A DNA stretch of 63,639 bases, the filler included, from Asterionella formosa (Eukaryota): NCBI GenBank assembly GCA_002256025.1. It is 13 parts of 13 records of this genome, joined end to end, with 100 filler letters (N's around TTAATTAATTAA, not from the genome) between each part and the next. Parts side by side here need not be neighbours in the genome. Positions count along the whole stretch, not along the records: positions 1 to 23,422 come from NKIB01002483.1; 12 more parts are not named here. One strand, written 5' to 3'. The translations under genes were made by a program, and so were the position numbers. Each line of letters starts with the position of its first letter. Positions within the stretch are counted from its first letter, which is position 1. The notes under the pieces are model-generated. The model saw only the letters and a list, made by a program, of their open reading frames with translations. It was not told where the DNA came from and did no database searches. Positions 1 through 63,639 of this stretch are shown here, piece by piece.

Positions 1-87
1 GTAGTTGAATTGAGGCGAGGTGGCGTTCAAGTTCGCATCAGTCAAGTTTTGGATCACTTGACTATTGCTAGAACTGAAGCGGAAGGA

Positions 88-611
88 TGCCAAAATTAGC
101 AAGGTCGCCGACAACTTCATTGGAAGTCGATTGCTAGGAGAAAAGGGTATTTTGGTTGGCAAGGTTGACTTGGCGACGGGGGAATGTTGGGGTGAAACAG
201 AAGGATTGCCGCGGTGGGTTCTGGAAAGTAGTAATGTACAAGGAGACTGTTTTCGAAACAAAAGTTTTACCGCGGTGGGTTATGGAAAGCAGTAATGTAC
301 ACAGGGAGACTGTTTTCGGATTATTATTGATTTTTACATATACATATTCACAGCCAATGATTGCGGATGGGATGGATACATAGGGTGTGAGTCTTGCCTG
401 ATCTTTCCTAATAGCCTATGTATAGCCTCATCTGCAAAGGTATGGCGTAGCGAGCGCTTTCTTTGTACTTACGGTACCAGGGTACCACTGGTATCGGTAC
501 TTTGCTTTATTGGGAGCACTCTGATAATAAAATAAATAAAATCATTTCATGTGTGTATAATAACACAAATTATTACGGTGATTTCATACAGTGTGATTTC
601 TTCCTTTGTCA
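88..611 (+). mobile_element. Probable 3' LTR of a Copia-like retrotransposon (window starts inside the element)
   Basis: Purine run GAAGCGGAAGGA directly followed by TGCCAAAA at 88; ends ...CTTTGTCA at 611 (imperfect TG...CA inverted ends). Contains an AATAAA cluster (~526-540) and an internal ~60-bp tandem duplication (~209-255, ~270-318). Same PPT-TG layout as the Copia end at 59970. Confidence 0.4.
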
Positions 612-1864
612 ACTATAGTGTTTCCATACCTACAAAATAATTCTCGGCAAATCCAGGCATGGATCAGCTGAAATCAATGCCTGATGCCTGATGATACCAG
701 CTGCCATCAAAGACAAAGAAATGCAGCATCAAGCAAGGCTTGCAGTTTTTGAGAAATTTGAAGACAATGAGGACCAGCAACAAATGATGTATCTGGAATG
801 GTTCAATGGATGGCAGCAGTTGGGTTTAGACACAAAAATCGACAAAAACACTACTTTGTAGATGTTCATGAAAAGCGAGACACTTTGGCCTATCGACCAC
901 CAGCCATTCTATACTGAAAAAATGCAAGAAGCACAAAAAGTTGAGTGCCCATTTATGGATTCAAGTTTCAGTAGTGCAACAAATACAGGTGCATGGATGA
1001 CTCCTCCCTTTCATTAGATATGCAGCCATGTAGCGATAATTCTACAAGACCTATAGGATTTGTAGTCTCGTGGTCATCATTTCCGCACTGTATATACCAG
1101 TAGGAGTCATGTATGCATGCATGCTGCGATAATTCTTACAAGACATAAAAATTTGGTAGCTTGGGGGTAATCACTTCCGTACTGTATACAGGGGGGGGGT
1201 TTACATGCATGACAAACAAGCAACTCCGGTATAAAGTGTTATCTTTAATCAATAAATTTTGATTTGTTTATCCTAATACCTATGATCATATCATACTGAT
1301 CATATGATAAACGGTGTCATTGATGAGAAAATGAAAGATCAAAATATATTTTCAGGCATTAGGATCAATTGATCTTAAAAATATGATCAAATGATCCTAA
1401 ACACATGAGGATATTCAGTTTTCCACTGCACTATTATGGTACTCCTACTATTGTGGTATTTCCATGATGGAAGTAGTACCCAGCAAGTATACAGTACTAC
1501 CAGTAGGCCATATGAATTTTTCGACTGTATATGGTCAATGTGTCTATATACATAAATGTATGATTTAGACCATTTGAAAATTGGTGATGACTCCCGATTA
1601 TTAAGGGGCTTAATTAAGTGAGCCACTGACTTGTAAGAACAAGAATTGACACAAAACAAATTGAAAAAATTCAACAGGTCGTGGAAAACTATGAACTCAT
1701 CATGCATTGTATTTTTTTAATTATGTATAGTCAAAATTGATTTTAGTATACACAGGATGTGCAGTATAATGAGCGTGTTTCAAACTATGCAAATGTTCAA
1801 CTATATATACATTTAATCTTAAAAATCTTTATATGTATGTATTCATGGCTGAAACATTTGAAAT

Positions 1865-2120
1865 CATGTTTTTCATGTTCCTTGTCATGCATACAGTTTG
1901 CTCCTGAAATGAAGGATCATCACACATCATGATGACATGGAAAACGAAAGTTATCATACAGCACAATGATACTTGCCTGCTTAGAAGAGAAGGGCAGAAT
2001 CAATTGATGGTAAGAAGTCAAGAGCAAATGCCTTTCATGTTCCTTGTCATGCATACACTTCCTGAAATGAAGGATCTCAAGCAACACATGATGCGAAAAA
2101 CTGAAGTGACAATACAGCAC
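1865..2120. repeat. Tandem duplication, period ~165 bp
   Basis: TTTCATGTTCCTTGTCATGCATACA...CCTGAAATGAAGGATC...CATGATG...ATACAGCAC occurs at ~1871 and ~2033. Confidence 0.75.
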
Positions 2121-2239
2121 GATAAGAATGAGTGAATATGATGGAGAAGGGCGGAATCAACAGGCTGTGCATAGCATCACGGTTTGTCAAGAGCAAATGC
2201 CTAGATGATCAATTTCTGGGATTTAACAAATACGGAATG

Positions 2240-3184
2240 ACTTGTCCCCTTTCGGTGATTCAATAGCTCCTTTTCCATTTGGTGGCTGGCCAACCATCAA
2301 TATGGACAATAGAAATCGGGGGTAAGTGCTACCATCTTTGGATAAATCCACAACTGTTAGAAAAACTGACTCATGTGTGTTGCTTCTTTCAGGATAATGG
2401 TAAACAAACAGTATTTGTAAGTTACAAACAGCAGCGTTGGATCCTATTTAGCTATTGATCGATACTTGCTTATTCAATGTTCAAGTGACACATTATTTTG
2501 CAGAAATATGAATCTTTTACTTCATCAATTTGTGGTATGTGAAGATTGAAGTGAACTGCGTGTTGTTGTGTAAGCAAAACTTGAACAGCTAGCTAACAAT
2601 GAATTGCTTCTCTTTGTTAGTATGGCTGATTGGAACAACGAAACGGATTCAATAGTAATAGGAAAATGCGTGAATGCAAAGAACTCAGATCCGTCTGGAG
2701 TAAATGGAACAAATCAGGGAAACAACGGCAAGGCAACCAGTACAACAACCTTGAGAATTGGATTGGGGGGAAGGTGGAAGTGAAAGCACCAATCATTGCT
2801 ATGAGAGAATTTTAGAACATTCTGTAGCCACTCAAGATATAGAAACATAGTAGAACCATGCTTAAATATTGTTCTAAATTTCTATCAATTTCATCCTATT
2901 TTAGACAGTGATATCGTTGAGAATTACGATCATGCTAAGATAGATGTATGACAAAAGTAAACACATCATATGACCATGTTAAACAAATTATATGATGCAA
3001 TGGTATTACAACCTTGATAACATCATCATACTTCAAGCTCGGTAAAAGTTTACTGTATGATCATAATTATTTGATACATTGATCATATTTTTGATCGAAA
3101 AACTATCATATATGTAAAAATCCTGTGCCAATTAAAGTACGATACACTTGATCCTTTATGCATGTTTGTTTTTATCTGCAGACG
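2240..3184 (+). repeat. Dispersed repeat family A, diverged copy 1 (intron/micro-exon-like structure)
   Basis: Shares blocks with 5560-6705 and with the reverse complement of 62520-63639, e.g. TGATTCAATAGCT, GGTAAGTGCT, TTCAAGYTCGGTAAAA, AAAATCCTGTGCCA, GTACGATAC.CTTGAT, TTTTAT.TGCAG. Confidence 0.7.
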
Positions 3185-4339
3185 TACCTTGCAGTCATTC
3201 CTCCTGATGTCAAGAAATCGGCTGCTATTGACGATCCTATTTCTTATTGTTGATTGTAAAGTCTTTTGTTTTCCTCTGCCAACCCACCTCCTCCTGCTCA
3301 TACTCTAGTTCCAGTCCAAAAGTACTACTCTCATCTGCCTCAGACTCCCCAACACGTATACAGTTCTGGTCCGCCGCCTCCACAACAAGCAATCTACCAT
3401 TCCGACCTTTGCCCCACCAACAATATTGTATAATCCTATCAGCAGCAATATTTTCATCCTCCACCCATCTGCAAATAAGAACTATCATATTTCCATTATG
3501 CATCATAGGATTGTGATCATCTGATCATAATTTTTCGTTATATCATCTAATAATTTCGATAAATGCCCTTGTAATTTAAATAGTAAACCCTTTGACTACA
3601 TATATTTAAGCATTATATGTATTGTTTCTATTAGATTCCTGTATTTGAATTTCTTGGTAGGATAATGGACGAGTTTTGAACCGAATTACGACCTTTGTAG
3701 TGATTGAGTTCAGTGACCAATTGATAATATCCTTTGGCAAGTGCAAAATGTTTTTCCTCAGTTTGTCATGTACTTCTTGGTCCGTGCGATTAGAAAATTT
3801 AGGATATGGTACCATGTCATCCATCTGCATCCAGGAGTTATTAATGGTATCATCAACAGGAGCCATTTTTCTTGTATCAACAACTGAAAAAGAAATGTCA
3901 TCATCGCTTTCAGTATAAATTATGGGAGCCCTTGTACTAGTAGCTGATGGTGTCCCTATCGATGATGGGGTAGTACCCCCACTTACTCCCTGTCTCCGAT
4001 TGGGTTGCTTTGGATAATTGCCTATTCTTTTTTTCTTTGTAAACTCATTTTGGTACTTGCTTCTTTGTTCCATACCGGCAGTATTTGCCACATGTTGCTT
4101 GTTTCCATGAATCTCCTTATGGTTTTTTGAAGACATTGTGCTACTAGATAAGTGTTGTCGTTGTCTTCCTTAAAGTTCGATGATCTTAAAAAATCAGGTG
4201 TTGCTAGCTACAATGCATGAAATGAATCATCAGCCACTACAAACAATATTTTACGCTGTCTAGATATGATACCATAAGACCAACAGTGCTATTTACATTA
4301 TCATATACAAAATCAGAACCGAGTTTGAGTAATAGCATA

Positions 4340-5021
4340 TCTTGTTTTCAATTATACGATTATACAATCATGATACTATGATGCTTTACTGTCCCAATGT
4401 AGTAGCAACAGTCATGAACATATGGTGTTCTGTTGCTCGCTTACTGCTCCGACTACTCTCTTTCAATTTTACGATTGTACAATCCTAAAACTATGATGAT
4501 TTACTGTCCCGCTGCAGTAGCAACAGTCATGAACATATGGTGTTCTATTGCTCGCTTACTACTCCGACTATTCTTTTTCAATTTTACGATTTTACAATCA
4601 TTAAACTATGATGATTTACTGTCCCTCTGCAGTAGCATCAGTCATGAACATATGGTGTTCTGTTGCTCGCTTACTACTCCGACTACTCCCTTTCAATTTT
4701 ACGATCGTACAATCCTAAAACAATGATGATTTACTGTCCCTCTGCAGTAGCAACAGTCATGAACATATGGTGTTATTGCTCGCTTACAACTCCGACTATT
4801 CTTTTTAAATTTTATGATCATACAATCCTAAAAATATTATGATTTAATGTCCCGATGCAGTAGCAGCAGTCATGAACACATGGTGCTCTGTTGCTCACTT
4901 ACTAATCCGACTATCCTTTTTCAATTTTATGATCATATGATCCTAAAACTATGTTGATTTTCTGTCCCTCTGCAGTAGCATCAGTCATGAACATATGGTG
5001 TTCTGTTGCTCGCTTACTACC
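4340..5021. repeat. Minisatellite, ~6 copies of a 115-bp unit
   Basis: CATGAACAYATGGTG recurs at 4413, 4528, 4643, 4758, 4871 and 4986 (spacing 115,115,115,113,115); the whole unit is conserved. Confidence 0.95.
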
Positions 5022-5559
5022 TGGGACTCTGACTACCTGGTACCCCCAGTATATCACTTCCTACCTGCTACTGGTACTCTTTATATATATGATAAAATGT
5101 TATTGTCATATGATATACTGGTACACATGAAGAACTCCCGCCCAAAAAGGGTCTTGAACAATTTGCTACCAAAATCCTTGCATATAAATAATGATACAAA
5201 TGGGTTATGACTTAGTACACCAATTGAATGGTCTAAATTATTAGTTCCAACGGACATAGAAAATATTGATGCAAACAAATTTCAAAAAAACAGAACCGGT
5301 ACACGAAGTCGTGGAAAACAATGGAAATATCGTGCATTGAATATTTTCGGATTATCTATATGCGAATATGATCATCTCAACAATACCAGACGTTCCATAT
5401 TGAGAGTGCCTTTGATTTCAATAAATGTACGACACTAGGTATATTTATATATTTACAAATTTTATAACTATATACATGGCAAATATATTTGAAATCGTTC
5501 TGTCATGTAACAAACAATGTCTGTTTCATGAAAAGAAATATCGTAGTAAAGCAAATGAC

Positions 5560-6705
5560 AAGGAAAGGTTAGGTAATAACGAAAAACATTGTGGCTTCGA
5601 CACATTGCGCCTTCGAAGGATGGAGTATGTTTAAGGTAATGAAGCCATCAATATGGTACTTGGATGACAATCATTGGGAGGACAACAACACATTGTAAAC
5701 TAAACGCACATTTCCTTTTTTCTCAGTTGATTCAACAGCTTGTTTCGCTTGTTGGGGAGCACCAATGTAAAACAAAAGAAAATTGGTAAGTGCTCTTGTT
5801 GTTGGACCTATTCACTTCTGATGGATCATAACTGACGGACACGCTACGGTTCCCTTCTCTCAAAGTTAAGCTAACGAAAATGAATCGGTAAGATTTATTC
5901 GACAAGATTCGATACCTGAAACTTACTTATTGAACAATTTACTGACAATTTACTATTACAGACTTATGCATCACTTGCTTTGCTATGTGGTAAGTGAAGC
6001 AAGCAAGAGGATACGATGGAATGGCGTGATATTGCTTGTGTCAGTGTAACATGTCTAGTTAACAAGTCATTCCTTCTCATTGTTACTGTAACTGCACAGG
6101 ACAAAAAGACCGATCAAACAATGGAATAGTTGGCGAGTTCAGAATGACACTAACAGCAGCGAGAGAGACGCAACATTACTAGTAAGGCATTGCTTGGCAC
6201 ACAATTCAAAATAGAGGAATAAAAGGGCGAGACAGGAATATATATGAGACGAGTGGAGAGAAGAGAAACATTCCTCAGGTAGCTGTCAAAACAGAAATAT
6301 CAATGTTAATTTTTTGTTAATTAAATTTTGATCCATTCCAATCCTTTTTGAACAATTCTTGTGATTAGAATTATGATCATGTTTACGATAGATTTACGAT
6401 GAAACATTTCACATGATAGCATAGAGTTGAGCTGGTTTTAGGATGTGTTGTAGTAATAATTTACATCTGGCAATCACAAGAATTGAAAATAATCTGAGGA
6501 GTTTTATGATATTGATGAGAAATGTTGTTGATCAGTTGATATACATTGTGTGATGATTATGTTCTTATTGTCATTTAACTTCAAGTTCGGTAAAATATTA
6601 ATAAATCATAGTTTTGATCCAAAATTATCATATATACGAAAATCCTGTGCCACTTAGCGTACGATACCCTTGATTCTATATGCATGATATTTTTTATTTG
6701 CAGAC
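5560..6705 (+). repeat. Dispersed repeat family A, copy 2
   Basis: Colinear with the reverse complement of 62520-63639 (e.g. TTCGACACATTG..CCTTCGAAGGA, CTCAGTTGATTCAA, ACTGACAAT.TACTATTACAGAC, AAAATCCTGTG.CACTT.GCGTA). Confidence 0.85.
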
Positions 6706-7535
6706 GCCAGCGCTACCACCATAACAAATGTACTACTCCCATCATGCTTCTCCTCCAATACTATCATCTTCCGCCTCCAGCCAGTCAACCACCAGCCGAC
6801 TCCGACTCCAACCCCAGCACCCACCCATCCATCACAACATCACCAACATCCAGTGGCATATGCAATTACCCCAGCTCCTCCTTCATATTGGAAAAATCTC
6901 ATTTTCTGTGGTGACAGGTGACATAACGGAAAAGGAGAGTGTTAGTTTTTGTGACATTGAACTTAATAATGTGTTTTGTTGTCGATTTTCTCAACCCCCC
7001 TCCTCCCTACTTAAATCATCATCTCGTCGCTTAGCTTTGATGTTGATGAATTTTTCGATGGTCCAAAATTTTTTCTTTTCCGTGGTGTGTCTTGAACTTT
7101 TTGAAAAACCCGACTTCTACCGTTATTTTGCCTGTCATGCTTACATCGGCAATTTTATTGCCGAAAAATTCGATGTGCTCCATATCTCTCCATATTGGGA
7201 CACTCCTGTTGGCACATGAATGGCTTGCCAAGTAGTACAGTATCAACCCGGTTTCATATGTAGCGGTACATAGGAATGGGCTGCTGCACATTACTACGAT
7301 TATAGGTCAATACCAGCAGTTTTGACGACATCATACACCGGAGCAAATGCTTAACATTTGCCGGCTGCAACAAGGACTTAATGCAAATTGCCCATTCGCA
7401 ATCAATCAATTTTTAGTAGATAATAGCCTTATTTCACATCTTTTGCTTCGATTCTTCATGTTAATACTGTTGTCGTAGTCTCATTTGCTGTCCAGCTACT
7501 GTAAAAGTTTTGTATCTACTCGTAGCATCGTGGTT

Positions 7536-8130
7536 TAAAGATTGCGCATCTCTAAATAAGATGAAAATTGTGCCAGAGGCGACTTAAATTTTCGTGATCA
7601 ATATTAGTGCTATTATGATTATTTTTTTACGATTGTACTACCTATTTCGTGTTTGATATATGTATCCAAAAGGAAAGCATAGTTCTCATTTTTCGTCGAG
7701 ATATTCGCTATTTTCACCATGGTCCACACTGCAACGACATGATGATGAAGGATTCTCCAGCCGCTTGCAACTACAGAACTACCGGTGCGTATTCAGTATC
7801 ATAGTTATAGCTACAGTATGATTACATAGGTTGTACGTGACTGTGATGGCAGCAGCGTTGAAATGATGACGTCACAAAAAGCAAAGTTGCTACTTTAAGC
7901 AAAACAAATGAGAAGCAAGTGGCAGAATAAGCAAAACAGATTGGTCTCAATATTTCGGGCTAAATCAGACTAATGCCAAATAAATATAGGAACAACAAGC
8001 CGGTCGGGTTGGTTTATTAAACAGATGTCAAGAAGAAACACATATATCAATTTGGAATTGGAATCAGTATTGCCGGTACAAAGTCATATGTGGAACTAGA
8101 TATAGCAAAATTACCGCAACTTGCTGGTAC
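7536..8130 (+). repeat. Dispersed repeat family B copy
   Basis: Colinear with 58355-58993 (AAAGATTGCGC.TCTCTAAAT ... GATGATGAAGGATTCTCCAGCCGCT ... AGCAAAATTACCGCAACTTGCTGGTAC). Confidence 0.9.
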
Positions 8131-8221
8131 TCGAGGTTGCTGCCCTTGTATACGCTAGTATGAAATGATTTAACTTAGGTGTTGCGATTTCTTTCTATTT
8201 ATTAAACGAGACAGTGTAAGA

Positions 8222-8460
8222 GTAGTTCTTGTGAGCGACTGGAGAATCCTGCATTATGCCGTCTCCGCCTTGACCATGATGAAATGAGGGAATTTCGCCA
8301 CGAAAAATGAGGATGATGCTTTGCTTTTGGGTACTACATATATCTAACACGACATAAATAATACAATCGAAAAATTAATTCATAATAACATTAATTTTGA
8401 CAACGAAAATTGAAGTCGCCAATGACTCATTGCTTCATGTGGTTTAGACTATGCACAATC
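8222..8460 (-). repeat. Inverted, diverged partial copy of repeat family B
   Basis: Reverse complement aligns with 7540-7785 (GGCGACTT.AATTTTCGT, AAAGCAT..T.CTCATTTTTCGT, AGGATTCTCCAG.CGCT). Confidence 0.75.
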
Positions 8461-9439
8461 CAAAATGAAGAAGTTACAAAGGCCAAGATTTAACGCTCTC
8501 ACAGCATGCAACATGTTACACTACAGTAATCTGTGGGTTAAACCAAATTTTGTTTGATTCTCTCTTTAACAATATTGCAATTAATAGTCCATTGATATTT
8601 TAAAAATTAATCTTTTGCTTGCCAACAACAAATAGGATTTGCTAACTTACAAATAGAATTTGCTGACTATGAATAGAAGTTACTGAGTGATTTGTCAACT
8701 CTAGAACAAAACTGTCTTCCAGTTCCTGAATACTATTACCTGTAGAAGCAGTTGAACACGATTTCGATGATTTTGATGACCAGAAGATGACTTGGATTTA
8801 CTGAATGATAATTTAACAGCATAGAAAGTTACTTAAGAGAGTTCGAAATGGAAAGCCAGCCTAGCCCTTCTGGTAAGCATGGGACGAATCATTGAGACGA
8901 GTCGAAACTGAAAAAGTGCGCATAAAACATGCACTACCGGACCTTCCTGATGCACAAAGACGGTACGCACAGCATATCATATGACATAATACGTATCGCT
9001 TCGATTGCATCATTTCGGTATATTTAAGGAAAAAAGTGACGTGATAGTCAACAGAAAATAACGGTTTTAATAACGGTATGTATGACACACCAGTACTGGT
9101 ATTATTAGTGAATGCATCGCTCATCCAAAGAACAGGACAAAACGCCCATCATCAGCCGAAGCAAGGAGCAAAATACAACCACACGAACAAACTTACCGGT
9201 ACCTACCCTGGTACCTGGTACCAGGGTACATACAACCAGTTTCGCCAGAATGTATCAATGATGATACACTTTTTGTTTGTCGTCATAAATCAATTATACT
9301 TCTGCGAATCAGTGCTTTGCTTATTTACCGGTGCTCCTATCAATCAATTGTTAATCCTTGGAATAAAACACAAGAAAGTCTCTAGAAAATAACTCATTCC
9401 AAATTCATTCTCGATTCAACCGAAACGCCCTGCAAATAA

Positions 9440-9913
9440 ATGCAATCCAACGATCCCCTTATGAACCGATATCAGAATGCGGTTTGCCTGTACGACCCCG
9501 AGGCCCTGTTGGAGGTCTCTCCGGAGGTAGCACAGGGCTATCTCATATTGCTTTCTAGCTGCTGGAACGAGGATTTAACCTTACCTTTTGCCAGTTTGAC
9601 GGACGGGAATGTATTGGATGTTTGCTTTGGATGTCATCCTCAACGTCCAAATCTTCAGACTCCAGCTTGGTGTGCGTGCCGAGATGCCAAGGTAGCACTT
9701 TCGTCGGCCGCATTGTCTGGATCTGCGTTTATCAAGCTGGCAATTGATACATATACGAGTGCGTTTACGATTGTGAGCCAGTATCACACGGAAGTGCATG
9801 CGATGCATTGTTGTTTCCGATGCTTTCTACGAGGGTCGAAGCATAAGAAAGCCAAACATGACTTGGAACAGGCATTTGCGATTTTGATGGAAGCAGTTGC
9901 TTCGGCGGCGTAG
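9440..9913 (+). CDS. Hypothetical protein, 157 aa, Cys-rich
   Basis: ATG-started ORF in GC-richer coding-like sequence, convergent with the ankyrin gene; no family recognised. Confidence 0.6.
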   Translation: MQSNDPLMNRYQNAVCLYDPEALLEVSPEVAQGYLILLSSCWNEDLTLPFASLTDGNVLDVCFGCHPQRPNLQTPAWCACRDAKVALSSAALSGSAFIKLAIDTYTSAFTIVSQYHTEVHAMHCCFRCFLRGSKHKKAKHDLEQAFAILMEAVASAA

Positions 9914-10072
9914 CTACATATTTAATAATCCTCTATAGGGAGGTGATTAGTCTAATTGTACAGTATATAATATATCATAGGTCCAGGTATTTAGAAATTG
10001 ACGACGAATAGGACAATACGTTGTCACCCAGCGAACAAGTCATCAAATATAACGATCTAAGGGAATCAATAA

Positions 10073-11059
10073 TTATCGTTTACTGCAGGAACATGCTCGA
10101 CAAACAAGGCCACTCCCTCCCTTGTTGCGAAACAACGCAAAACAGGTCTTGCCACATGCAACACACATTCTACCCCGTGGCAAGTCGTCTGAAGCATTTC
10201 CTGATGAATTCTCTTGGCGCAAATGCAATGGCGTAGCTGGGATATCGAGACTTTTTACTGCAGTGGCACCTGCTAGTGCGTTATCATGGTCTCTCGAAAG
10301 GGAATTGCTCTGGTGCTGCGAACTTACCGACGTTGACAACGTTACCCTAAATGCTGTCTCCCAAGATGCTGTTAAACACCCTTCACTGCAGTCAAGACAA
10401 AAAGCTGCGTTGTCTCTAAGGTGCTGGGGCAAAGCTGACATGCTGGATGACGAAATACTTATTGACGAATTGTCAGTACATGATTGCAATAGAAAGACAC
10501 ACTTGTCCCAGTCTGCTGTTTCTCCCGCTATTTCATCCCATCGTTGAACCTTTTCCCGCTCTTCCTTTTGAAAGGGCTGCAGTTCCACACCTACTTGCAA
10601 AGGAGTTTTGCCATTTGAATCCGTTATTGCAAGTGCTTCCTTTAATTGCTCGCGGCATCGCAGTGCATCAATCAGTAGCTGAACTGCTAAATGTCGGCCT
10701 CCCGCTGTTGCTTTGTGCAGTGGAGTCATATTGTCTCCAAAGCTGACATCTTTCGAAAGCAAATTTGCCTTTGCGTCAATCAATAGTCTCATTGTGGTCA
10801 CAGCTCCAGAAAAGCTGGCACGATGAAGTGGAGATGCACCACATTCTTCCGCGTCTACATTGGCGCCACGTCGTAGCAAAAAAGCTGTAGCTGCTACATG
10901 CCCATGCTGAGCGGCAAAATGCAGTGGCGTGTAACCCCCCGCGTCGGTTCGATGAACGCGTCCTTCAGCAAACGACTTTGAGATAGATTGTAGGTCTCCG
11001 TATTCTGCCGCTGTAAAGGTTGATAACCTCAAAGGGAGCTGTTTGCATGGGCAGGTCAT
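10073..11059 (-). CDS. Ankyrin-repeat protein (ANKRD39-like) with C-terminal CxxC...CxxC putative zinc finger
   Basis: Ankyrin motifs GYTPLHFAAQHGH, GASPLHRASFSG, NMTPLHKATAGG, GKTPLQ; C-terminal CVAC...CRAC. First ATG is at 11059 (track start 11065 is GTG). Confidence 0.9.
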   Translation of the reverse strand: MTCPCKQLPLRLSTFTAAEYGDLQSISKSFAEGRVHRTDAGGYTPLHFAAQHGHVAATAFLLRRGANVDAEECGASPLHRASFSGAVTTMRLLIDAKANLLSKDVSFGDNMTPLHKATAGGRHLAVQLLIDALRCREQLKEALAITDSNGKTPLQVGVELQPFQKEEREKVQRWDEIAGETADWDKCVFLLQSCTDNSSISISSSSMSALPQHLRDNAAFCLDCSEGCLTASWETAFRVTLSTSVSSQHQSNSLSRDHDNALAGATAVKSLDIPATPLHLRQENSSGNASDDLPRGRMCVACGKTCFALFRNKGGSGLVCRACSCSKR

Positions 11060-12145
11060 CTTCACTGATGTTGACGTTTACAGGCACGACAGCACTTGTC
11101 CCTCTGTGTTGGTTACGGTGCAGCCGATTGTTCACTACACTATGGTGACGGCACAACTCTCATTAGCGAAACACTGAGGTAGCATGCATGGAATCGATTG
11201 CTGAAGGCAATACACGCCCGAGGTGGTCTCTTGCCTACAGTCTGTACTGGGCTCTCGCTGTACGTTTCACGCTGGTTCCCTGGTACCTGGTACACACCGT
11301 TAATAATATGATACTAACTACCGATATACCAGCGGTTGATTGCGTAGACCCTACCAGGTACAATTGCGTGTACATACAGTACCGGTAGTTGTACTATTAT
11401 ACCTGTATCATACAGTATCATCCTGGTGTGCGTCGTAAAATCGCTCTCCTTTTGTTTCTGGTTATGTGACGTCAAAGTGCAATTGTACGCTTGGTCTGTA
11501 TTTGGACGAACGTAAATTCCGCTGGCCGGGGTTGTGTAGCCTCACGTAGAAGTTGTAGGATTGAGAACTGATGGATGGTTGCCGTTCGCTCACCACAGCA
11601 GCAACTGTGCTGCCGTGCCATTAGATCTGTGCCAAGTAAGAACAGAACAAGCAACCTCGTTGTTTACAGTGCGCAGATCAAGTACCTGGTACCAGGTACC
11701 TGGTATTGGTCGTTAGTAATTACCTAGTACTGTACTGGTTTGGGTAAACATGCAGCAGAGGACAATTGACTGTACGAGCCGCACCTGGTTCGAGGAGTAC
11801 CTGGTACCATATACGAGTGCAAGTTGTACAGGATCACTCGGTAGATAGAAGCAATGCCGAGCTACAACCAAAAGTGTGTGCTTTGTACAAGCAAGGAATA
11901 CGCCGACACAAAGTAAACCCTTGCAACCAAAGAGAACCCCCTTGAAGATCAACAAAACAAAGCCGTCTGCATGTGCTGCGACAGTCAACGAAGAAGGGAT
12001 ATATTGCATCGAAGACTGGCATTTAAACGACAATAGAACGCATTCACAGAAAAGGAACGCAATTTATCCGTACGAAAATCTCCGATCGATTTCGGTCTGA
12101 TCAATTTACCCGGAAGGAGTTAGCGCAAACATTGGCTTCCTGATC

Positions 12146-14877
12146 ATGATGATTGACGTGGAACTGAGTAATGGAGGGGAATCATCCGCCGAGGGACATG
12201 ATCTCTTTACCAATATGCCACAAAGCGCAACGATTGAATCGCCCTCGATATTAAGCTGCCAGCCATACGTATTGGGTGGCGAATTGAACTCGCACTACGC
12301 CAAAGCAAGGCCGACCAGAGAGAGTGTACTTCAGCGCTTATCAGAAGCACTCATGCGACGATCGCTAACCAAGGTAAGTACTGGTACAAGCACCCCGAGT
12401 GCGTGTTGTCGTCCTGCGCTGTGTTGTGGCTCAGTTGTTCTAACCCCTCGGTGCTTTGTTGTTTTCCTTGTATACTCAATCCGTACTCACGATTGGTAGA
12501 TTGATTTATCACAGCGAGGATTGCAGTCATCAGACGCACGCTTAGTCAAAATGGCCCTGCTGCAGAATTCAAACCTTTCCATTCTCAAACTAGGTTACAA
12601 CAACTTGGGCGATGAAGGTATTAATACATTGGCTGTCGGGATTTCAGCACACCGCGCTTTGGGATCGCTGGATCTTGGATTCAACCAAGTTGGCGATGAA
12701 GGGATTAGATCATTGGCAGCTGCTTTGTTTGGATCTGCCTTGCATACACTCTACTTGGCAGGGAATCACATGGGTGAAGAAGGAGCCATGGCATTGGCAG
12801 ATGGTATCAGGAGAGGGTGTGCTGTGACCAAACTGCATTTGACTGGAAACCGATTAGGGCCAGATGGAGTGAAAGCAATAACAGAAGCCATTCTAGAAGA
12901 TGAACTGAGAAGGAGAGAAACATCATATGTTGTCAATGACACTCGAGGGATCCAAGAGCTCTTTTTAGGAGGAACAAGCATGGGACCAATGGGTTGCCAT
13001 GCAGTTGCTACAATGCTAAGCCGAAGCAGAACAATACGAGTGATATCAATGGCCAATTGCGGTATCACAGATGATGAGGTTGCCACTTTAGCTGTCAGTA
13101 TCAAAGAAAACAGAGAGTTGCTCCCGCTAGAAGCCTTGCAGCTGTCATTCAATGCAATCACTTGTAAAGGCCTTGATTTGTTGACAAACGCGATTTGGGG
13201 ATCTCAAATCATCCGTGAACTCTTATTGGATAACAATGAGATTGGAGATCGAGGTGCCCAGCAGATTGCCAACATTTTGCCATACGTGAAAACTCTTGAA
13301 GTCTTGGACGTTGGTTTCAATGGAATTAAATCACAAGGGATGAAGGCATTAATGAAAGTTGTCGCAGAAACGCAACACTTAGTATCACTTTCGGTTTCAG
13401 GTAACCCAATTGATACAGGGACTGCAAAGGCAGTGGCATATGCTCTGGCATATAACCAATCCCTAAAGTGTTTATTTCTTGATCATTGTGATATTCAACA
13501 TGAAGGGCAGAGACATATTGTGGCTGGTTTTGTTTCCAATTGTGGGATCATGCTGAGGAAACTGACAGGATTCCGGATAGGACGTAAGTATTTTCAGTTA
13601 AATTGTATCGCAGAAAATGATCCATGTCCTTTAACTCATTTTTTTCTGCAGCTGTCATTGTGACTATTGAATTGCCATCAGCGCTGGAGCACTGGACAAA
13701 TGAACAAGTCTTGAATTTTATTCATTTAATGTGGGAGCAATCAAATCAATCCTTATGTGTTGATACAGAAGAACTTGAAGTTGACCCACTTCAGTTCCTT
13801 CCTGATCCCAGTGGTGAAGTTGGACGAGCTGTTGGTCCACTGGATGCCAGTACTGTGGTTCAAGTTGCCAAACGGGCCTATGCTTCCCTTGGAGAGACCG
13901 GCTATGATGTGTTCTCAAGACATGGAGTTGACGACAATGCATTTGACTCACCGTTAACTGAGGATGCAATCATGGTTGAAGGAGCCGACGGAGATTTTAT
14001 TCAAGACACTGACTTGATCCCAACTGCTTCTGTGGCCATGACTGGGAGTAAAGAAGCATTGTCGTTGGCAAATGAAGGTCATTTATCAAATAAGCCAACG
14101 AAATCCTTTGTGGCTGTTCCAGCAAAACCAGCAAAGCCAGCAATCCCTGACCCACACAGAAAGAAACGAATCGTGGATTGGTTATGCAAGAACATTCAAC
14201 ACTTGAATGAGCTTTCACAGATAGCATTCAATTCTGGTGAACTTTGGCGTCTTCATCAACATTATTTCACCCCAGTTGTCAATGAAAGTGGAGGGAATGT
14301 GAATGATTCATCCTTACTTGAATCCGCAGATACTGTTGGAAGGATGGTCAACAGTGTTCCAGATGTCTCTAGACATGGTGCAAACCCAAATGATGCAAGC
14401 ATGGTTACTCCATCCACACAATCAATTGAAGACCAGTGTTTCATTCCTGCAAGTGATCCATCGTTGCAATTATCACCAATGGGAGTACAGTTGACCATGC
14501 TTAAACGTAAAGTTTCATATCGTTTTTTGGGTGATGCTGACAAGCCGACAAGCAGCATGCATTACGTGAATGAACATTCCGTGGCAAAGATGATCGAGGA
14601 TGGCGCAGGTGTCCAGGCGATGCCACCAAGAACGAAAAGAGCCCGTCGCAACAAAACACGTATATCCTTCCTTCCCAGAATCAAGGCAAAGTTGGAGTCA
14701 TATTTAGATGTGTGTCATGAAAAGGCATTGATTCTAATGCGACAGCTTTACTTTGTAGAACATGCACTGCTAGCAGGAAAGATCAACCCCAACGAGCCAT
14801 CCGGCGAAAATAAAGTGACACATCTCTTTGGGCTCCTGGCGGATGAGGCAGAAATGATTCTTATTGATATGGTGTAA
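12146..14877 (+). CDS. Leucine-rich repeat protein (RNI/NLRC3-like LRRs); 3 exons: 12146-12373, 12500-13583, 13652-14877
   Basis: Repeated LxLxxNxIGDEG motifs. GTAAGT...TAG intron 12374-12499 and GTAAGT...CAG intron 13584-13651 join the three track ORFs in frame. Confidence 0.9.
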
Positions 14878-14940
14878 ACGTTTAACAATTGCTTCTAGTA
14901 TTTGTATTCTACAGTCTTATTCGTGGCACAGAAATTAATT

Positions 14941-16848
14941 TCATCGTATTCGCAGCCCCAACTTTTTGGCAAAAATCCACGGTGAGATCGGAATAGAACC
15001 GAGTCCAGGAAGCAAGGGAATGTTCTCACGACAAGTTAACGCTATTGTTCGAAGAGCGGAAAGCTGAGGCGTATCGTCGGCAACTGGGATGATATTGGAA
15101 ATGCAGTTGAGATTGAAGTCTTGAGACAAAGCATCTATTGCTTGCCGAGCAGTTACCACCGCCTTTTCGGTGCTCCATGAAGCGTGACCAGTTCGATCGA
15201 TCCAGTCGCCACAAGCGTACAAACCGGTTGCTAACTTTACCGGCGGCGACGATGATGCAGAGTCGACGCAAAAATGCGACACTGCATTTCTAGCTCTTAA
15301 CACCGACACATCAAGTATATCACTTCTCTCGATTCTATTTACACTGAGAGCAGCAGCAACAGCGCGGAGCGCTAGATCAGCAATTTCCTCATCGTTGCTG
15401 ATGTCCGCAATAGCGTCAGCTCGAAAAAAATCTATCTCAAGTGCTGCACATGCATGCATGTTTCCAACGGCACCGACAGAGAATTCGTCATGCAATCTTT
15501 GAAGGTCATAAATACAAAACCCAGCCTCTGCCAGCTCTGTAATGCCACCGACTCGAGGACCACACACAACCACAGGCGAATCCTGCATGGCCATGGCAAT
15601 GACTGGAGGAAGCTGAGTTGAATCGTACAGTCCACCTGCCAAACCAGAAGTCACAACAATATTGGGACGGAGAAATATGCGAACTGCCACACAAGTGATG
15701 CCTCGGAGGTTCTCAAATTGTTTGGCAATAGAAGTTGCCTGAATAGGAGGGCAGGAAGGTAATAACTTTTTCATAGCTAAACTGCCGACAGCCATAACCA
15801 CAGCGTCGCACTCGATTACCTCGTCGCCGTTAACTACGACTGTGTAGGTCTCGTTGTCCTTCTCAATTGAAGTGACTTTTGAGGAACCTCGAATTTTGAC
15901 GTTTCCGCTTTTTTGAAGTCGAATGGCCCATGGGTTGAAAATCTTTTCTCCGATGGTACCACGGCACCATCGAACATCAAATGCGCCCCGCGATTGTAAT
16001 GCGAAAACGTGAAAACAAGATAAGGCTGCCGCAGCGGAGCAATCATATCCCGGTGTCATAGGTAATACATGCAGCAACGGAGTGATCAGCTCTTGATATA
16101 GAATTGGTGATACACCAGCTATTGATAAAAACAACTGCTCGGCCGAGATTTTGTCATATCTTTCCCATGATCCTGGGTCCTCTTGTCCAAAATCAGCCCA
16201 AGCTCCCAGCAAGCCGATGGCGCTTATTCGATCAGCAACCGACAGTGGAGAGCTCGGAGAGAACTCAGAAAGTAGTGCCACATCTAATGGTGGTGGAAGA
16301 AGTTCAGCAATATTCTCCATTAACTTCGCTGGATAATTCCAATCCGCACTCCTCAGTTCAGTAGCTTGTTCAGTTTTGTTGCCAAGGACGGGTGCAGTGG
16401 CTACCTTGCCAGACTCGGACACCAACATGGAAGGCGTGAAGGGTGTCAATATTTCGTCTACTTCTAGTCCAATTCGCTTGATAGCGGCAAACGTATTTCG
16501 ATATTCTCTCCAGAACCCATGAAGACCAGTCTCTACTGGCCGCTTGAGTATGGAAGATCGCCACCCTCCGGCCAAACCACCAGCACGTGGCGAGGCATCT
16601 AAGAGGTGGACTTGAATTGGTCTGGAAGAACATGTTGACAGCGCATCTGCCGCGCTGAATCCAGCCCATCCACTACCGACAACAACAACTCGAAGTGGTT
16701 CGCTTTTGGCGTTGGCATGCTCCGCCAGCGCCACACCACAACCATTGTCTCGGCGACCCGGTGTCGAAAAAATAAACGACGAACATATCCTTCCTTGAAT
16801 TAAGATTCCAAGGATTGTTATCGACCACAGCGATATGTGCACTCTCAT
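14941..16848 (-). CDS. Plastid-targeted FAD-dependent oxidoreductase (flavin amine oxidase / carotene desaturase-like family)
   Basis: Rossmann motif VVVGSGWAGFSAA, GGLAGGW, ETGLHGFW, C-terminal LYACGDW...EKAV; N-terminal signal peptide ending ICSS-F (bipartite presequence). Confidence 0.85.
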   Translation of the reverse strand: MRVHISLWSITILGILIQGRICSSFIFSTPGRRDNGCGVALAEHANAKSEPLRVVVVGSGWAGFSAADALSTCSSRPIQVHLLDASPRAGGLAGGWRSSILKRPVETGLHGFWREYRNTFAAIKRIGLEVDEILTPFTPSMLVSESGKVATAPVLGNKTEQATELRSADWNYPAKLMENIAELLPPPLDVALLSEFSPSSPLSVADRISAIGLLGAWADFGQEDPGSWERYDKISAEQLFLSIAGVSPILYQELITPLLHVLPMTPGYDCSAAAALSCFHVFALQSRGAFDVRWCRGTIGEKIFNPWAIRLQKSGNVKIRGSSKVTSIEKDNETYTVVVNGDEVIECDAVVMAVGSLAMKKLLPSCPPIQATSIAKQFENLRGITCVAVRIFLRPNIVVTSGLAGGLYDSTQLPPVIAMAMQDSPVVVCGPRVGGITELAEAGFCIYDLQRLHDEFSVGAVGNMHACAALEIDFFRADAIADISNDEEIADLALRAVAAALSVNRIERSDILDVSVLRARNAVSHFCVDSASSSPPVKLATGLYACGDWIDRTGHASWSTEKAVVTARQAIDALSQDFNLNCISNIIPVADDTPQLSALRTIALTCRENIPLLPGLGSIPISPWIFAKKLGLRIR

Positions 16849-17439
16849 TCTTAAGCCTTACAACAGCCAAGAATGAGGGTTGACCACGTTCATTTTTGTT
16901 GAAAGGTTGCTGTTCCAGATACATGTCGGTAATCTTCTACGATGCATATTACGCACCGGTGTCAATAGAATTCACACCGCCCAGCGGAAAGCATCGTCAG
17001 TCCATGTATAATTATATATAAAATGATGTATATTACAATAAAAACAATATCATACACAAAACACTATTTATTATATACCTGCAAAAAGACAGATATTATC
17101 TAACGTGGGTACCTGGTACCGGGTATGATGCATACGACAAGGGAAAATCTTCAAATTCTTTGAAAAGGGGCGTTCTTACTATCAATCAGCATTTTTCGCA
17201 CATTGTGGTATCATTTCCGCGTTTCGGGCAAAAAATGACTCACAGTTGGTATCAATTTTGTGCATCAGCAACAGTTACCATAAAGTGGTATCAATGCAGT
17301 ATCATTGATACCAAATTGTACCATTTTTGCCCCCTCGAAAAAAGGTATCAGTGATACTGGCAAATTCAGACGAATATCTGACATGTAGTATGTATCTGTG
17401 CCTTCTGTGTGTTGTCCTGCTACTGAGGATGCAACTCAA

Positions 17440-18600
17440 TAGATCAGGCTTCCAGAGCCAGCGAACATTTTGCTTTTTTAACAATGTCTGGCAACATCAT
17501 TGCTCATTGCTTCATTCATTTGTTTATCAAATGGGCGGTGTAATGCTTTGAGTTTCTCACCTTCCATCGTTTTGCCAACATTTTCAACTAACCAATCGAA
17601 CATTTCCTTGTCATCATCAATGTTTCAATATTTACATGGTGTGCTAACACTCTTATTTGATTTCACAGGGCACCATTCTGGATTGCTTTGGTTGTGAGTG
17701 TTAAATAAGTGGTGGATTGGCATCAGTGATGCTGCACAGAAACCTGAAAATGTTTTGTCTTGATTTTTCTGGATTAATGAAGCATCCTCCATAATACATT
17801 CTCAGTCGCAGGCAGTTGGCTAGTTGGCTTTGTTAATCTGGCATCACATTTTGGACCTGAAGACATCAAGAAACAGGGGTGTAGTAAAACCAGCCCACGA
17901 AAACTGGGTGGGGGTTCTGATAGAAAGACCAGTTCTTGACATGCAATGGAAGCAATCCATGGTTTGTCTTTTTTGCGCCATTGTTGCTTTTTGGCCATTC
18001 AAACAATGGATTTTGTAGTAGTAAATTCTTATAAGACCATTTGCAGTTGGCTCTAATAGTTGAATCGTCATCGCAAACCATTGTGGCTGGTGTAGAAGAC
18101 TTGGTACTTATCCACTGCCTTGATCACCACTTCTACCCCAGCATCTGGTGATTCCATTGACTTTGAACTACTCAATAGGTGATTCTTCGGGCAAAATAAG
18201 GCTTGGCTGACGCAAACCGCCAAGCTGCATAGTAGTCACAAGTTTCACATACCTTAGAATTTTACAGAGTTATCTAGTAGTGTATTTTTTGAATAGCCCC
18301 TAATGCAAAAAGCATGCTTGCTATTCGAATTATATTTGTTAACACTGGAGTGCTGCTGCCAGTCCATGTCAAAACTTACTGTTAGTCTTGGTATGTTTTC
18401 TGGGATCATGTCATTGTGCTGCTTTGCTAAGATTATTTCACCAAGAGTATTCTTCCTGATATTGGACCAAGCATGACATTCATGTGCATCCAGAGTAAGA
18501 CGTACCTCCTCATTCATTGCCTCTCTCATTGATTGTTCTGTTGTGGTTGATTATTGCATTTGCTGTTATATTGTTGCTCAAAGAAGAACACCAGGATTAT
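17440..18600 (-). pseudogene. Degenerate Mutator-like/Kolobok-type DDE transposase
   Basis: Minus-strand fragments LTVSFDMDWQQHSSVNKYNSNSKHAFCI, CPKNH..SSKSME and VCDDDSTIRA follow the D..W / GSS..ME / GDGDS motif order of this family, with many stops and frameshifts. Repeated GGTATCA motifs at 17205-17350 may be subterminal repeats. Confidence 0.7.
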
Positions 18601-19121
18601 CTATGCATGTAGAAGCAGGATGATTATATAATCCTGCTGTTAGTATGTGTATGTGTGTATGTGTTCTGGCAGGGAGTGAAATTATGTCTACGTTGAGCAA
18701 TGTAGATATAACATTAAATGTCTTCGTTCTTTTTGAAATGGAACTCTGTTAATGTGGTGCCAATTTCTACTTAGTTTAAATATTCAGACAGATACTTGCA
18801 TCATGGGAATACACAGAAACAAATTCTCTTTGCGTTCCATGTCAATTTTACAACCCTAGCCATGTTTTACTCCAAACTAGGGTTAAGCCGAAGCCGCAAA
18901 CATACCGTAGCTGAAATAGTACCAGTACCCTACCAGGTACTTGGGACTTGAAGCACCAGGTAACAGGTACCTGGTACCAGATACCGGGGTAGCTTACCGG
19001 TATGTTACTCCCTCCCTACAATACAACGAAGGAAACAACGACAACAGCCAAAACTCAAAAGTAAAACGCTTTTGTTCGTCCTGCTGTTTATTGTAGTTTG
19101 GTCGCCCATTTTCTTAGTGTC

Positions 19122-19732
19122 ATGCTGTCTAGATCTGTCTGCGCGATTTCTCGACGAGCAGTGTCGAGAGCCACTGCTCCTCGTGCCATGATGGCCACTT
19201 CTGCTATGACAGAAGTCGACAAAGATGCTCCTGCGCCAACTGTCTTCGACAAGACGATTCAGTTGACTTTCGTCGACCCCAGTGGTGCGCGACGAAAAGT
19301 GCCAGGATACGTCGGTAAGTGCAAGCAGAACATGACGGAAAATGGAAAACTCTCGTAACAAGCACAGCACTAATCTAACCTTCCGCTTGTTCCTTTGTAG
19401 GCCGGAACCTTTGGGCCACATGCATGCTGCACAAAATTGATGTTGGTCCAGCGTCCTTCGGTGCACCCGAGTCTGCCATTCGTTCTGACACTTGGACCGA
19501 GCCTTTGTATGGCGAAGGACCCTCTACCGGCTATGATATGGTGGTCCTGAGTGGCAACGGCACTGCCAATATTCCTCCCCCGGATGGGAACGAAATACGT
19601 CAGCTGAAAGCCTATTGGCAAGAGTGGGAAATCTGGCCCGAGAGTCGTCTGGCTTGCTGCATTACACTCACCAAGGAGATGGATGGTATGGTAGTTTATG
19701 TTCCTGATAGGGTCGAAGATATTATCGGATAA
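19122..19732 (+). CDS. Mitochondrial adrenodoxin-fold ferredoxin-like protein (candidate complex I ferredoxin C1-FDX/NDUFX); exons 19122-19314 and 19401-19732
   Basis: R/S/A-rich presequence MLSRSVCAISRRAVSR; LTFVDPSGARRKV; SRLACCITLTKEMDGMVVYVP matches the adrenodoxin C-terminus. GTAAGT...TAG intron 19315-19400 joins the two ORFs in frame. Confidence 0.85.
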
Positions 19733-21850
19733 AGAAAAACTTTCTTGTTGATGTTGCGAGTTTAGAACATTGGAACAAAGTAAAGTTTAAATGATACAAT
19801 TAATGTTGCAAACTGAACCCAGGTGCAATAATCCTTGTCCAAATCATCCTCATATGAATGATTTGGGTATGTTATTCAAATGTGGAAATCCAGTATTAGA
19901 CAATATATAGGAATGAACTCTCCTTCCAGATTATTGTAAGCTCAATTCCCTCTGACCAAATTGACTCCAAGCACCAATTCAGCTCCTCAACTCCTCTTGT
20001 GTAGGCTGATCATGCTAGGAAGTGCCATGAAGCTGTCCTATCTTTATCGAACTTAGCCCCCCCCTGTATACCTATCATGATAACATTTACCATAGCTATC
20101 CATTGCACCTGCTCAGAAAAAGCATTGCATTGCCATATGTAGAGCGCATCCACAAGATAGATTCACCCTTTTCCAATGAATGGTCAATCATTCACTTCAA
20201 ACATTTAACCTGGTTTGCCACAATCGAATTCCTTCCAAAATCTACAGAATGTTGTACAAAAAAATTATTCGAAAAAAATTTGTGTTAGATCCCTTAAAAC
20301 AATGATTCTTAAATAAAAAATAATTCTGAGCAACTGCACACCACTGAATAAACGAACTAGTTGTGAACCTACAACCTGTCATACCCTGCAGGTGTTTCAA
20401 CGAGGCAGCACTGGATGAAGACTCTCTCCACCATGGAGAAAAATATCTATTTGACTTCGCCTGACCCCAAAAAATCAATTCCAATGACCCAATGCTAAGA
20501 CAACACACCAAGAGTGAAACAATGAGAAAGCAGGAAACAGGACAAAAGACCCGAAATTGATAAAGATTGATCAGCACAACCAGAACCCAGTATAATAAAT
20601 GATGATCTTGATGTGCCAAGTAGCTGATGATGTCATTGCATCCAGACCACGACAACCTGACAATGTCAAAACTCAAAGTTATTACGCAATACAAATGGAA
20701 CAGCACCGCAATACAAATAATGACAATATGGTTCGCATTTGGAAGAACAAAATTACTAGCATAAGGCCGATTTAACTGAATTGTGACGAGCTTGGCAACA
20801 TTTTTGTAACAATGACGTTCTCTATACTAGATAAGATGAAATTATGCGCCTGCCCGGTCCCACATTGTCCATTTCAGCAAACATGCAGCCTTCGCTGTAT
20901 CGGTGCGAGATGGACAGGGTTCTTGGTGGAATGGTGGCCATCAATACCCTGCTTGGTAACATCAGAAGGTCCGGCAAGAACTCTGATAGTACGTCATTTT
21001 CTGTCATTTTACATTGTGAAAGTAAGGCCCCATTGCTTGAATCACCTCCTGAGGTTCTTCTCAAGGTCCATCTGCAACCTTGTCCCTAGAATTCGACTAA
21101 GTCAACAAGCAAGGCTGCAATGGATACAGCAGCCAAACATCTAATTAAAATACAAGCAACTCTACCATGTTAAATCGCACCAAGATATGGAAGTCACTTA
21201 CATGAACTCATCAAAACTCAACTGGGTTGATATAGACAGACTGGCAGAACAGGCCATAACCTGGTGCCCTTAATAATACATACTCCCCACCTGGCCATGG
21301 AACTACCCTGATATTGGGTGATCATTGGATTACCAGCCATGTCCCCAAGGAAATTAAAGAGACAAGTCACCAGGATCAGGTCCATGAGTACCTTATCTCT
21401 AGGAATGGATGGGATAGCTACAAAATAGGTCTATGAGATGGTTGATTGACCAGCTCCCTCCCACACCAGGGTCAACATTCCAACCTTTTAAGAATCACAA
21501 TTTTCAAATTGAAATTCGACTTATTTGCTACTATGAAATGCTGTAAACATTTTGAAAGAGCGATTGATGGGTGGTACCCATGCTGCGGAAGATTCAATGA
21601 AGATTTACCACATGCAGTACATTGTCCTCACATGAAAAAATACCTTCCTTGCACAAAAGTGTTTCAAAATGCACAATGAGCGGGTCAGTCCGGGGAACTT
21701 GTGATCACCAATGGGGAGCAGCAAATGCGAAATATTGTTGGTTGAGAAGAGTTCACGAAGATTTCATCCTTCTCGACTCTCAGTGGTCGACTAAATTGAT
21801 TTTATAATTATGAAAAAACTGAAATTAAATCTTATAGTACATTAAGGCTA

Positions 21851-22122
21851 GGGAATGGCATTGTGGTTAAGCACGTTGCCTTTGATCTGAGGTTGTGAGG
21901 TTCGATTCCCGCAATTTTTTTGAGAAGTAATTGTTGGGTTCAACTCGCACAATCCTTACCTTCCCGCACGGTCTGGACTGGTGTGCAAGAAATAGTGGGT
22001 TGCCCCCCTACAAGCAGCTTGTGCCGTTTTCCTAGGCGGTCGGAGTTTCCCCCAGCGCTGCGGCTTAGACGATCACCTTTCGCGAAAGGTGATTGGCAGG
22101 TTGCACAATGAAATACTTGCCT
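21851..22122 (+). mobile_element. tRNA-derived SINE-like element, family 1, copy a
   Basis: Pol III A box TGGCATTGTGG (21856), B box GGTTCGATTCCC (21899), second B-like box at 21936; body colinear with 38644-38969. Confidence 0.7.
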
Positions 22123-23422
22123 TGACCGCTGTGTTTTAGAAAAACAATAGGACATTAGTGAAAATATCAATCAACAGCAGTAACAACGATGATGGTAGTG
22201 CTGATAATGACATCATGATTGGAGAACTTGCTTACCAACTCCTCAATTGTGTATTTGCTTCGGTCAGCACCCAGAGAGGAGGCTTTTACCAAAGCACTGG
22301 TGAATGTCAAGTAACAACAGGTCAGCAGTAGTAGCATTTAGCAAGAATGCCACTTCATGGACTCTGCATAATTGGTGTTTTTGTGATACCGGGATTACAG
22401 CATGTACTCAAAACTGGTACTCCGAGTACCCCGTACCCTGGTAGACTTGGTACCAACCTAAAAACTGAGAGTCATCCTTATTTTACCTTATGTTACGACT
22501 CAGATTATTTTTGTCCGATTGCATGGTAATGGTGAAGCAAGTACAAAGGTTATTGTAGCTCGTCTCTCTTGTACTACTAACTAGATCTGTTTTAAACTAG
22601 CTTGAACTCAATATAAAAGTTTCTAATGTCATCGTTTTGCCTCATAAGGATGACTCTCAGTATATTGGTTTTTAATACATACATGAGGAAATTTTAATCT
22701 TCCATTTTTTCGATTACCCTATTGTTGCCACAAAACCTTTTTGATGCCACAAAATTATTTGTCCATTACAGATTTACAACCCTTTATTTATTGTCCCTTT
22801 CGATGTTTTCTTTCCATAATAATAGTCGGTTTCGACGACACTCCATTATTAATATTTGGTTTTGGGTCAAATGCAACTTCAGTTAATTATTTTAATGACG
22901 GTTTCAGTAATATTTAAATACGTCTATCGCGTGACAGCCTACCACTGTTGTTTGACAATCCTCATACATAAAATGTGTAGGCAATAGAACAACTGCTGGC
23001 GATGAAGCTGTGTACCAGGGTACCGGGTAAATGTCATGACGATGTTGCTGATCAACAAAGCCATGACAATGATGAAAGACAATTTTGTTTTAATATTAAA
23101 TTATGATTCCAATAATGGGTTTTGAATGTATTATCTCGAGTAGATTATGTTGTATCATAGAATGACACATCTTTTTGAAAGCATTGCGTCTTGATGCGAC
23201 AAAGAGGGATCGAGAAATCATTGATAGTGTCAAGCGCCATTGTGAGTTTTCCGATTTTACATATTCGACTATATCTTAACGAATATATAAGCTAGTACAA
23301 TAAAATTCGTTTCATAATATACTAGTGAATAATATATTCTACTCAGAGGACTAATAATAACATAGCTTTATGCTAGAAAATCAACAATTTTCATTTGTTT
23401 CAATGGTTGTAATGATATTGCC

Positions 23423-23522
23423 NNNNNNNNNNNNNNNNNNNNNNNNNNNNNNNNNNNNNNNNNNNNTTAATTAATTAANNNNNNNNNNNNNNNNNNNNNN
23501 NNNNNNNNNNNNNNNNNNNNNN
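23423..23522. other. Synthetic contig linker N44-TTAATTAATTAA-N44 (also at 46887, 48411, 49935, 51458, 52981, 54504, 56026, 57549, 59072, 60595, 62118)
   Basis: Identical 100-bp N-padded spacer with a TTAATTAATTAA core, repeated 12 times. Confidence 0.99.
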
Positions 23523-26362
23523 AAACCATCCATCACATCCATGGTCATGGTGGCCAAGTAGCTACAAGCCTCTCTGATTTCTAAACGCATGTCATCAACA
23601 CTGTCTCCTCTCGCCAAAAGCTTTTCCTCAATCTTCTCTTTAATCTGAGCGCGAGCACCAACGAATGTGACTCCGTACACGCTTGTCATGACAGTTCGTT
23701 TGACGACACCGCGATCAACCAGCCCATTCACCAACTTGGCAGCTCTGTTGTTTCTAAGCGCTTTCTTTTCGACCGCTGACAAGTCCTTCTCAGGTTTGTC
23801 ACCAAAATTAAGCTCACGTTCTGCTTCTTCGGCGACTCGTCTAATGACTTCGTGCATGACGCCACTGTAGACGTCTTGAGGTTTTTCGGCGGCAACAAGG
23901 TTGACAGCAGATCCTCCGATAGTGTCTCTCCCTAACGCAGCATAGTGTTGCAGTCCATTGCACGAGCCGTCCATGTGAACCGGAAGGGAGCTCAGATAAG
24001 TTGCCGGATCGCCAGAGTCAATGGCATTAATGATTTCGTGACAGGTAGCAAGTCCTTGAAATGGATCATCAAGCTCCATCCACCACCTATCTTCACCGAA
24101 CGGGTCTTCCACAGCAGCTCGAATACTGTCCATTTTCCCTTCTGTAAATTTGGCTCGATCATCAAATGAAACTTTGTCATTGCCGCCCAAGTTGGCCAAA
24201 TGCACTTTTAGCCAGTAAAAACCGCGCTCACCGAGGGGCTTCTTTTTGGCGAAAATTAAAAGGCCTCTGCAAAGATCTGAGCCCACTGTTGACAAATGCG
24301 GAGGAACAGGATAAGCCCGTCCGCGAAAGTCCAAGTTATAAGGAAAGAAAATCTCATCAAACTTTCTAAATTGTTCAGCCTGATCTAGTTTGAGCATGGC
24401 AGAACAACGTAGGGAGTTGAGGTCCATGTTCCTCTGTTTCGCCCTCATATGTTTTTCTAGAAGCACTCTGTACTCAAAATATTCTTGACGTTGATTCTTG
24501 AAAATTTCACTTTCTTGGTCTTCCCTTAATTCTTTTGGGAGGGGCTCGGGTGGTGAGGGCTCACGTGGGACAGGAACATCCGTCTGACTTGGAATGTCCC
24601 CCAGTGCAATATTGTCATTCCAGCATCGTTCTGCAGCATTGAACACTGTTTCGTTAATCTTCCATGGAACCTGCCCAAGAATGTTTAGACCATGATACAC
24701 CATCGAAAGGTCAGTTCTGTGTAATGCCTCCCCTTGCTCTCTGGAATTATGAGTTCGCATGAGGTTTGTTTTCAGCCACAGGTATCCACCTGATTCAGGG
24801 CCCATCCACTTCTTTGGCGGTACGACCATCGGTTTGTAACGCGTGGTGAATGCCGAGAAAGATCTGAACTCGTCCTTAAGCGCCGCTCTGTTAAAGCATT
24901 GATTGAGACTGATCAACCCTCTAGATTTTCCTGTCTCCAGATAGTTTTGGATGACAGTGTGAATAAAGGCAGGCTCCCGTGTTCCCTTGTTCATTACGGT
25001 CGTCACCTTGAGAAGTATCTTTACAATAAGGGCACCAAGATTAACCTTTGTTTTGATGGACCATGGCTCCTTGTTGTTTAAAATTTGCCTCGCTTTTTTG
25101 TGCGCCCTCCGGGCTACGATCTTCTGACTGTGTGGCATTGCTGAGTAGTTAGCCTCTAAGAGAAATCTTCGCAAATGTGTTGCACCATACGACCAATCGT
25201 TAATGGCGAACATGGGGTTGTCTAATTCCAGTTGCTCTGCTTCTGTCGAGGGCAACGAGTCCATCTTTTTAAGTTCTTTTTCATGATACAGTTGTTGTAT
25301 GTCATCATCTGAATCCGTTTGGCGTCCCTTTCGTTCCTTTCGTTCCTGCGCTGCCTTCGAATATAGAGCAAGCTGCACGTTGCACTCCGTTTCCACAGCT
25401 TCTGCCAGCCTCCTCGACAAATCAAGAGCGGAACATTGTTGATCAAGCAGACATGAGACAATGGCTTCATGTGCTGCGATGACCGCCAATTTCTGAGGCT
25501 GCAGTACGCAAAGGTTGGGTCCCTCAACCATAGATGTGGAATAATCCTCATGTGCGTTCCTGGTGAGCCAGCTTCTCTGTGCCAACTCAAATTCTTCCTT
25601 GAGCGGCTGGTACCATTCCAGAACTTGTTTCTGGACCAGACTCAAACTGGCATAATCCTTTCGTTTCCGTGCGCTGCTAATCACTTCTTGGTATCGGCGA
25701 ACCGACTCTCGTTGTGATAAGCATTCAAACCATATCTGTGTTTCCTCCAAGTTGGCCGAATCTGGGGGTTTCAGTAGCTCTAAATTTTCCAGCATTTCCC
25801 GTGGCGTTTTGTTTCTCAGTGTCTGTCCGGTATTTTCAGTAGGAGTTTGCTCCTCCACCAATGCTTCTTCAAATACTCCGTCAAACACTTTGTGCGATGA
25901 GTTCTGCCCGGGTAATACTGACCGGTGAATGTCATCGTCCTCCTCCTGCTTGGTGGCCCCTACTGTGGACATGGCAGAGAACGACAAGTTGAAGTGATGA
26001 TTGGTCGTGCGCTGCCGACGGGTATATCGTTCTGTACTATTATGAGAAAATAATGGTAGTTGATATTGTTGTTGTTGTTGAGGCGCAAGGATTCGCAACC
26101 CCATGGCTTTGTTGTAAAATGTCCGCTTGCTATTGTTCATCGTCATCACTATCCTCCTGCCGTGGCGCGGATGGGAGATTGTGATCGCTGATGCTGTACA
26201 TTGGGAATACATGGATGCGATGTACCTTTGCTTACCGGTACTTACAGATGGAAGCCAAGCAGGAGGAGAGTGAGTGAGTGAGTTGTAGTGGGGAAGAACG
26301 ATTGTAATGGGGAGAAGCGGTCGTTCTTCTATGAGAGTAATATTGAGTTTGGCTCTTACCAT
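23523..26362 (-). CDS. POLRMT: Phage T7-type single-subunit (mitochondrial) RNA polymerase, 3'-truncated by contig end
   Basis: Motifs PMVVPPKKW, FPYNLDFRGRAYP, GSDLCRGLL, WLKVHLAN, HMDGSCNGLQHYAAL (motif A), RGVVKRTVMTSVYGVT (motif B). True start is uncertain (ATG 26362, 26212 or later). Confidence 0.97.
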
Positions 26363-27497
26363 GTTGTTGACTCTGATCCTGACTTGCTTATGGTCTACAG
26401 TTTATTCTCTATACAATCTAATATATTAGGATGCCCTACATACCGTATGATATGACCGGTTTAGAATACCTGGTACATATATACCGGTATTCTTTTGCTT
26501 GATCACATGCATAATGGTATACATGTACTGCTATAATTTTCTTACATTGCTGACAAGATGATGTGGTGAGCGAGCGAGCGAGCGATGCACAACGGTGCAT
26601 GGATGGTACAGCCTGTGCCTCTGGTGGATACTATTTTTATTGTATGGCTGTGCTGCGAATACAAAATTACGTAATAAATATGTGTAGGAAAAGCACCGTC
26701 TGTCCTATACTACGCTACTACCATATGTTAGGCATACAAAATACCCTACAGGTAGCAGTCTACCGATACGGTAGTACGGTATGAATATGATAGACTACGA
26801 CAGATTTACAAAAGACAAAGATATGGTAATGTAAGTGTACTCTAAGCAACCTCTAGGGAAGAATCATAAAAGGATAATGCTAATCTTTTCTTATTGCACA
26901 GGTGTACCATAGCTTAATTGCTTGGCTGTGCTTGAGAATTTCTTTGTAATCCCCCCCCCCCTCCTTGTTGAAGACAATAAATAGTAAGCAAAATATAAAC
27001 AAGCACTGAGCATATCATGACGAAAGCATATGCTGCCAGACACAGAGAAATACAGTTACCAATTGTTTACTTCTACTAATTTGTACTCCATAAATTTTAT
27101 ACCTGCCCTGTTGGAAATACATACTGCTGGTAGCAGTTGGCAGCCCTCCCATAAATCCATTTCACTCAAGTTTGTCCACACATGTACGTATTGGTCATAC
27201 ATGTCATCACCGTACTACTGTTCATGTTCACCATTGAATGATGATACCAGAAGCATGCTACAATATTCCTCTGCTAGACAAGACCAAACAGACATGTATT
27301 GTCTAGTATGTATACCCAGTGGTAGCATAAAGACAAAGATTACATGGCATAGTGGTATATATGTTGATCGAGTTTGCATTGACATCCGTAAAACATGCTG
27401 CAATAGTGACTGTGAAAGTATAAAAATAAATTAACTATTATTTCAATACCAAAAAAGATGCAATATCTTCAAATGTAAAGTAGGGAAGCCGGTACCT

Positions 27498-28787
27498 TCA
27501 CACAAGACGGCCTCCAATAGGGATAGTGCCACTATAGTAAACACCAGAGGTTCCACAAACCTTTTCTGCTGGAGGAATCACATCATTTCCATCCTCGTCC
27601 TTGCTGCAAGCATCGCCTTGGGTAGGAGTAATATCTAGACCACAATCATAATTAGGATGTAATAAGGTGTCTGGGTCAACACGCAACAATCGAATAAACC
27701 CTGATTCACCCCACCGAGGACCCCAAGAATTACGAACCAACCAATAGTCACGGCCTGTCTCTTCATCAGTTCCATACCCTTGAAGAACCACCAAGTGATT
27801 GATATTGGTAGCTTGGCTATTGCGGGAGTGATCTTCAAAGACACCACCATGGTACAAATGCCAATTACTTGCTGCTACAGCGACAGCGACTGGTCCAGCT
27901 TTTGCAACAGCATTCATCATGACCTTGTAATTATTCAAAGGAGTTTCGGCATATCCATCAATAGTAGCTACGGCGCCCTTAATACCAGGAGGGTCAGGTC
28001 CACCATAGCCTGAAATCGGAAGCTTTGTTGTGCGATTCTCAAGTGTGCATTCAATGGCGGCTCCATCATATGATCCATATCCAAATTGCCACTCTTGTAC
28101 AATGCCGGCGGTGGCAACGTATTCGTAGGCCACAGACGCAGTAGCTCCCGTACAACCACCATTTCCACCACAATCCATAGGATTGGGAGCACAAGACACT
28201 ATTTCCTGCATACTCAAACTATACAGAGTGTTGGTTTGTAGCGAAATATGTGATTCCAAAGCCGCAGTCGACGCAAAGGCCCAGCAACTACCACATCGTC
28301 CTTGGTCCTTGATAGGGGTCGATACTCCTTGCCAATTAACAGAAGATGGCAACGTGGAAACATCATCAATCTCGAAAGGTAGTTCCATTTTATGATGGCC
28401 TTGTAGGTTCCGTTGTGTCCTCTGTGACAATGAGACCGCCCCCGGGGCCTTGGCATATCCCAAGGGAAGTTCCTCCACAGTCAGATCCATGAGAGGATTG
28501 GGACCAAGTGTGTGCTCTCCTTGGCTTCGTTGAAGATTGTGTTTCAAAATGAGCTCCTGATTTTGATGAAAAATAGTGGCGCGATGTTCATAGTCATGTT
28601 CCGTCGCATACGTCTTATCAAAATCCAAGATAAATTGGGCAAACGAATAATAGTCGGAATTGTCCATTTCTAACACCTTATCCTTAGATTTTGGAGTATT
28701 ACCCGTAGTTCTCAATACTAGTGCAGCGTTATTCGTCGTTGTGCACAAGAGCAACAACCCAAAGGGAAAGAGAACGGACTTCAGCAT
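27498..28787 (-). CDS. Papain-family (C1A, cathepsin L-like) cysteine protease with I29 propeptide
   Basis: Signal peptide; ERFNIN-like propeptide (EHRATIFHQNQELILKHN); catalytic KDQGRCGSCWAF, NHLVVLQGYG, YWLVRNSWG. ATG at 28787. Confidence 0.96.
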   Translation of the reverse strand: MLKSVLFPFGLLLLCTTTNNAALVLRTTGNTPKSKDKVLEMDNSDYYSFAQFILDFDKTYATEHDYEHRATIFHQNQELILKHNLQRSQGEHTLGPNPLMDLTVEELPLGYAKAPGAVSLSQRTQRNLQGHHKMELPFEIDDVSTLPSSVNWQGVSTPIKDQGRCGSCWAFASTAALESHISLQTNTLYSLSMQEIVSCAPNPMDCGGNGGCTGATASVAYEYVATAGIVQEWQFGYGSYDGAAIECTLENRTTKLPISGYGGPDPPGIKGAVATIDGYAETPLNNYKVMMNAVAKAGPVAVAVAASNWHLYHGGVFEDHSRNSQATNINHLVVLQGYGTDEETGRDYWLVRNSWGPRWGESGFIRLLRVDPDTLLHPNYDCGLDITPTQGDACSKDEDGNDVIPPAEKVCGTSGVYYSGTIPIGGRLV

Positions 28788-28999
28788 CTTGAGCAATCAA
28801 TTTAATAAATTGTTTTTCATCCGTTTTTGTTCTTTTTCCGTTCACCCAGCCATACATACCGGTACATACGTAGATCCCGGTAAGTCTATCGATACATAAT
28901 AGTAAGATATAATTTTGTGAAGATGAGTTTTTTTCTATACATGTGCCGGTATGAATATTATTTGTCCACTACCGGTTTTTCCGGTTTAGGCCTTAGAAG

Positions 29000-29178
29000 A
29001 ACAATAGCTTAACTTTCCAAGGTAGGAGGCTCGATTCCCAGATTCTCCACCTGCTTTGTTTATGTAGTCCCTTGGGTTCCGGGTGGTGAGGCAGACAAGA
29101 AGCAGGTCTAAGGCCCTCTGGGAGGCAAAGTGCAACTTCACAACCTCCACAATTGTCAAGTTCTTTAACAATAGCATA
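29000..29178 (+). mobile_element. tRNA-derived SINE-like element, family 2, copy a (degenerate head)
   Basis: B-box-like AGGCTCGATTCCC (29027); body colinear with 38027-38224 through TGTCAAGTTCTTTAACAATAGCATA. Confidence 0.7.
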
Positions 29179-29623
29179 CGATATGGTTTACTTAATAATT
29201 TGTATATATATATATATATATTTGTCTTTGCATAATAATGTGATGTAGACTAGGAGACTACTGGTATGATTGTGTGTGACTGAGATGTATGTCACTCCAC
29301 AAAGTCCCCCTACCGCATTATTGTGGTCCAATCACTCTTGTCCAACCTCAAGTCACTCTCTGAATTGATCCAAATTGAAACCCAATTGGTGGAGTCTGTC
29401 CAGCAAACTTATTTAGTTCCATTATTGTTGGCTGAGTTACATGAAGGCATTTTCCACAAAAGTGGTATGCTGGCATGTAGGAGATACGAAAGTCAAATGA
29501 GGCTGAACATGGTAGCAATGGTAGGAATTGATTTCAATGCACAGTACAGCATTGACAATGATAATAATCTTGTTTAAGATAATTGTGGTGTTACGAATCA
29601 TGGGATCCATCTGCATTTTCACT

Positions 29624-30283
29624 TTACAACAAGTAATCCGCCCCGCTGAGATCAATGGTGTCTGGGAATGATGGACTAACGTCCGTAAAGGTACCAGTAC
29701 CACTCAGACCGATAGATTGTCCTAACCAGCCAGGACCTAAGAATGCATTGAGCGATAGGAAAACGACAATGAGTCCTGCCAAGACATAGGTAAAGGCATT
29801 GATTCCAAGTAGCTATGTATATAGAGCGAGAGAGTATACAGAGCCGGTGAGTTTGAATCCCAATGTGTATCTAGTAGCAAAAGCGAGGGAACAATGAAAC
29901 AAAGTGAACAAGATGCTATGAAAGTAACGCACCTCCTTTAGAATTAACCACTTTGGAGGGGCGCCTGCCTGAATATCTTCCCACATTTGATCCGACAATT
30001 CATCGTCCGGGCTCCCTCGAATGATAAATTGCGGTTCATCAGCCGCAACAGACAACGATTCCTGCTTGTTTGATTGCGGCAGCTGTTGCTGATGTCGAAC
30101 TACCAGAGCGCTGCAACGATGTTTCGTTTGTATAATGGGAAAGGCTTCCAGTGTCGGGGAGATCGCGACGAGAACAAAGGTGATGCAAAGCAAGATGCCT
30201 TCATTGCTGCGCTTCCTCCGAAGCATACCGGTAACACCAGTATTAATGCCAGTATTGGTAGTCATATTTATTTTATGAGACAC
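29624..30283 (-). CDS. Small probably plastid-targeted single-pass membrane protein; exons 30283-29933 and 29812-29624
   Basis: Hydrophobic signal ending TLEA-FP. GT...AG intron 29932-29813 gives ...KWLILKE|LLGINAFTYVLAGLIVVFLSLNAFLGPGWLGQSIGLSGTGTFTDVSPSFPDTIDLSGADYLL*. Start may be a downstream Met. Confidence 0.8.
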
Positions 30284-30409
30284 CTACAAAATCACCCATA
30301 ATAATACATTGCTGGGGGCTACTATCATGAAAAAAACAGCGAAGGGAAAGTCTCCAACAGCTGATGACGGCCCATATGTACTGTGATGTGATCATGATGT
30401 GCTGCTACT

Positions 30410-30442
30410 GTACCTGGTACCTGGTACCAGGTACCTGGTACC
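30410..30442. promoter_or_regulatory. Palindromic (TACCWGG)n array upstream of a gene (representative of a window-wide motif)
   Basis: GTACCTGGTACCTGGTACCAGGTACCTGGTACC; similar arrays at 11682-11705, 18965-18980, 33841-33856, 47444-47474, 55341-55360 and 59055-59071. Regulatory role is inferred from position only. Confidence 0.5.
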
Positions 30443-30789
30443 GTAATGTATAGTATACATAACACGCACATCATATTCCGTAAATGATACTCCCAGGAGT
30501 ACATAATAATTTACTGGTATGTTTAGCCATGTAGCGTGCTGACGTACCGGTACCTGGGACGGAGTAAAATATAGGATTTGCATGATGCAATGCTGAATTG
30601 ATAAAAATGGCGAGGATGTGTTGCCTACGTGCGTACGGGACTACGGTACATATGTAGGCACACGGTCGTACGTATTTATTTATTCGCCTTGGCTGGTGGT
30701 CTATTCGCTCTTTGATTTTCTGTCGTGATGGTTGTATGTTATTATTTATTCATAATAATTACTAGTGGGTTTCTGTATTTGTTGCCATA

Positions 30790-31860
30790 AATGTATTGAT
30801 CACCTTTGCCATCATGACTTCATTTGGCATTGCCTTGATTGTCTTTTCTTTATTCCCATGCTTCACATTCAAAGTAGGAAATCAAGGTCCATGTATCACC
30901 TTGCTTGCTACATGTGCGATTCCTTGGCTGGCCTGTAATCCACACAGTAGTTCATATGGAGAGAGCAAGGACACCAAGCATGAGATGACCCATCACCAGT
31001 TGCATTGGTGCAGTGAACCAATTTGGAGCCATGCAAGCTTATTGACCTTTGCTGGCGAGGATGCTGTGGTGGGATGCTCATTCAGACAAATAAGGGACAT
31101 CATCTTTTGCACATATGAGTTATAAAGATCCATTTTTGCCACAACCTTCTTGCAATTAAACAGCTGCTCTGGTGGTATTATGGGCTTGATACAGCATTTC
31201 TCCTCAAGAGCAAATACTTACAAGGCCATTGAGAGATGTGCTGCTGACATGCCTTTTGGATACTATTCTTAGATGGTGAGGAAGACAATGATAATGATGC
31301 TCAGCAACTGTTTTGGAAGTATTTGAGCATGATGAGCGCAACTGTTCAAGATCAGTAGCCACTACCATCTCCACTGGTGTCAACCGTATCAACATCCAAT
31401 TTAGATTACTATATATTTGTAAATATATATGGTTAGTGTATATCAGGGAGCTAGCACAAATAAAACCATTTTTGTCATCATGTGATTTATCCGACATCAC
31501 AAGGGACAAGGGTTTATGGAGCATGGTGACGGAGTAAGGCAATTCAATCCCACTAAGACTTTTATGCTAGCTACTGCAATAGATTTGATCAATTGGATAA
31601 CTCTTGATGGAGCATTTCAATCCACAATGATGAAACCAAAAACATTGTTTGCCAGGCATGCACATCAATGTCAATTGCACAATATGTCAAGAAATAGGAA
31701 TCTGCAAACATAGGCAACTGATTAATTGTATTCTTGTAGTATTCAATGATGCGAAGAATGTACCCATTCATACGATTGCAGCAGCACAACAACAATTGGT
31801 ATTACAACAATCTATTTCTGGATATGTGGCATATCCAGTGGTATCTTATACGAAACAATT
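30790..31860 (+). pseudogene. Highly decayed non-LTR retrotransposon (LINE) ORF2 3' region
   Basis: Broken frames with IDLINWITLDGAF and a CTIC...H...C zinc-knuckle-like remnant (CTICQEIGICKHRQLINC); no intact ORF. Confidence 0.35.
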
Positions 31861-32171
31861 CAAGATCTTAGCATTTCCCTGGAATTGAGGCACGAAATCC
31901 AATGACTAGGATTAGATGAAGCTTGAAACAAACAATGAGGCAGGAGATGACAACCATATTGATGCTGAGGAAGATGATTCCAGTGCATCAGGACTGGCGA
32001 ATGCAGTGGGGAAATGGTGACTGCTTTTGAGTCAGAAAGCGATTTCAACAATGATTCCTTGGGAAATAACAACTGTGAAGAAGTGGTGCAGGGCGATGTG
32101 GAGCAACACTCTCACCAATACAGCAATCCCTGGTGCTCTTCTTGTTCAGATGGATGCTTTATTAAAAAGTG

Positions 32172-33227
32172 CTATTCCTTGCTTTCTTCATCAATGAGTT
32201 TTGTTTCTGTCATTTCAAGTTCGCCGATGGAACCTTGTAGTTGCCTAGTCCAAGACATAGCTTCGTTGTCATCCTCATGGTTGCTATAATTTGCTTCCAC
32301 CTTTTTATTTAATCTCGTCGTTAACTTATTTTTTGATTTCCCAATGCACGCTAAAAATTCTCTTAATTCTGTCGCAGCTTCCATGTCTCTATTGACTTCT
32401 CGAAACAACAACAAAATACTCTCTACAAAAACAAAAATCCCCAAGTTACTCAACAACGGGAACCACCTTGGTCCGAACCATTGTCCACAAATAAGTGCCA
32501 TGGTCCCAAAAAAGGGTGTGAACCATGGATTGAATGGTGATGCGTGAACATCCATGGAATATGATGTCCCGTATCTCCAGAGTGCAATTGAAAAGTATAT
32601 ATTTGCCAAGGCCAACACCGCAACGGGCATCAATTCAAGCAATACATGGACATGAGTTTGATTCCATGGTTCCGTAATGATCCAATACCAGCCAGTCCTT
32701 CCGGCGTAGGGTGATGTGGTGCCGATAAGGCCAAAGTTAGCAATGATGGACATGCTCAATAGTCCCAGAGCAATGACTCGAATGGACATTTTGAGAGCCA
32801 ATGTGCATTTAGGATTTTTCGTATGAGTTTGTCCATCGTAGACCCCACAAAATGGAATGTGCCGAGTCTTGTGAATGCAATAGGTAACGTCGAAGGTGGA
32901 AAGGAGCAAGCATGGAGCTGCGGTGCTTTCCAGGACGTAGACAATGTCAGTGACTGACTGGGGTAGGCTATTGCCCGAAACTTCAATCGCCAGGACCAAG
33001 TTTTCACACATTTGGCAAAAGGCAGCCCAAGGAAAGAAATATCGGAGAGAGTGTCTATCGTACAAATAGTGCTTTCGGCGAGTTTCATAGATTCCTTGGA
33101 TGAAGGCGACAAAGGAGGCGACCGTTAAGACAGCATGGGCAACCACGAAGCCCGTTAACTCTTCACCAACAATGATCGAAGCCCCATCGTCGTCCAGGAA
33201 CGACAAGTAGCGGTAATGGTCATACAT
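32172..33227 (-). CDS. Multi-pass (about 7 TM) membrane protein of unknown function
   Basis: About seven hydrophobic segments followed by a charged C-terminal tail. First ATG is at 33227; the track's GTG extension runs through the palindromic motif. Confidence 0.8.
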   Translation of the reverse strand: MYDHYRYLSFLDDDGASIIVGEELTGFVVAHAVLTVASFVAFIQGIYETRRKHYLYDRHSLRYFFPWAAFCQMCENLVLAIEVSGNSLPQSVTDIVYVLESTAAPCLLLSTFDVTYCIHKTRHIPFCGVYDGQTHTKNPKCTLALKMSIRVIALGLLSMSIIANFGLIGTTSPYAGRTGWYWIITEPWNQTHVHVLLELMPVAVLALANIYFSIALWRYGTSYSMDVHASPFNPWFTPFFGTMALICGQWFGPRWFPLLSNLGIFVFVESILLLFREVNRDMEAATELREFLACIGKSKNKLTTRLNKKVEANYSNHEDDNEAMSWTRQLQGSIGELEMTETKLIDEESKE

Positions 33228-34221
33228 CTCCTTGTGTATAGCAGTGAATTGACCACTCAGTGTGATGATAGGAGCGGTACCAGGTACCAGCACGAGACCG
33301 ACGGCGATGGGTATCTGCACCAAGTGATGAGAATGTACGATTTCAAACTCAGCCACTTGATATTTTACGTTAAAAATAATACTCCTTATTCCTTATTATA
33401 GCTGGAGCATTACGAGGGACGTGGTACGTTGTTCCACAGCACTAAGTTGATGATAATATATCGGTACATGATTAAAAATATGTTGAGGAGGACCGGTACC
33501 GGTACTCCAGTACGTTGTTCCACCGCAATAATGATCCACATTGTGACGAGAGGGTTTGCACCAGCCTGATCTGTGTTGTGCATGCTAAATGTTCTTTTTA
33601 AACTGTATGTGCAAAATGTATTCAGGCCTCATACAATATTAATTAAGGAAGGCACACATAGACCTGCTTGTTATGGTCCAGGGTATGAAGTACCAAGTAC
33701 CAGGGTCCCAGTAGTGCAACAGTATCTTACAATCCGGGGTACCTGGTACCTGTTATACACGTATTGGATGACGATCCATGCATGCATACATAGAGCAGTT
33801 CATCAGGTCACACCTGTGACAAGATATACCGGTTGTTGGTGGTACCAGGTACCTGGAAACTATTTATGCCGGTGTCCGATGTACCGTTATAATAAAGTCC
33901 AATGACATCGCAATTTGTAGGAGCACCTACATAATACTTACCGGTTGTACATGGTACCAGTACCAGTACAACGTCCTCCCTGGTGCTCCACTATACCGGT
34001 TGATCATTTTATTATACCTGGTACCATTATAGCACCCCATTTTGTTTCTGGAGAACCCACATTCCAAATGTGGGGGACGACGACAGGAGTGAACTTGGTC
34101 AGGATCCATCGACCAAACTCCATTTGATAGACGACGAGTATAGCTATACTCTACTTTATACTATAGCATATAATATCATACGATCAATCGACGAATAGAA
34201 TAGCATCTGTTACCACCCAAT

Positions 34222-34998
34222 ATGAATCTGCCACCACTGCTGAAGAATCTAACGTTCTACTGGGCAGGCTCTACGTCCCTTATGATTTGGTTTCTCTTTA
34301 TCCATTCCCCACCAATTCTCATTCAATCCAAAGTACTCTTTGATCCTCCTTTTGCATTGCACATGCTTGGAGCATACGCTGTATATCTGGTATGTGCTTG
34401 GAATTCTCTGTTTACACCATCCATCAGCGCAGTTACCAAAGCGTACCATGTATGGTTTGGACGCATTGGGATGATTGCTGGCATTGGGAGCTTTGGAATG
34501 GGTGCTTTCTGTGCATGGTGGCCATTCAGGAACAACTTACCACCCATGGCATTTGCTATTGGAATTACTTTTGGAGGGCTTATGCAATTGTACTTTCAAT
34601 ACAGAGGATATACGGCTATTCGGAGGTATCAAGAACTGAAGGAACAGATTCAAACCATGTTACTGACACAAGCAATCAACAACAGCAACAATAATGAAGC
34701 CGAATTTATGTCATTGTTGCATGCCGAAAAGGAGAAATGCCTCCATGATCATGTTCATAATATGTGTGCGTTATTTGTTGTTGGGTGTGGTGCTCCAGCA
34801 GGAATTCGACTGACAACGGCAGTCCTTGGCAATGACTCTGGAGCAACATCAACACTTGTATTGGTACTCACAGTGGTGGTATTGACATTTCTGATACGAC
34901 CATTTAGTAATACATTTTTTGACGATAGCAACAAGCAGCAATTGGATGTGCCGGAAATCCTTCCATCGTCGTCATTGACACCACTACTGCAAAACTGA
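34222..34998 (+). CDS. Multi-pass membrane protein with conserved-looking His residues (DUF2306-like)
   Basis: 258-aa ATG ORF with 5-6 hydrophobic helices; ALHMLG, YHVWFGRIG, HVHNM motifs. Confidence 0.75.
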   Translation: MNLPPLLKNLTFYWAGSTSLMIWFLFIHSPPILIQSKVLFDPPFALHMLGAYAVYLVCAWNSLFTPSISAVTKAYHVWFGRIGMIAGIGSFGMGAFCAWWPFRNNLPPMAFAIGITFGGLMQLYFQYRGYTAIRRYQELKEQIQTMLLTQAINNSNNNEAEFMSLLHAEKEKCLHDHVHNMCALFVVGCGAPAGIRLTTAVLGNDSGATSTLVLVLTVVVLTFLIRPFSNTFFDDSNKQQLDVPEILPSSSLTPLLQN

Positions 34999-35205
34999 TA
35001 AATGCATTATATATTCGATATTTTGCAATAACCTGTGTATAGAAAATTGCAATTTTATATTCATACCGGTATTTTGGTTCAACTATTCCACATACTGTAT
35101 ATACTCTTTTGATGTCATTGACTCGCTTGACCTGGAATGAAAGTATCATGATCTGTATACCGGTAGTTGTATTTTTCCCGTTACACCTTATTATTATTTA
35201 TTAGA

Positions 35206-37038
35206 CTAGTCTATGGAGGAGACAGAATCTATAGATTGTAACTTTTCAAGTCGTTCGGAGATTTCAATGAGTGCTTGCTGAAGGATATCATACTCGGATC
35301 GACAAAGAATGGTGATGTTGACGAGGTTCCTGTCACCAATAGTACTGGTCGTCCTAGTCGATAGAGGAAAATGTTGCAAGGAAATGTCAGTTGCCATGAA
35401 AGATTCCTTTTGTAATGAGAGACCATGATCCTCCATGTTCTGTAATAATCGATGGGCCATGATATCTAGGGCACCACCAAGAGCTGACAATGCTGCTACT
35501 TCATTGTCAGGACTAATCATATCCATTTTAGTTGTTGTATTTCCGCCATCATGACATTGTTGTTGTTTCACCAATTGAAAGAGTTCTTCCTCTATTTGTA
35601 TTCCAACCATTCGAAGTACAGATAACAACGAGTGAGGAATAATAGTACTACTATTCGTCGACGAGCCTCGTTTTTGTCGGAGTAGATGAGGAGCCATTAC
35701 ATTGTCGATTCCACATTTGGAATACAGTAGCCGAGCCTTGACTTCATACAGTGGATCTGTAGAGAGGAGAGGCGCATATATTTGCACTGCATCATTTGGA
35801 TTCCCCAAAATGACAAATCCGTAGACAAATAAGAGTTTTTCATTCGGAAAATTGCCATAATTGAGACGTATCTCGGATCCTGCAGGAATGATATGATTGT
35901 TTCCATTAAATAGGGATACATTGCCCTCTTGGTCCATGGCATGGTACAATTCGCTTGAAAAGTCATGATTTATCATGTCAAAGTACGGAATGATAACTCT
36001 TGTTTGAATAATTGTATCGTTGTCAAAAATGTCCGATGACGTGACAAAATCAGTGGACCGACTGTAGATATTGCACAATGCCCATTTGTACAACTCAAAG
36101 TCATTGTCAGGGTCCCACAGGAACTGTGACACTAAATTATCGTTGTGATGGCATGCAATGGACCCACATACCAAAAAATACGCTCGTAGAATTGCAGCAA
36201 GTTTTGACCAATCGGTGTTCATTTGTTGTTGCATCCGTATCACAAACTCGTGACAGTTGGTTCCTTCCAATCGTGATAATTCGTTTTGAGTGAAGTAGAG
36301 TGGCATTGTTGGAAAGTTGTTGGGTAACATCGCCACATGTGACAGAAATGAAAGAGGACGTAATGGTGTAGTGGAAGTGGTCATATTGTTGTCAAAGGAA
36401 GTTGCATAGTCGTCGGCGGCGGGATTGGAGGAAGCCATGTCGTCATCATCAGTAACAATGGGTTGCACTGCCATGACAATGCCATCAACGACTGCTATCT
36501 CTCGGGTTGTTGACAGATTATTATTGGTACTATCAATGGATATCGCCGCTTCCGAAATTTGTCTATTAGGCAAACTTGTCATCCCAACAATTCTTTTGCA
36601 CGCCATAAGATATAACGCAACCCCATCATCTCCTCTCCACTGATAATCTAAATTTGCTGCAGTAGATTTGACAATGGAGGTGTCGTCCGTAGAAAGAATC
36701 AATTCTTTAATGTCGTGAATTGCATCCAAAGCTGCTTCTTCAACTTCTTGTGCCGTTTGCCAGTCACCACAACACAGACAACAATTTTGAGGATGCTTCT
36801 GCTGCTGGAGCGATGATAATGGCCGTGTCGATATCATTTGCTCTCCAATCAATGACCTTGCAGGAATAAACAGTATTCTTTCTCCTGGAAAGATGTCTTC
36901 AGTAGCAAATAATCCTCGTATTTGTTGTTGTTGCTCGTCCTCAACATCATTTTCAATTTTTGACGCTGGATGGACACGAACTTTGGAGGCTTCTATGATG
37001 GCGTCGTGCCGTATCCAGTGCTCATACTCAACATTCAT
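35206..37038 (-). CDS. SET-domain lysine methyltransferase (Rubisco LSMT/SETD3-like)
   Basis: RGLFATEDI, YKWALCNIYSRS, IPYFDMINH, GSEIRLNYG..PNEKLLFVYGF, followed by a helical LSMT substrate-binding-like region. Confidence 0.93.
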   Translation of the reverse strand: MNVEYEHWIRHDAIIEASKVRVHPASKIENDVEDEQQQQIRGLFATEDIFPGERILFIPARSLIGEQMISTRPLSSLQQQKHPQNCCLCCGDWQTAQEVEEAALDAIHDIKELILSTDDTSIVKSTAANLDYQWRGDDGVALYLMACKRIVGMTSLPNRQISEAAISIDSTNNNLSTTREIAVVDGIVMAVQPIVTDDDDMASSNPAADDYATSFDNNMTTSTTPLRPLSFLSHVAMLPNNFPTMPLYFTQNELSRLEGTNCHEFVIRMQQQMNTDWSKLAAILRAYFLVCGSIACHHNDNLVSQFLWDPDNDFELYKWALCNIYSRSTDFVTSSDIFDNDTIIQTRVIIPYFDMINHDFSSELYHAMDQEGNVSLFNGNNHIIPAGSEIRLNYGNFPNEKLLFVYGFVILGNPNDAVQIYAPLLSTDPLYEVKARLLYSKCGIDNVMAPHLLRQKRGSSTNSSTIIPHSLLSVLRMVGIQIEEELFQLVKQQQCHDGGNTTTKMDMISPDNEVAALSALGGALDIMAHRLLQNMEDHGLSLQKESFMATDISLQHFPLSTRTTSTIGDRNLVNITILCRSEYDILQQALIEISERLEKLQSIDSVSSID

Positions 37039-38026
37039 AATAGTTTCTCAAGTGTAACAAGTATGACAATACATCGGAGAGACATAAACGATGGTGACAT
37101 TCATCGGCGTCGCCCCAAAATTATGTGCCCATTCCTATCATCGCCTCTGCCTATTTTACAAGATAAAAACATTAGCAACGATACCGCTCTACCTGTATTC
37201 TAACAACAATGTGAGCAATGTGTATCATACATGATGATGACATGAAAATGATACCAGGTATGATCATACGTGGAAAACTCGTATCACATGCAACCTCGTC
37301 GTTTGTGCTTCAGCCGAATGCATATTTGTAGACGAAACGGGCAACAAGCAATAGAAAGTCATTGTAAAAATCTAGTCAGTCTTGTGTTTCCTTAGCTAAA
37401 TTAATATTCTTTAAGGCTACCAATCGAGCGATGCGAAATTAGGGGTTGATTGCTGCCATTTCAATTTCCAACCTCTTCATCTCTCAGCAAATCTTGGTAA
37501 CATTCCAGACTTCAGCTTTCTCATCCTTGTCATCTCGTTATCTTGATTGATGTGTCACAATATCACACAGGTTGATTCTAGGGTTTAGGTTGCCACTTGG
37601 AGGTGAGGGAATGGTACTTGCTGGCCACAATATGTGGCGAACAAACAGAGTTAACTCCTAACAGTAAGTAACAAGCAGCAGACTGACTGGATATCTTAGT
37701 ACATCTTTGTCCATCAAAATTTCACTCAGTTGCTTGTCAATTTTCATTCCCTCTGAGGAATGGGTTGATTTGAGAGAAAACTGGCATAATGAAAGTCAAG
37801 AAAGATCCTTCCAGTCAGACATTGGCAATCAGACGAGGAAATGATTGGCAAAGGTTTTAAGCAAGAATGAAGCAAGGTGTAACAACATAAAGTACCATGG
37901 GCAGTTGTTGAAAGGCTGCACTAAAATTTCGGTGAAACTTTAAGAAGAAGTTTTACTTATATATTAAAGCTGGCTAAAACCACTCAGCTTTTGTAAACGT
38001 TCAACTAAATACACAGCTAAGGTTGT

Positions 38027-38224
38027 GGGGATTAGCTGAGTTGGTTAGCTCACCTTCCGAGGTGACGAGTTCGATTCCCGCATTCTCCACCTGCTCTGTT
38101 TCTTTCGACCCTTGGGTTCCGGGTGGTGAGGCAGACAACAAGCAGTTCTACTAAGGCCCTCTGGGGGGCCAAGTGCGACTTCACAACAACCTCCAAAATT
38201 GTCAAGTTCTTTAACAATAGCATA
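38027..38224 (+). mobile_element. tRNA-derived SINE-like element, family 2, copy b
   Basis: A box TAGCTGAGTTGG (38033), hairpin TCACCT-TCCG-AGGTGA, B box GAGTTCGATTCCC (38067); body matches 29040-29178. Confidence 0.75.
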
Positions 38225-38643
38225 TATAATAATCATTTTTATAGCGCATTCTTACTATTCTATTTCTAGAGTTGCCGTCGTTGCGCTCCATGGACCATTT
38301 AAGGTGGGGGGGGGGGGGTTGGAAATGGAAAGGTTTGGGTGGTAGTCACTTCCTCTTGTTGAAGTAGTTTAAAAAAACAATTGTGGTAGCTTTGTTCTTG
38401 GTTCATTTCTCTATGACTGAACTTCTCATGTCAGCTGCAGAGTTGGATGGTGAGTGTGGATTGGGTTAAAGATTTCCATGGCCCCACCTCTGTTGGTTCT
38501 ATTTGGAGTATCCATAATAATTGGTGCTTCCAGGGCTTCCAACTCTTTGGTTCTTCGTCTTTGTCTTCATTGTCTTGCTCTCTGTATAGTCCCTAGGGGC
38601 AGGATCCATGGGTTGGTAAAAGATTGATTTATCCCTTGATTAC

Positions 38644-38969
38644 GAATGGCTTAGTGGTTTAGCATGTTGCCTTCGATCTGAGGTTGCTTGTGTGGTTCGA
38701 TTCCTGCAAAAATTTTGACAGGCAATTGTTGGGTTCGACTCCCACATTCCTTACCATCCCGTAAGGTCTTGCCTGGTGTGTAAGAAATAGCGGGTTGCGT
38801 TCCCTACAAGCAGTTTGTGCCGCCTTCCTAGGCGGTCAGAGTTTCCACCTAATGCTGCGGCTAAGATGGTCACCTTTCGCAAAAGTTGGTTGAGGACTCA
38901 CCTACTACACTAACAAAACTAGGGAAACACAAGATCTTGTTGGCAGGTAGCACAATGAAAAACTTGCCT
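38644..38969 (+). mobile_element. tRNA-derived SINE-like element, family 1, copy b
   Basis: A box TGGCTTAGTGG (38647), B boxes GGTTCGATTCCT (38694) and GGGTTCGACTCCC (38731); colinear with 21851-22122 apart from a ~50-bp insertion. Confidence 0.75.
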
Positions 38970-38999
38970 ATAGAAATAGAGGAGTACGAAAGGGCTATA

Positions 39000-39720
39000 A
39001 AACATACTAAATTTAATTTGTTCCCATCCACATCAGTTGAGTAACTTCCAATTATTTCAAGATCCGTTTATGCTCCGAACATTGAGCTTCTTCAATGCCC
39101 TTTGTTCTTCCATCCGCATGCGCTCTACTTCTTTGAATGCAGCGCCCTTCATTGTTCCTCTTGTCCTCATCGCAATAGTTCATGTTTCTCCTGGTTTGCT
39201 TCACTGCCTGCGAATAAACCGCTACACTTTGAGCTTCATCTGTGCCTTTTCAACCAGGACAGGACACACTAGTGAATCCAATTCTCCAGAGTAGTCCCCC
39301 AACAAAGACATTTTACACTTGGTGCAGCACATTTCCTTAAGAACATATCCCTGTAGCATTTTGGCCCACAACACCTTTTGGTGGCAATGTCACGACTGGA
39401 AAGGTTTTGGTGTTAGTTTATTTGTCATCTGTACAAGTTTTCAATCCAATTCCACTCAAAAATTCAAGAAGAATCAGGCACTTAGTACCGGACACAGTAT
39501 TCTCCAAGACAATTTTCGTCTTTCTTCCTTTCCTTGGGAATGTATCCTTGCAGCTGCATTATGGCTCCCAACACCTTGGTGACAAACTTGGTGGTAAGTA
39601 ATGGCTTAGTTGGACCTACACATGGAAAATGGGGAAACCTTTGTTGATTGCTTGAGATTTGATTACTAGTGATGAGTAAAAACACCAGGGCCAAGCAGTT
39701 TGACTTACTAAACATAGAAT
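39000..39720 (-). pseudogene. Possible decayed LINE ORF2 fragment
   Basis: Broken coding-like frames (TKFVTKVLG..., ENCLGEYC) next to SINE-like copies; weak resemblance only. Confidence 0.2.
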
Positions 39721-39849
39721 AGCCATTAGGTGTTAAATAAATAATTATTAATTAGGAGAATTATAAGGGTCAGGCTGTACATGACAGGAAGGGCCAAGCA
39801 GTATGACTCACTAATCATAGGAAGTCACAATGTGCTAAATAAAGAATTA

Positions 39850-42800
39850 TTACATAGGATCAGTATAAGGGGCAAGGATGATAGTAAAAGTTTTTCCATC
39901 ATCAACAACTGTAATGGTTGCAACTTTTGTACTGGCACAGGATTCTTGGGAACCTGGATTGATAGCTGTTGTTAATGTAGTGCTCCTTAAAGGTGGCACA
40001 TTACTGAAGTTGTTATGTTCAACATACATGGAAACTAGTGCAGGCCCACTGCCACTGTCCCCATCATCATAAATGTACCATCCTGCATTCAGGGTTATGT
40101 TATATGTATGTCCTCTTGCATGATTGATGTTGTCATAGTACCTCCCAAGAAGTACTTTGACTTTTTCAGATCCTCCAAAATCAGTGTTGTCACCAAAAGA
40201 TGTCAAGTACGTCGTTGTGTTAGGACCACAATCATAGGATCCCACTGTTGTTCCATTAAATTCAGTACTAGTATCTAAGTCAAGGAGGTCCGCTGGCCAT
40301 GAATAAGTGATGATAAGAGATACTCCAGACAATGTATCTAGAATCAGATTGCCTCCACCATCAATGCCATCCGTTTCATTCCCTTTGTAAGATGTCACTG
40401 CATTCAATTTGGTCATGACCAAATGTCGCCCTATCCCGAATCTATCCTCAATCATAGTGACATTGAATAGAGGCACAGCTTGGAATGCAAACACTTCACC
40501 CGGCATACCAGACCTAAGAGCAAGAGCTGCAGCAAAGATAAAATCTCCAGCATTTTGGTCAGCTCCAGTTCCTGAACCAGTATCAGCTAATATTACCACT
40601 GTTGTGCTAAATGGGTCTCCAGAAATAGGATCACAGCGATAGATAGCAAAACCTGTCAGATTGCCAAATATGTTCCTTGGAAGTAGACTTACATTTACTG
40701 ATATTGCAATTGATAATGATTTGCCTGCTGGGATAAGTTCAGGGTTAAATTGGAATGAACTGGGGAGTGGTTCGAAATTGCTTGGCTTTTCACTGGGAAT
40801 GACAACTGCACGTGTGGGAACTGAAGTAGGTGTTGCAGTTGGTAAGATAGTAGGAGATACAGTTGGGAACCGAGTAGGCATTCCAGTGGGAGAAGTAGTA
40901 GGTGCAACAGTGGGACCTAAAGTAGGTGTTGCAGTTGGCAAGACTGTAGGAGATACAGTTGGTAAGACAGTAGGAGGTACAGTTGGAACCGGAGTAGGGT
41001 TTGCTCTGGGAAAAGCAGTAGGTGCAATAGTAGGAGTTGAAGTAGGTGTTGCGGTTGGTATGACAGTAGGAGATACAGTCGGGACCAGAGTAGGCATTCC
41101 AGTGGGAGAAGAAGTAGGTGCAACAGTGGGACCTAAAGTAGGTGTTGCAGTTGGCAAGACTGTTGTAGATACAGTTGGGACCAGAGTAGGAATTCCAGTG
41201 GGAGAAGCAGTAGGTGCAATAGAGGGAGCTAATGTAGGTGTTACAGTTGGTAAGACAGTAGGAGGTACAGTTGGAACCGGAGTAGGGTTTGCTCTGGGAA
41301 AAGCAGTAGGTGCAATAGTGGGAGTTGAAGTAGGTGTTGCGGTTGGTAAGACAGTAGGCAGTACAGTTGGGACCAGAGTAGGCATCCCAGTGAGAGAAGC
41401 AGTAGTTGCAATAGTGGGAGCTAAAGTTGGTGTAACAGTTGGTAAGACAGTAAGAGGTATAGTGGGGACCAGAGTAGGGTTTCCAGTGGGAGAAGCAGCA
41501 GGAGTTCCAGTTGGCAAGATGGAAGGCGATAAAGTTGGAGACACAGTGGGTAGTGAGGTTGGTACCTCAGTTGGAACAAAAATGGGCGATGTACTTGGCG
41601 AGGATGTAGAAAATATACTCGGGTGCAATGTGGAAGTACTAGTAGGAAGAAGGGTAGGAGTAGCAATTGGTGTTGGAGTTGTAGCAAATGTGGGGATAGA
41701 TGTTGGAGCACCAGATACAGTTGAAGGAGCAGATGTTTGCGGGATGGTGATCATTGGAGATGTATTTGGGCTTCCAGATGGGGTAGCAGTAGGTCCTGCG
41801 GTCATAGTGAGGACTGGAGTATCAGTTAGCACAACGGTTTCTGGAGAGGTTATTGTTGGTGTTGGAGTTGTAGCAAATGTGGGGATAGATGTTGGAGCAC
41901 CAGATACAGTTGAAGGAGCAGATGTTTGCGGGATGGTGATCATTGGAGATGTATTTGGGCTTCCAGATGGGGTGGCAGTAGGTCCTGCGGTCATAGTGAG
42001 CACTGGAGTATCAGTTGGCACAACGGTTTCTGGAGAGGTTATTGTTGGTGTTGGAGTTGTAGCAAATGTGGGGATAGATGTCTGAGCAGCAGATGTAATT
42101 GAAGGAGCAGATGTTTGCGGGATAATGATCATTGGAGATGTACTCGGGCTTCCTGATGGGGTAACAGTAGGTTCTGTAGTCACAGCGATGTCTGGATTAA
42201 TAGTTTGACCAATTGAGATTTCCACAATTGAGCTAAAGCCAGAAATCATGGAAAGACCACTTAAATATGCTGAATCCAATATATACATTTCGGAGCGTTT
42301 CAATTCTTCTGCAGGACTCAAAGGATTTGGTCCAATTTGTTCTGTGAAGATTTTAATTGTCACTGTAAGTTTATTTATAGAGGCTTCAACTAGAAAACGA
42401 ACCGACTGATTTGTGGTTTGAGAGGACAGTGATGTGACATTTACAGCCAGAAACATTGGCGGATTTTGATATTCTGATTCAAAAGCAGCATTCAAATATC
42501 CCCTGGTAAAGTTTGTGAATAATTCCACTTCAATTGGACTCAATGAGGAAATACCAAAAAGCGATAGTGATAAATCAAAGAAGTTTCTTGAAATCTGGAT
42601 TATTGAGCCGACTGTTGGTATCTGTGTTGTTACCGATATTGGTAAAGATATAGACGCAGCAGATGAAGGTGATGGAGTGGAAGTTTCCTGGATGGGCACC
42701 AATGTATTGTTATTTAAGGCCCCTGTTGGCACACGTACAGGTCCTGGAGTCAGCTCAGAAGTTTTTGTGCTGGTGGTTGGAGAGTCTGTATATGCAGAAC

Positions 42801-45762
42801 TGGGCAATATTGTAGGACCAATACTTATCTCTGAACTTGACGGCAAGGTGGTTGCCGATTTGGGTATCTCATTCTGACTCGGAGCCGAAGACTTGAATAC
42901 TGGGGATCGTACATATGGTAATGCAGTTGGGGTAATCCCAGATCCAGAGACTGTGGGAATCTCGGTTGCAGTATGGGGAGATGTACTAGACAATGAAAAA
43001 AACGAAGGAGGTGATGAGGGAGCCAATGATGCTGAAACTTCAAATGTATCTCCAGTAACAAGATCCGATATGAAGAGTGGATCCAGTACACCAACTTCTG
43101 CCAACCTTTGAATTGTCATCTGGAACAATACTGAAAATTCTTCAATTGTTGGAGCACGATTTTCAGCCAGGACTGGACAATAGCAATCATTGGCAGCAAC
43201 CACTTGCAAGCGCCGATCTTGTGTATAGCTAGCGCTATCAGATGTGGGTAGTAAGAGCTGGCGACGTACAGCATCATTAAACAACCTGGAATTACTGCTG
43301 CAACCTCGACATGTGCCACTGATCCTGAAACGATAGCCAAATGAACTACCACGCTGTGTAGGCTTTCGAGTAGGAGCACGAGTGACAATACGCTGTACTG
43401 TCTGCAATGATCGACGATTAGAACCATTGGTGATGTTAACCTCGATGGCCAAAGCATTCGTGACCCTGCGAAACAATAAATCGCAAGTTTCATTGTTACG
43501 TGAGTTCAGTGTGTTAAAGGTGTCAACCACTTCCTGCTCCAACACTGAAATTTGTGATGGTGTAGCTTTGCTGGGATCTCCAACAAAGCCAACATCCAGG
43601 AATGATTCAAAATCTACAGCAGCAGCACAAATGTCAGGTTCTACTTCGAATGTGTTGCTATTTACAACATCAGCAACAAAAGTAGAATTCAACAATCCAC
43701 CGTCCACAAGATTCTGGATATTCATCTTGAAAGATGTTTCAAATTCTTCAATCGTTGGAGCACGATTTTCAGCCAGGACTGGACAATAGCAATCATTGGC
43801 AGCAACCACTTGCAAGCGCCGATCATGTGTGTAGCTAGCGCTATCAGATGTGGGTAGTAAGAGCTGGCGACGTACAGCATCATTAAACAACCTGGAATTA
43901 CTGCTGCAACCTCGACATGTGCCACTGATCCTGAAACGATAGCCGAATGAACTACCACGCTGTGTAGGCTTTCGAGTAGGAGCACGAGTGACAATACGCT
44001 GTACTGTCTGCAATGATCGACGATTAGAACCGTTGCTGATGTTAACCTCAATGGCCAAAGCATTCGTGACCCTGCGAAACAATAAATCGCAAGTTTCATT
44101 GTTACGTGAGTTCAGTGTGTTAAACGTGTCAACCACTTCCTGCTCCAACACTGAAATTTGTGATGGTGTAGCTTTGCTGGGATCTCCAACAAAGCCAACA
44201 TCCAGGAATGATTCAAAATCTACAGCAGCAGCACAAATGTCAGGTTCTACTTCGAATGTGTTGCTATTCAAAACATCAACAATGAATTGAGGAGTCAAGG
44301 AATCACCTGCCACTAGATCATGGATTGCAATCTTGAAAGATGCCTCGAATTCATCAATTGTTGGAGCACGATTTTCAGCCAGAATTGGGCAGATGCAATC
44401 ATTCGCTACGTCCAATTGAACATTTTGGCCATGGGAGTAGTAAATACCGAAAGAGGAGATTGAGAGGCCCCGACGAACAGAATTATGAAACAACATGGAA
44501 TTCCTGCTGCACCCTTGACATCTGCCAGTAACCCTGAAGCGATAGCTGAATGAGCCACTACGCTGTGGACCGCTGATTATGTCAACTTCGATAGCCAAAG
44601 CATTCGTGAGCCTTCGAAACAATAAATCGCAAGTTGCATTTCTGACTGAGTTTAGATTGTTGAAGGTATCAACAACCCCCTGCTCTAGAATCGAGATTTG
44701 TGATGGTGTGACCTTGCTGGAATCGCCAATAAAGTTGATGACCAGGAAAGATTCAAATTCCTCTTTTCTGTTGCATGCTCCTGATTCTGATTTCAGAACC
44801 ACCACAAAATCGACCCTTTCAACAAACAGAACGGCAAAAGAGGATTGCACGAATGAGTTGAATCTGGATGGAAAGCCTGACGGTGGCAAACACGTATAGC
44901 ATGGATCCATATCGATTGTAGAAGGAATGATAGAGGGTGAAGGAGAATATGCCATTATAGTCTTGCCGTTCGATTCCCTATTTCTTTTGTGCTTTCCCTT
45001 CTTACTACTCCTCGTGCTCCCTTTCCGAGTATTTCCGTTATCCCTTCTGTTTTTCCCTCCCTTCTTGTTCGCTTTATTTTTATTTTTACTCTCATCCTTC
45101 ATGTTGTTATCAACACGCTCGCTACCTTTGATTCTATGAAGCTTCAGCCCTCTCTGGGCATTGTCATCTGCGAAAAGCCTCATGTCGTCTCCGCATCCTG
45201 AGCAAAGACCTTGGATAAGAAAACGGAGTCCAAATGATACAGCACTTCCGTTACTGCTCAGGAAACCATCATTTAAGTCTGTTTGATTCCATACAGAAAC
45301 AACAGAGGTAAGGACGCGGAAGGTTCCATTCTCACAATCTTCTGAACTAAAAGAGTTGTAGCTTTCCATAAACAGAAGCTCAAGTTCTCTCAGCTGATCT
45401 GGCGATACAAGATCTGGGTGCCCAGTGAGCGTTGCAGAGACTTCATATTGAAACGGGCTTGGAGGGGGGAGATCTTCACACACAGTGATATTGGCCATAT
45501 TTCTTTCCACGACTTCTTCTTCTCCATCCTTCTGCTCGCCGATTCTGCCGCTCTTAATCAATGCCCCTTTTTGTTTTCGGAATAAGGCGGGGTGCAAGTC
45601 TTTGAAGGTTTCCTTGGGGTGCGATTTTTCTGGATTCTTGGCGGATTCCACTTTCAACAGCAACAGTAGCTGAGTAACGACAAAGAATGCAATCGACAAG
45701 GAACGGCGGACTTTAGCCAATCTGCTACGCCTCGATACCGGAGAATTAATATCAGGGAGCAA
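39850..45762 (-). CDS. Large secreted/surface mucin-like protein with four Cys-containing repeat domains, RxL sites and long Pro/Thr (PT..P) repeats
   Basis: 1970-aa open frame; N-terminal hydrophobic segment; repeated (F)ESFL...LEQ...TFN...C...F.Y.F...G.C.GC...LF domain; PTxxP tracts. Track start is TTG; a possible ATG-AAG mini-exon at 45894-45889 (donor GTAAG at 45888) could splice in frame at the AG at 45805. Confidence 0.9.
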   Translation of the reverse strand: MLPDINSPVSRRSRLAKVRRSLSIAFFVVTQLLLLLKVESAKNPEKSHPKETFKDLHPALFRKQKGALIKSGRIGEQKDGEEEVVERNMANITVCEDLPPPSPFQYEVSATLTGHPDLVSPDQLRELELLFMESYNSFSSEDCENGTFRVLTSVVSVWNQTDLNDGFLSSNGSAVSFGLRFLIQGLCSGCGDDMRLFADDNAQRGLKLHRIKGSERVDNNMKDESKNKNKANKKGGKNRRDNGNTRKGSTRSSKKGKHKRNRESNGKTIMAYSPSPSIIPSTIDMDPCYTCLPPSGFPSRFNSFVQSSFAVLFVERVDFVVVLKSESGACNRKEEFESFLVINFIGDSSKVTPSQISILEQGVVDTFNNLNSVRNATCDLLFRRLTNALAIEVDIISGPQRSGSFSYRFRVTGRCQGCSRNSMLFHNSVRRGLSISSFGIYYSHGQNVQLDVANDCICPILAENRAPTIDEFEASFKIAIHDLVAGDSLTPQFIVDVLNSNTFEVEPDICAAAVDFESFLDVGFVGDPSKATPSQISVLEQEVVDTFNTLNSRNNETCDLLFRRVTNALAIEVNISNGSNRRSLQTVQRIVTRAPTRKPTQRGSSFGYRFRISGTCRGCSSNSRLFNDAVRRQLLLPTSDSASYTHDRRLQVVAANDCYCPVLAENRAPTIEEFETSFKMNIQNLVDGGLLNSTFVADVVNSNTFEVEPDICAAAVDFESFLDVGFVGDPSKATPSQISVLEQEVVDTFNTLNSRNNETCDLLFRRVTNALAIEVNITNGSNRRSLQTVQRIVTRAPTRKPTQRGSSFGYRFRISGTCRGCSSNSRLFNDAVRRQLLLPTSDSASYTQDRRLQVVAANDCYCPVLAENRAPTIEEFSVLFQMTIQRLAEVGVLDPLFISDLVTGDTFEVSASLAPSSPPSFFSLSSTSPHTATEIPTVSGSGITPTALPYVRSPVFKSSAPSQNEIPKSATTLPSSSEISIGPTILPSSAYTDSPTTSTKTSELTPGPVRVPTGALNNNTLVPIQETSTPSPSSAASISLPISVTTQIPTVGSIIQISRNFFDLSLSLFGISSLSPIEVELFTNFTRGYLNAAFESEYQNPPMFLAVNVTSLSSQTTNQSVRFLVEASINKLTVTIKIFTEQIGPNPLSPAEELKRSEMYILDSAYLSGLSMISGFSSIVEISIGQTINPDIAVTTEPTVTPSGSPSTSPMIIIPQTSAPSITSAAQTSIPTFATTPTPTITSPETVVPTDTPVLTMTAGPTATPSGSPNTSPMITIPQTSAPSTVSGAPTSIPTFATTPTPTITSPETVVLTDTPVLTMTAGPTATPSGSPNTSPMITIPQTSAPSTVSGAPTSIPTFATTPTPIATPTLLPTSTSTLHPSIFSTSSPSTSPIFVPTEVPTSLPTVSPTLSPSILPTGTPAASPTGNPTLVPTIPLTVLPTVTPTLAPTIATTASLTGMPTLVPTVLPTVLPTATPTSTPTIAPTAFPRANPTPVPTVPPTVLPTVTPTLAPSIAPTASPTGIPTLVPTVSTTVLPTATPTLGPTVAPTSSPTGMPTLVPTVSPTVIPTATPTSTPTIAPTAFPRANPTPVPTVPPTVLPTVSPTVLPTATPTLGPTVAPTTSPTGMPTRFPTVSPTILPTATPTSVPTRAVVIPSEKPSNFEPLPSSFQFNPELIPAGKSLSIAISVNVSLLPRNIFGNLTGFAIYRCDPISGDPFSTTVVILADTGSGTGADQNAGDFIFAAALALRSGMPGEVFAFQAVPLFNVTMIEDRFGIGRHLVMTKLNAVTSYKGNETDGIDGGGNLILDTLSGVSLIITYSWPADLLDLDTSTEFNGTTVGSYDCGPNTTTYLTSFGDNTDFGGSEKVKVLLGRYYDNINHARGHTYNITLNAGWYIYDDGDSGSGPALVSMYVEHNNFSNVPPLRSTTLTTAINPGSQESCASTKVATITVVDDGKTFTIILAPYTDPM
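41672..42140 (-). repeat. 189-bp in-frame tandem repeat in the PT-rich region
   Basis: GTTGGAGTTGTAGCAAATGTGGGGATAGATG at 41672, 41861 and 42050. Confidence 0.9.
43139..44350 (-). repeat. Near-identical 606-bp in-frame tandem duplication (202 aa) inside the mucin-like gene
   Basis: Shadow ORFs 43116..43493 and 43722..44099 are offset by 606 nt; the nucleotide sequences are almost identical. Confidence 0.95.
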
Positions 45763-46768
45763 GTACGGCGTTTCAAGGTTACATTCATCCGTAATGGCAA
45801 GCGCCTGATCTGAGGGTGGGAAAATAATGTGAGCTTGGATCCTAGCAAGAGCTCTGATCTACTTCTTCTTTCAGCTTTTCCTCCTTACCTTCATTCCGAA
45901 GATAACAGGAGATGTTCATCTTGAATATACCAAAGCGTTCAATACTCTTGCTTATGCTTGCAGTTAGGAAAATAATTTTTAGTTTTTGTTGGGATTATTT
46001 AGTTCTCGTGCCTTTTTTAACAAGGAGCAATTTTCCAGAGGTCTCGAGTTACACATGTTCCATTGACACTTGCAATGATCCACTGTACAAAGTACACATC
46101 CATATATGTATTAACTGGCTATTTACGTGCATGATGCTTGCCAACTAATATTCGATACCATCTTATTTTTAATTACAGTTCAGCAGACAATGTAATTACC
46201 GGCATATACTATTCTCGGTATTATATTTCATTTAAATGAACCTTTGTTGGAGGCAGTGACGTTGGGGTCTGGATGCACGCGTGCTTAAGCGCGAAGACGT
46301 TCGGAGAACTGAAAGAAGACAGAGCGAGCCGCAGCGCCGCTCTTATATGATTACAATATGCATGGTACATAGCGATGCTATAAAATGTAATAGTCCACCG
46401 TATTTAAATTGACATTTAAGCAGATGACTCTCTCCTCATGATTTTCGATAGTACGAGGTACAATATCCTTCCTAATAACGTTCCGTAGGAGAAAATATTC
46501 GAACATCGCAACAAATTCTACATAATAATGGGGTCATAAGATGTCAACTACTTTGACAATTCGTTGGGGAGTCATTCACTTCCAAGAGGCATTTCCTTGT
46601 TTGCTACATAGCCACATGAATGAGGCCACTCCACCACTGGTATAATATGTGCGTATTGAATGACATTTAGGAACATGATGCTTGCCTCGATAGAAATCAC
46701 AATGATACAATTCAGAATACCTGGTGGAGCACCAGATACCAGTAATAAACGGAGCCTGGTACCGTATA

Positions 46769-46851
46769 CTTCATTGTCCTGGACCCCCCAATGTACACTG
46801 CCGTGACTGAATTTGACTGATTTTACTTAAGGGGGGCCCAGGACAATGAAG
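46769..46851. mobile_element. 83-bp MITE-like inverted repeat
   Basis: CTTCATTGTCCTGGACCCCCC ... GGGGGGCCCAGGACAATGAAG: 21-bp arms with one mismatch. Confidence 0.55.
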
Positions 46852-46986
46852 AGATTTCCCTTATAATGGACCTAAGTAAATTTCTTNNNNNNNNNNNNNN
46901 NNNNNNNNNNNNNNNNNNNNNNNNNNNNNNTTAATTAATTAANNNNNNNNNNNNNNNNNNNNNNNNNNNNNNNNNNNNNNNNNNNN

Positions 46987-47044
46987 CAGGTCCAATGGAA
47001 GCGAGACCGAGAAAGAGGGTAGCCAAGCAGTAAATCTTCTTCAT
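46987..47044 (-). CDS. N-terminus (signal peptide) of a gene truncated by the contig end
   Basis: MKKIYCLATLFLGLASIGP runs into the linker; palindromic motif cluster lies upstream at 47436-47510. Confidence 0.4.
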
Positions 47045-48510
47045 GATGGAACCAACGTTTCGAGCTTGTCTTTGAAAACCCCCTGCGCGACGATTGAATG
47101 TCGTTGTGTCTCGTTGCGTATCCACTAATTCAGGAAGTAGTAATGATTGACTTGACAGAGGCTTCTCTACAAACAGAAACAGGAGCAGCAACAGCAGCAA
47201 CAGCAGCAGCAGCAGCAGAGTGTCAGCGTACAAGTTATGACCGACCGGTACTCCTATGTACTGAATTTATGGACAGTGCTGCACTGCATGCAAGGTTTTT
47301 TTAATCTCGAAATATGCATTAGTTATTGCTTGGAAATGACCTTTAGCTTAGAGTCTACGTAAAACAGTCTCTGGCGGTCACAAGGTTCGTCAAGTTGTTA
47401 ATCATTTTCATAGGCACATTTTAAGTAGAGTGTTAGGTACCCCGTACCGGTACCTGGTACCAGGTACCTGGTACAGTACCACTTCCTAGTACCTGGTACC
47501 ACCTACCGGTAGTTCCCTAAAGTTGTTTGGTGCGGTACGAGTACTGGTACTAGGAAGTATGTTGTTCATACAAATTCCAGTAGAAATGGGCCGTTGGGAG
47601 GCATCATGGCTGGTTCCAGACCACGAGTAAGGTGTCTGCTGTACCGTTGTTGTTATAATGTCAAAGTCCGGAGTTACGAGTACATACATAAATATTGCTC
47701 TATGGGTATATCAGAGGCATGGATGCATATTTATTCATATATACCGGTAATAAATTTGAGGTTTGGTCATACCGATGGTTGATGAGAGGACGTTAAGAAA
47801 CTGGTTCCTGGTAGAAATACTGTATACAAATCTGATCGGGGGTCCATGGTATTGGTCATTTGCCTTATGTAACAATGCCGTATAATACTGAATGCCTGTA
47901 CCGGAAGGTTTATATGCGCATGGCGAATCTTTGGGACAAAGCGACAGGATGACTTTCTTCGGATATGATGATCCAGGGACACAACTCTACCAGTAGTCGA
48001 CTGGTACAAATATATTTCAAAAGGTCTTCTTGATATTGTTCAAGAGCAGAGATCAAATATAAATATATAACCGATGGTGTTCGTGGTTGAGTCCAAATAC
48101 AATGGTTGTCATCCAGGATTCTTTTTAAATAAACCGCAGTTCACTTTTGTCTTTATTCAATTAAACATATTCAATCAACTATCTTTTCCTCATGTTAGAG
48201 TCATTGAATTTCCTTCACTTAGTCCTTGTAACATATTAAACTATAACTGTAGACATGGACCCAACAATGCTAGGAGCAGGCAAATCATCTGTTTCTTGTA
48301 TCATTTGCTTGCTCAAGGTAAATGGAAACAGTAGAATCTAGGGGGCAAAAGTCCCAAACACTTTTCTCATGAATTAAAATAGAGTATGCAATGACAATTG
48401 AACAAGTTTANNNNNNNNNNNNNNNNNNNNNNNNNNNNNNNNNNNNNNNNNNNNTTAATTAATTAANNNNNNNNNNNNNNNNNNNNNNNNNNNNNNNNNN
48501 NNNNNNNNNN

Positions 48511-48787
48511 ACAATGTTGATGCAAATGGTAATCCTCGACAAAGATTTTGTATGAATCGCCAAGCCACCTCCATCCGACAGCTGTCGGAATGGGGAATGC
48601 GATGCCTTCAGGGATCATTTCCGAGAATCAAAGACAATTTCGTTATGAAGAAAAAAGTGAGAGAAAATGAATTCTCCAAATGATTGTATTGCTCTACAAC
48701 TTTCGTGCTAGCAAAGTTGATCAGAACCAAATTGCTTCAGTGTATATGCCCTATTTGCATAGGAATGCAAATAGATATGCCATGTAA
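48511..48787 (+). pseudogene. 3' end of a PIF/Harbinger-type (DDE_Tnp_4) transposase, disrupted
   Basis: NRQATSIRQLSEWGMRCLQGSFPRIKD / RYEEKSERK*ILQMIVLLYNFRASKVDQNQIASVYMP; contains the catalytic E, one frameshift and one in-frame TGA. Confidence 0.75.
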
Positions 48788-48864
48788 TTCAAAGAAATTA
48801 TTCCTTCGTGATTATTTAGCACCACTTCTTTCACATTATATTAGAATGAATTATTTTAAGGTTG

Positions 48865-49934
48865 TTATTCATCATCACTAATACTGCTACCACTGTTTTT
48901 TGGTGTTTGACATTGAGTTGAGGCAGACAAAGTTTGTTGTGCATTGGCACCTGCTGTCGAGGAGGTTAGATTTTGGCTTTGCATTGTTTGCTGCATTGAA
49001 ATCATGTTTGAAGCAATAATTGAATTCATAATTGCCTGAGTGGGATTGGCACTGTCAGTGGAGGTGGTTGTTTGAGATACCCCATGATTCAACAATGATG
49101 CCATGATTGACATCATCATCATGTTCATCATGTTCTGTTGCTGCAGTTGTTGCTGCTGCAGGCAGGTTATCAGTATCAGTTTGAGTAGCCTTGTGAAGCA
49201 ACTGTGTCGAAAGAAGAGAAAGCACTTTTTCAACAGGCCCAGTATTGTTTGACACTGGCTGCCTTATCTCTAAATCCGATTTCTCGAGGGGACACCATAG
49301 GTCGAGGAAATCTTGAACCAGAAAAATTAGCATAAGCGGCAGATGTTGCTCCACCATTGTCTTCACTCTCCCCAGAAATCGCTATAAAATCATCATCAAC
49401 ATTTGGCTCATCAATATTGGGCTCATTGGGCTCTCTCTCTATTCCAAGATCAGTGGATTCAATCTCAGCACTTGCATCTGCTCGTTGCTCGATTCTTCGA
49501 AAAATTTGTTTGGCATATCTCACCTCAGCATGGCATGTTGGGTCCCCAGTTGGTTTCTTAACTTTGTGAAGTTGTGAAAACTTTCGGTGAAGTGAAGGTC
49601 CTGTCCGTTCTTTGTCTGGGAAATTCTCGTCGTGCTGTGATGCAACAACTTCCCATTCATGGCACCCAATTGGCAGGTGAGTAGAAATGGTTTCCAGCAA
49701 TGAGAGAATCTCATTGATCCTGAACTGTTGACCCCAACTCTGCATGCTTCGGCGAGCTCTTGGAAACGTTGGTGCTCGCCTGGCAGTTGCTGTTCTTGAA
49801 ACTGAACTAGTAGGAGCACGTGAAAAATCGTTGTTGTTCCTTGATGGGGACTGAGTAACCCCAGAAACACCAATCTGAGAAACACCTGGGACACCCATCC
49901 TAATGTCCTCATCGTCACTGGCAAACTCATCAGC
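48865..49934 (-). pseudogene. Myb/SANT-like (DUF6818-like) DNA-binding accessory gene of the Harbinger element, frameshifted
   Basis: FRINEILSLLETISTHLPIGCHEWEVVASQH...RTGPSLHRKFSQLHKVKKPTGDPTCHAEVRYAKQI; acidic region then Q/M-rich tail split over three frames; convergent with the transposase relic on the same contig. Confidence 0.7.
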
Positions 49935-50159
49935 NNNNNNNNNNNNNNNNNNNNNNNNNNNNNNNNNNNNNNNNNNNNTTAATTAATTAANNNNNNNNNN
50001 NNNNNNNNNNNNNNNNNNNNNNNNNNNNNNNNNNTAAGAAAAGTACCAGTATTTTTTTGGAAGTTCCGGTAAAGGACGGTTAACCATACCGGTAAACCGG
50101 TATCATTGTGGTGTTTCATCATCCCCCTGTCGTCCACATCATGCACGGCTTCACCATTA

Positions 50160-51457
50160 GGGTCGTTCTTATCATTTTTTTTCGTGTATCACGGAATTTG
50201 AATTTTTTTGAAAATGTATCAGCAACGGTAACTCGATTTGAACTGAATTTCATTCATTCCAAAAGTGTCACTGTATCACTAATTTGTGATCACATTGTAT
50301 CATGGAGTAAAATGAATCTTCAACGGCAACAGGCTGGCGAAGATCATGTGTATATCCCTCCAGAATATAATGATGGTCTTGATATCAAGCAACAACAAAA
50401 TATAATTACCGGGAAACTAAATATAATATTAAAAACACACATTTGCATGAATCATGTCGTCGCCATTTGATTTACTTGATGATAATGACGATGACAGTAG
50501 TGATCTTGATTTCTTCTTCCTCTGTCATTTAACTAAGGAAGCAGAGGAAAAAGAACACTCATCCAAACGACAAAGGCGACGCTGTAAACGGCAGCTTCAG
50601 TCATCTGAACGACGACGACAACGAAGGCACAAGTGGCACCACGAAAGAATCTCCTGGCAATCACATGTCGAGAAACTCAATCACGAGATTGCTTTCGAGA
50701 AGACATACAGAATGTCACACAGAGCATTCAAAAAACTCACCTCCATGCTGGAAATTCAGATTGCAGGGAATTATTCCAAATGTGGCACTTCTGAGCCCAT
50801 AATTCCCGAAATTGTGGTAGCCATTGGTTTGCGATGGCTGGCTGGTGGCAGTTACATCGACATTCGTCATGCCTACGGTTGTAGCATTGCTTCACTTTAT
50901 CGATGTCGTGATTTGTTCATTGATGCTGTACTAAACTGTGAAGAACTCGAAATTATTTTTCCAAAAGAAAAAGAAGAATTTATCAAATTGGCTTCCAGCT
51001 TTGAATGCAAAAGCTCAGAGGGCGTGATGAGAGGATGTGTTGGTGCTATTGACGGCTTCCTTGCCACCATCAACCGCCCGACTATAGTTGAAAGTGGCAA
51101 CAACCCTGGTTCATTTTTTTCCGGTCACTACATGACTTATGGAATCAATGTCCAGGCTGTTTGTGATGCTGACTCAAGATTTATTTATTTTGGTGTAATT
51201 GCACCGGGAAAATGCAGTGACCAAGTAGCTTTTGAAAAAACTTCCATTTTCGATCAAGTTGCAGCATTCAACACAGGTTTTTATCTGGTCGGCGATGCAG
51301 CTTACACATTGTCTGATGTAATGCTTGTTCCCTTTGTTGGCTCACAACGTGATGATCCAACACAGGATACATTTAACTTTTTCCTTTCACAGCTAAGGAT
51401 AAGAATAGAAATGGCATTTGGTCTTCTTCAGACAAAATGGTGTGTTCTGAAAAAAAA
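50160..51457 (+). mobile_element. PIF/Harbinger DNA transposon, left end (copy 1)
   Basis: Starts GGGTCGTTCTTATC directly after TTA (50157-50159); identity with copy 2 begins exactly here. Confidence 0.9.
50454..51457 (+). CDS. PIF/Harbinger transposase (HARBI1-like, DDE_Tnp_4), truncated by contig end
   Basis: FEKTYRMS...F..L, LRWLAGGSY.D, CVGAIDG, INVQAVCDA, LVGDAAY, FNFFLSQLRIRIEMAFGLL (D-D-E triad). Confidence 0.95.
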
Positions 51458-51849
51458 NNNNNNNNNNNNNNNNNNNNNNNNNNNNNNNNNNNNNNNNNNN
51501 NTTAATTAATTAANNNNNNNNNNNNNNNNNNNNNNNNNNNNNNNNNNNNNNNNNNNNGATTGCCACCTGGCATCCCCTGGAAGGCCCAGTAGCACACATT
51601 TTATGCATACTTACTCAGTTTCGACTCACTTACAATGACTCATCCCATAATACAGCAAGATATGGATAGTTTCTCCAAAATAGGCTTTAGTGTGCGTGCA
51701 ATACAAGATGTACCTTGTATTGGGTTTTACTATTTCGCATCCACTTTGTATTGGAAAACCAGTGAGATCATCAATTCCAATTTAAGGTATGCATACCTTG
51801 TTTTGGACATGCCCATAAAAGTTGTACCTTGGTTGATTTGGGCCAAATT

Positions 51850-52010
51850 CAATACAGCCCTTGAATTGAACCCAATAAGAACTTATTTGCACCAAAACCA
51901 TTACAGTATCAGGATAATCATGATTTAGACCCCATAAAGGTAGCAGCCCTTGAATTGGACACAGTAACTCATTTGCAAAACCCATTACAATATCAGGATC
52001 ATCATCATTT
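51850..52010. repeat. Tandem duplication of ~89 bp
   Basis: CAGCCCTTGAATTG.AC.CA.TAA...ATTTGCA...CCATTACA.TATCAGGAT.ATCAT at ~51855 and ~51944. Confidence 0.65.
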
Positions 52011-53301
52011 CAAGGATAATAGAAAAAGTCTTAAATAATTTATTCCTTTACAACTGTTCAAATTTATTTAGCTATTCTAACAAAAATGAATTCATTGTAG
52101 ATTCCTGCAGCAATATCGAATTTCTGAACATTATGTTTGAATCATCTTTTGGTTCTCAAGCCCCGCCACCTTTGCCTTCATCGCAATTCACCAATCCTCT
52201 ACCAGCCAAAGGAAATTGTAGTGCTGAGAAAGATGTTGACAACGAAGCTCATCAATGACAGAAGCAATAGCATTATTGAGAAATAGCATGCATAAACAAT
52301 ACAACAACAAAACCTTCACCAATTGGAATACTTGCATCATTTTGCATGAATCAATCGGAGCACTCAACAATTCACCGATCCTTCAATTACATCAAAAGGA
52401 GCACTGAGACAGATGGTCTTTCTGAAGCACTCCTGAAAATGAACAGAATCACGATGACAGGTGAGAAATAATGCACAAGCAAAAATACATCAAGTCCAAG
52501 AAAGTGGCAGGACATACATGCTATGACCATGGCGTGAAATAATTTCAATTCCTTACATATGGCACCTTATCTATGATTGTGCATGGTTGCCGTATATCAT
52601 GATGATGGATATGAAATAACTTGGAGGAACTATTTTTGTGATGTCAATACCGGTAAGTAGCATTGGCTCGTCGGAAATGTCCCAGTATGCATGCTATACA
52701 CGCTCAGTACAAAATAATATAATTTGAGCAACAAGTATATGCCAGCCAATCACATTGAAAATTTTGAAAGAATTCATTACTGGATGATCATATGAAACAA
52801 AGAATGACGGTTTTATTTGATCAATTTGGATGACAGACGAAGCCAAAATTTGGAAAATTTGGAAAGTATACTGCAATACTGAATGATGCATCATATAAAT
52901 CAAAAAATGACGGCTTTATTTAATCAAGGCCAATATGCATTACTATGATTTGTATCTACACTTTACCAGCAATCATGACCNNNNNNNNNNNNNNNNNNNN
53001 NNNNNNNNNNNNNNNNNNNNNNNNTTAATTAATTAANNNNNNNNNNNNNNNNNNNNNNNNNNNNNNNNNNNNNNNNNNNNAATCATCAGCTGTCAGTACT
53101 GTCTGAAACATAGTTTTTGACCGAGATTGCGGAATGCCCATGAGCTCTGCAATCTTCGTGGCGCACTGGTACTGCAACCAGAAGTCTGATCCACCACGGT
53201 TCAGCGGATCATACAAAAACAAGCGCTTAGAAAATACCTTAAAGACCTCATCCGTGCCAGCTATAAGCCAATGTGGAGCGACTTTTAATGTCCATGTGGA
53301 G

Positions 53302-53399
53302 TTATTCTTATGATTATTATATCCGTGGAGATATCCGGTACTCCCAGATATATTCTTATGATTATTATATCCGTGGAGATATCCGGTACTCCCAGATAT
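53302..53399. repeat. Perfect ~49-bp tandem duplication
   Basis: TATTCTTATGATTATTATATCCGTGGAGATATCCGGTACTCCCAGATA occurs twice. Confidence 0.9.
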
Positions 53400-53779
53400 C
53401 TGGTACATTGAACAACCGGCAAACCTATGTATAGTTACTGGTACCGATCAATATCTTTCCAATACATACCTACCGTTACGACAGGTATTATACACTGATG
53501 TATCTGAATAGCTCGTATGTACCACCTAATTGCTCAAGCTGTCCTCATCAGTCATGCAACTATTTTACACAAGATTCATCCTTTATTCTACTATATGTAT
53601 ATGAGTTTATGTACAGATGGTAGCGAATTTATACACTTTTTATAGATAAATTGAATTATCCCAAAAGCCCTTTCATCACCACTACCGGCATATTACTTAA
53701 AATGTGTGATACGAAATCGTAGTAGAAATGTAGCAAAGCGCGTTAGTACAAGAAAAGCATTGCTTGGCGGCAATATTGA

Positions 53780-54503
53780 CATCATTGTCAACGACTATAC
53801 AAATCAACAAATACAATCAACAACGGCACAATACCACATCTTCAATGAATATTCATTGATAAATGCATTGGTTCTCATGTAGATATGTAAAATCGAAACA
53901 AAACGACAATGCATAACGACAAACAACGATGGAAGCGATCAAAACAAACCACGGAAGCAATCAAATCGGAAAGTCGATAAATACGATCTACAATCCACAT
54001 TCAGTATTTCACTGTTGTACTCACCGATCCGCTTCAACTAGCATAACAAGCAGCAGACGATGGGATAAAGGAAAGACGAACGTTGCCTATTGCAAGCCCG
54101 AATAGAGCAAAGGCAGGCAAGATAGAGTGAGAACTATAATTGTGAGGACGAAATCGGGCATACGGTACGTAAAATCAATGAATATGTGAACGATATAATT
54201 CGACATTTCAGGTCTCGTAAAAATAATACCAAGTCTACAGAGATAATATTATAACGTGTTCAAAGTAAGCGTTAAAGCATAGCTTAAACCATGCATGGTT
54301 GTTTTTAGTACCACGTACGTATGTAGACTAGATGACTGCCGGTACCGGTAGAATATCCGTTAAGCATCATTACATACATGACCGGAGCAAAAACTTGCCA
54401 CCAACATCAGATGTATCGATATCATCGTGCGTCCGACGAAATATGGACGATGCGACTACATGAATACCTCGAGAAGACAAGCAATCCAACAATCAACCGC
54501 ATC
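53780..54503 (+). repeat. Dispersed repeat family B (upstream part)
   Basis: Colinear with 57649-58326 (ACTATACAAATCAACAAATA, CTAGCATAACAAGCAGCAGAC, CATGACCGGAGCAAAAACTTGCCACCAACATCAGAT). Confidence 0.9.
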
Positions 54504-55272
54504 NNNNNNNNNNNNNNNNNNNNNNNNNNNNNNNNNNNNNNNNNNNNTTAATTAATTAANNNNNNNNNNNNNNNNNNNNNNNNNNNNNNNNNNNNNNNNN
54601 NNNGGAGGTCCAAGGCTGGACCCTGGAGCAGGTCTCTTTGTAGCATGTGGAATGCATCAATTAGCGGATCCAATGTATAATGCATAGTTGTTGTTTTTTC
54701 TTGTGATGCTGCCAATTGTGGAGAAAATTATTTGTATTTTGGAAAACAAGTTGCTTCTGGCTTCCACTTCTTTCCAGTTGTTGCACTATTAACAAATACT
54801 TTTTCAAATGTTTTGATTTGATCAAATCTTGTCTCCTTGTTTTACTAGTATGCATGACAAACAAATATTGCTTCCTAAAAGGAACAATTTTCATTATACC
54901 TTCTGGAGTTGTGGACTTGGCAAGAATTGAAATCCATTTGTAAATGTTCTCCTTTCATAACCAGCTCCTCAGAGTTTCTGTTCTTACCATGAACCCAAAA
55001 ACTGCATCAAACAATCTTGATAGACGAGAGGTTCCCTAAATCTTGATATAGACTGGAAGTTAGTCCTATGTTGTATTATGTATACCATATGTACAACATG
55101 TATGTACCCCAATGTAACAACAATACACCCGTACCAAGTAGCTGTGGACTGTGTTTACAATGTATTTGTACCGGCTATTTATACTGGCATAGACCGCCCA
55201 GACTGCGCTGTACCTGAACGTACCAGGTTCGGGGGTAAAGTAGTAGACGCAACCGTATTCCTAGACTACTAT

Positions 55273-56025
55273 CGGGTATGAAAACGACACAGATGCATGC
55301 ATGCATGCATGATAGCGGGTTGATCGTGAGACAGAAACATGGTACCAGGTACCTGGTACCGACCGGTAAGCAAGGTTACTTTCTCACTTTCACTTTGTCT
55401 GGGAGTCTTTTGTATCAACATTTTGTCGGTAGTAGGAGTCGAAATGGAAAAATTCTCAATCATTTCCGGAATTTTGCTTAGCAGAATACCGGGTAAGCTA
55501 AAATGACCCTCAGGGTCATTAATCTATGTTAAATACTAATAAATGTACCTGTTGTACTGATACCAGTGTACCAGTACACTGTTTGTATAAAAAGTGTAAT
55601 TAATACTAGCTTGTCATTTCTCAAAATGTCCTCATCAGTCATGAAACGTTTTCATACAAGAAGATCCATTATATGTATTCAATATAAGTTTATATTCCGA
55701 TATGAGATATTGATAAATATCGGTAGATGATATGTGTGAATCATATACACAAAGCCCCTTTCAACACCATTTTCTATTGCTCATATACCGGTAGTGCACA
55801 TATCACGAAGGGCATATGTACAAACATATTTTATGATGGACAAAAGTTCCGGCATCATCATGGTCATGAATTCAAGTACCGGTATCGGTATGAAAACAAC
55901 ACAGATGCATGCATGCATGATAGTGGGTTGATCGTGAGACAGAAACATGGTACCGACCGGTAAGCAAGGTTACTTTCTCACTTTCCACTTTGTCTGGGAG
56001 GCTTTTGTATCAACATTTTTTCAGT
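55273..56025. repeat. Direct repeat of ~150 bp (55273-55425 and 55885-56025)
   Basis: GGTATGAAAAC.ACACAGATGCATGCATGCATGATAG.GGGTTGATCGTGAGACAGAAACATGGTACC...GGTAAGCAAGGTTACTTTCTCAC occurs twice. Confidence 0.9.
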
Positions 56026-56334
56026 NNNNNNNNNNNNNNNNNNNNNNNNNNNNNNNNNNNNNNNNNNNNTTAATTAATTAANNNNNNNNNNNNNNNNNNN
56101 NNNNNNNNNNNNNNNNNNNNNNNNNAACCGACCACGCATGGGATATGAAACAACGGTCAAACATAAGGTTCATGGAGTTAACATTACTAACACTACTAAC
56201 CTTGTTCCTGTTCGGAATCCTGTGCCTGTTCCACATGCTCGTATGTTAAATACATGGAGTCATAGTACTCGTCCATCCGGTTGGGGTACCGTGCCACGTG
56301 CCGATCCTACCGAGAATACATCTGCCCAGGAAAT

Positions 56335-57005
56335 TTCAGTGGTCACGAACCCTCCTGCTGGCCAGATAGTGACTTTTGTCCCTCCTATACAACAGCAGAT
56401 TGCTGATCGCCATTACAGAGGTATGTGCGATAATAGCGATGCTATTTCTAATGACTCGTTGAGTATATCTCACGTTAGTCATCACCTGAATAATATTGTT
56501 TATTTACAGGTTGAATACACTATGGATACCGCGGTTAATGTTGCGCGGGATATATATAACTGTATTGATGGACATGATGTTCCATATACATATCAGGGCC
56601 CAATTCCGGTTTCCTGTTTTACTTCTAAGGATATATTAACATCAATTGTTTCCAGAATCCTCGTACTCAAGGTGGTCGAGCAGGTCACATGACTGGTCGT
56701 CATAATGGATATGGTCGTTCCAGTTTTGGTAGACAAGGACATTTTAGTGGTCATGAACCCTCCTGTTGGTCAGTTAGTGGCCGATGTGCCTAATAAAAAA
56801 ACCAGCAGAATGCTGAACATATCGCCTTAACAGAAGTATGTGCGACAAAAGCAACAATGCTATGATTTTAATAATATACATATATATATATTTATGAGCG
56901 ACAGCACATTGAATATGTCTTACGTCAATCATTACCTGAATAACTTTTGTTATTTACAGGATAATTACAGGTTGGATATCACCGCTATTTTAACAAGGGA
57001 TATTT
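56335..57005 (+). repeat. Diverged tandem duplication of an exon-intron unit in an unidentified gene fragment
   Basis: GTGGTCA.GAACCCTCCTG.TGG and GTATGTGCGA...CCTGAATAA...TATTTACAGG at ~56338-56510 and ~56748-56960. Confidence 0.6.
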
Positions 57006-57648
57006 TAAAATGCAAATCTTAATTGCATTTCATTCTCATGTCATAAGCAACCCAAGCATTGGTGGCTGCGTTGTATATGCATGACATAAGATGAATATTA
57101 TTTGATCGCGGTGGGTCCTGATCTTTAACTTATGAATGGATTGCACTTCAGGACATTTCGTTGTAAATCGAACATTTATATTTAATATATACCATGCATA
57201 GCAGGTATGATCCCACCTTTTCTTCCTTTGCCAGTACTCAGCATGATGCTCTCAAAATTTAATCCGTCAGCTTGTATGTTGCAACAGAAGTACCTGGTCG
57301 TAGTACCTTCTGCGAGTTTGCTCATTTGTCCAGCTGATTAATTTATGACGGATAATTTACAAATACCATGTCCTGTCTGTATGGTGGATATATCAGTGTT
57401 TTTCTGCATGTCATGCATTCTTATAATGATACGCACAGAACATTTGCACAATGGTTTGTTATATTTTGATACACCTATCAAGGATTATGTTTACACATGG
57501 AACATTCAAGCTCCTAACTATACAGATACGGAAATATGCTGTTATGGCNNNNNNNNNNNNNNNNNNNNNNNNNNNNNNNNNNNNNNNNNNNNTTAATTAA
57601 TTAANNNNNNNNNNNNNNNNNNNNNNNNNNNNNNNNNNNNNNNNNNNN

Positions 57649-58993
57649 TCTACAACTATACAAATCAACAAATAAAATAAACAAAAATACTTTTTTAAAG
57701 AGTAGGCATTGATACATACATCGGATTATGTGTGAATAGATACAATAGAACCAAAAATACAGTGCGGAACGACAAACAACGATGAAAGCAATCAAATCGA
57801 AAATTCGACAAATAGCTAGTATCTAAATTCCACATTCAGTGTTTCACTGTTGTATTCACCAATCCGCTCTAACTAGCATAACAAGCAGCAGACAATGGGA
57901 TCTATCGAAAGTCGAAATGTCCCTGTTGCAAGTCCGAATTGAGCAACAGCAGGCAGGATAGAGTGAGAATTGTAATGGTGAGGACAACATTGGCCAACTT
58001 AAAATCAACAAATACTATCGTCATGTGAACGATATCATTTAACATTCTGGTCTCGCAAAGATAATACCGAGTCTACATCATAAATATCATAACGTGTTCT
58101 AAGTGAGGGTTAAAGTTTAGCTTAAACCATGCATGGTTGTTTTGATTACCACGTACGTGTGTAGGCTAGATGACTAGAAAATCCGTTAAGCATCACATAC
58201 ATGACCGGAGCAAAAACTTGCCACCAACATCAGATAAACCAATATAATCGATTATCCAACGAAATATGGACGATGCGACTACATGAATCCCACGAGAAGA
58301 CAAGCAATCCAACGACCAACCGCATCCTTTCGACAATGAATCGCTACTGGCTTCTAAAGATTGCGCCTCTCTAAATTAGATAATAAAATGTGCCAGTGGC
58401 GACTTCAATTTTCGTTGTCAATATTAGTGCTATTAGGATTATTCTTTTTAAATTGTACTATCTATGTTGTGTTTGATATATGTATCAAAAAGGAAAGCAT
58501 CATTCTCATTTTTCGTCGAGATATTCGCTATTTTCATCATGGTCAACACTGCAATGATATGATGATGAAGGATTCTCCAGCCGCTGCAACTACACAACTA
58601 CCGGTGCATATTCAGTATCATAGTAGTTATAGCTACATTATGATTACATACATAGGTCGTAGGTGACTGTGATGGCAGCAGTGCTGTTGAAATGATGATG
58701 TCACAATAAGTAAAACTGCTACTTTAAGCAAACACACTTTAAGCAAAATGGTCCTACATTAAGCAAAATGAACAACAAGCAAATGGCAGAATAAGCAAAA
58801 CAGATTGGTCTCAATATTTAGGCTAAATCAGATTAAAGCTAAATATATATAGGAACAACAAGCTGGTTGGGTTGGTTTATTAAATGGATATCAAGAAGAG
58901 ACACATGTATTAACTTGGAATTGGAATCAGTATTGCCGGTAAGAAATCGTACGTGGAACTAGAAATAGCAAAATTACCGCAACTTGCTGGTAC
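57649..58993 (+). repeat. Dispersed repeat family B, longest copy
   Basis: First half matches 53780-54503; second half matches 7536-8130. Confidence 0.9.
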
Positions 58994-59171
58994 CATGTAT
59001 TCCAATAACGCACGACCAGCGAAAAACAGGTCGTTGCTTCACTCCTGCTACATACTACCTGGTACCTGGTANNNNNNNNNNNNNNNNNNNNNNNNNNNNN
59101 NNNNNNNNNNNNNNNTTAATTAATTAANNNNNNNNNNNNNNNNNNNNNNNNNNNNNNNNNNNNNNNNNNNN

Positions 59172-60168
59172 ATATGAAATGCTTACTGGGAAGAAGATAA
59201 AGTCTTATGCGACACCAGGAGCACCAGGAAAAACATTAGGAGCCAATAATGGAGAAACTATTATGGAGGCGGAATATCGCAAGATTGTTGGGAAATTTTT
59301 ATGGGCTACTAAGAAAGATTCCCCGGACTGTGCCAATGCAGTACGTGAATTATCTTCGTATTTAAGCTGTCCAGGCGAAGAACACTGGGATGGAATTTCA
59401 CGAGTTGTTGGATTCTTATCAAGCAAATTGGACAGAGTTCTCAAGATTCGAAAACCTAAGGAATTACGGGTTATTGCTTATGTTGATAGTGACTGGGCTG
59501 CTAATAAGGTAAGCCGGAAAAGTACTACGGGTTTTCTGGTTACCATTGGTGGTGCGTTGATCAGTTGGCAATCAAAGGGCCAGTCATCCGTTACGCTATC
59601 AAGCACAGAAGCAGAATACGTTGCAATGTCGCAATGTGCTCAAGAGATCAAATTTATTGCAATGTTACTGAACGAAGTGACAGGTGGCAAAAATATCCTA
59701 CCAAGCATTTTACGTGAGGATAATACAGGTGCAATATTCACAGCGAAGAATCAACAACTTGGAACAAGAACAAAACACATTGATATTAAGTTTCATCATG
59801 TCAAGAACATGATAGATGAGGGTGAGTTGCATATTGTTTTTCTAAGATCAGAAAACAATCCAGCAGACATTTTGACGAAGAATGTCAAAGAGCAGATTTT
59901 TACAAGGTTATCTGGACCTGTGCTGAGTGGTACAATTTTAGAACTTCTTGAACATGGTAACGAGGAGGATGTCAAGAATATAGCATCAATGGCTATAATG
60001 AGTCACAAGGACTGTGGACTCGACTATAGTCCAATGAGTCAAATGGTGCGTTCCCATGTCAAGAAGCTTGCTAACGAGATTGATGTCTTAGATCAATCAG
60101 AAGAAGGTTTACATCAACGAAAAGGGAACACGAAGAACAGGTTCTCGAAGTGTGATGAATGGGATTGA
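59172..60168 (+). CDS. Ty1/Copia pol C-terminus (end of reverse transcriptase plus RNase H), 5'-truncated
   Basis: YRKIVGKFLW, PDCANAVRELS, AYVDSDWA...RKSTTG, SSTEAEYVA, EDNTGAI, RTKHIDIKFH, NPADILTKN. Confidence 0.96.
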
Positions 60169-60348
60169 AACTTAGTTTTAGTTTAATCTTATAATTAAGA
60201 AACAGTGAGAATTGACAGAGTAAGGTCAATAGCGAAAACTAGCACGAAGGCTAGCAGCAGAAAGAAGATAACAATACTAGTGGTATAGCAGGTAAGTTCT
60301 ACGTAAGAGGAACCCGTCAGACGGGAAGGAGTACGAGACCTTTCAACA
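59970..60348 (+). mobile_element. 3' LTR of the Copia element
   Basis: PPT GAGGAGGA directly before TGTCAAG at 59970; ends TTTCAACA at 60348; pol ORF reads into the LTR. Confidence 0.65.
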
Positions 60349-60694
60349 TATGTATAGACTAAAATGAGGAAAAATAGTGTTCAATATGCTGCACCTGCGT
60401 CATGGCGGATTTCATCATGGCTGACTCCGCCAAGATCACCATCATCACGTGATCGGACTTCATCAAAAAGTGTCCATTCGCCGAAATAAATGGAACGACC
60501 ACGACCGGTAGATATTCATTCGCTTGGCTGCAACACATGAAATGAGGGCGTCTGGATTCCCTTCTGTGCCAACAGCAGCTAAACTATTCGGGATNNNNNN
60601 NNNNNNNNNNNNNNNNNNNNNNNNNNNNNNNNNNNNNNTTAATTAATTAANNNNNNNNNNNNNNNNNNNNNNNNNNNNNNNNNNNNNNNNNNNN

Positions 60695-61698
60695 TTTTTT
60701 TTCAGAACACACCATTTTGTCTGAAGAAGACCAAATGCCATTTCTATTCTTATCCTTAGCTGTGAAAGGAAAAAGTTAAATGTATCCTGTGTTGGATCAT
60801 CACGTTGTGAGCCAACAAAGGGAACAAGCATTACATCAGACAATGTGTAAGCTGCATCGCCGACCAGATAAAAACCTGTGTTGAATGCTGCAACTTGATC
60901 GAAAATGGAAGTTTTTTCAAAAGCTACTTGGTCACTGCATTTTCCCGGTGCAATTACACCAAAATAAATAAATCTTGAGTCAGCATCACAAACAGCCTGG
61001 ACATTGATTCCATAAGTCATGTAGTGACCGGAAAAAAATGAACCAGGGTTGTTGCCACTTTCAACTATAGTCGGGCGGTTGATGGTGGCAAGGAAGCCGT
61101 CAATAGCACCAACACATCCTCTCATCACGCCCTCTGAGCTTTTGCATTCAAAGCTGGAAGCCAATTTGATAAATTCTTCTTTTTCTTTTGGAAAAATAAT
61201 TTCGAGTTCTTCACAGTTTAGTACAGCATCAATGAACAAATCACGACATCGATAAAGTGAAGCAATGCTACAACCGTAGGCATGACGAATGTCGATGTAA
61301 CTGCCACCAGCCAGCCATCGCAAACCAATGGCTACCACAATTTCGGGAATTATGGGCTCAGAAGTGCCACATTTGGAATAATTCCCTGCAATCTGAATTT
61401 CCAGCATGGAGGTGAGTTTTTTGAATGCTCTGTGTGACATTCTGTATGTCTTCTCGAAAGCAATCTCGTGATTGAGTTTCTCGACATGTGATTGCCAGGA
61501 GATTCTTTCGTGGTGCCACTTGTGCCTTCGTTGTCGTCGTCGTTCAGATGACTGAAGCTGCCGTTTACAGCGTCGCCTTTGTCGTTTGGATGAGTGTTCT
61601 TTTTCCTCTGCTTCCTTAGTTAAATGACAGAGGAAGAAGAAATCAAGATCACTACTGTCATCGTCATTATCATCAAGTAAATCAAATGGCGACGACAT
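60695..61698 (-). CDS. PIF/Harbinger transposase, same protein as 50454-51457, truncated by contig end
   Basis: Translation identical to copy 1. Confidence 0.95.
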
Positions 61699-61992
61699 GA
61701 TTCATGCAAATGTGTGTTTTTAATATTATATTTAGTTTCCCGGTAATTATATTTTGTTGTTGCTTGATATCAAGACCATCATTATATTCTGGAGGGATAT
61801 ACACATGATCTTCGCCAGCCTGTTGCCGTTGAAGATTCATTTTACTCCATGATACAATGTGATCACAAATTAGTGATACAGTGACACTTTTGGAATGAAT
61901 GAAATTCAGTTCAAATCGAGTTACCGTTGCTGATACATTTTCAAAAAAATTCAAATTCCGTGATACACGAAAAAAAATGATAAGAACGACCC
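60695..61992 (-). mobile_element. PIF/Harbinger DNA transposon, left end (copy 2)
   Basis: Reverse complement of 50160-51457; terminus ...GATAAGAACGACCC followed by TTA (61993-61995) and an unrelated flank. Confidence 0.9.
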
Positions 61993-62217
61993 TTAGGGTT
62001 TTGTAACTGAGTTCAAATCAATGTGGAATGTAGTCACAGAATGAAGTTCATGCACTTGTTCTCGCCTTTTTTGCTGACACTTGGTGTTCTCAATTTTCGT
62101 ATTCTTGTTGCCATCTGNNNNNNNNNNNNNNNNNNNNNNNNNNNNNNNNNNNNNNNNNNNNTTAATTAATTAANNNNNNNNNNNNNNNNNNNNNNNNNNN
62201 NNNNNNNNNNNNNNNNN

Positions 62218-62519
62218 GCACTCCTCCTCATATCTTGTGCGGCTTGCTCGTCCATGTATTTCGTTCCAACCCTTGACTCACTCACTATTTTAAAGTCTTG
62301 TTCAGTAATTTGTAATCCGAAACCGAATTCTCGATATTGAAAGGTAGATACTATCATTATTCCCATTCCATCATCCTTGGGGACAATGTAGGTTTCCTTG
62401 TTGGGTCCATACCAGCACCGCTGCTTTCTTGACATAGTGAATTGTTTGAATATACACTCATCATGCCCGAAGATTATTAATGGCTTGGCTCCTCTTGGAA
62501 ATTGTATGCTTAGGTTGCC
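62218..62519 (-). mobile_element. IS630/Tc1-mariner-like DDE transposase fragment
   Basis: GNLSIQFP..KPLIIFGHDECIFKQF...W.GP......PKDDGMGIMIVSTFQYREFGFG resembles the first-Asp (HDE..F) region of this superfamily. Confidence 0.6.
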
Positions 62520-63639
62520 TGCAATAAAAAGTATCATGCATATAGGATCGAGGGTATCATACGCCAAGTGCCACAGGATTTTCACATATATGATTTTTTT
62601 GGATCAAAACTATGATCACTGCATCCAATGACTATGATGATTTCTTAATATTATACCTAACTTGAAGTATGATAATAAGAACATTATCATCATACAATGT
62701 ATATTAACTGATCAACAACATATCTTATCAATATCATAAGCCTTCTCATTTTATTTTCACTTCTTGTGATCGCAAAATATAAATTGTTACTACAACGCAT
62801 CCTAAAATTAGCTAAACTCTATGCTATCATGTGATTTTTTCATTGTAGCTATGTCTATCTTAAACATGATCATAATTCTAATCACAAGCATTGTTCAAAA
62901 TAGATTCAAATGGATTATAATATAATTATCAAATGTTGGCAATGATATCTATGATTCTACAACTACCCAATGTTTCTCTCGCCACTTGTGTAAATGTATA
63001 TTGTTCCTGTCTATTCTGAATCTTTTTCCAGGCAGTGCCTAATGCCGCATCCCTTTCCCTGCTGTTAGTGTCACTCTGAACTCGCCCACTATTCCGTTGT
63101 TTGATTGGTTTTATTGCTGCTGTCCTATGCAGTTACAGTAACAATGAGAAGGAATGACTTTTTAGCTATCGGTGGTAATGTTACACTGACACAACACCAC
63201 GCTATTCCATCGTATCCTCTTGCTTCACTTAGTACCACAAATCAAAGCAACTGATGCATGTGTCTGTAATAGTATATTGTCAGTCAATTCTTGAATAATT
63301 AAATATCAGGTATCCAATGTTGTCGAATAAAACTTACCGATTCGTTTTCTTTTTTTTAACTTTGAAACAAAGGAAAATGTGTGCGTCAGTTATGTTCTTC
63401 CAACAGCACTTACCAATTTTGTTTTGCATTGGTGCTGCATGACAAGCGAAATGAGCTATTGAATCAACTGAGACGAAAGGAAATGATTAGTTTACTTTTT
63501 GTTGTTGTCTTCATCCCAACGACTGCCATCCATGCTGTACCACATTGATAGATTCATTATCTTAATCATACTCAATCCTTCGAAGGCCCAATGTGTCGAA
63601 GCCTCAATGTTTTTCTTTATTGCGTAAACTTTTCCTTGT
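62520..63639 (-). repeat. Dispersed repeat family A, copy 3 (inverted)
   Basis: Reverse complement is colinear with 5560-6705. Confidence 0.85.

Follow-up and report, generated by a model that had tools for sequence, protein, structure and literature searches.

A spliced non-coding unit in the right arm of an abundant non-autonomous DNA transposon of Asterionella formosa

The dispersed repeat that occurs in three copies in a 63,639-nucleotide stretch of Asterionella formosa DNA (assembly GCA_002256025.1, hereafter the window) is the right arm of an abundant non-autonomous cut-and-paste DNA transposon, in which a small, outward-facing spliced unit is set apart. An earlier note on this DNA had proposed, as one option, that a mobile element carries a multi-spliced lncRNA or a 5'-leader cassette. 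Support for this option comes from the inverted repeats at the ends, the 2-bp duplication, flanks that are unrelated among copies, RNA contigs with splice joins and the excess conservation of donors and branch points, and the reading of the repeat as a transposon arm with a spliced non-coding unit is held with high confidence. The features are compiled in Table 1.

Table 1. Features of the transposon, its spliced unit and its copies in the window
Feature	Coordinates	Strand	Evidence or remarks
Copy 1, right arm of subfamily A, right end at 3184; introns 2322-2392, 2417-2503 and 2535-2620	983..3184	+	left end outside the window
Left target-site duplication, CC, 2 bp	3464..3465	.	
Complete non-autonomous DNA transposon copy (holds copy 2), 3,241 bp	3466..6706	.	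inverted ends and CC on either side
Left terminal inverted repeat, starts CATCTGCAAAT	3466..3488	+	20/23 bases equal the reverse complement of the right end
ORF-X, orphan, 176 aa, probably frameshifted near residue 127, points to the left end	3606..4136	-	predicted ORF
Internal tandem array, 115-bp unit, 5.9 copies	4345..5020	.	
First intron of the earlier note, unsupported; probably promoter and RNA 5' end	5625..5726	+	
Exon 1	5710..5785 (start approximate, ~5710-5727)	+	RNA contigs 5712-5785 and 5716-5777; three X13 contigs depart from the DNA at 5785
Intron 1, 80 nt	5786..5865	+	GTAAGT, CTGAC 5832-5836, AAG; X13 loose end at 5785 runs into sister-copy exon 2
Micro-exon 2, 22 nt	5866..5887	+	23 nt in RNA contigs, 24 nt in subfamily A
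Intron 2, 74 nt	5888..5961	+	GTAAGA, CTGAC 5942-5946, CAG; X13 joins exon 2 straight to exon 3
Micro-exon 3, 28 nt	5962..5989	+	31 nt in subfamily A and L010
Intron 3	5990..6129	+	GTAAGT donor; acceptor TAG 6129 seen, CAG 6099 inferred
Exon 4	6100..6190	+	abundant RNA cover, fading at ~6190-6230
Last intron of the earlier note, unsupported; subterminal region and terminal repeat	6182..6703	+	
Right terminal inverted repeat, ends ...TTTGCAGACG; houses the proposed final acceptor	6684..6706	-	10/13 copies end CAGACG
Right target-site duplication, CC, 2 bp	6707..6708	.	
Fragment, family of 500-1000-aa proteins with transposase-like motifs	62218-62519	-	homolog search
Copy 3, subfamily B arm located on a short piece of its own; broken third donor, end without the last three bases	62519..63639	-	mid-ORF in an unrelated transposase-like gene

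Ends, copies and interior of the transposon

The terminal inverted repeats of the element at 3466-6706 are 23 bp in length, and excision of the element together with one CC restores a continuous Pro/Gln/Tyr-rich frame. The CC duplication was observed in one of the two elements for which both ends are available; in the other, metagenome locus L003, TG stands against TA and the flanks fail to join. The right-end sequence CAGACG was scored in 13 copies, comprising the three copies of the window and ten metagenome loci that were found by a pattern taken from about 40 bases inside the common right end. The last base of the right end differs in L002 and L006, and copy 3 ends three bases short. The left ends read CATCTG or CTTCTG, and the left end type of position 3466 recurs at the far end of L003 (around 4375), which contains both end types. 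The 30 bases past the right end are unrelated among 12 copies, with a mean identity of 0.26 over 66 pairs. The 2-bp duplication, the terminal inverted repeats and the dispersed copies with a sharp end thus identify the family as a non-autonomous TIR DNA transposon. The search for termini, target-site duplications and an autonomous partner that had been suggested in the earlier note was accordingly successful with respect to the termini and the 2-bp duplication, and no transposase partner of the element was found.

GATCA-type hexamers were counted near the ends at 3-8 per 250 nt, compared with a background mean of 0.53 and a 99th percentile of 4 (n=220), for motifs that were picked by eye and that also form internal clusters. 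The subterminal pattern gave no match in prokaryote genomes. Two loci in viral contigs carried the terminal-repeat pattern and were rejected as chance, lacking blastn similarity to the window. Additionally, only the last 80 bases of locus L006 (794-875) are common with the family and its interior is unrelated, and ends of this type may also belong to a second family. The flanks at 3185-3465 and 6707-6900 combine into a decayed Pro/Gln/Tyr-rich frame that was struck by two family members within 280 bases.

The three copies of the window are homologous, as claimed in the earlier note, over a wider region than it had given (1578-3184 versus 5198-6706). Copies 2 and 3 align over 5558-6703 with 76% identity. 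Copy 1 is far more distant; local alignments of 1578-2105 with 5198-5705 and of 2204-3184 with 5663-6707 score 173 and 279, respectively, and shuffles (10 each) reach at most 54. Subfamily A comprises copy 1 and the loci L001, L002, L003 and L005, to which copy 1 is 85-87% identical; these four metagenome copies are mutually 94-97% identical. Subfamily B comprises copies 2 and 3 along with L004, L007, L008 and L010, and L009 consists of the last 70 bases only. The family is clearly abundant: DNA run X1 yielded 84,732 contigs on the arm, with a summed depth of 0.3-3.5 million versus 1,090-7,374 beyond position 6716, a sum that does not represent a copy number. The metagenome sources of the matching contigs were algal and freshwater. 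A 1.1-kb segment of L003 (2297-3428), which copy 1 lacks and of which L005 has at least a part, starts with TGT, finishes near ACA and contains broken frames; it is either another element nested there or a segment that belongs to the consensus of subfamily A. Moreover, a broken protein-like frame lies within subfamily A elements at window positions 640-990 and at 3428-3629 of L003, and a Pfam search of this frame gave no significant match.

The window is composed of separate pieces joined by N-padded linkers, with pieces of about 1.4 kb from position 46887 onwards, so that there is no physical linkage of copy 3 with copies 1 and 2. Copy 3 interrupts an unrelated ORF, since in the four homologs examined out of 20 found the protein continues upstream of the junction (residue ~400 of 618 in P0044); the transposase-like ORF behind copy 3 was for this reason rejected as the partner gene. 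A protein of Fragilaria crotonensis shares 65% identity with the ORF adjoining copy 3, and we take the interrupted ORF at 62218-62519 to be Tc1/IS630-like by its motifs. No Pfam DDE family was detected in seven homologs of this fragment; one homolog has a SAP domain, and the Atlas lead is DDE_3 on 13% of one cluster with a score of 0.88. Elsewhere in the window, 50153-51457 and 60695-61999 represent two 99.8% identical copies of an element with a DDE_Tnp_4 (PIF/Harbinger-type) transposase ORF and hence a recent family, 7536-8460 and 58355-58993 are 84% identical copies of another dispersed repeat with an internal inverted segment, and a 2002-aa ORF at 39850-45858 (minus strand), which probably encodes a cell-surface protein, contains repeats of 202 aa as well as a long tandem region rich in Pro, Thr and Ser.

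The interior of the element is occupied by ORF-X and a tandem array. ORF-X has 42 relatives at E<=0.001, which are 45-250 aa in length, 47-89% identical and in many cases frameshifted. No Pfam family was assigned to ORF-X, and its relative P0002 has an Atlas recognition of 1362. The idea that ORF-X is the start of a longer transposase was rejected, none of the 42 matches being longer than 250 aa. On the minus strand of the array at 4345-5020, upstream of ORF-X, each 115-bp unit holds donor-like (GTAAGC or GTAAAT), TGAC and acceptor-like (TGCAG) sites, which could constitute a repeated intron-exon leader for ORF-X. A hAT dimerisation match in L003, one of 11 pieces scanned, fell short of the cut-off (E=0.064) and is not significant, and no Fanzor ORF was detected among the ORFs scanned.

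Splicing of the unit and conservation of its signals

For the RNA check, contigs of four of the 24 runs listed were compared with 5060-7100 at 80% likeness: those of the RNA runs X13, X15 and X17, which come from two studies, and those of the DNA run X1. All 17 splice motifs that were checked in copies 1 and 2 are present where the earlier note had placed them. With respect to the chain of five introns deduced from these motifs, the three middle introns are spliced in sister copies according to RNA joins, and the first and the last intron gained no such support. Three contigs of the polyA run X13 depart from the DNA exactly at the donor that follows 5785, and their next letters are exon 2 of a sister copy (23 nt), joined without a gap to the start of exon 3; in another contig exon 3 is joined at 6130, which identifies TAG at 6127-6129 as an acceptor in use. 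The runs X15 and X17 each contributed one contig that starts from 6099 with 28 unplaced letters ahead, as fits the use of CAG at 6099 as acceptor, and an X15 contig covering 5712-5785 has 19 letters left over at the donor. The X13 depth amounts to 3262, 3680 and 2170 in the exon bins versus 13.6, 0, 37.7 and 40 in the bins between exons, the zero belonging to the intron 2 bin (5888-5956), and in these bins the DNA run X1 keeps a depth of 1.3-3.2 million. The letters of the joined RNA deviate from those of copy 2 and were assigned to sister copies; copy 2 itself may or may not be transcribed. The visible joins come from the one run X13, which was made from the same sample as the best DNA source, and an intron-less DNA template is possible. 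The 15 of 34 joints listed are all from DNA, and none of them is at these introns; a join at 5727 may exist among the other joints or among 640 loose ends outside the listing.

The contigs carry no strand, start or end, and the direction was taken from the GT-AG polarity; we infer the direction, the start and the end of the unit. The first intron of the earlier note (5625-5726) is not supported: RNA contigs that begin at 5712 and 5716 continue unbroken into the exon, and X13 has no depth at 5543-5680, although missing cover in contig data carries no weight by itself. The last one (6182-6703) fares no better, as an X13 contig at depth 1588 runs through its GTAAGG donor and its TTTGCAG is located within the terminal repeat, three bases from the end of the element. 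The assumed splicing of the cassette to an acceptor at 6703 is likewise unsupported, the sequence in question being the transposon end. Past exon 4, the X13 depth declines from 2170 (6095-6163) to 481 (6164-6232) and 3.5 (6233-6301), and a spliced RNA of about 190-220 nt is predicted from these boundaries. A proposed diatom initiator motif reads TCAHW (PMC4686930, available part) and that of oomycetes YCAYTYY (PMC3599244, available part). At position 5710, copy 3 fits both motifs, copy 2 and L004 miss the first base, and the motif occurs in 68% of upstream regions, so that the initiator likeness provides a weak hint only. Two further contigs deserve mention: one from X13 tracks the start of exon 1 from 5727 to 5740 and then carries 49 unrelated letters resembling a 5' UTR, possibly from a host gene on the promoter of the element, and one RNA contig from X15, at a depth of about 1133, joins the arm at 6180-6238 to telomere-like repeats.

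By a rule that was framed once the motifs had been seen, one out of 2000 dinucleotide-shuffled versions of 5200-6706 produced a chain of three short GT..branch..AG introns with exons of 10-40 nt between them, and a chain of as few as two was absent from all 74 background tiles. Two introns of a neighbouring gene, placed where its frame breaks (12374-12499 and 13584-13651), have the same GTAAGT donor and similar lengths. Translation of the spliced models (187-247 nt) revealed no ORF shared between copies, in agreement with the earlier note. Folding of four models was no better than that of shuffles (z -0.26 to 0.95), the shuffle of non-overlapping letter pairs being a rough control, and a search against Rfam over 1000-7100 gave no match at E<=1.

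The conservation of the splice signals was assessed by comparing four metagenome copies of subfamily A with copy 2, which is effectively one comparison. Donors and branch points matched at 31 of 33 positions (94%; 17 of 18 for donors and 14 of 15 for branch points, in a count that ignores an insertion in the third donor of L002). The corresponding values were 74-76 of 109 (69%) for exons and 131-133 of 222 (60%) for intron interiors, and the excess at donors and branch points has p ~0.0003 according to randomly placed blocks. Copy 1 versus copy 2 gave 29 of 33 (p=0.001), and no excess conservation of donors and branch points was detected between copies 2 and 3 of subfamily B (28 of 33, p=0.31). 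Acceptors matched at only four of nine positions between the subfamilies because they have moved: in the third intron, subfamily A uses an upstream TAG where subfamily B reads TAC, and the downstream YAG of B corresponds to TGG in A. The relocation of the third acceptor is as expected if it matters that the RNA is spliced and the exact product does not. Of the claim that donors, branch points and acceptors persist, the part on donors and branch points is supported in the comparison between subfamilies.

Decay is evident in present copies. The third donor is broken in copy 3 and L002, the third acceptor is lost in L005, and the region is deleted in L004. In copy 3, which according to the earlier note keeps most of these sites, the third donor was lost by a 3-base insertion, and the donor corresponding to 6182 is lost as well. 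The same 3-base insertion, which changes GTAAGT to GTACTAAGT, is present near 63225 in copy 3 and in the third donor of L002, i.e. in one copy per subfamily, and possibly represents footprints that excision left at TA sites. The donor at 5625 carries a mutation in L004, and no corresponding donor exists in subfamily A. Exon 3 and the left end share a match of 10 bases, which is not significant, since 22 of 300 shuffles gave as long a match.

Proposed maintenance of the unit and alternative explanations

The splice signals persist while exons, exact acceptors and frames drift, which argues that the act of spliced transcription is what may be kept. According to the proposed mechanism, the unit, situated about 1 kb inside the right end and reading toward it, would be transcribed from a start near 5710-5727, the spliceosome would remove three introns of 70-140 nt, and the resulting RNA of ~190-220 nt, seen in polyA libraries, would end near 6190-6230, about 500 bp before the end of the element. 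Selection would act on transcription with efficient splicing and not on the RNA sequence. Splicing or transcription would keep the arm active or less silenced, copies with intact signals would continue to be mobilised by transposase supplied in trans, and copies losing the signals would become dead ends. We consider the case evenly balanced that transcription with splicing is kept and helps the element to stay active or unsilenced. A stronger version is put forward only tentatively: the family may maintain a dedicated outward-facing, multiply spliced non-coding unit, and splicing itself may be needed for transposability, for example if the arm thereby resembles a host gene to silencing or opens the end for the transposase.

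The main alternative, which we rate as less probable than the proposed mechanism, is that the exons are an orphaned non-coding 5' leader. It would have belonged to a transposase gene or an accessory gene in autonomous parents, and a deletion between exon 4 and the subterminal region would have removed the coding sequence, so that the signals were conserved in the parents and not in the derivatives. Non-autonomous elements are generally internal deletion derivatives (PMC2613891, available part), and a 5' leader would show kept signals and drifting exons. Consistent with this explanation, the similarity between subfamilies is lowest just behind exon 4, with an identity of 0.52-0.57 at 6173-6322 where a deletion point could hide, and the splice signals decay freely in present copies. 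On the other hand, no ORF remnant was detected from exon 4 to the element end in ten copies of two subfamilies, and among the six DNA loose ends listed for X1 there is no branch into other sequence at 6190-6320.

A micropeptide gene, in which exons 2-4 would encode 19 aa from the exon 2 ATG in subfamily A and 12 aa in the spliced RNA of subfamily B, is unlikely. The ATG has the same frame relative to the introns in both subfamilies, every copy seen has an exon 3 of either 28 or 31 nt, and the distances from ATG to donor differ by 3. However, only the phase of this frame of 12-19 codons is kept and not its stop or length: the stops differ and give lengths of 12-28 aa, the ATG is lost in copy 3, and a stop lies inside exon 2 in L001. 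Furthermore, no signal-peptide-like stretch was recognised by eye, and the exons are just slightly better conserved than the intron interiors.

It is quite unlikely that the unit acts as a portable promoter or gene trap, with a minor isoform from the 6182 donor to the terminal-repeat acceptor joining the leader to the flank and thereby driving neighbouring DNA or obtaining a flank-derived 3' end. The terminal repeat, read outward, does offer a T-run followed by YAG in 13 of 13 copies, and acceptors in transposon ends are reportedly used in maize dSpm. Yet the acceptor-like sequence is explained by the constraint on the terminal repeat, RNA contigs crossing the element end carry unspliced subterminal sequence, and the 6182 donor is read through in X13. 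Copy 2 and L010 have this donor intact, in copy 3, L004 and L008 it is altered or gone, and none was seen in subfamily A. A neutral passenger, i.e. host sequence captured by the element or introns clustered by chance, spliced simply because splicing is possible and under no selection, would agree with the lack of excess conservation within subfamily B and the frequent decay, but is most improbable in view of donors and branch points conserved at 94% versus 60-69% around them and of acceptors that were relocated and not lost.

Non-autonomous DNA transposons are usually seen as two ends with inert filler, and in the present family this filler contains a spliced non-coding unit, the donors and branch points of which have persisted through a sequence divergence of ~35-40%. 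If selection acts at the level of the element, the family would offer a direct test of whether introns help selfish DNA to stay active, with hundreds of natural copies with and without intact signals that can be compared for age, methylation and expression. If the exons are an orphaned leader, they would point to a diatom transposon family with unusual termini that is yet to be identified. Repeats yielding spliced polyA transcripts also mimic lncRNA genes, which calls for caution on the part of annotators.

Comparison with known systems

Non-coding snoRNA host genes have short, poorly conserved non-coding exons and well-kept introns. In the transposon arm, by contrast, the intron interiors are least conserved, there is no Rfam match and the unit lies inside a transposon, although orphan snoRNAs outside Rfam are possible. 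In the case of introner elements, the whole element is spliced out of host transcripts; here, the outermost 60-90 bases of the element stand unspliced next to the flanks in RNA contigs, and the left end has no GT donor. Micro-exon protein genes of the MEG type are characterised by exon lengths that are multiples of 3 and by a conserved secreted peptide, whereas the exons of the present unit measure 22-24 and 28-31 nt and share no ORF. The suggestion of the earlier note that the repeat is the relic of a micro-exon gene family is not supported, given the missing shared ORF and the location of the unit inside a transposon. Among the papers surveyed by their titles and abstract openings, in a collection without most subscription journals and Repbase reports, none describes an algal non-autonomous DNA transposon that contains a spliced non-coding unit.

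The fRNA of Fanzor systems is likewise a non-coding RNA near the right end of a eukaryotic transposon that reads toward this end (PMC10530073, available part). It is structured and abuts and passes the end, according to the same text, whereas the RNA described here is predicted to be unstructured, is spliced and stops about 500 nt short of the end.

In its build the element resembles CACTA and Plavaka transposons; it is not assigned to a superfamily here, since the termini fit neither and no transposase was found. For Plavaka, the available text of PMC12730594 gives a duplication of 2 bp (PlavakaA) or 2-3 bp (PlavakaB), 2-5 bp for the CMCT clade as a whole, and the termini TGT..ACA (A) and CATCA..TGATG (B). 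The 2-bp duplication, with one clean case, falls within the CMCT range, the termini also start with C, and the left end of copy 2 matches CATCA of PlavakaB at four of five bases. The element termini as a whole fit neither Plavaka type, and that text describes no spliced non-coding unit. The ends of EnSpm/CACTA elements, 5'-CAC..GTG-3' in the same source, are not matched by the element, and no Tnp2 transposase was found. En/Spm and its defective derivatives nevertheless share with the present family short terminal inverted repeats, a short target duplication and multi-exon spliced transcripts, and possibly also repeated subterminal motifs and the mobilisation of non-autonomous derivatives in trans (PMC2613891, available part). 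They differ in that the termini here are CGTCTG/CATCTG instead of CACTA and the duplication is 2 bp, and in that tnpA and tnpD of En/Spm are long coding transcripts, whereas the unit of the A. formosa transposon is non-coding, comprises about 200 nt and faces the nearer end.

What the first reader, a model, noticed from the sequence alone, without database searches (positions are those of the whole stretch)
9190..47510. Highly iterated palindrome TACCWGGTA / TACCGGTA marks the 5' flank of nearly every gene
Seen: a self-complementary 7-nt unit (TACCWGG, W flipping A/T) forms nested palindromes such as GGTACCAGGTACCTGGTACC, together with the variant TACCGGTA. Clusters lie upstream of the 9440 ORF (9194-9230), between the divergent ankyrin and LRR genes (11280, 11682-11705, 11797), and upstream of the oxidoreductase (17107), ferredoxin (18920-19002), RNA polymerase (26468-26490), protease (28857), plastid protein (30410-30442), 7TM gene (33277), DUF2306-like gene (33690-34025), SET gene (37252), mucin gene (~46740-46765) and the 47044 gene (47436-47510). 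It is absent from the short convergent gaps 9913-10073 and 14877-14941 and arrays are absent from the CDSs. Caveat: single TACCGGTA copies occur in the convergent gap 34998-35206, and some clusters sit at transposon edges (473-500, 59055). Inference: a genome-wide promoter or chromatin-boundary element, or a eukaryotic analogue of cyanobacterial HIP1. The embedded CCWGG could be a methylation target and the arrays could extrude cruciforms. I do not know of a description of this motif in diatoms.
Basis: partly seen in the sequence, partly recalled or inferred. Interest (0 to 1): 0.8.

Follow-up and report, generated by a model that had tools for sequence, protein, structure and literature searches.

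The report
Promoter-marking palindrome of a freshwater diatom
A short mirror-symmetric DNA word, TACC(W)GGTA, often repeated in small 7-base arrays, sits just upstream of most genes in this diatom sequence and is most likely the docking site of a general gene-regulating protein.

Summary
TACCWGGTA occurs 29 times (0.26 expected) and TACCGGTA 19 times (0.37 expected) in the window. The window is 13 diatom contigs joined by N linkers, not one locus.

On the two large contigs, 23 of 32 exact sites lie within 500 bp upstream of the start codons of 12 genes. That zone is 12.7% of the sequence (p=2e-14). Ten of the 12 genes have at least one such site. An unbiased k-mer test picks sub-words of this motif as the best discriminators of 5' flanks. 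For 5 of 6 genes, the motif lies 50-190 bp beyond the 5' ends of RNA contigs. For one gene it is inside the 5' UTR.

Cluster flanks share nothing but the array, so this is not one MITE. Independent DNA contigs carry the sites, so it is not an artefact.

More distant diatoms (383 kb) lack this density. Their non-coding DNA holds the word only about 10-fold above expectation.

TACCGGTA is in print as a predicted oomycete promoter motif. I found no diatom description.

Best reading: a proximal-promoter binding site, with arrays made by slippage. The HIP1 and cruciform readings are not supported.

The parts
9194..9225 (.). Cluster TACCGGTACCTACCCTGGTACCTGGTACCAGG, 215-246 bp upstream of ORF 9440-9913 (+)
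11279..11387 (.). Three exact sites (11284, 11352, 11380), 225-321 bp upstream of the ankyrin gene 10073-11059 (-)
11683..11808 (.). Array TACCTGGTACCAGGTACCTGGTA plus TACCTGGTACC in the divergent ankyrin/LRR gap; 753-868 bp upstream of the LRR ORF's ATG at 12551
17108..17122 (.). GGTACCTGGTACCGG, 262 bp upstream of the amine-oxidase-type gene 14941-16848 (-)
18931..19002 (.). Cluster of three exact sites, 127-191 bp upstream of a + strand gene (ATG 19122, intron from about 19317)
26467..26489 (.). TACCTGGTACATATATACCGGTA, 105-120 bp upstream of the ATG of the phage-type RNA polymerase gene (-). It lies about 92-139 bp beyond the ends of RNA contigs from three runs (26350-26375)
28857..28864 (.). 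TACCGGTA, 70 bp upstream of the papain-type protease ATG (28787, -) and 50 bp beyond the longest RNA contig end (28807)
30411..30442 (.). Longest perfect array on the two large contigs, 4.7 units of GGTACCW. It is 146-167 bp upstream of ORF start 30265 (-) and 189 bp beyond the RNA contig end (30222). DNA contigs break here, and many contigs with unlike flanks share it
30545..30557 (.). TACCGGTACCTGG, 280 bp upstream of the same gene
33276..33288 (.). It is inside the 5' UTR according to RNA contigs of three runs that reach 33338-33368
33493..33504 (.). CCGGTACCGGTA (period-6 form) in the divergent promoter region, 125 bp beyond the RNA contig end of the 32172-33227 gene
33698..34025 (.). Run of exact and degenerate copies (33740, 33843, 34015; also TACCGGTTG three times) upstream of gene 34222-34998 (+). 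The last copy lies 56 bp before the earliest RNA contig start (34081)
35064..35165 (.). Two isolated TACCGGTA with A/T-rich flanks in a convergent (3'/3') gap: the exceptions to the 5' rule
37252..37260 (.). TACCAGGTA, 214 bp upstream of the SET-domain gene ATG (37038, -) and 143 bp beyond the longest RNA contig end (37109)
47436..47511 (.). Densest cluster (6 exact sites, 5.7-unit array) on a separate 1.4-kb contig, 170-245 bp from the 5' end of a truncated - strand ORF ending at 47266
55341..55368 (.). GGTACCAGGTACCTGGTACCGACCGGTA on a small contig that also holds TACCGGTA at 55786 and 55877
59056..59071 (.). TACCTGGTACCTGGTA at the very end of a small contig (the assembly breaks in the array), just outside the stretch this contig shares with 7531-8431

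Best explanation
TACC(W)GGTA is a proximal-promoter cis-element of this diatom. Its full W form is GGTACCWGGTACC. It is a palindromic binding site for a sequence-specific, probably dimeric, DNA-binding protein. The protein acts at most RNA polymerase II promoters, in the manner of a general regulatory or housekeeping-promoter factor.

Sites lie mostly about 50-220 bp upstream of the transcript start, and sometimes in the 5' UTR. They work in either orientation and form homotypic clusters. Because the heptamer GGTACCW overlaps itself, replication slippage makes and removes units. This gives arrays of 2-6 units.

Shown: enrichment, exact spacing rules, 5' location, lack of orientation bias, lack of shared flanks. 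Inferred: protein binding, and the identity of the factor. My guess is a Myb-type protein. The published Phytophthora 2R-Myb consensus CCGTTAC differs from CCGGTAC at one base.
For: Enrichment: 29 vs 0.26 and 19 vs 0.37.

Spacing: only 0 and 1 are strongly enriched, and the centre base is W in 29 of 32 spacing-1 sites.

Exact copies dominate. The W form has 29 exact copies (0.69 expected) but only 28 one-mismatch copies (14.9 expected). TACCGGTA has 19 exact (0.64) and 63 one-mismatch (16.8).

Location: 23 of 32 sites and 15 of 22 clusters lie within 500 bp upstream of 12 start codons, which is 12.7% of the two large contigs (p=2e-14 and 2.5e-9). Ten of 12 genes have a site. CDS holds 2 sites in 20.8 kb. 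The top eleven 6-mers and top eight 7-mers that separate the upstream 500 bp from other non-coding DNA are all sub-words of the motif.

RNA: for 5 of 6 genes, RNA contigs from three runs stop 50-190 bp short of the motif.

Symmetry: the centre base relative to gene direction is 8 T to 8 A, as expected for a symmetric site.

Turnover: another strain carries a 7-bp insertion, GTACCCG, at 30498 that creates a further GTACCCGGTAC site.

Literature: TACCGGTA is a high-confidence predicted binding site in Phytophthora infestans promoters (PMC3597505, passages). Motif-9, whose string GTACCGGTA is given in PMC10031896, lies upstream of 1,284 Phytophthora genes (PMC3520976, passages).

Relatives: in 57 kb of other diatoms' non-coding DNA the two words occur 3 and 4 times against 0.31 and 0.42 expected. 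In 183 kb of their ORFs they occur 0 and 3 times.
Against: No binding protein, footprint or reporter result exists.

Logan contigs cannot fix transcription start sites, so distances to the start are rough.

Two TACCGGTA lie in a convergent 3' gap, two lie inside ORF starts, and one W site (5034) lies in repeat-rich DNA.

At other loci the array sits in poly(A) RNA contigs (5 loose-end contigs in run X10). X10 shows zero depth in six silent intergenic bins, so some copies are transcribed.

The high density is not shared by more distant diatoms: 3 and 8 copies in 383 kb. A conserved essential factor is therefore not shown.

The sample is small: 12 genes and 47 kb, with gene models drawn from ORFs.

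Dominance of exact copies could also mean recent spread rather than selection.
Confidence: 0.6

Rival explanations
1. A neutral, lineage-specific simple repeat. The self-overlapping heptamer GGTACCW is a microsatellite-like sequence, or the relic of a mobile element. It arises or lands preferentially in open, nucleosome-free promoter DNA and has no function of its own.
For: There are 12 period-7 arrays. Another strain shows a 7-bp indel. The density is lineage-specific: 3 W sites in 383 kb of relatives. Some clusters lie next to repeat-rich DNA: 5034 at the end of a 115-bp tandem repeat, 59056 beside a shared repeat, and a Mutator-like fragment about 400 bp from the 18931 cluster. Other diatom loci carry a different signature palindrome, CTAGCTAG.
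Against: 27 of 48 exact sites are isolated single 8-9-mers, not arrays. Arrays never exceed 5.7 units. Exact copies outnumber the excess of one-mismatch copies, unlike a decaying repeat. Two precise spacings share one half-site. The 78 cross matches between cluster flanks are all 41 bp or shorter and consist of the array itself, so no element body, terminal repeat or shared flank exists. The related 8-mer is a predicted promoter motif in oomycetes.
Confidence: 0.2
2. A structural or epigenetic mark rather than a classical factor site. The embedded CCWGG/CCGG would be a cytosine-methylation target, or the arrays would extrude cruciforms, and this would set a chromatin boundary at gene starts.
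For: The long arrays fold well as single-stranded DNA: -13.1 kcal/mol with z -4.5 at 30405-30447, and -20.9 with z -3.2 at 47436-47511. Neighbouring W bases alternate in 7 of 9 adjacent pairs, which lengthens the perfect palindrome. Every copy contains CCWGG or CCGG.
Against: Most copies are too short. Short clusters fold like shuffles: z -0.4 at 17100-17130, and 12 of 200 shuffles fold as well at 11678-11710. The 7 to 2 alternation is not significant by my own arithmetic (two-sided binomial about 0.18). Methylation and chromatin could not be examined with these tools.
Confidence: 0.1
3. An RNA-level element. The palindromes would be transcribed into 5' UTRs and act as hairpins on translation or stability.
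For: GGTACCAGGTACC at 33276-33288 lies inside RNA contigs of three runs. The array also occurs in poly(A) RNA contigs from other loci.
Against: For 5 of 6 genes the RNA contigs end 50-190 bp before the motif. There is no strand or orientation bias, 8 to 8. Single 8-9-mers cannot form stable hairpins.
Confidence: 0.05

Closest known systems
Oomycete promoter palindrome TACCGGTA. It is M94 in Phytophthora infestans (Roy et al. 2013, PMC3597505), motif-9 GTACCGGTA (Seidl et al. 2012, PMC3520976) and streme-5 ATACCGGTAT in Plasmopara halstedii (PMC10031896)
   Same: The 8-mer is identical. It is palindromic and over-represented upstream of genes in a stramenopile, where it lies upstream of 1,284 Phytophthora genes. 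Isolated TACCGGTA copies here also have A/T-rich flanks.
   Different: In oomycetes it marks a subset of stage- or infection-regulated genes and is one motif among about 100. Here it marks 10 of 12 genes. It also has a second, commoner form with one extra central W and GG/CC flanks, and it forms heptamer arrays. No binding protein is known in either group. I read passages of these papers only, not figures or supplements.
Housekeeping-promoter palindromes bound by general factors, such as the Drosophila DRE TATCGATA (DREF/BEAF-32) and the vertebrate TCTCGCGAGA element. The first is recalled; for the second I saw only the listing abstract of bioRxiv 10.1101/202622
   Same: A short palindrome sits close to the start of a large share of genes, is orientation-independent, often occurs in several copies, and is common at divergent promoters.
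   Different: The sequence is unrelated. No evidence links the factors. The share of genes marked here looks higher, but it rests on 12 genes.
Yeast general regulatory factor sites (Reb1 TTACCCG, Abf1, Rap1) (recalled)
   Same: Sites lie about 100-200 bp upstream of starts at many unrelated genes and are thought to keep promoters nucleosome-free. Reb1 is Myb-like, and its site resembles the GTACCCG variants seen here.
   Different: Those sites are not palindromic and do not form tandem arrays. The resemblance is from memory and was not tested.
Cyanobacterial HIP1 (GCGATCGC) (recalled)
   Same: A hyper-abundant short palindrome specific to a lineage.
   Different: HIP1 is spread through coding and non-coding DNA. 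This word is 0.10 per kb in CDS and about 3.9 per kb in 5' flanks.

Membership tests
Oomycete TACCGGTA promoter motif (M94 / motif-9) | Core sequence TACCGGTA, palindromic | tested here: met
   19 exact copies against 0.37 expected. The strings are quoted in PMC3597505 and PMC10031896.
Oomycete TACCGGTA promoter motif (M94 / motif-9) | Over-represented in upstream regions | tested here: met
   7 of the 11 TACCGGTA copies on the two large contigs lie within 500 bp upstream of start codons, 2 at ORF starts and 2 in a 3' gap.
Oomycete TACCGGTA promoter motif (M94 / motif-9) | Association with a stage- or infection-specific expression class, and a homologous binding factor | not testable with these tools
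   No expression classes exist for this organism, and no factor is known in either group (one search found none named in the main text of PMC11267843).
MITE or other transposon ends | Copies share an element body or terminal repeats beyond the short motif | tested here: not met
   I compared the +/-250-bp flanks of 25 clusters all against all. The 78 matches between non-overlapping clusters are all 41 bp or shorter and are the array itself.
MITE or other transposon ends | Target-site duplications at the ends | not tested
   There is no element body to delimit.
HIP1-type genome-wide palindrome | High frequency in coding as well as non-coding DNA | tested here: not met
   2 sites in 20.8 kb of CDS against 23 in 5.9 kb of upstream DNA.
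HIP1-type genome-wide palindrome | Cognate methyltransferase or methylation of the site | not testable with these tools
   No genome is held, and there are no methylation data.
Microsatellite / simple tandem repeat | Head-to-tail copies of one unit, length-polymorphic | tested here: inconclusive
   There are 12 period-7 arrays of 2.1-5.7 units, and one 7-bp indel between strains beside an array. However, 27 of 48 exact sites are single copies.
General promoter factor site (DRE / GRF-like) | Present near the start of a large share of unrelated genes, at a preferred distance, in either orientation | tested here: met
   10 of 12 genes of unrelated function carry a site, 51-482 bp from the ATG, with orientation 8 to 8. 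Distance to the RNA contig ends is 50-190 bp for 5 of 6 genes. The sample is small.
General promoter factor site (DRE / GRF-like) | Bound by a specific protein, with an effect on transcription or chromatin | not testable with these tools
   This needs bench work.

The most novel reading that the evidence does not exclude
Diatom lineages each mark most of their RNA polymerase II promoters with their own signature palindrome. This freshwater species uses GGTACCWGGTACC / TACCGGTA. The species behind loci L007, L015 and L008 use CTAGCTAG-type arrays. Each palindrome would be read by a fast-evolving general promoter factor that co-evolves with its site. The word would be an ancient, low-copy stramenopile binding site (TACCGGTA in oomycetes; about 10-fold enriched in other diatoms' non-coding DNA) that was promoted to a near-universal promoter mark in one lineage.
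Probability: 0.2. Interest if true: 0.8.

Novelty: new variant of a known kind. Interest (0 to 1): 0.55.

Why it matters
Little is known about how diatom promoters are built. To my knowledge only a few factor-site pairs have been tested.

One short word upstream of most genes would give a direct handle on a general promoter factor through DNA pull-down or DAP-seq. It would give a sequence-only marker of gene starts for annotating this and related genomes. It would also give a compact part for synthetic promoters.

The contrast with relatives matters too. They have the same word at about a tenth of the density, or a different signature palindrome. This would make the turnover of a global promoter code testable by comparing genomes.

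Tried and rejected
- Whole-genome counts: no genome is held for this window. All statistics therefore rest on 62 kb.
- Earlier findings of the scan: nothing on this genome, sequence or theme.
- Close relatives: the single metagenome scan, run with an alignment of the amine-oxidase-type protein, returned 64 loci, all at 62% identity or less apart from one 53-residue partial match (L064, 87%). The 74% and 67% relatives seen as proteins were not captured. Conservation at orthologous promoters of close species therefore stays untested.
Most are single hits, roughly what I would expect by chance in a collection of that size, plus heptamer arrays in some Bacteroidota. No diatom DNA was gained.
- Literature: five searches found no paper holding the W-form strings in a diatom or promoter context. 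Subscription journals, figures and supplements were not seen.
- Factor identity: the main text of the Phytophthora binding-specificity paper names no protein for TACCGGTA. Its logos are in figures I could not see.
- 'Ferredoxin' label: Pfam gave no family for the ORF pieces at 19065-19732.
- RNA cover: parts of 23523-39800 without RNA contigs (for example 26781-27323 and 37641-38183 in X10) are used only as a check for DNA carry-over, not as evidence of silence.
- SNPs between strains: none of the listed differences in 23523-39800 falls in an exact site. About 0.4 would be expected, so this says nothing (my arithmetic).
- Not used: structure prediction, complex prediction and RNA-family tools. 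Nothing in the finding calls for them.

Full report
WHAT THE WINDOW IS

It is not one locus. Twelve linkers of the form N44-TTAATTAATTAA-N44 join 13 contigs: 1-23422 (A), 23523-46886 (B) and eleven pieces of about 1.42 kb from 46987 onward. Adjacency across linkers has no meaning.

Pfam names six of the long ORFs: ankyrin, LRR, a flavin amine-oxidase-type enzyme, a phage-type RNA polymerase, a papain-type protease and a SET-domain protein.

The amine-oxidase-type protein has its best named relatives in diatoms (Nitzschia, Seminavis, Fragilaria, Cylindrotheca, Attheya) at 51-59% identity. It also has unnamed relatives at 99%, 74% and 67%. Public runs that hold 27400-37300 are labelled lake water, freshwater or algae metagenome. 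The organism is therefore a freshwater diatom without a close named reference among these hits. No whole genome is held.

Yes.

- TACCWGGTA has 29 matches against a mean of 0.26 in 100 dinucleotide shuffles (largest 2). TACCGGTA has 19 against 0.37.
- Under an order-2 Markov model the family gives the most enriched non-homopolymer 8- and 9-mers of the window: TACCGGTA 19 vs 0.64, CCTGGTACC 18 vs 0.23, TACCTGGTA 20 vs 0.35.
- The spacing rule is sharp. TACC-N0-GGTA occurs 19 times and TACC-N1-GGTA 32 times (centre T 20, A 9, G 3, C 0). N2 occurs 6 times. Other spacings are near the background of about 1, apart from the echoes expected from arrays.
- The W form extends to GGTACCWGGTACC: the flanking base after TA is C in 46 of 54 symmetrised rows. 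TACCGGTA has A/T-rich flanks.
- Tandem Repeats Finder lists 12 period-7 arrays of this unit, 2.1 to 5.7 copies long, and one period-6 array.
- 27 of the 48 exact sites are isolated single copies.
- Exact copies dominate. The W form has 29 exact copies (0.69 expected) against 28 one-mismatch copies (14.9 expected). TACCGGTA has 19 (0.64) against 63 (16.8).

WHERE IT LIES

I took 12 genes on contigs A and B from ORFs, Pfam and, for B, RNA contigs.

- 23 of the 32 exact sites on A and B lie within 500 bp upstream of a start codon. That zone is 12.7% of the sequence (binomial p=2e-14).
- Counted as clusters, 15 of 22 lie there (p=2.5e-9). Within non-coding DNA alone, 15 of 20 do (p=1e-6).
- CDS holds 2 sites in 20.8 kb, both within about 130 bp of the annotated ATG. 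The 500 bp downstream of stops hold 2. Other DNA holds 5.
- Ten of the 12 genes have at least one site, at 51-482 bp from the ATG. The LRR gene has four at 753-868 bp, in the gap it shares with the ankyrin gene. The mucin-like gene has only partial copies.
- In the four head-to-tail gaps, every site sits at the end nearest the 5' gene.
- Results against the rule: two TACCGGTA in the convergent gap 34999-35205, and one W site at 5034 in repeat-rich DNA.
- An unbiased test agrees. Among all 6-mers and 7-mers, the eleven and eight words that best separate the upstream 500 bp from other non-coding DNA are all sub-words of the motif.
- Orientation of the central W relative to the gene is 8 to 8.

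RNA AND DNA FROM PUBLIC RUNS (window 23523-39800; Logan contigs only, so ends are approximate)

| Gene | RNA contigs reach | Motif | Position of motif |
|---|---|---|---|
| RNA polymerase (-) | 26350-26375 in three runs | 26467-26489 | about 92-139 bp beyond |
| Protease (-) | 28807 | 28857 | 50 bp beyond |
| Spliced gene 29235-30222 (-) | 30222 | array 30411-30442 | 189 bp beyond |
| Gene 34222-34998 (+) | starts at 34081 | last copy ends 34025 | 56 bp before |
| SET gene (-) | 37109 | 37252 | 143 bp beyond |

- The poly(A) run X10 has zero depth in six intergenic bins, so it carries little DNA. Yet 5 of its contigs with unlike flanks contain the array. Some copies elsewhere are therefore transcribed.
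- In DNA run X1 the bin holding the 30411-30442 array has summed depth 3075, against 33-40 around it. Dozens of contigs end in the array with unlike flanks (agreement 0.38-0.55).
- This fits a word dispersed over many loci. However, the sample may be mixed, and some bacteria carry the same heptamer (see the side observation below), so not all of that depth need be the diatom's.
- X1 contigs differ from the window at about 0.2% of positions and carry all the sites between 23843 and 37870. The sites are therefore not an assembly or library artefact.
- X1 also has a 7-bp insertion, GTACCCG, at 30498 that creates one more GTACCCGGTAC site.

NOT ONE MOBILE ELEMENT

I compared the +/-250-bp flanks of 25 clusters all against all. 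The 78 matches between non-overlapping clusters are all 41 bp or shorter and consist of the array itself.

Repeat families do exist in the window: 1-9190 shares them with three small contigs, and there is a Mutator-like fragment at 18254-18550. The arrays lie beside these repeats, not inside the shared stretches.

STRUCTURE

As single-stranded DNA, the long arrays fold well: -13.1 kcal/mol with z -4.5, and -20.9 with z -3.2. The short clusters do not: z -0.4 to -2.4.

Neighbouring W bases alternate in 7 of 9 adjacent pairs. By my arithmetic that is not significant. Cruciforms cannot explain the single copies.

RELATIVES

The metagenome scan gave 64 loci, 383,367 bp in all. All are at 62% protein identity or less, apart from one 53-residue partial match (L064, 87%). 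The closer relatives were missed.

- The loci hold 3 TACCWGGTA and 8 TACCGGTA, so the window's density is not shared.
- For 26 of the 64 loci (those of 4 kb or more with GC up to 0.55), I split the DNA by long open frames.
- Their non-coding 57 kb holds 3 and 4 copies against 0.31 and 0.42 expected. Their 183 kb of ORFs holds 0 and 3 against 0.75 and 0.99.
- On the same measure, the window's 22.6 kb of non-coding DNA holds 20 and 9.
- The word thus looks like a low-copy non-coding motif in other diatoms that was amplified about ten-fold or more here.
- Three other loci (L007, L015, L008) show their own enriched palindrome, CTAGCTAG: 13 vs 0.5 expected in non-coding DNA. By eye, the copies lie in 5' and divergent gaps.

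LITERATURE

Five searches found no paper with the W-form strings in a diatom or promoter setting.

TACCGGTA is in print for oomycetes:
- M94, a 'high-confidence' predicted binding site of P. infestans (PMC3597505, passages).
- Motif-9, an inverted repeat upstream of 1,284 Phytophthora genes (PMC3520976, passages).
- ATACCGGTAT in Plasmopara, equated there with GTACCGGTA (PMC10031896, passage).

The main text of the P. infestans binding-specificity study names no protein for it. Its 2R-Mybs bind CCGTTAC, one base from CCGGTAC (PMC11267843, passages). I saw no figures or supplements.

HOW IT MOST LIKELY WORKS

A symmetric protein-binding site in the proximal promoter, used at most genes.

- Shown: the enrichment, the two exact spacings, the 5' location, the lack of orientation bias, the homotypic clustering and the independence from flanks.
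- Inferred: that a dimeric factor binds it, that the factor is Myb-like, and that slippage of the self-overlapping heptamer builds the arrays.
- Rivals: a neutral promoter-associated simple repeat, a methylation or cruciform mark, or an RNA element. Each is scored with its evidence in the Rival explanations section.

LIMITS

The sample is twelve genes and 47 kb. Gene models come from ORFs. Transcript ends come from contigs. There is no genome, no close relative and no chromatin or methylation data.

VERDICT

The promoter reading is supported. The HIP1 and cruciform readings are not.

This is a new variant of a known kind of element. It is related by sequence to an oomycete promoter motif, and I could not find it described for diatoms.

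SIDE OBSERVATION

Pattern scans found heptamer arrays such as TACCTGGTACTTGGTACC in intergenic gaps of some Bacteroidota genomes (L124, L154).

Noticed in passing
window 23423-23522, 46887-46986 and ten further places up to 62118-62217: The window is 13 contigs joined by N44-TTAATTAATTAA-N44 linkers (a stop codon in every frame). Eleven of the pieces are about 1.42 kb long, so neighbours across a linker are not neighbours in the genome.
   Followed up: yes
window 50159-51457 and 60695-61993: Two small contigs are 100% identical over 1299 bp in opposite orientation. This is redundancy in the assembly.
   Followed up: partly
window 1-9190; 53081-54503; 57649-59071; 62218-63639; 18254-18550: Dispersed repeat families are shared at 77-88% identity: 5558-6703 with 62218-63639, 7531-8431 with 57649-59071, and 53081-54503 with 57649-59071. 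A Mutator-like transposase fragment (Pfam PF20700, E 9e-7) lies at 18254-18550.
   Followed up: partly
window 4345-5020: A 115-bp tandem repeat, 5.9 copies at 87% match, ends directly at a motif copy (TACCTGG...TACCTGGTACC, 5018-5044).
   Followed up: no
window 33424-33445 and 33510-33531: A second repeated word, GTACGTTGTTCCAC, occurs twice (91% over 22 nt) in the divergent promoter region between genes 32172-33227 and 34222-34998. TACCGGTTG occurs three times at 33827, 33939 and 33994.
   Followed up: no
window 30498: DNA run X1 carries a 7-bp insertion, GTACCCG, that creates an extra GTACCCGGTAC site 56 bp from the main array. This is a strain difference in motif copy number.
   Followed up: partly
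window 26781-27323, 28953-29495, 37641-39269: These bins have DNA depth of 190-1500 in run X1 against about 37 around them, with little or no poly(A) RNA in two of the three regions. They are other dispersed repeats in the intergenic DNA of contig B.
   Followed up: no
window 39850-45498 (-): A 1882-aa ORF with long internal repeats (periods of 24 to 288 bp at 40814-42176) and strong GC skew. It has only weak Pfam hits. It is the one gene of the 12 with no exact motif within 1 kb upstream.
   Followed up: no
L007 198-260, 2172-2330, 7954-8464; L015 4466, 9468, 14378-14470; L008 133: Other diatom loci carry their own enriched intergenic palindromes: CTAGCTAG (13 vs 0.5 expected in 57 kb of non-coding DNA), TATGCATA and TACGAGCTCGTA. 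L007 also has TACTATTAGTA, the string quoted for Phytophthora motif-7. By eye they lie in 5' and divergent gaps. CTAGCTAG is absent from the window.
   Followed up: partly
L124 (Litoribacter ruber) 528-570, 3795-3850, 5911, 6903, 10001; L154 (lake MAG) 10001-10140, 16605-16870: Some Bacteroidota genomes hold heptamer arrays of the same kind (TACCTGG / TACTTGG / TACCAGG units) in intergenic gaps. In L124 four of six copies follow one conserved 30-nt leader (AAAACTGCC...CCTAGAA), and the other two a related one. This looks like a bacterial intergenic repeat family unrelated to the diatom element.
   Followed up: partly
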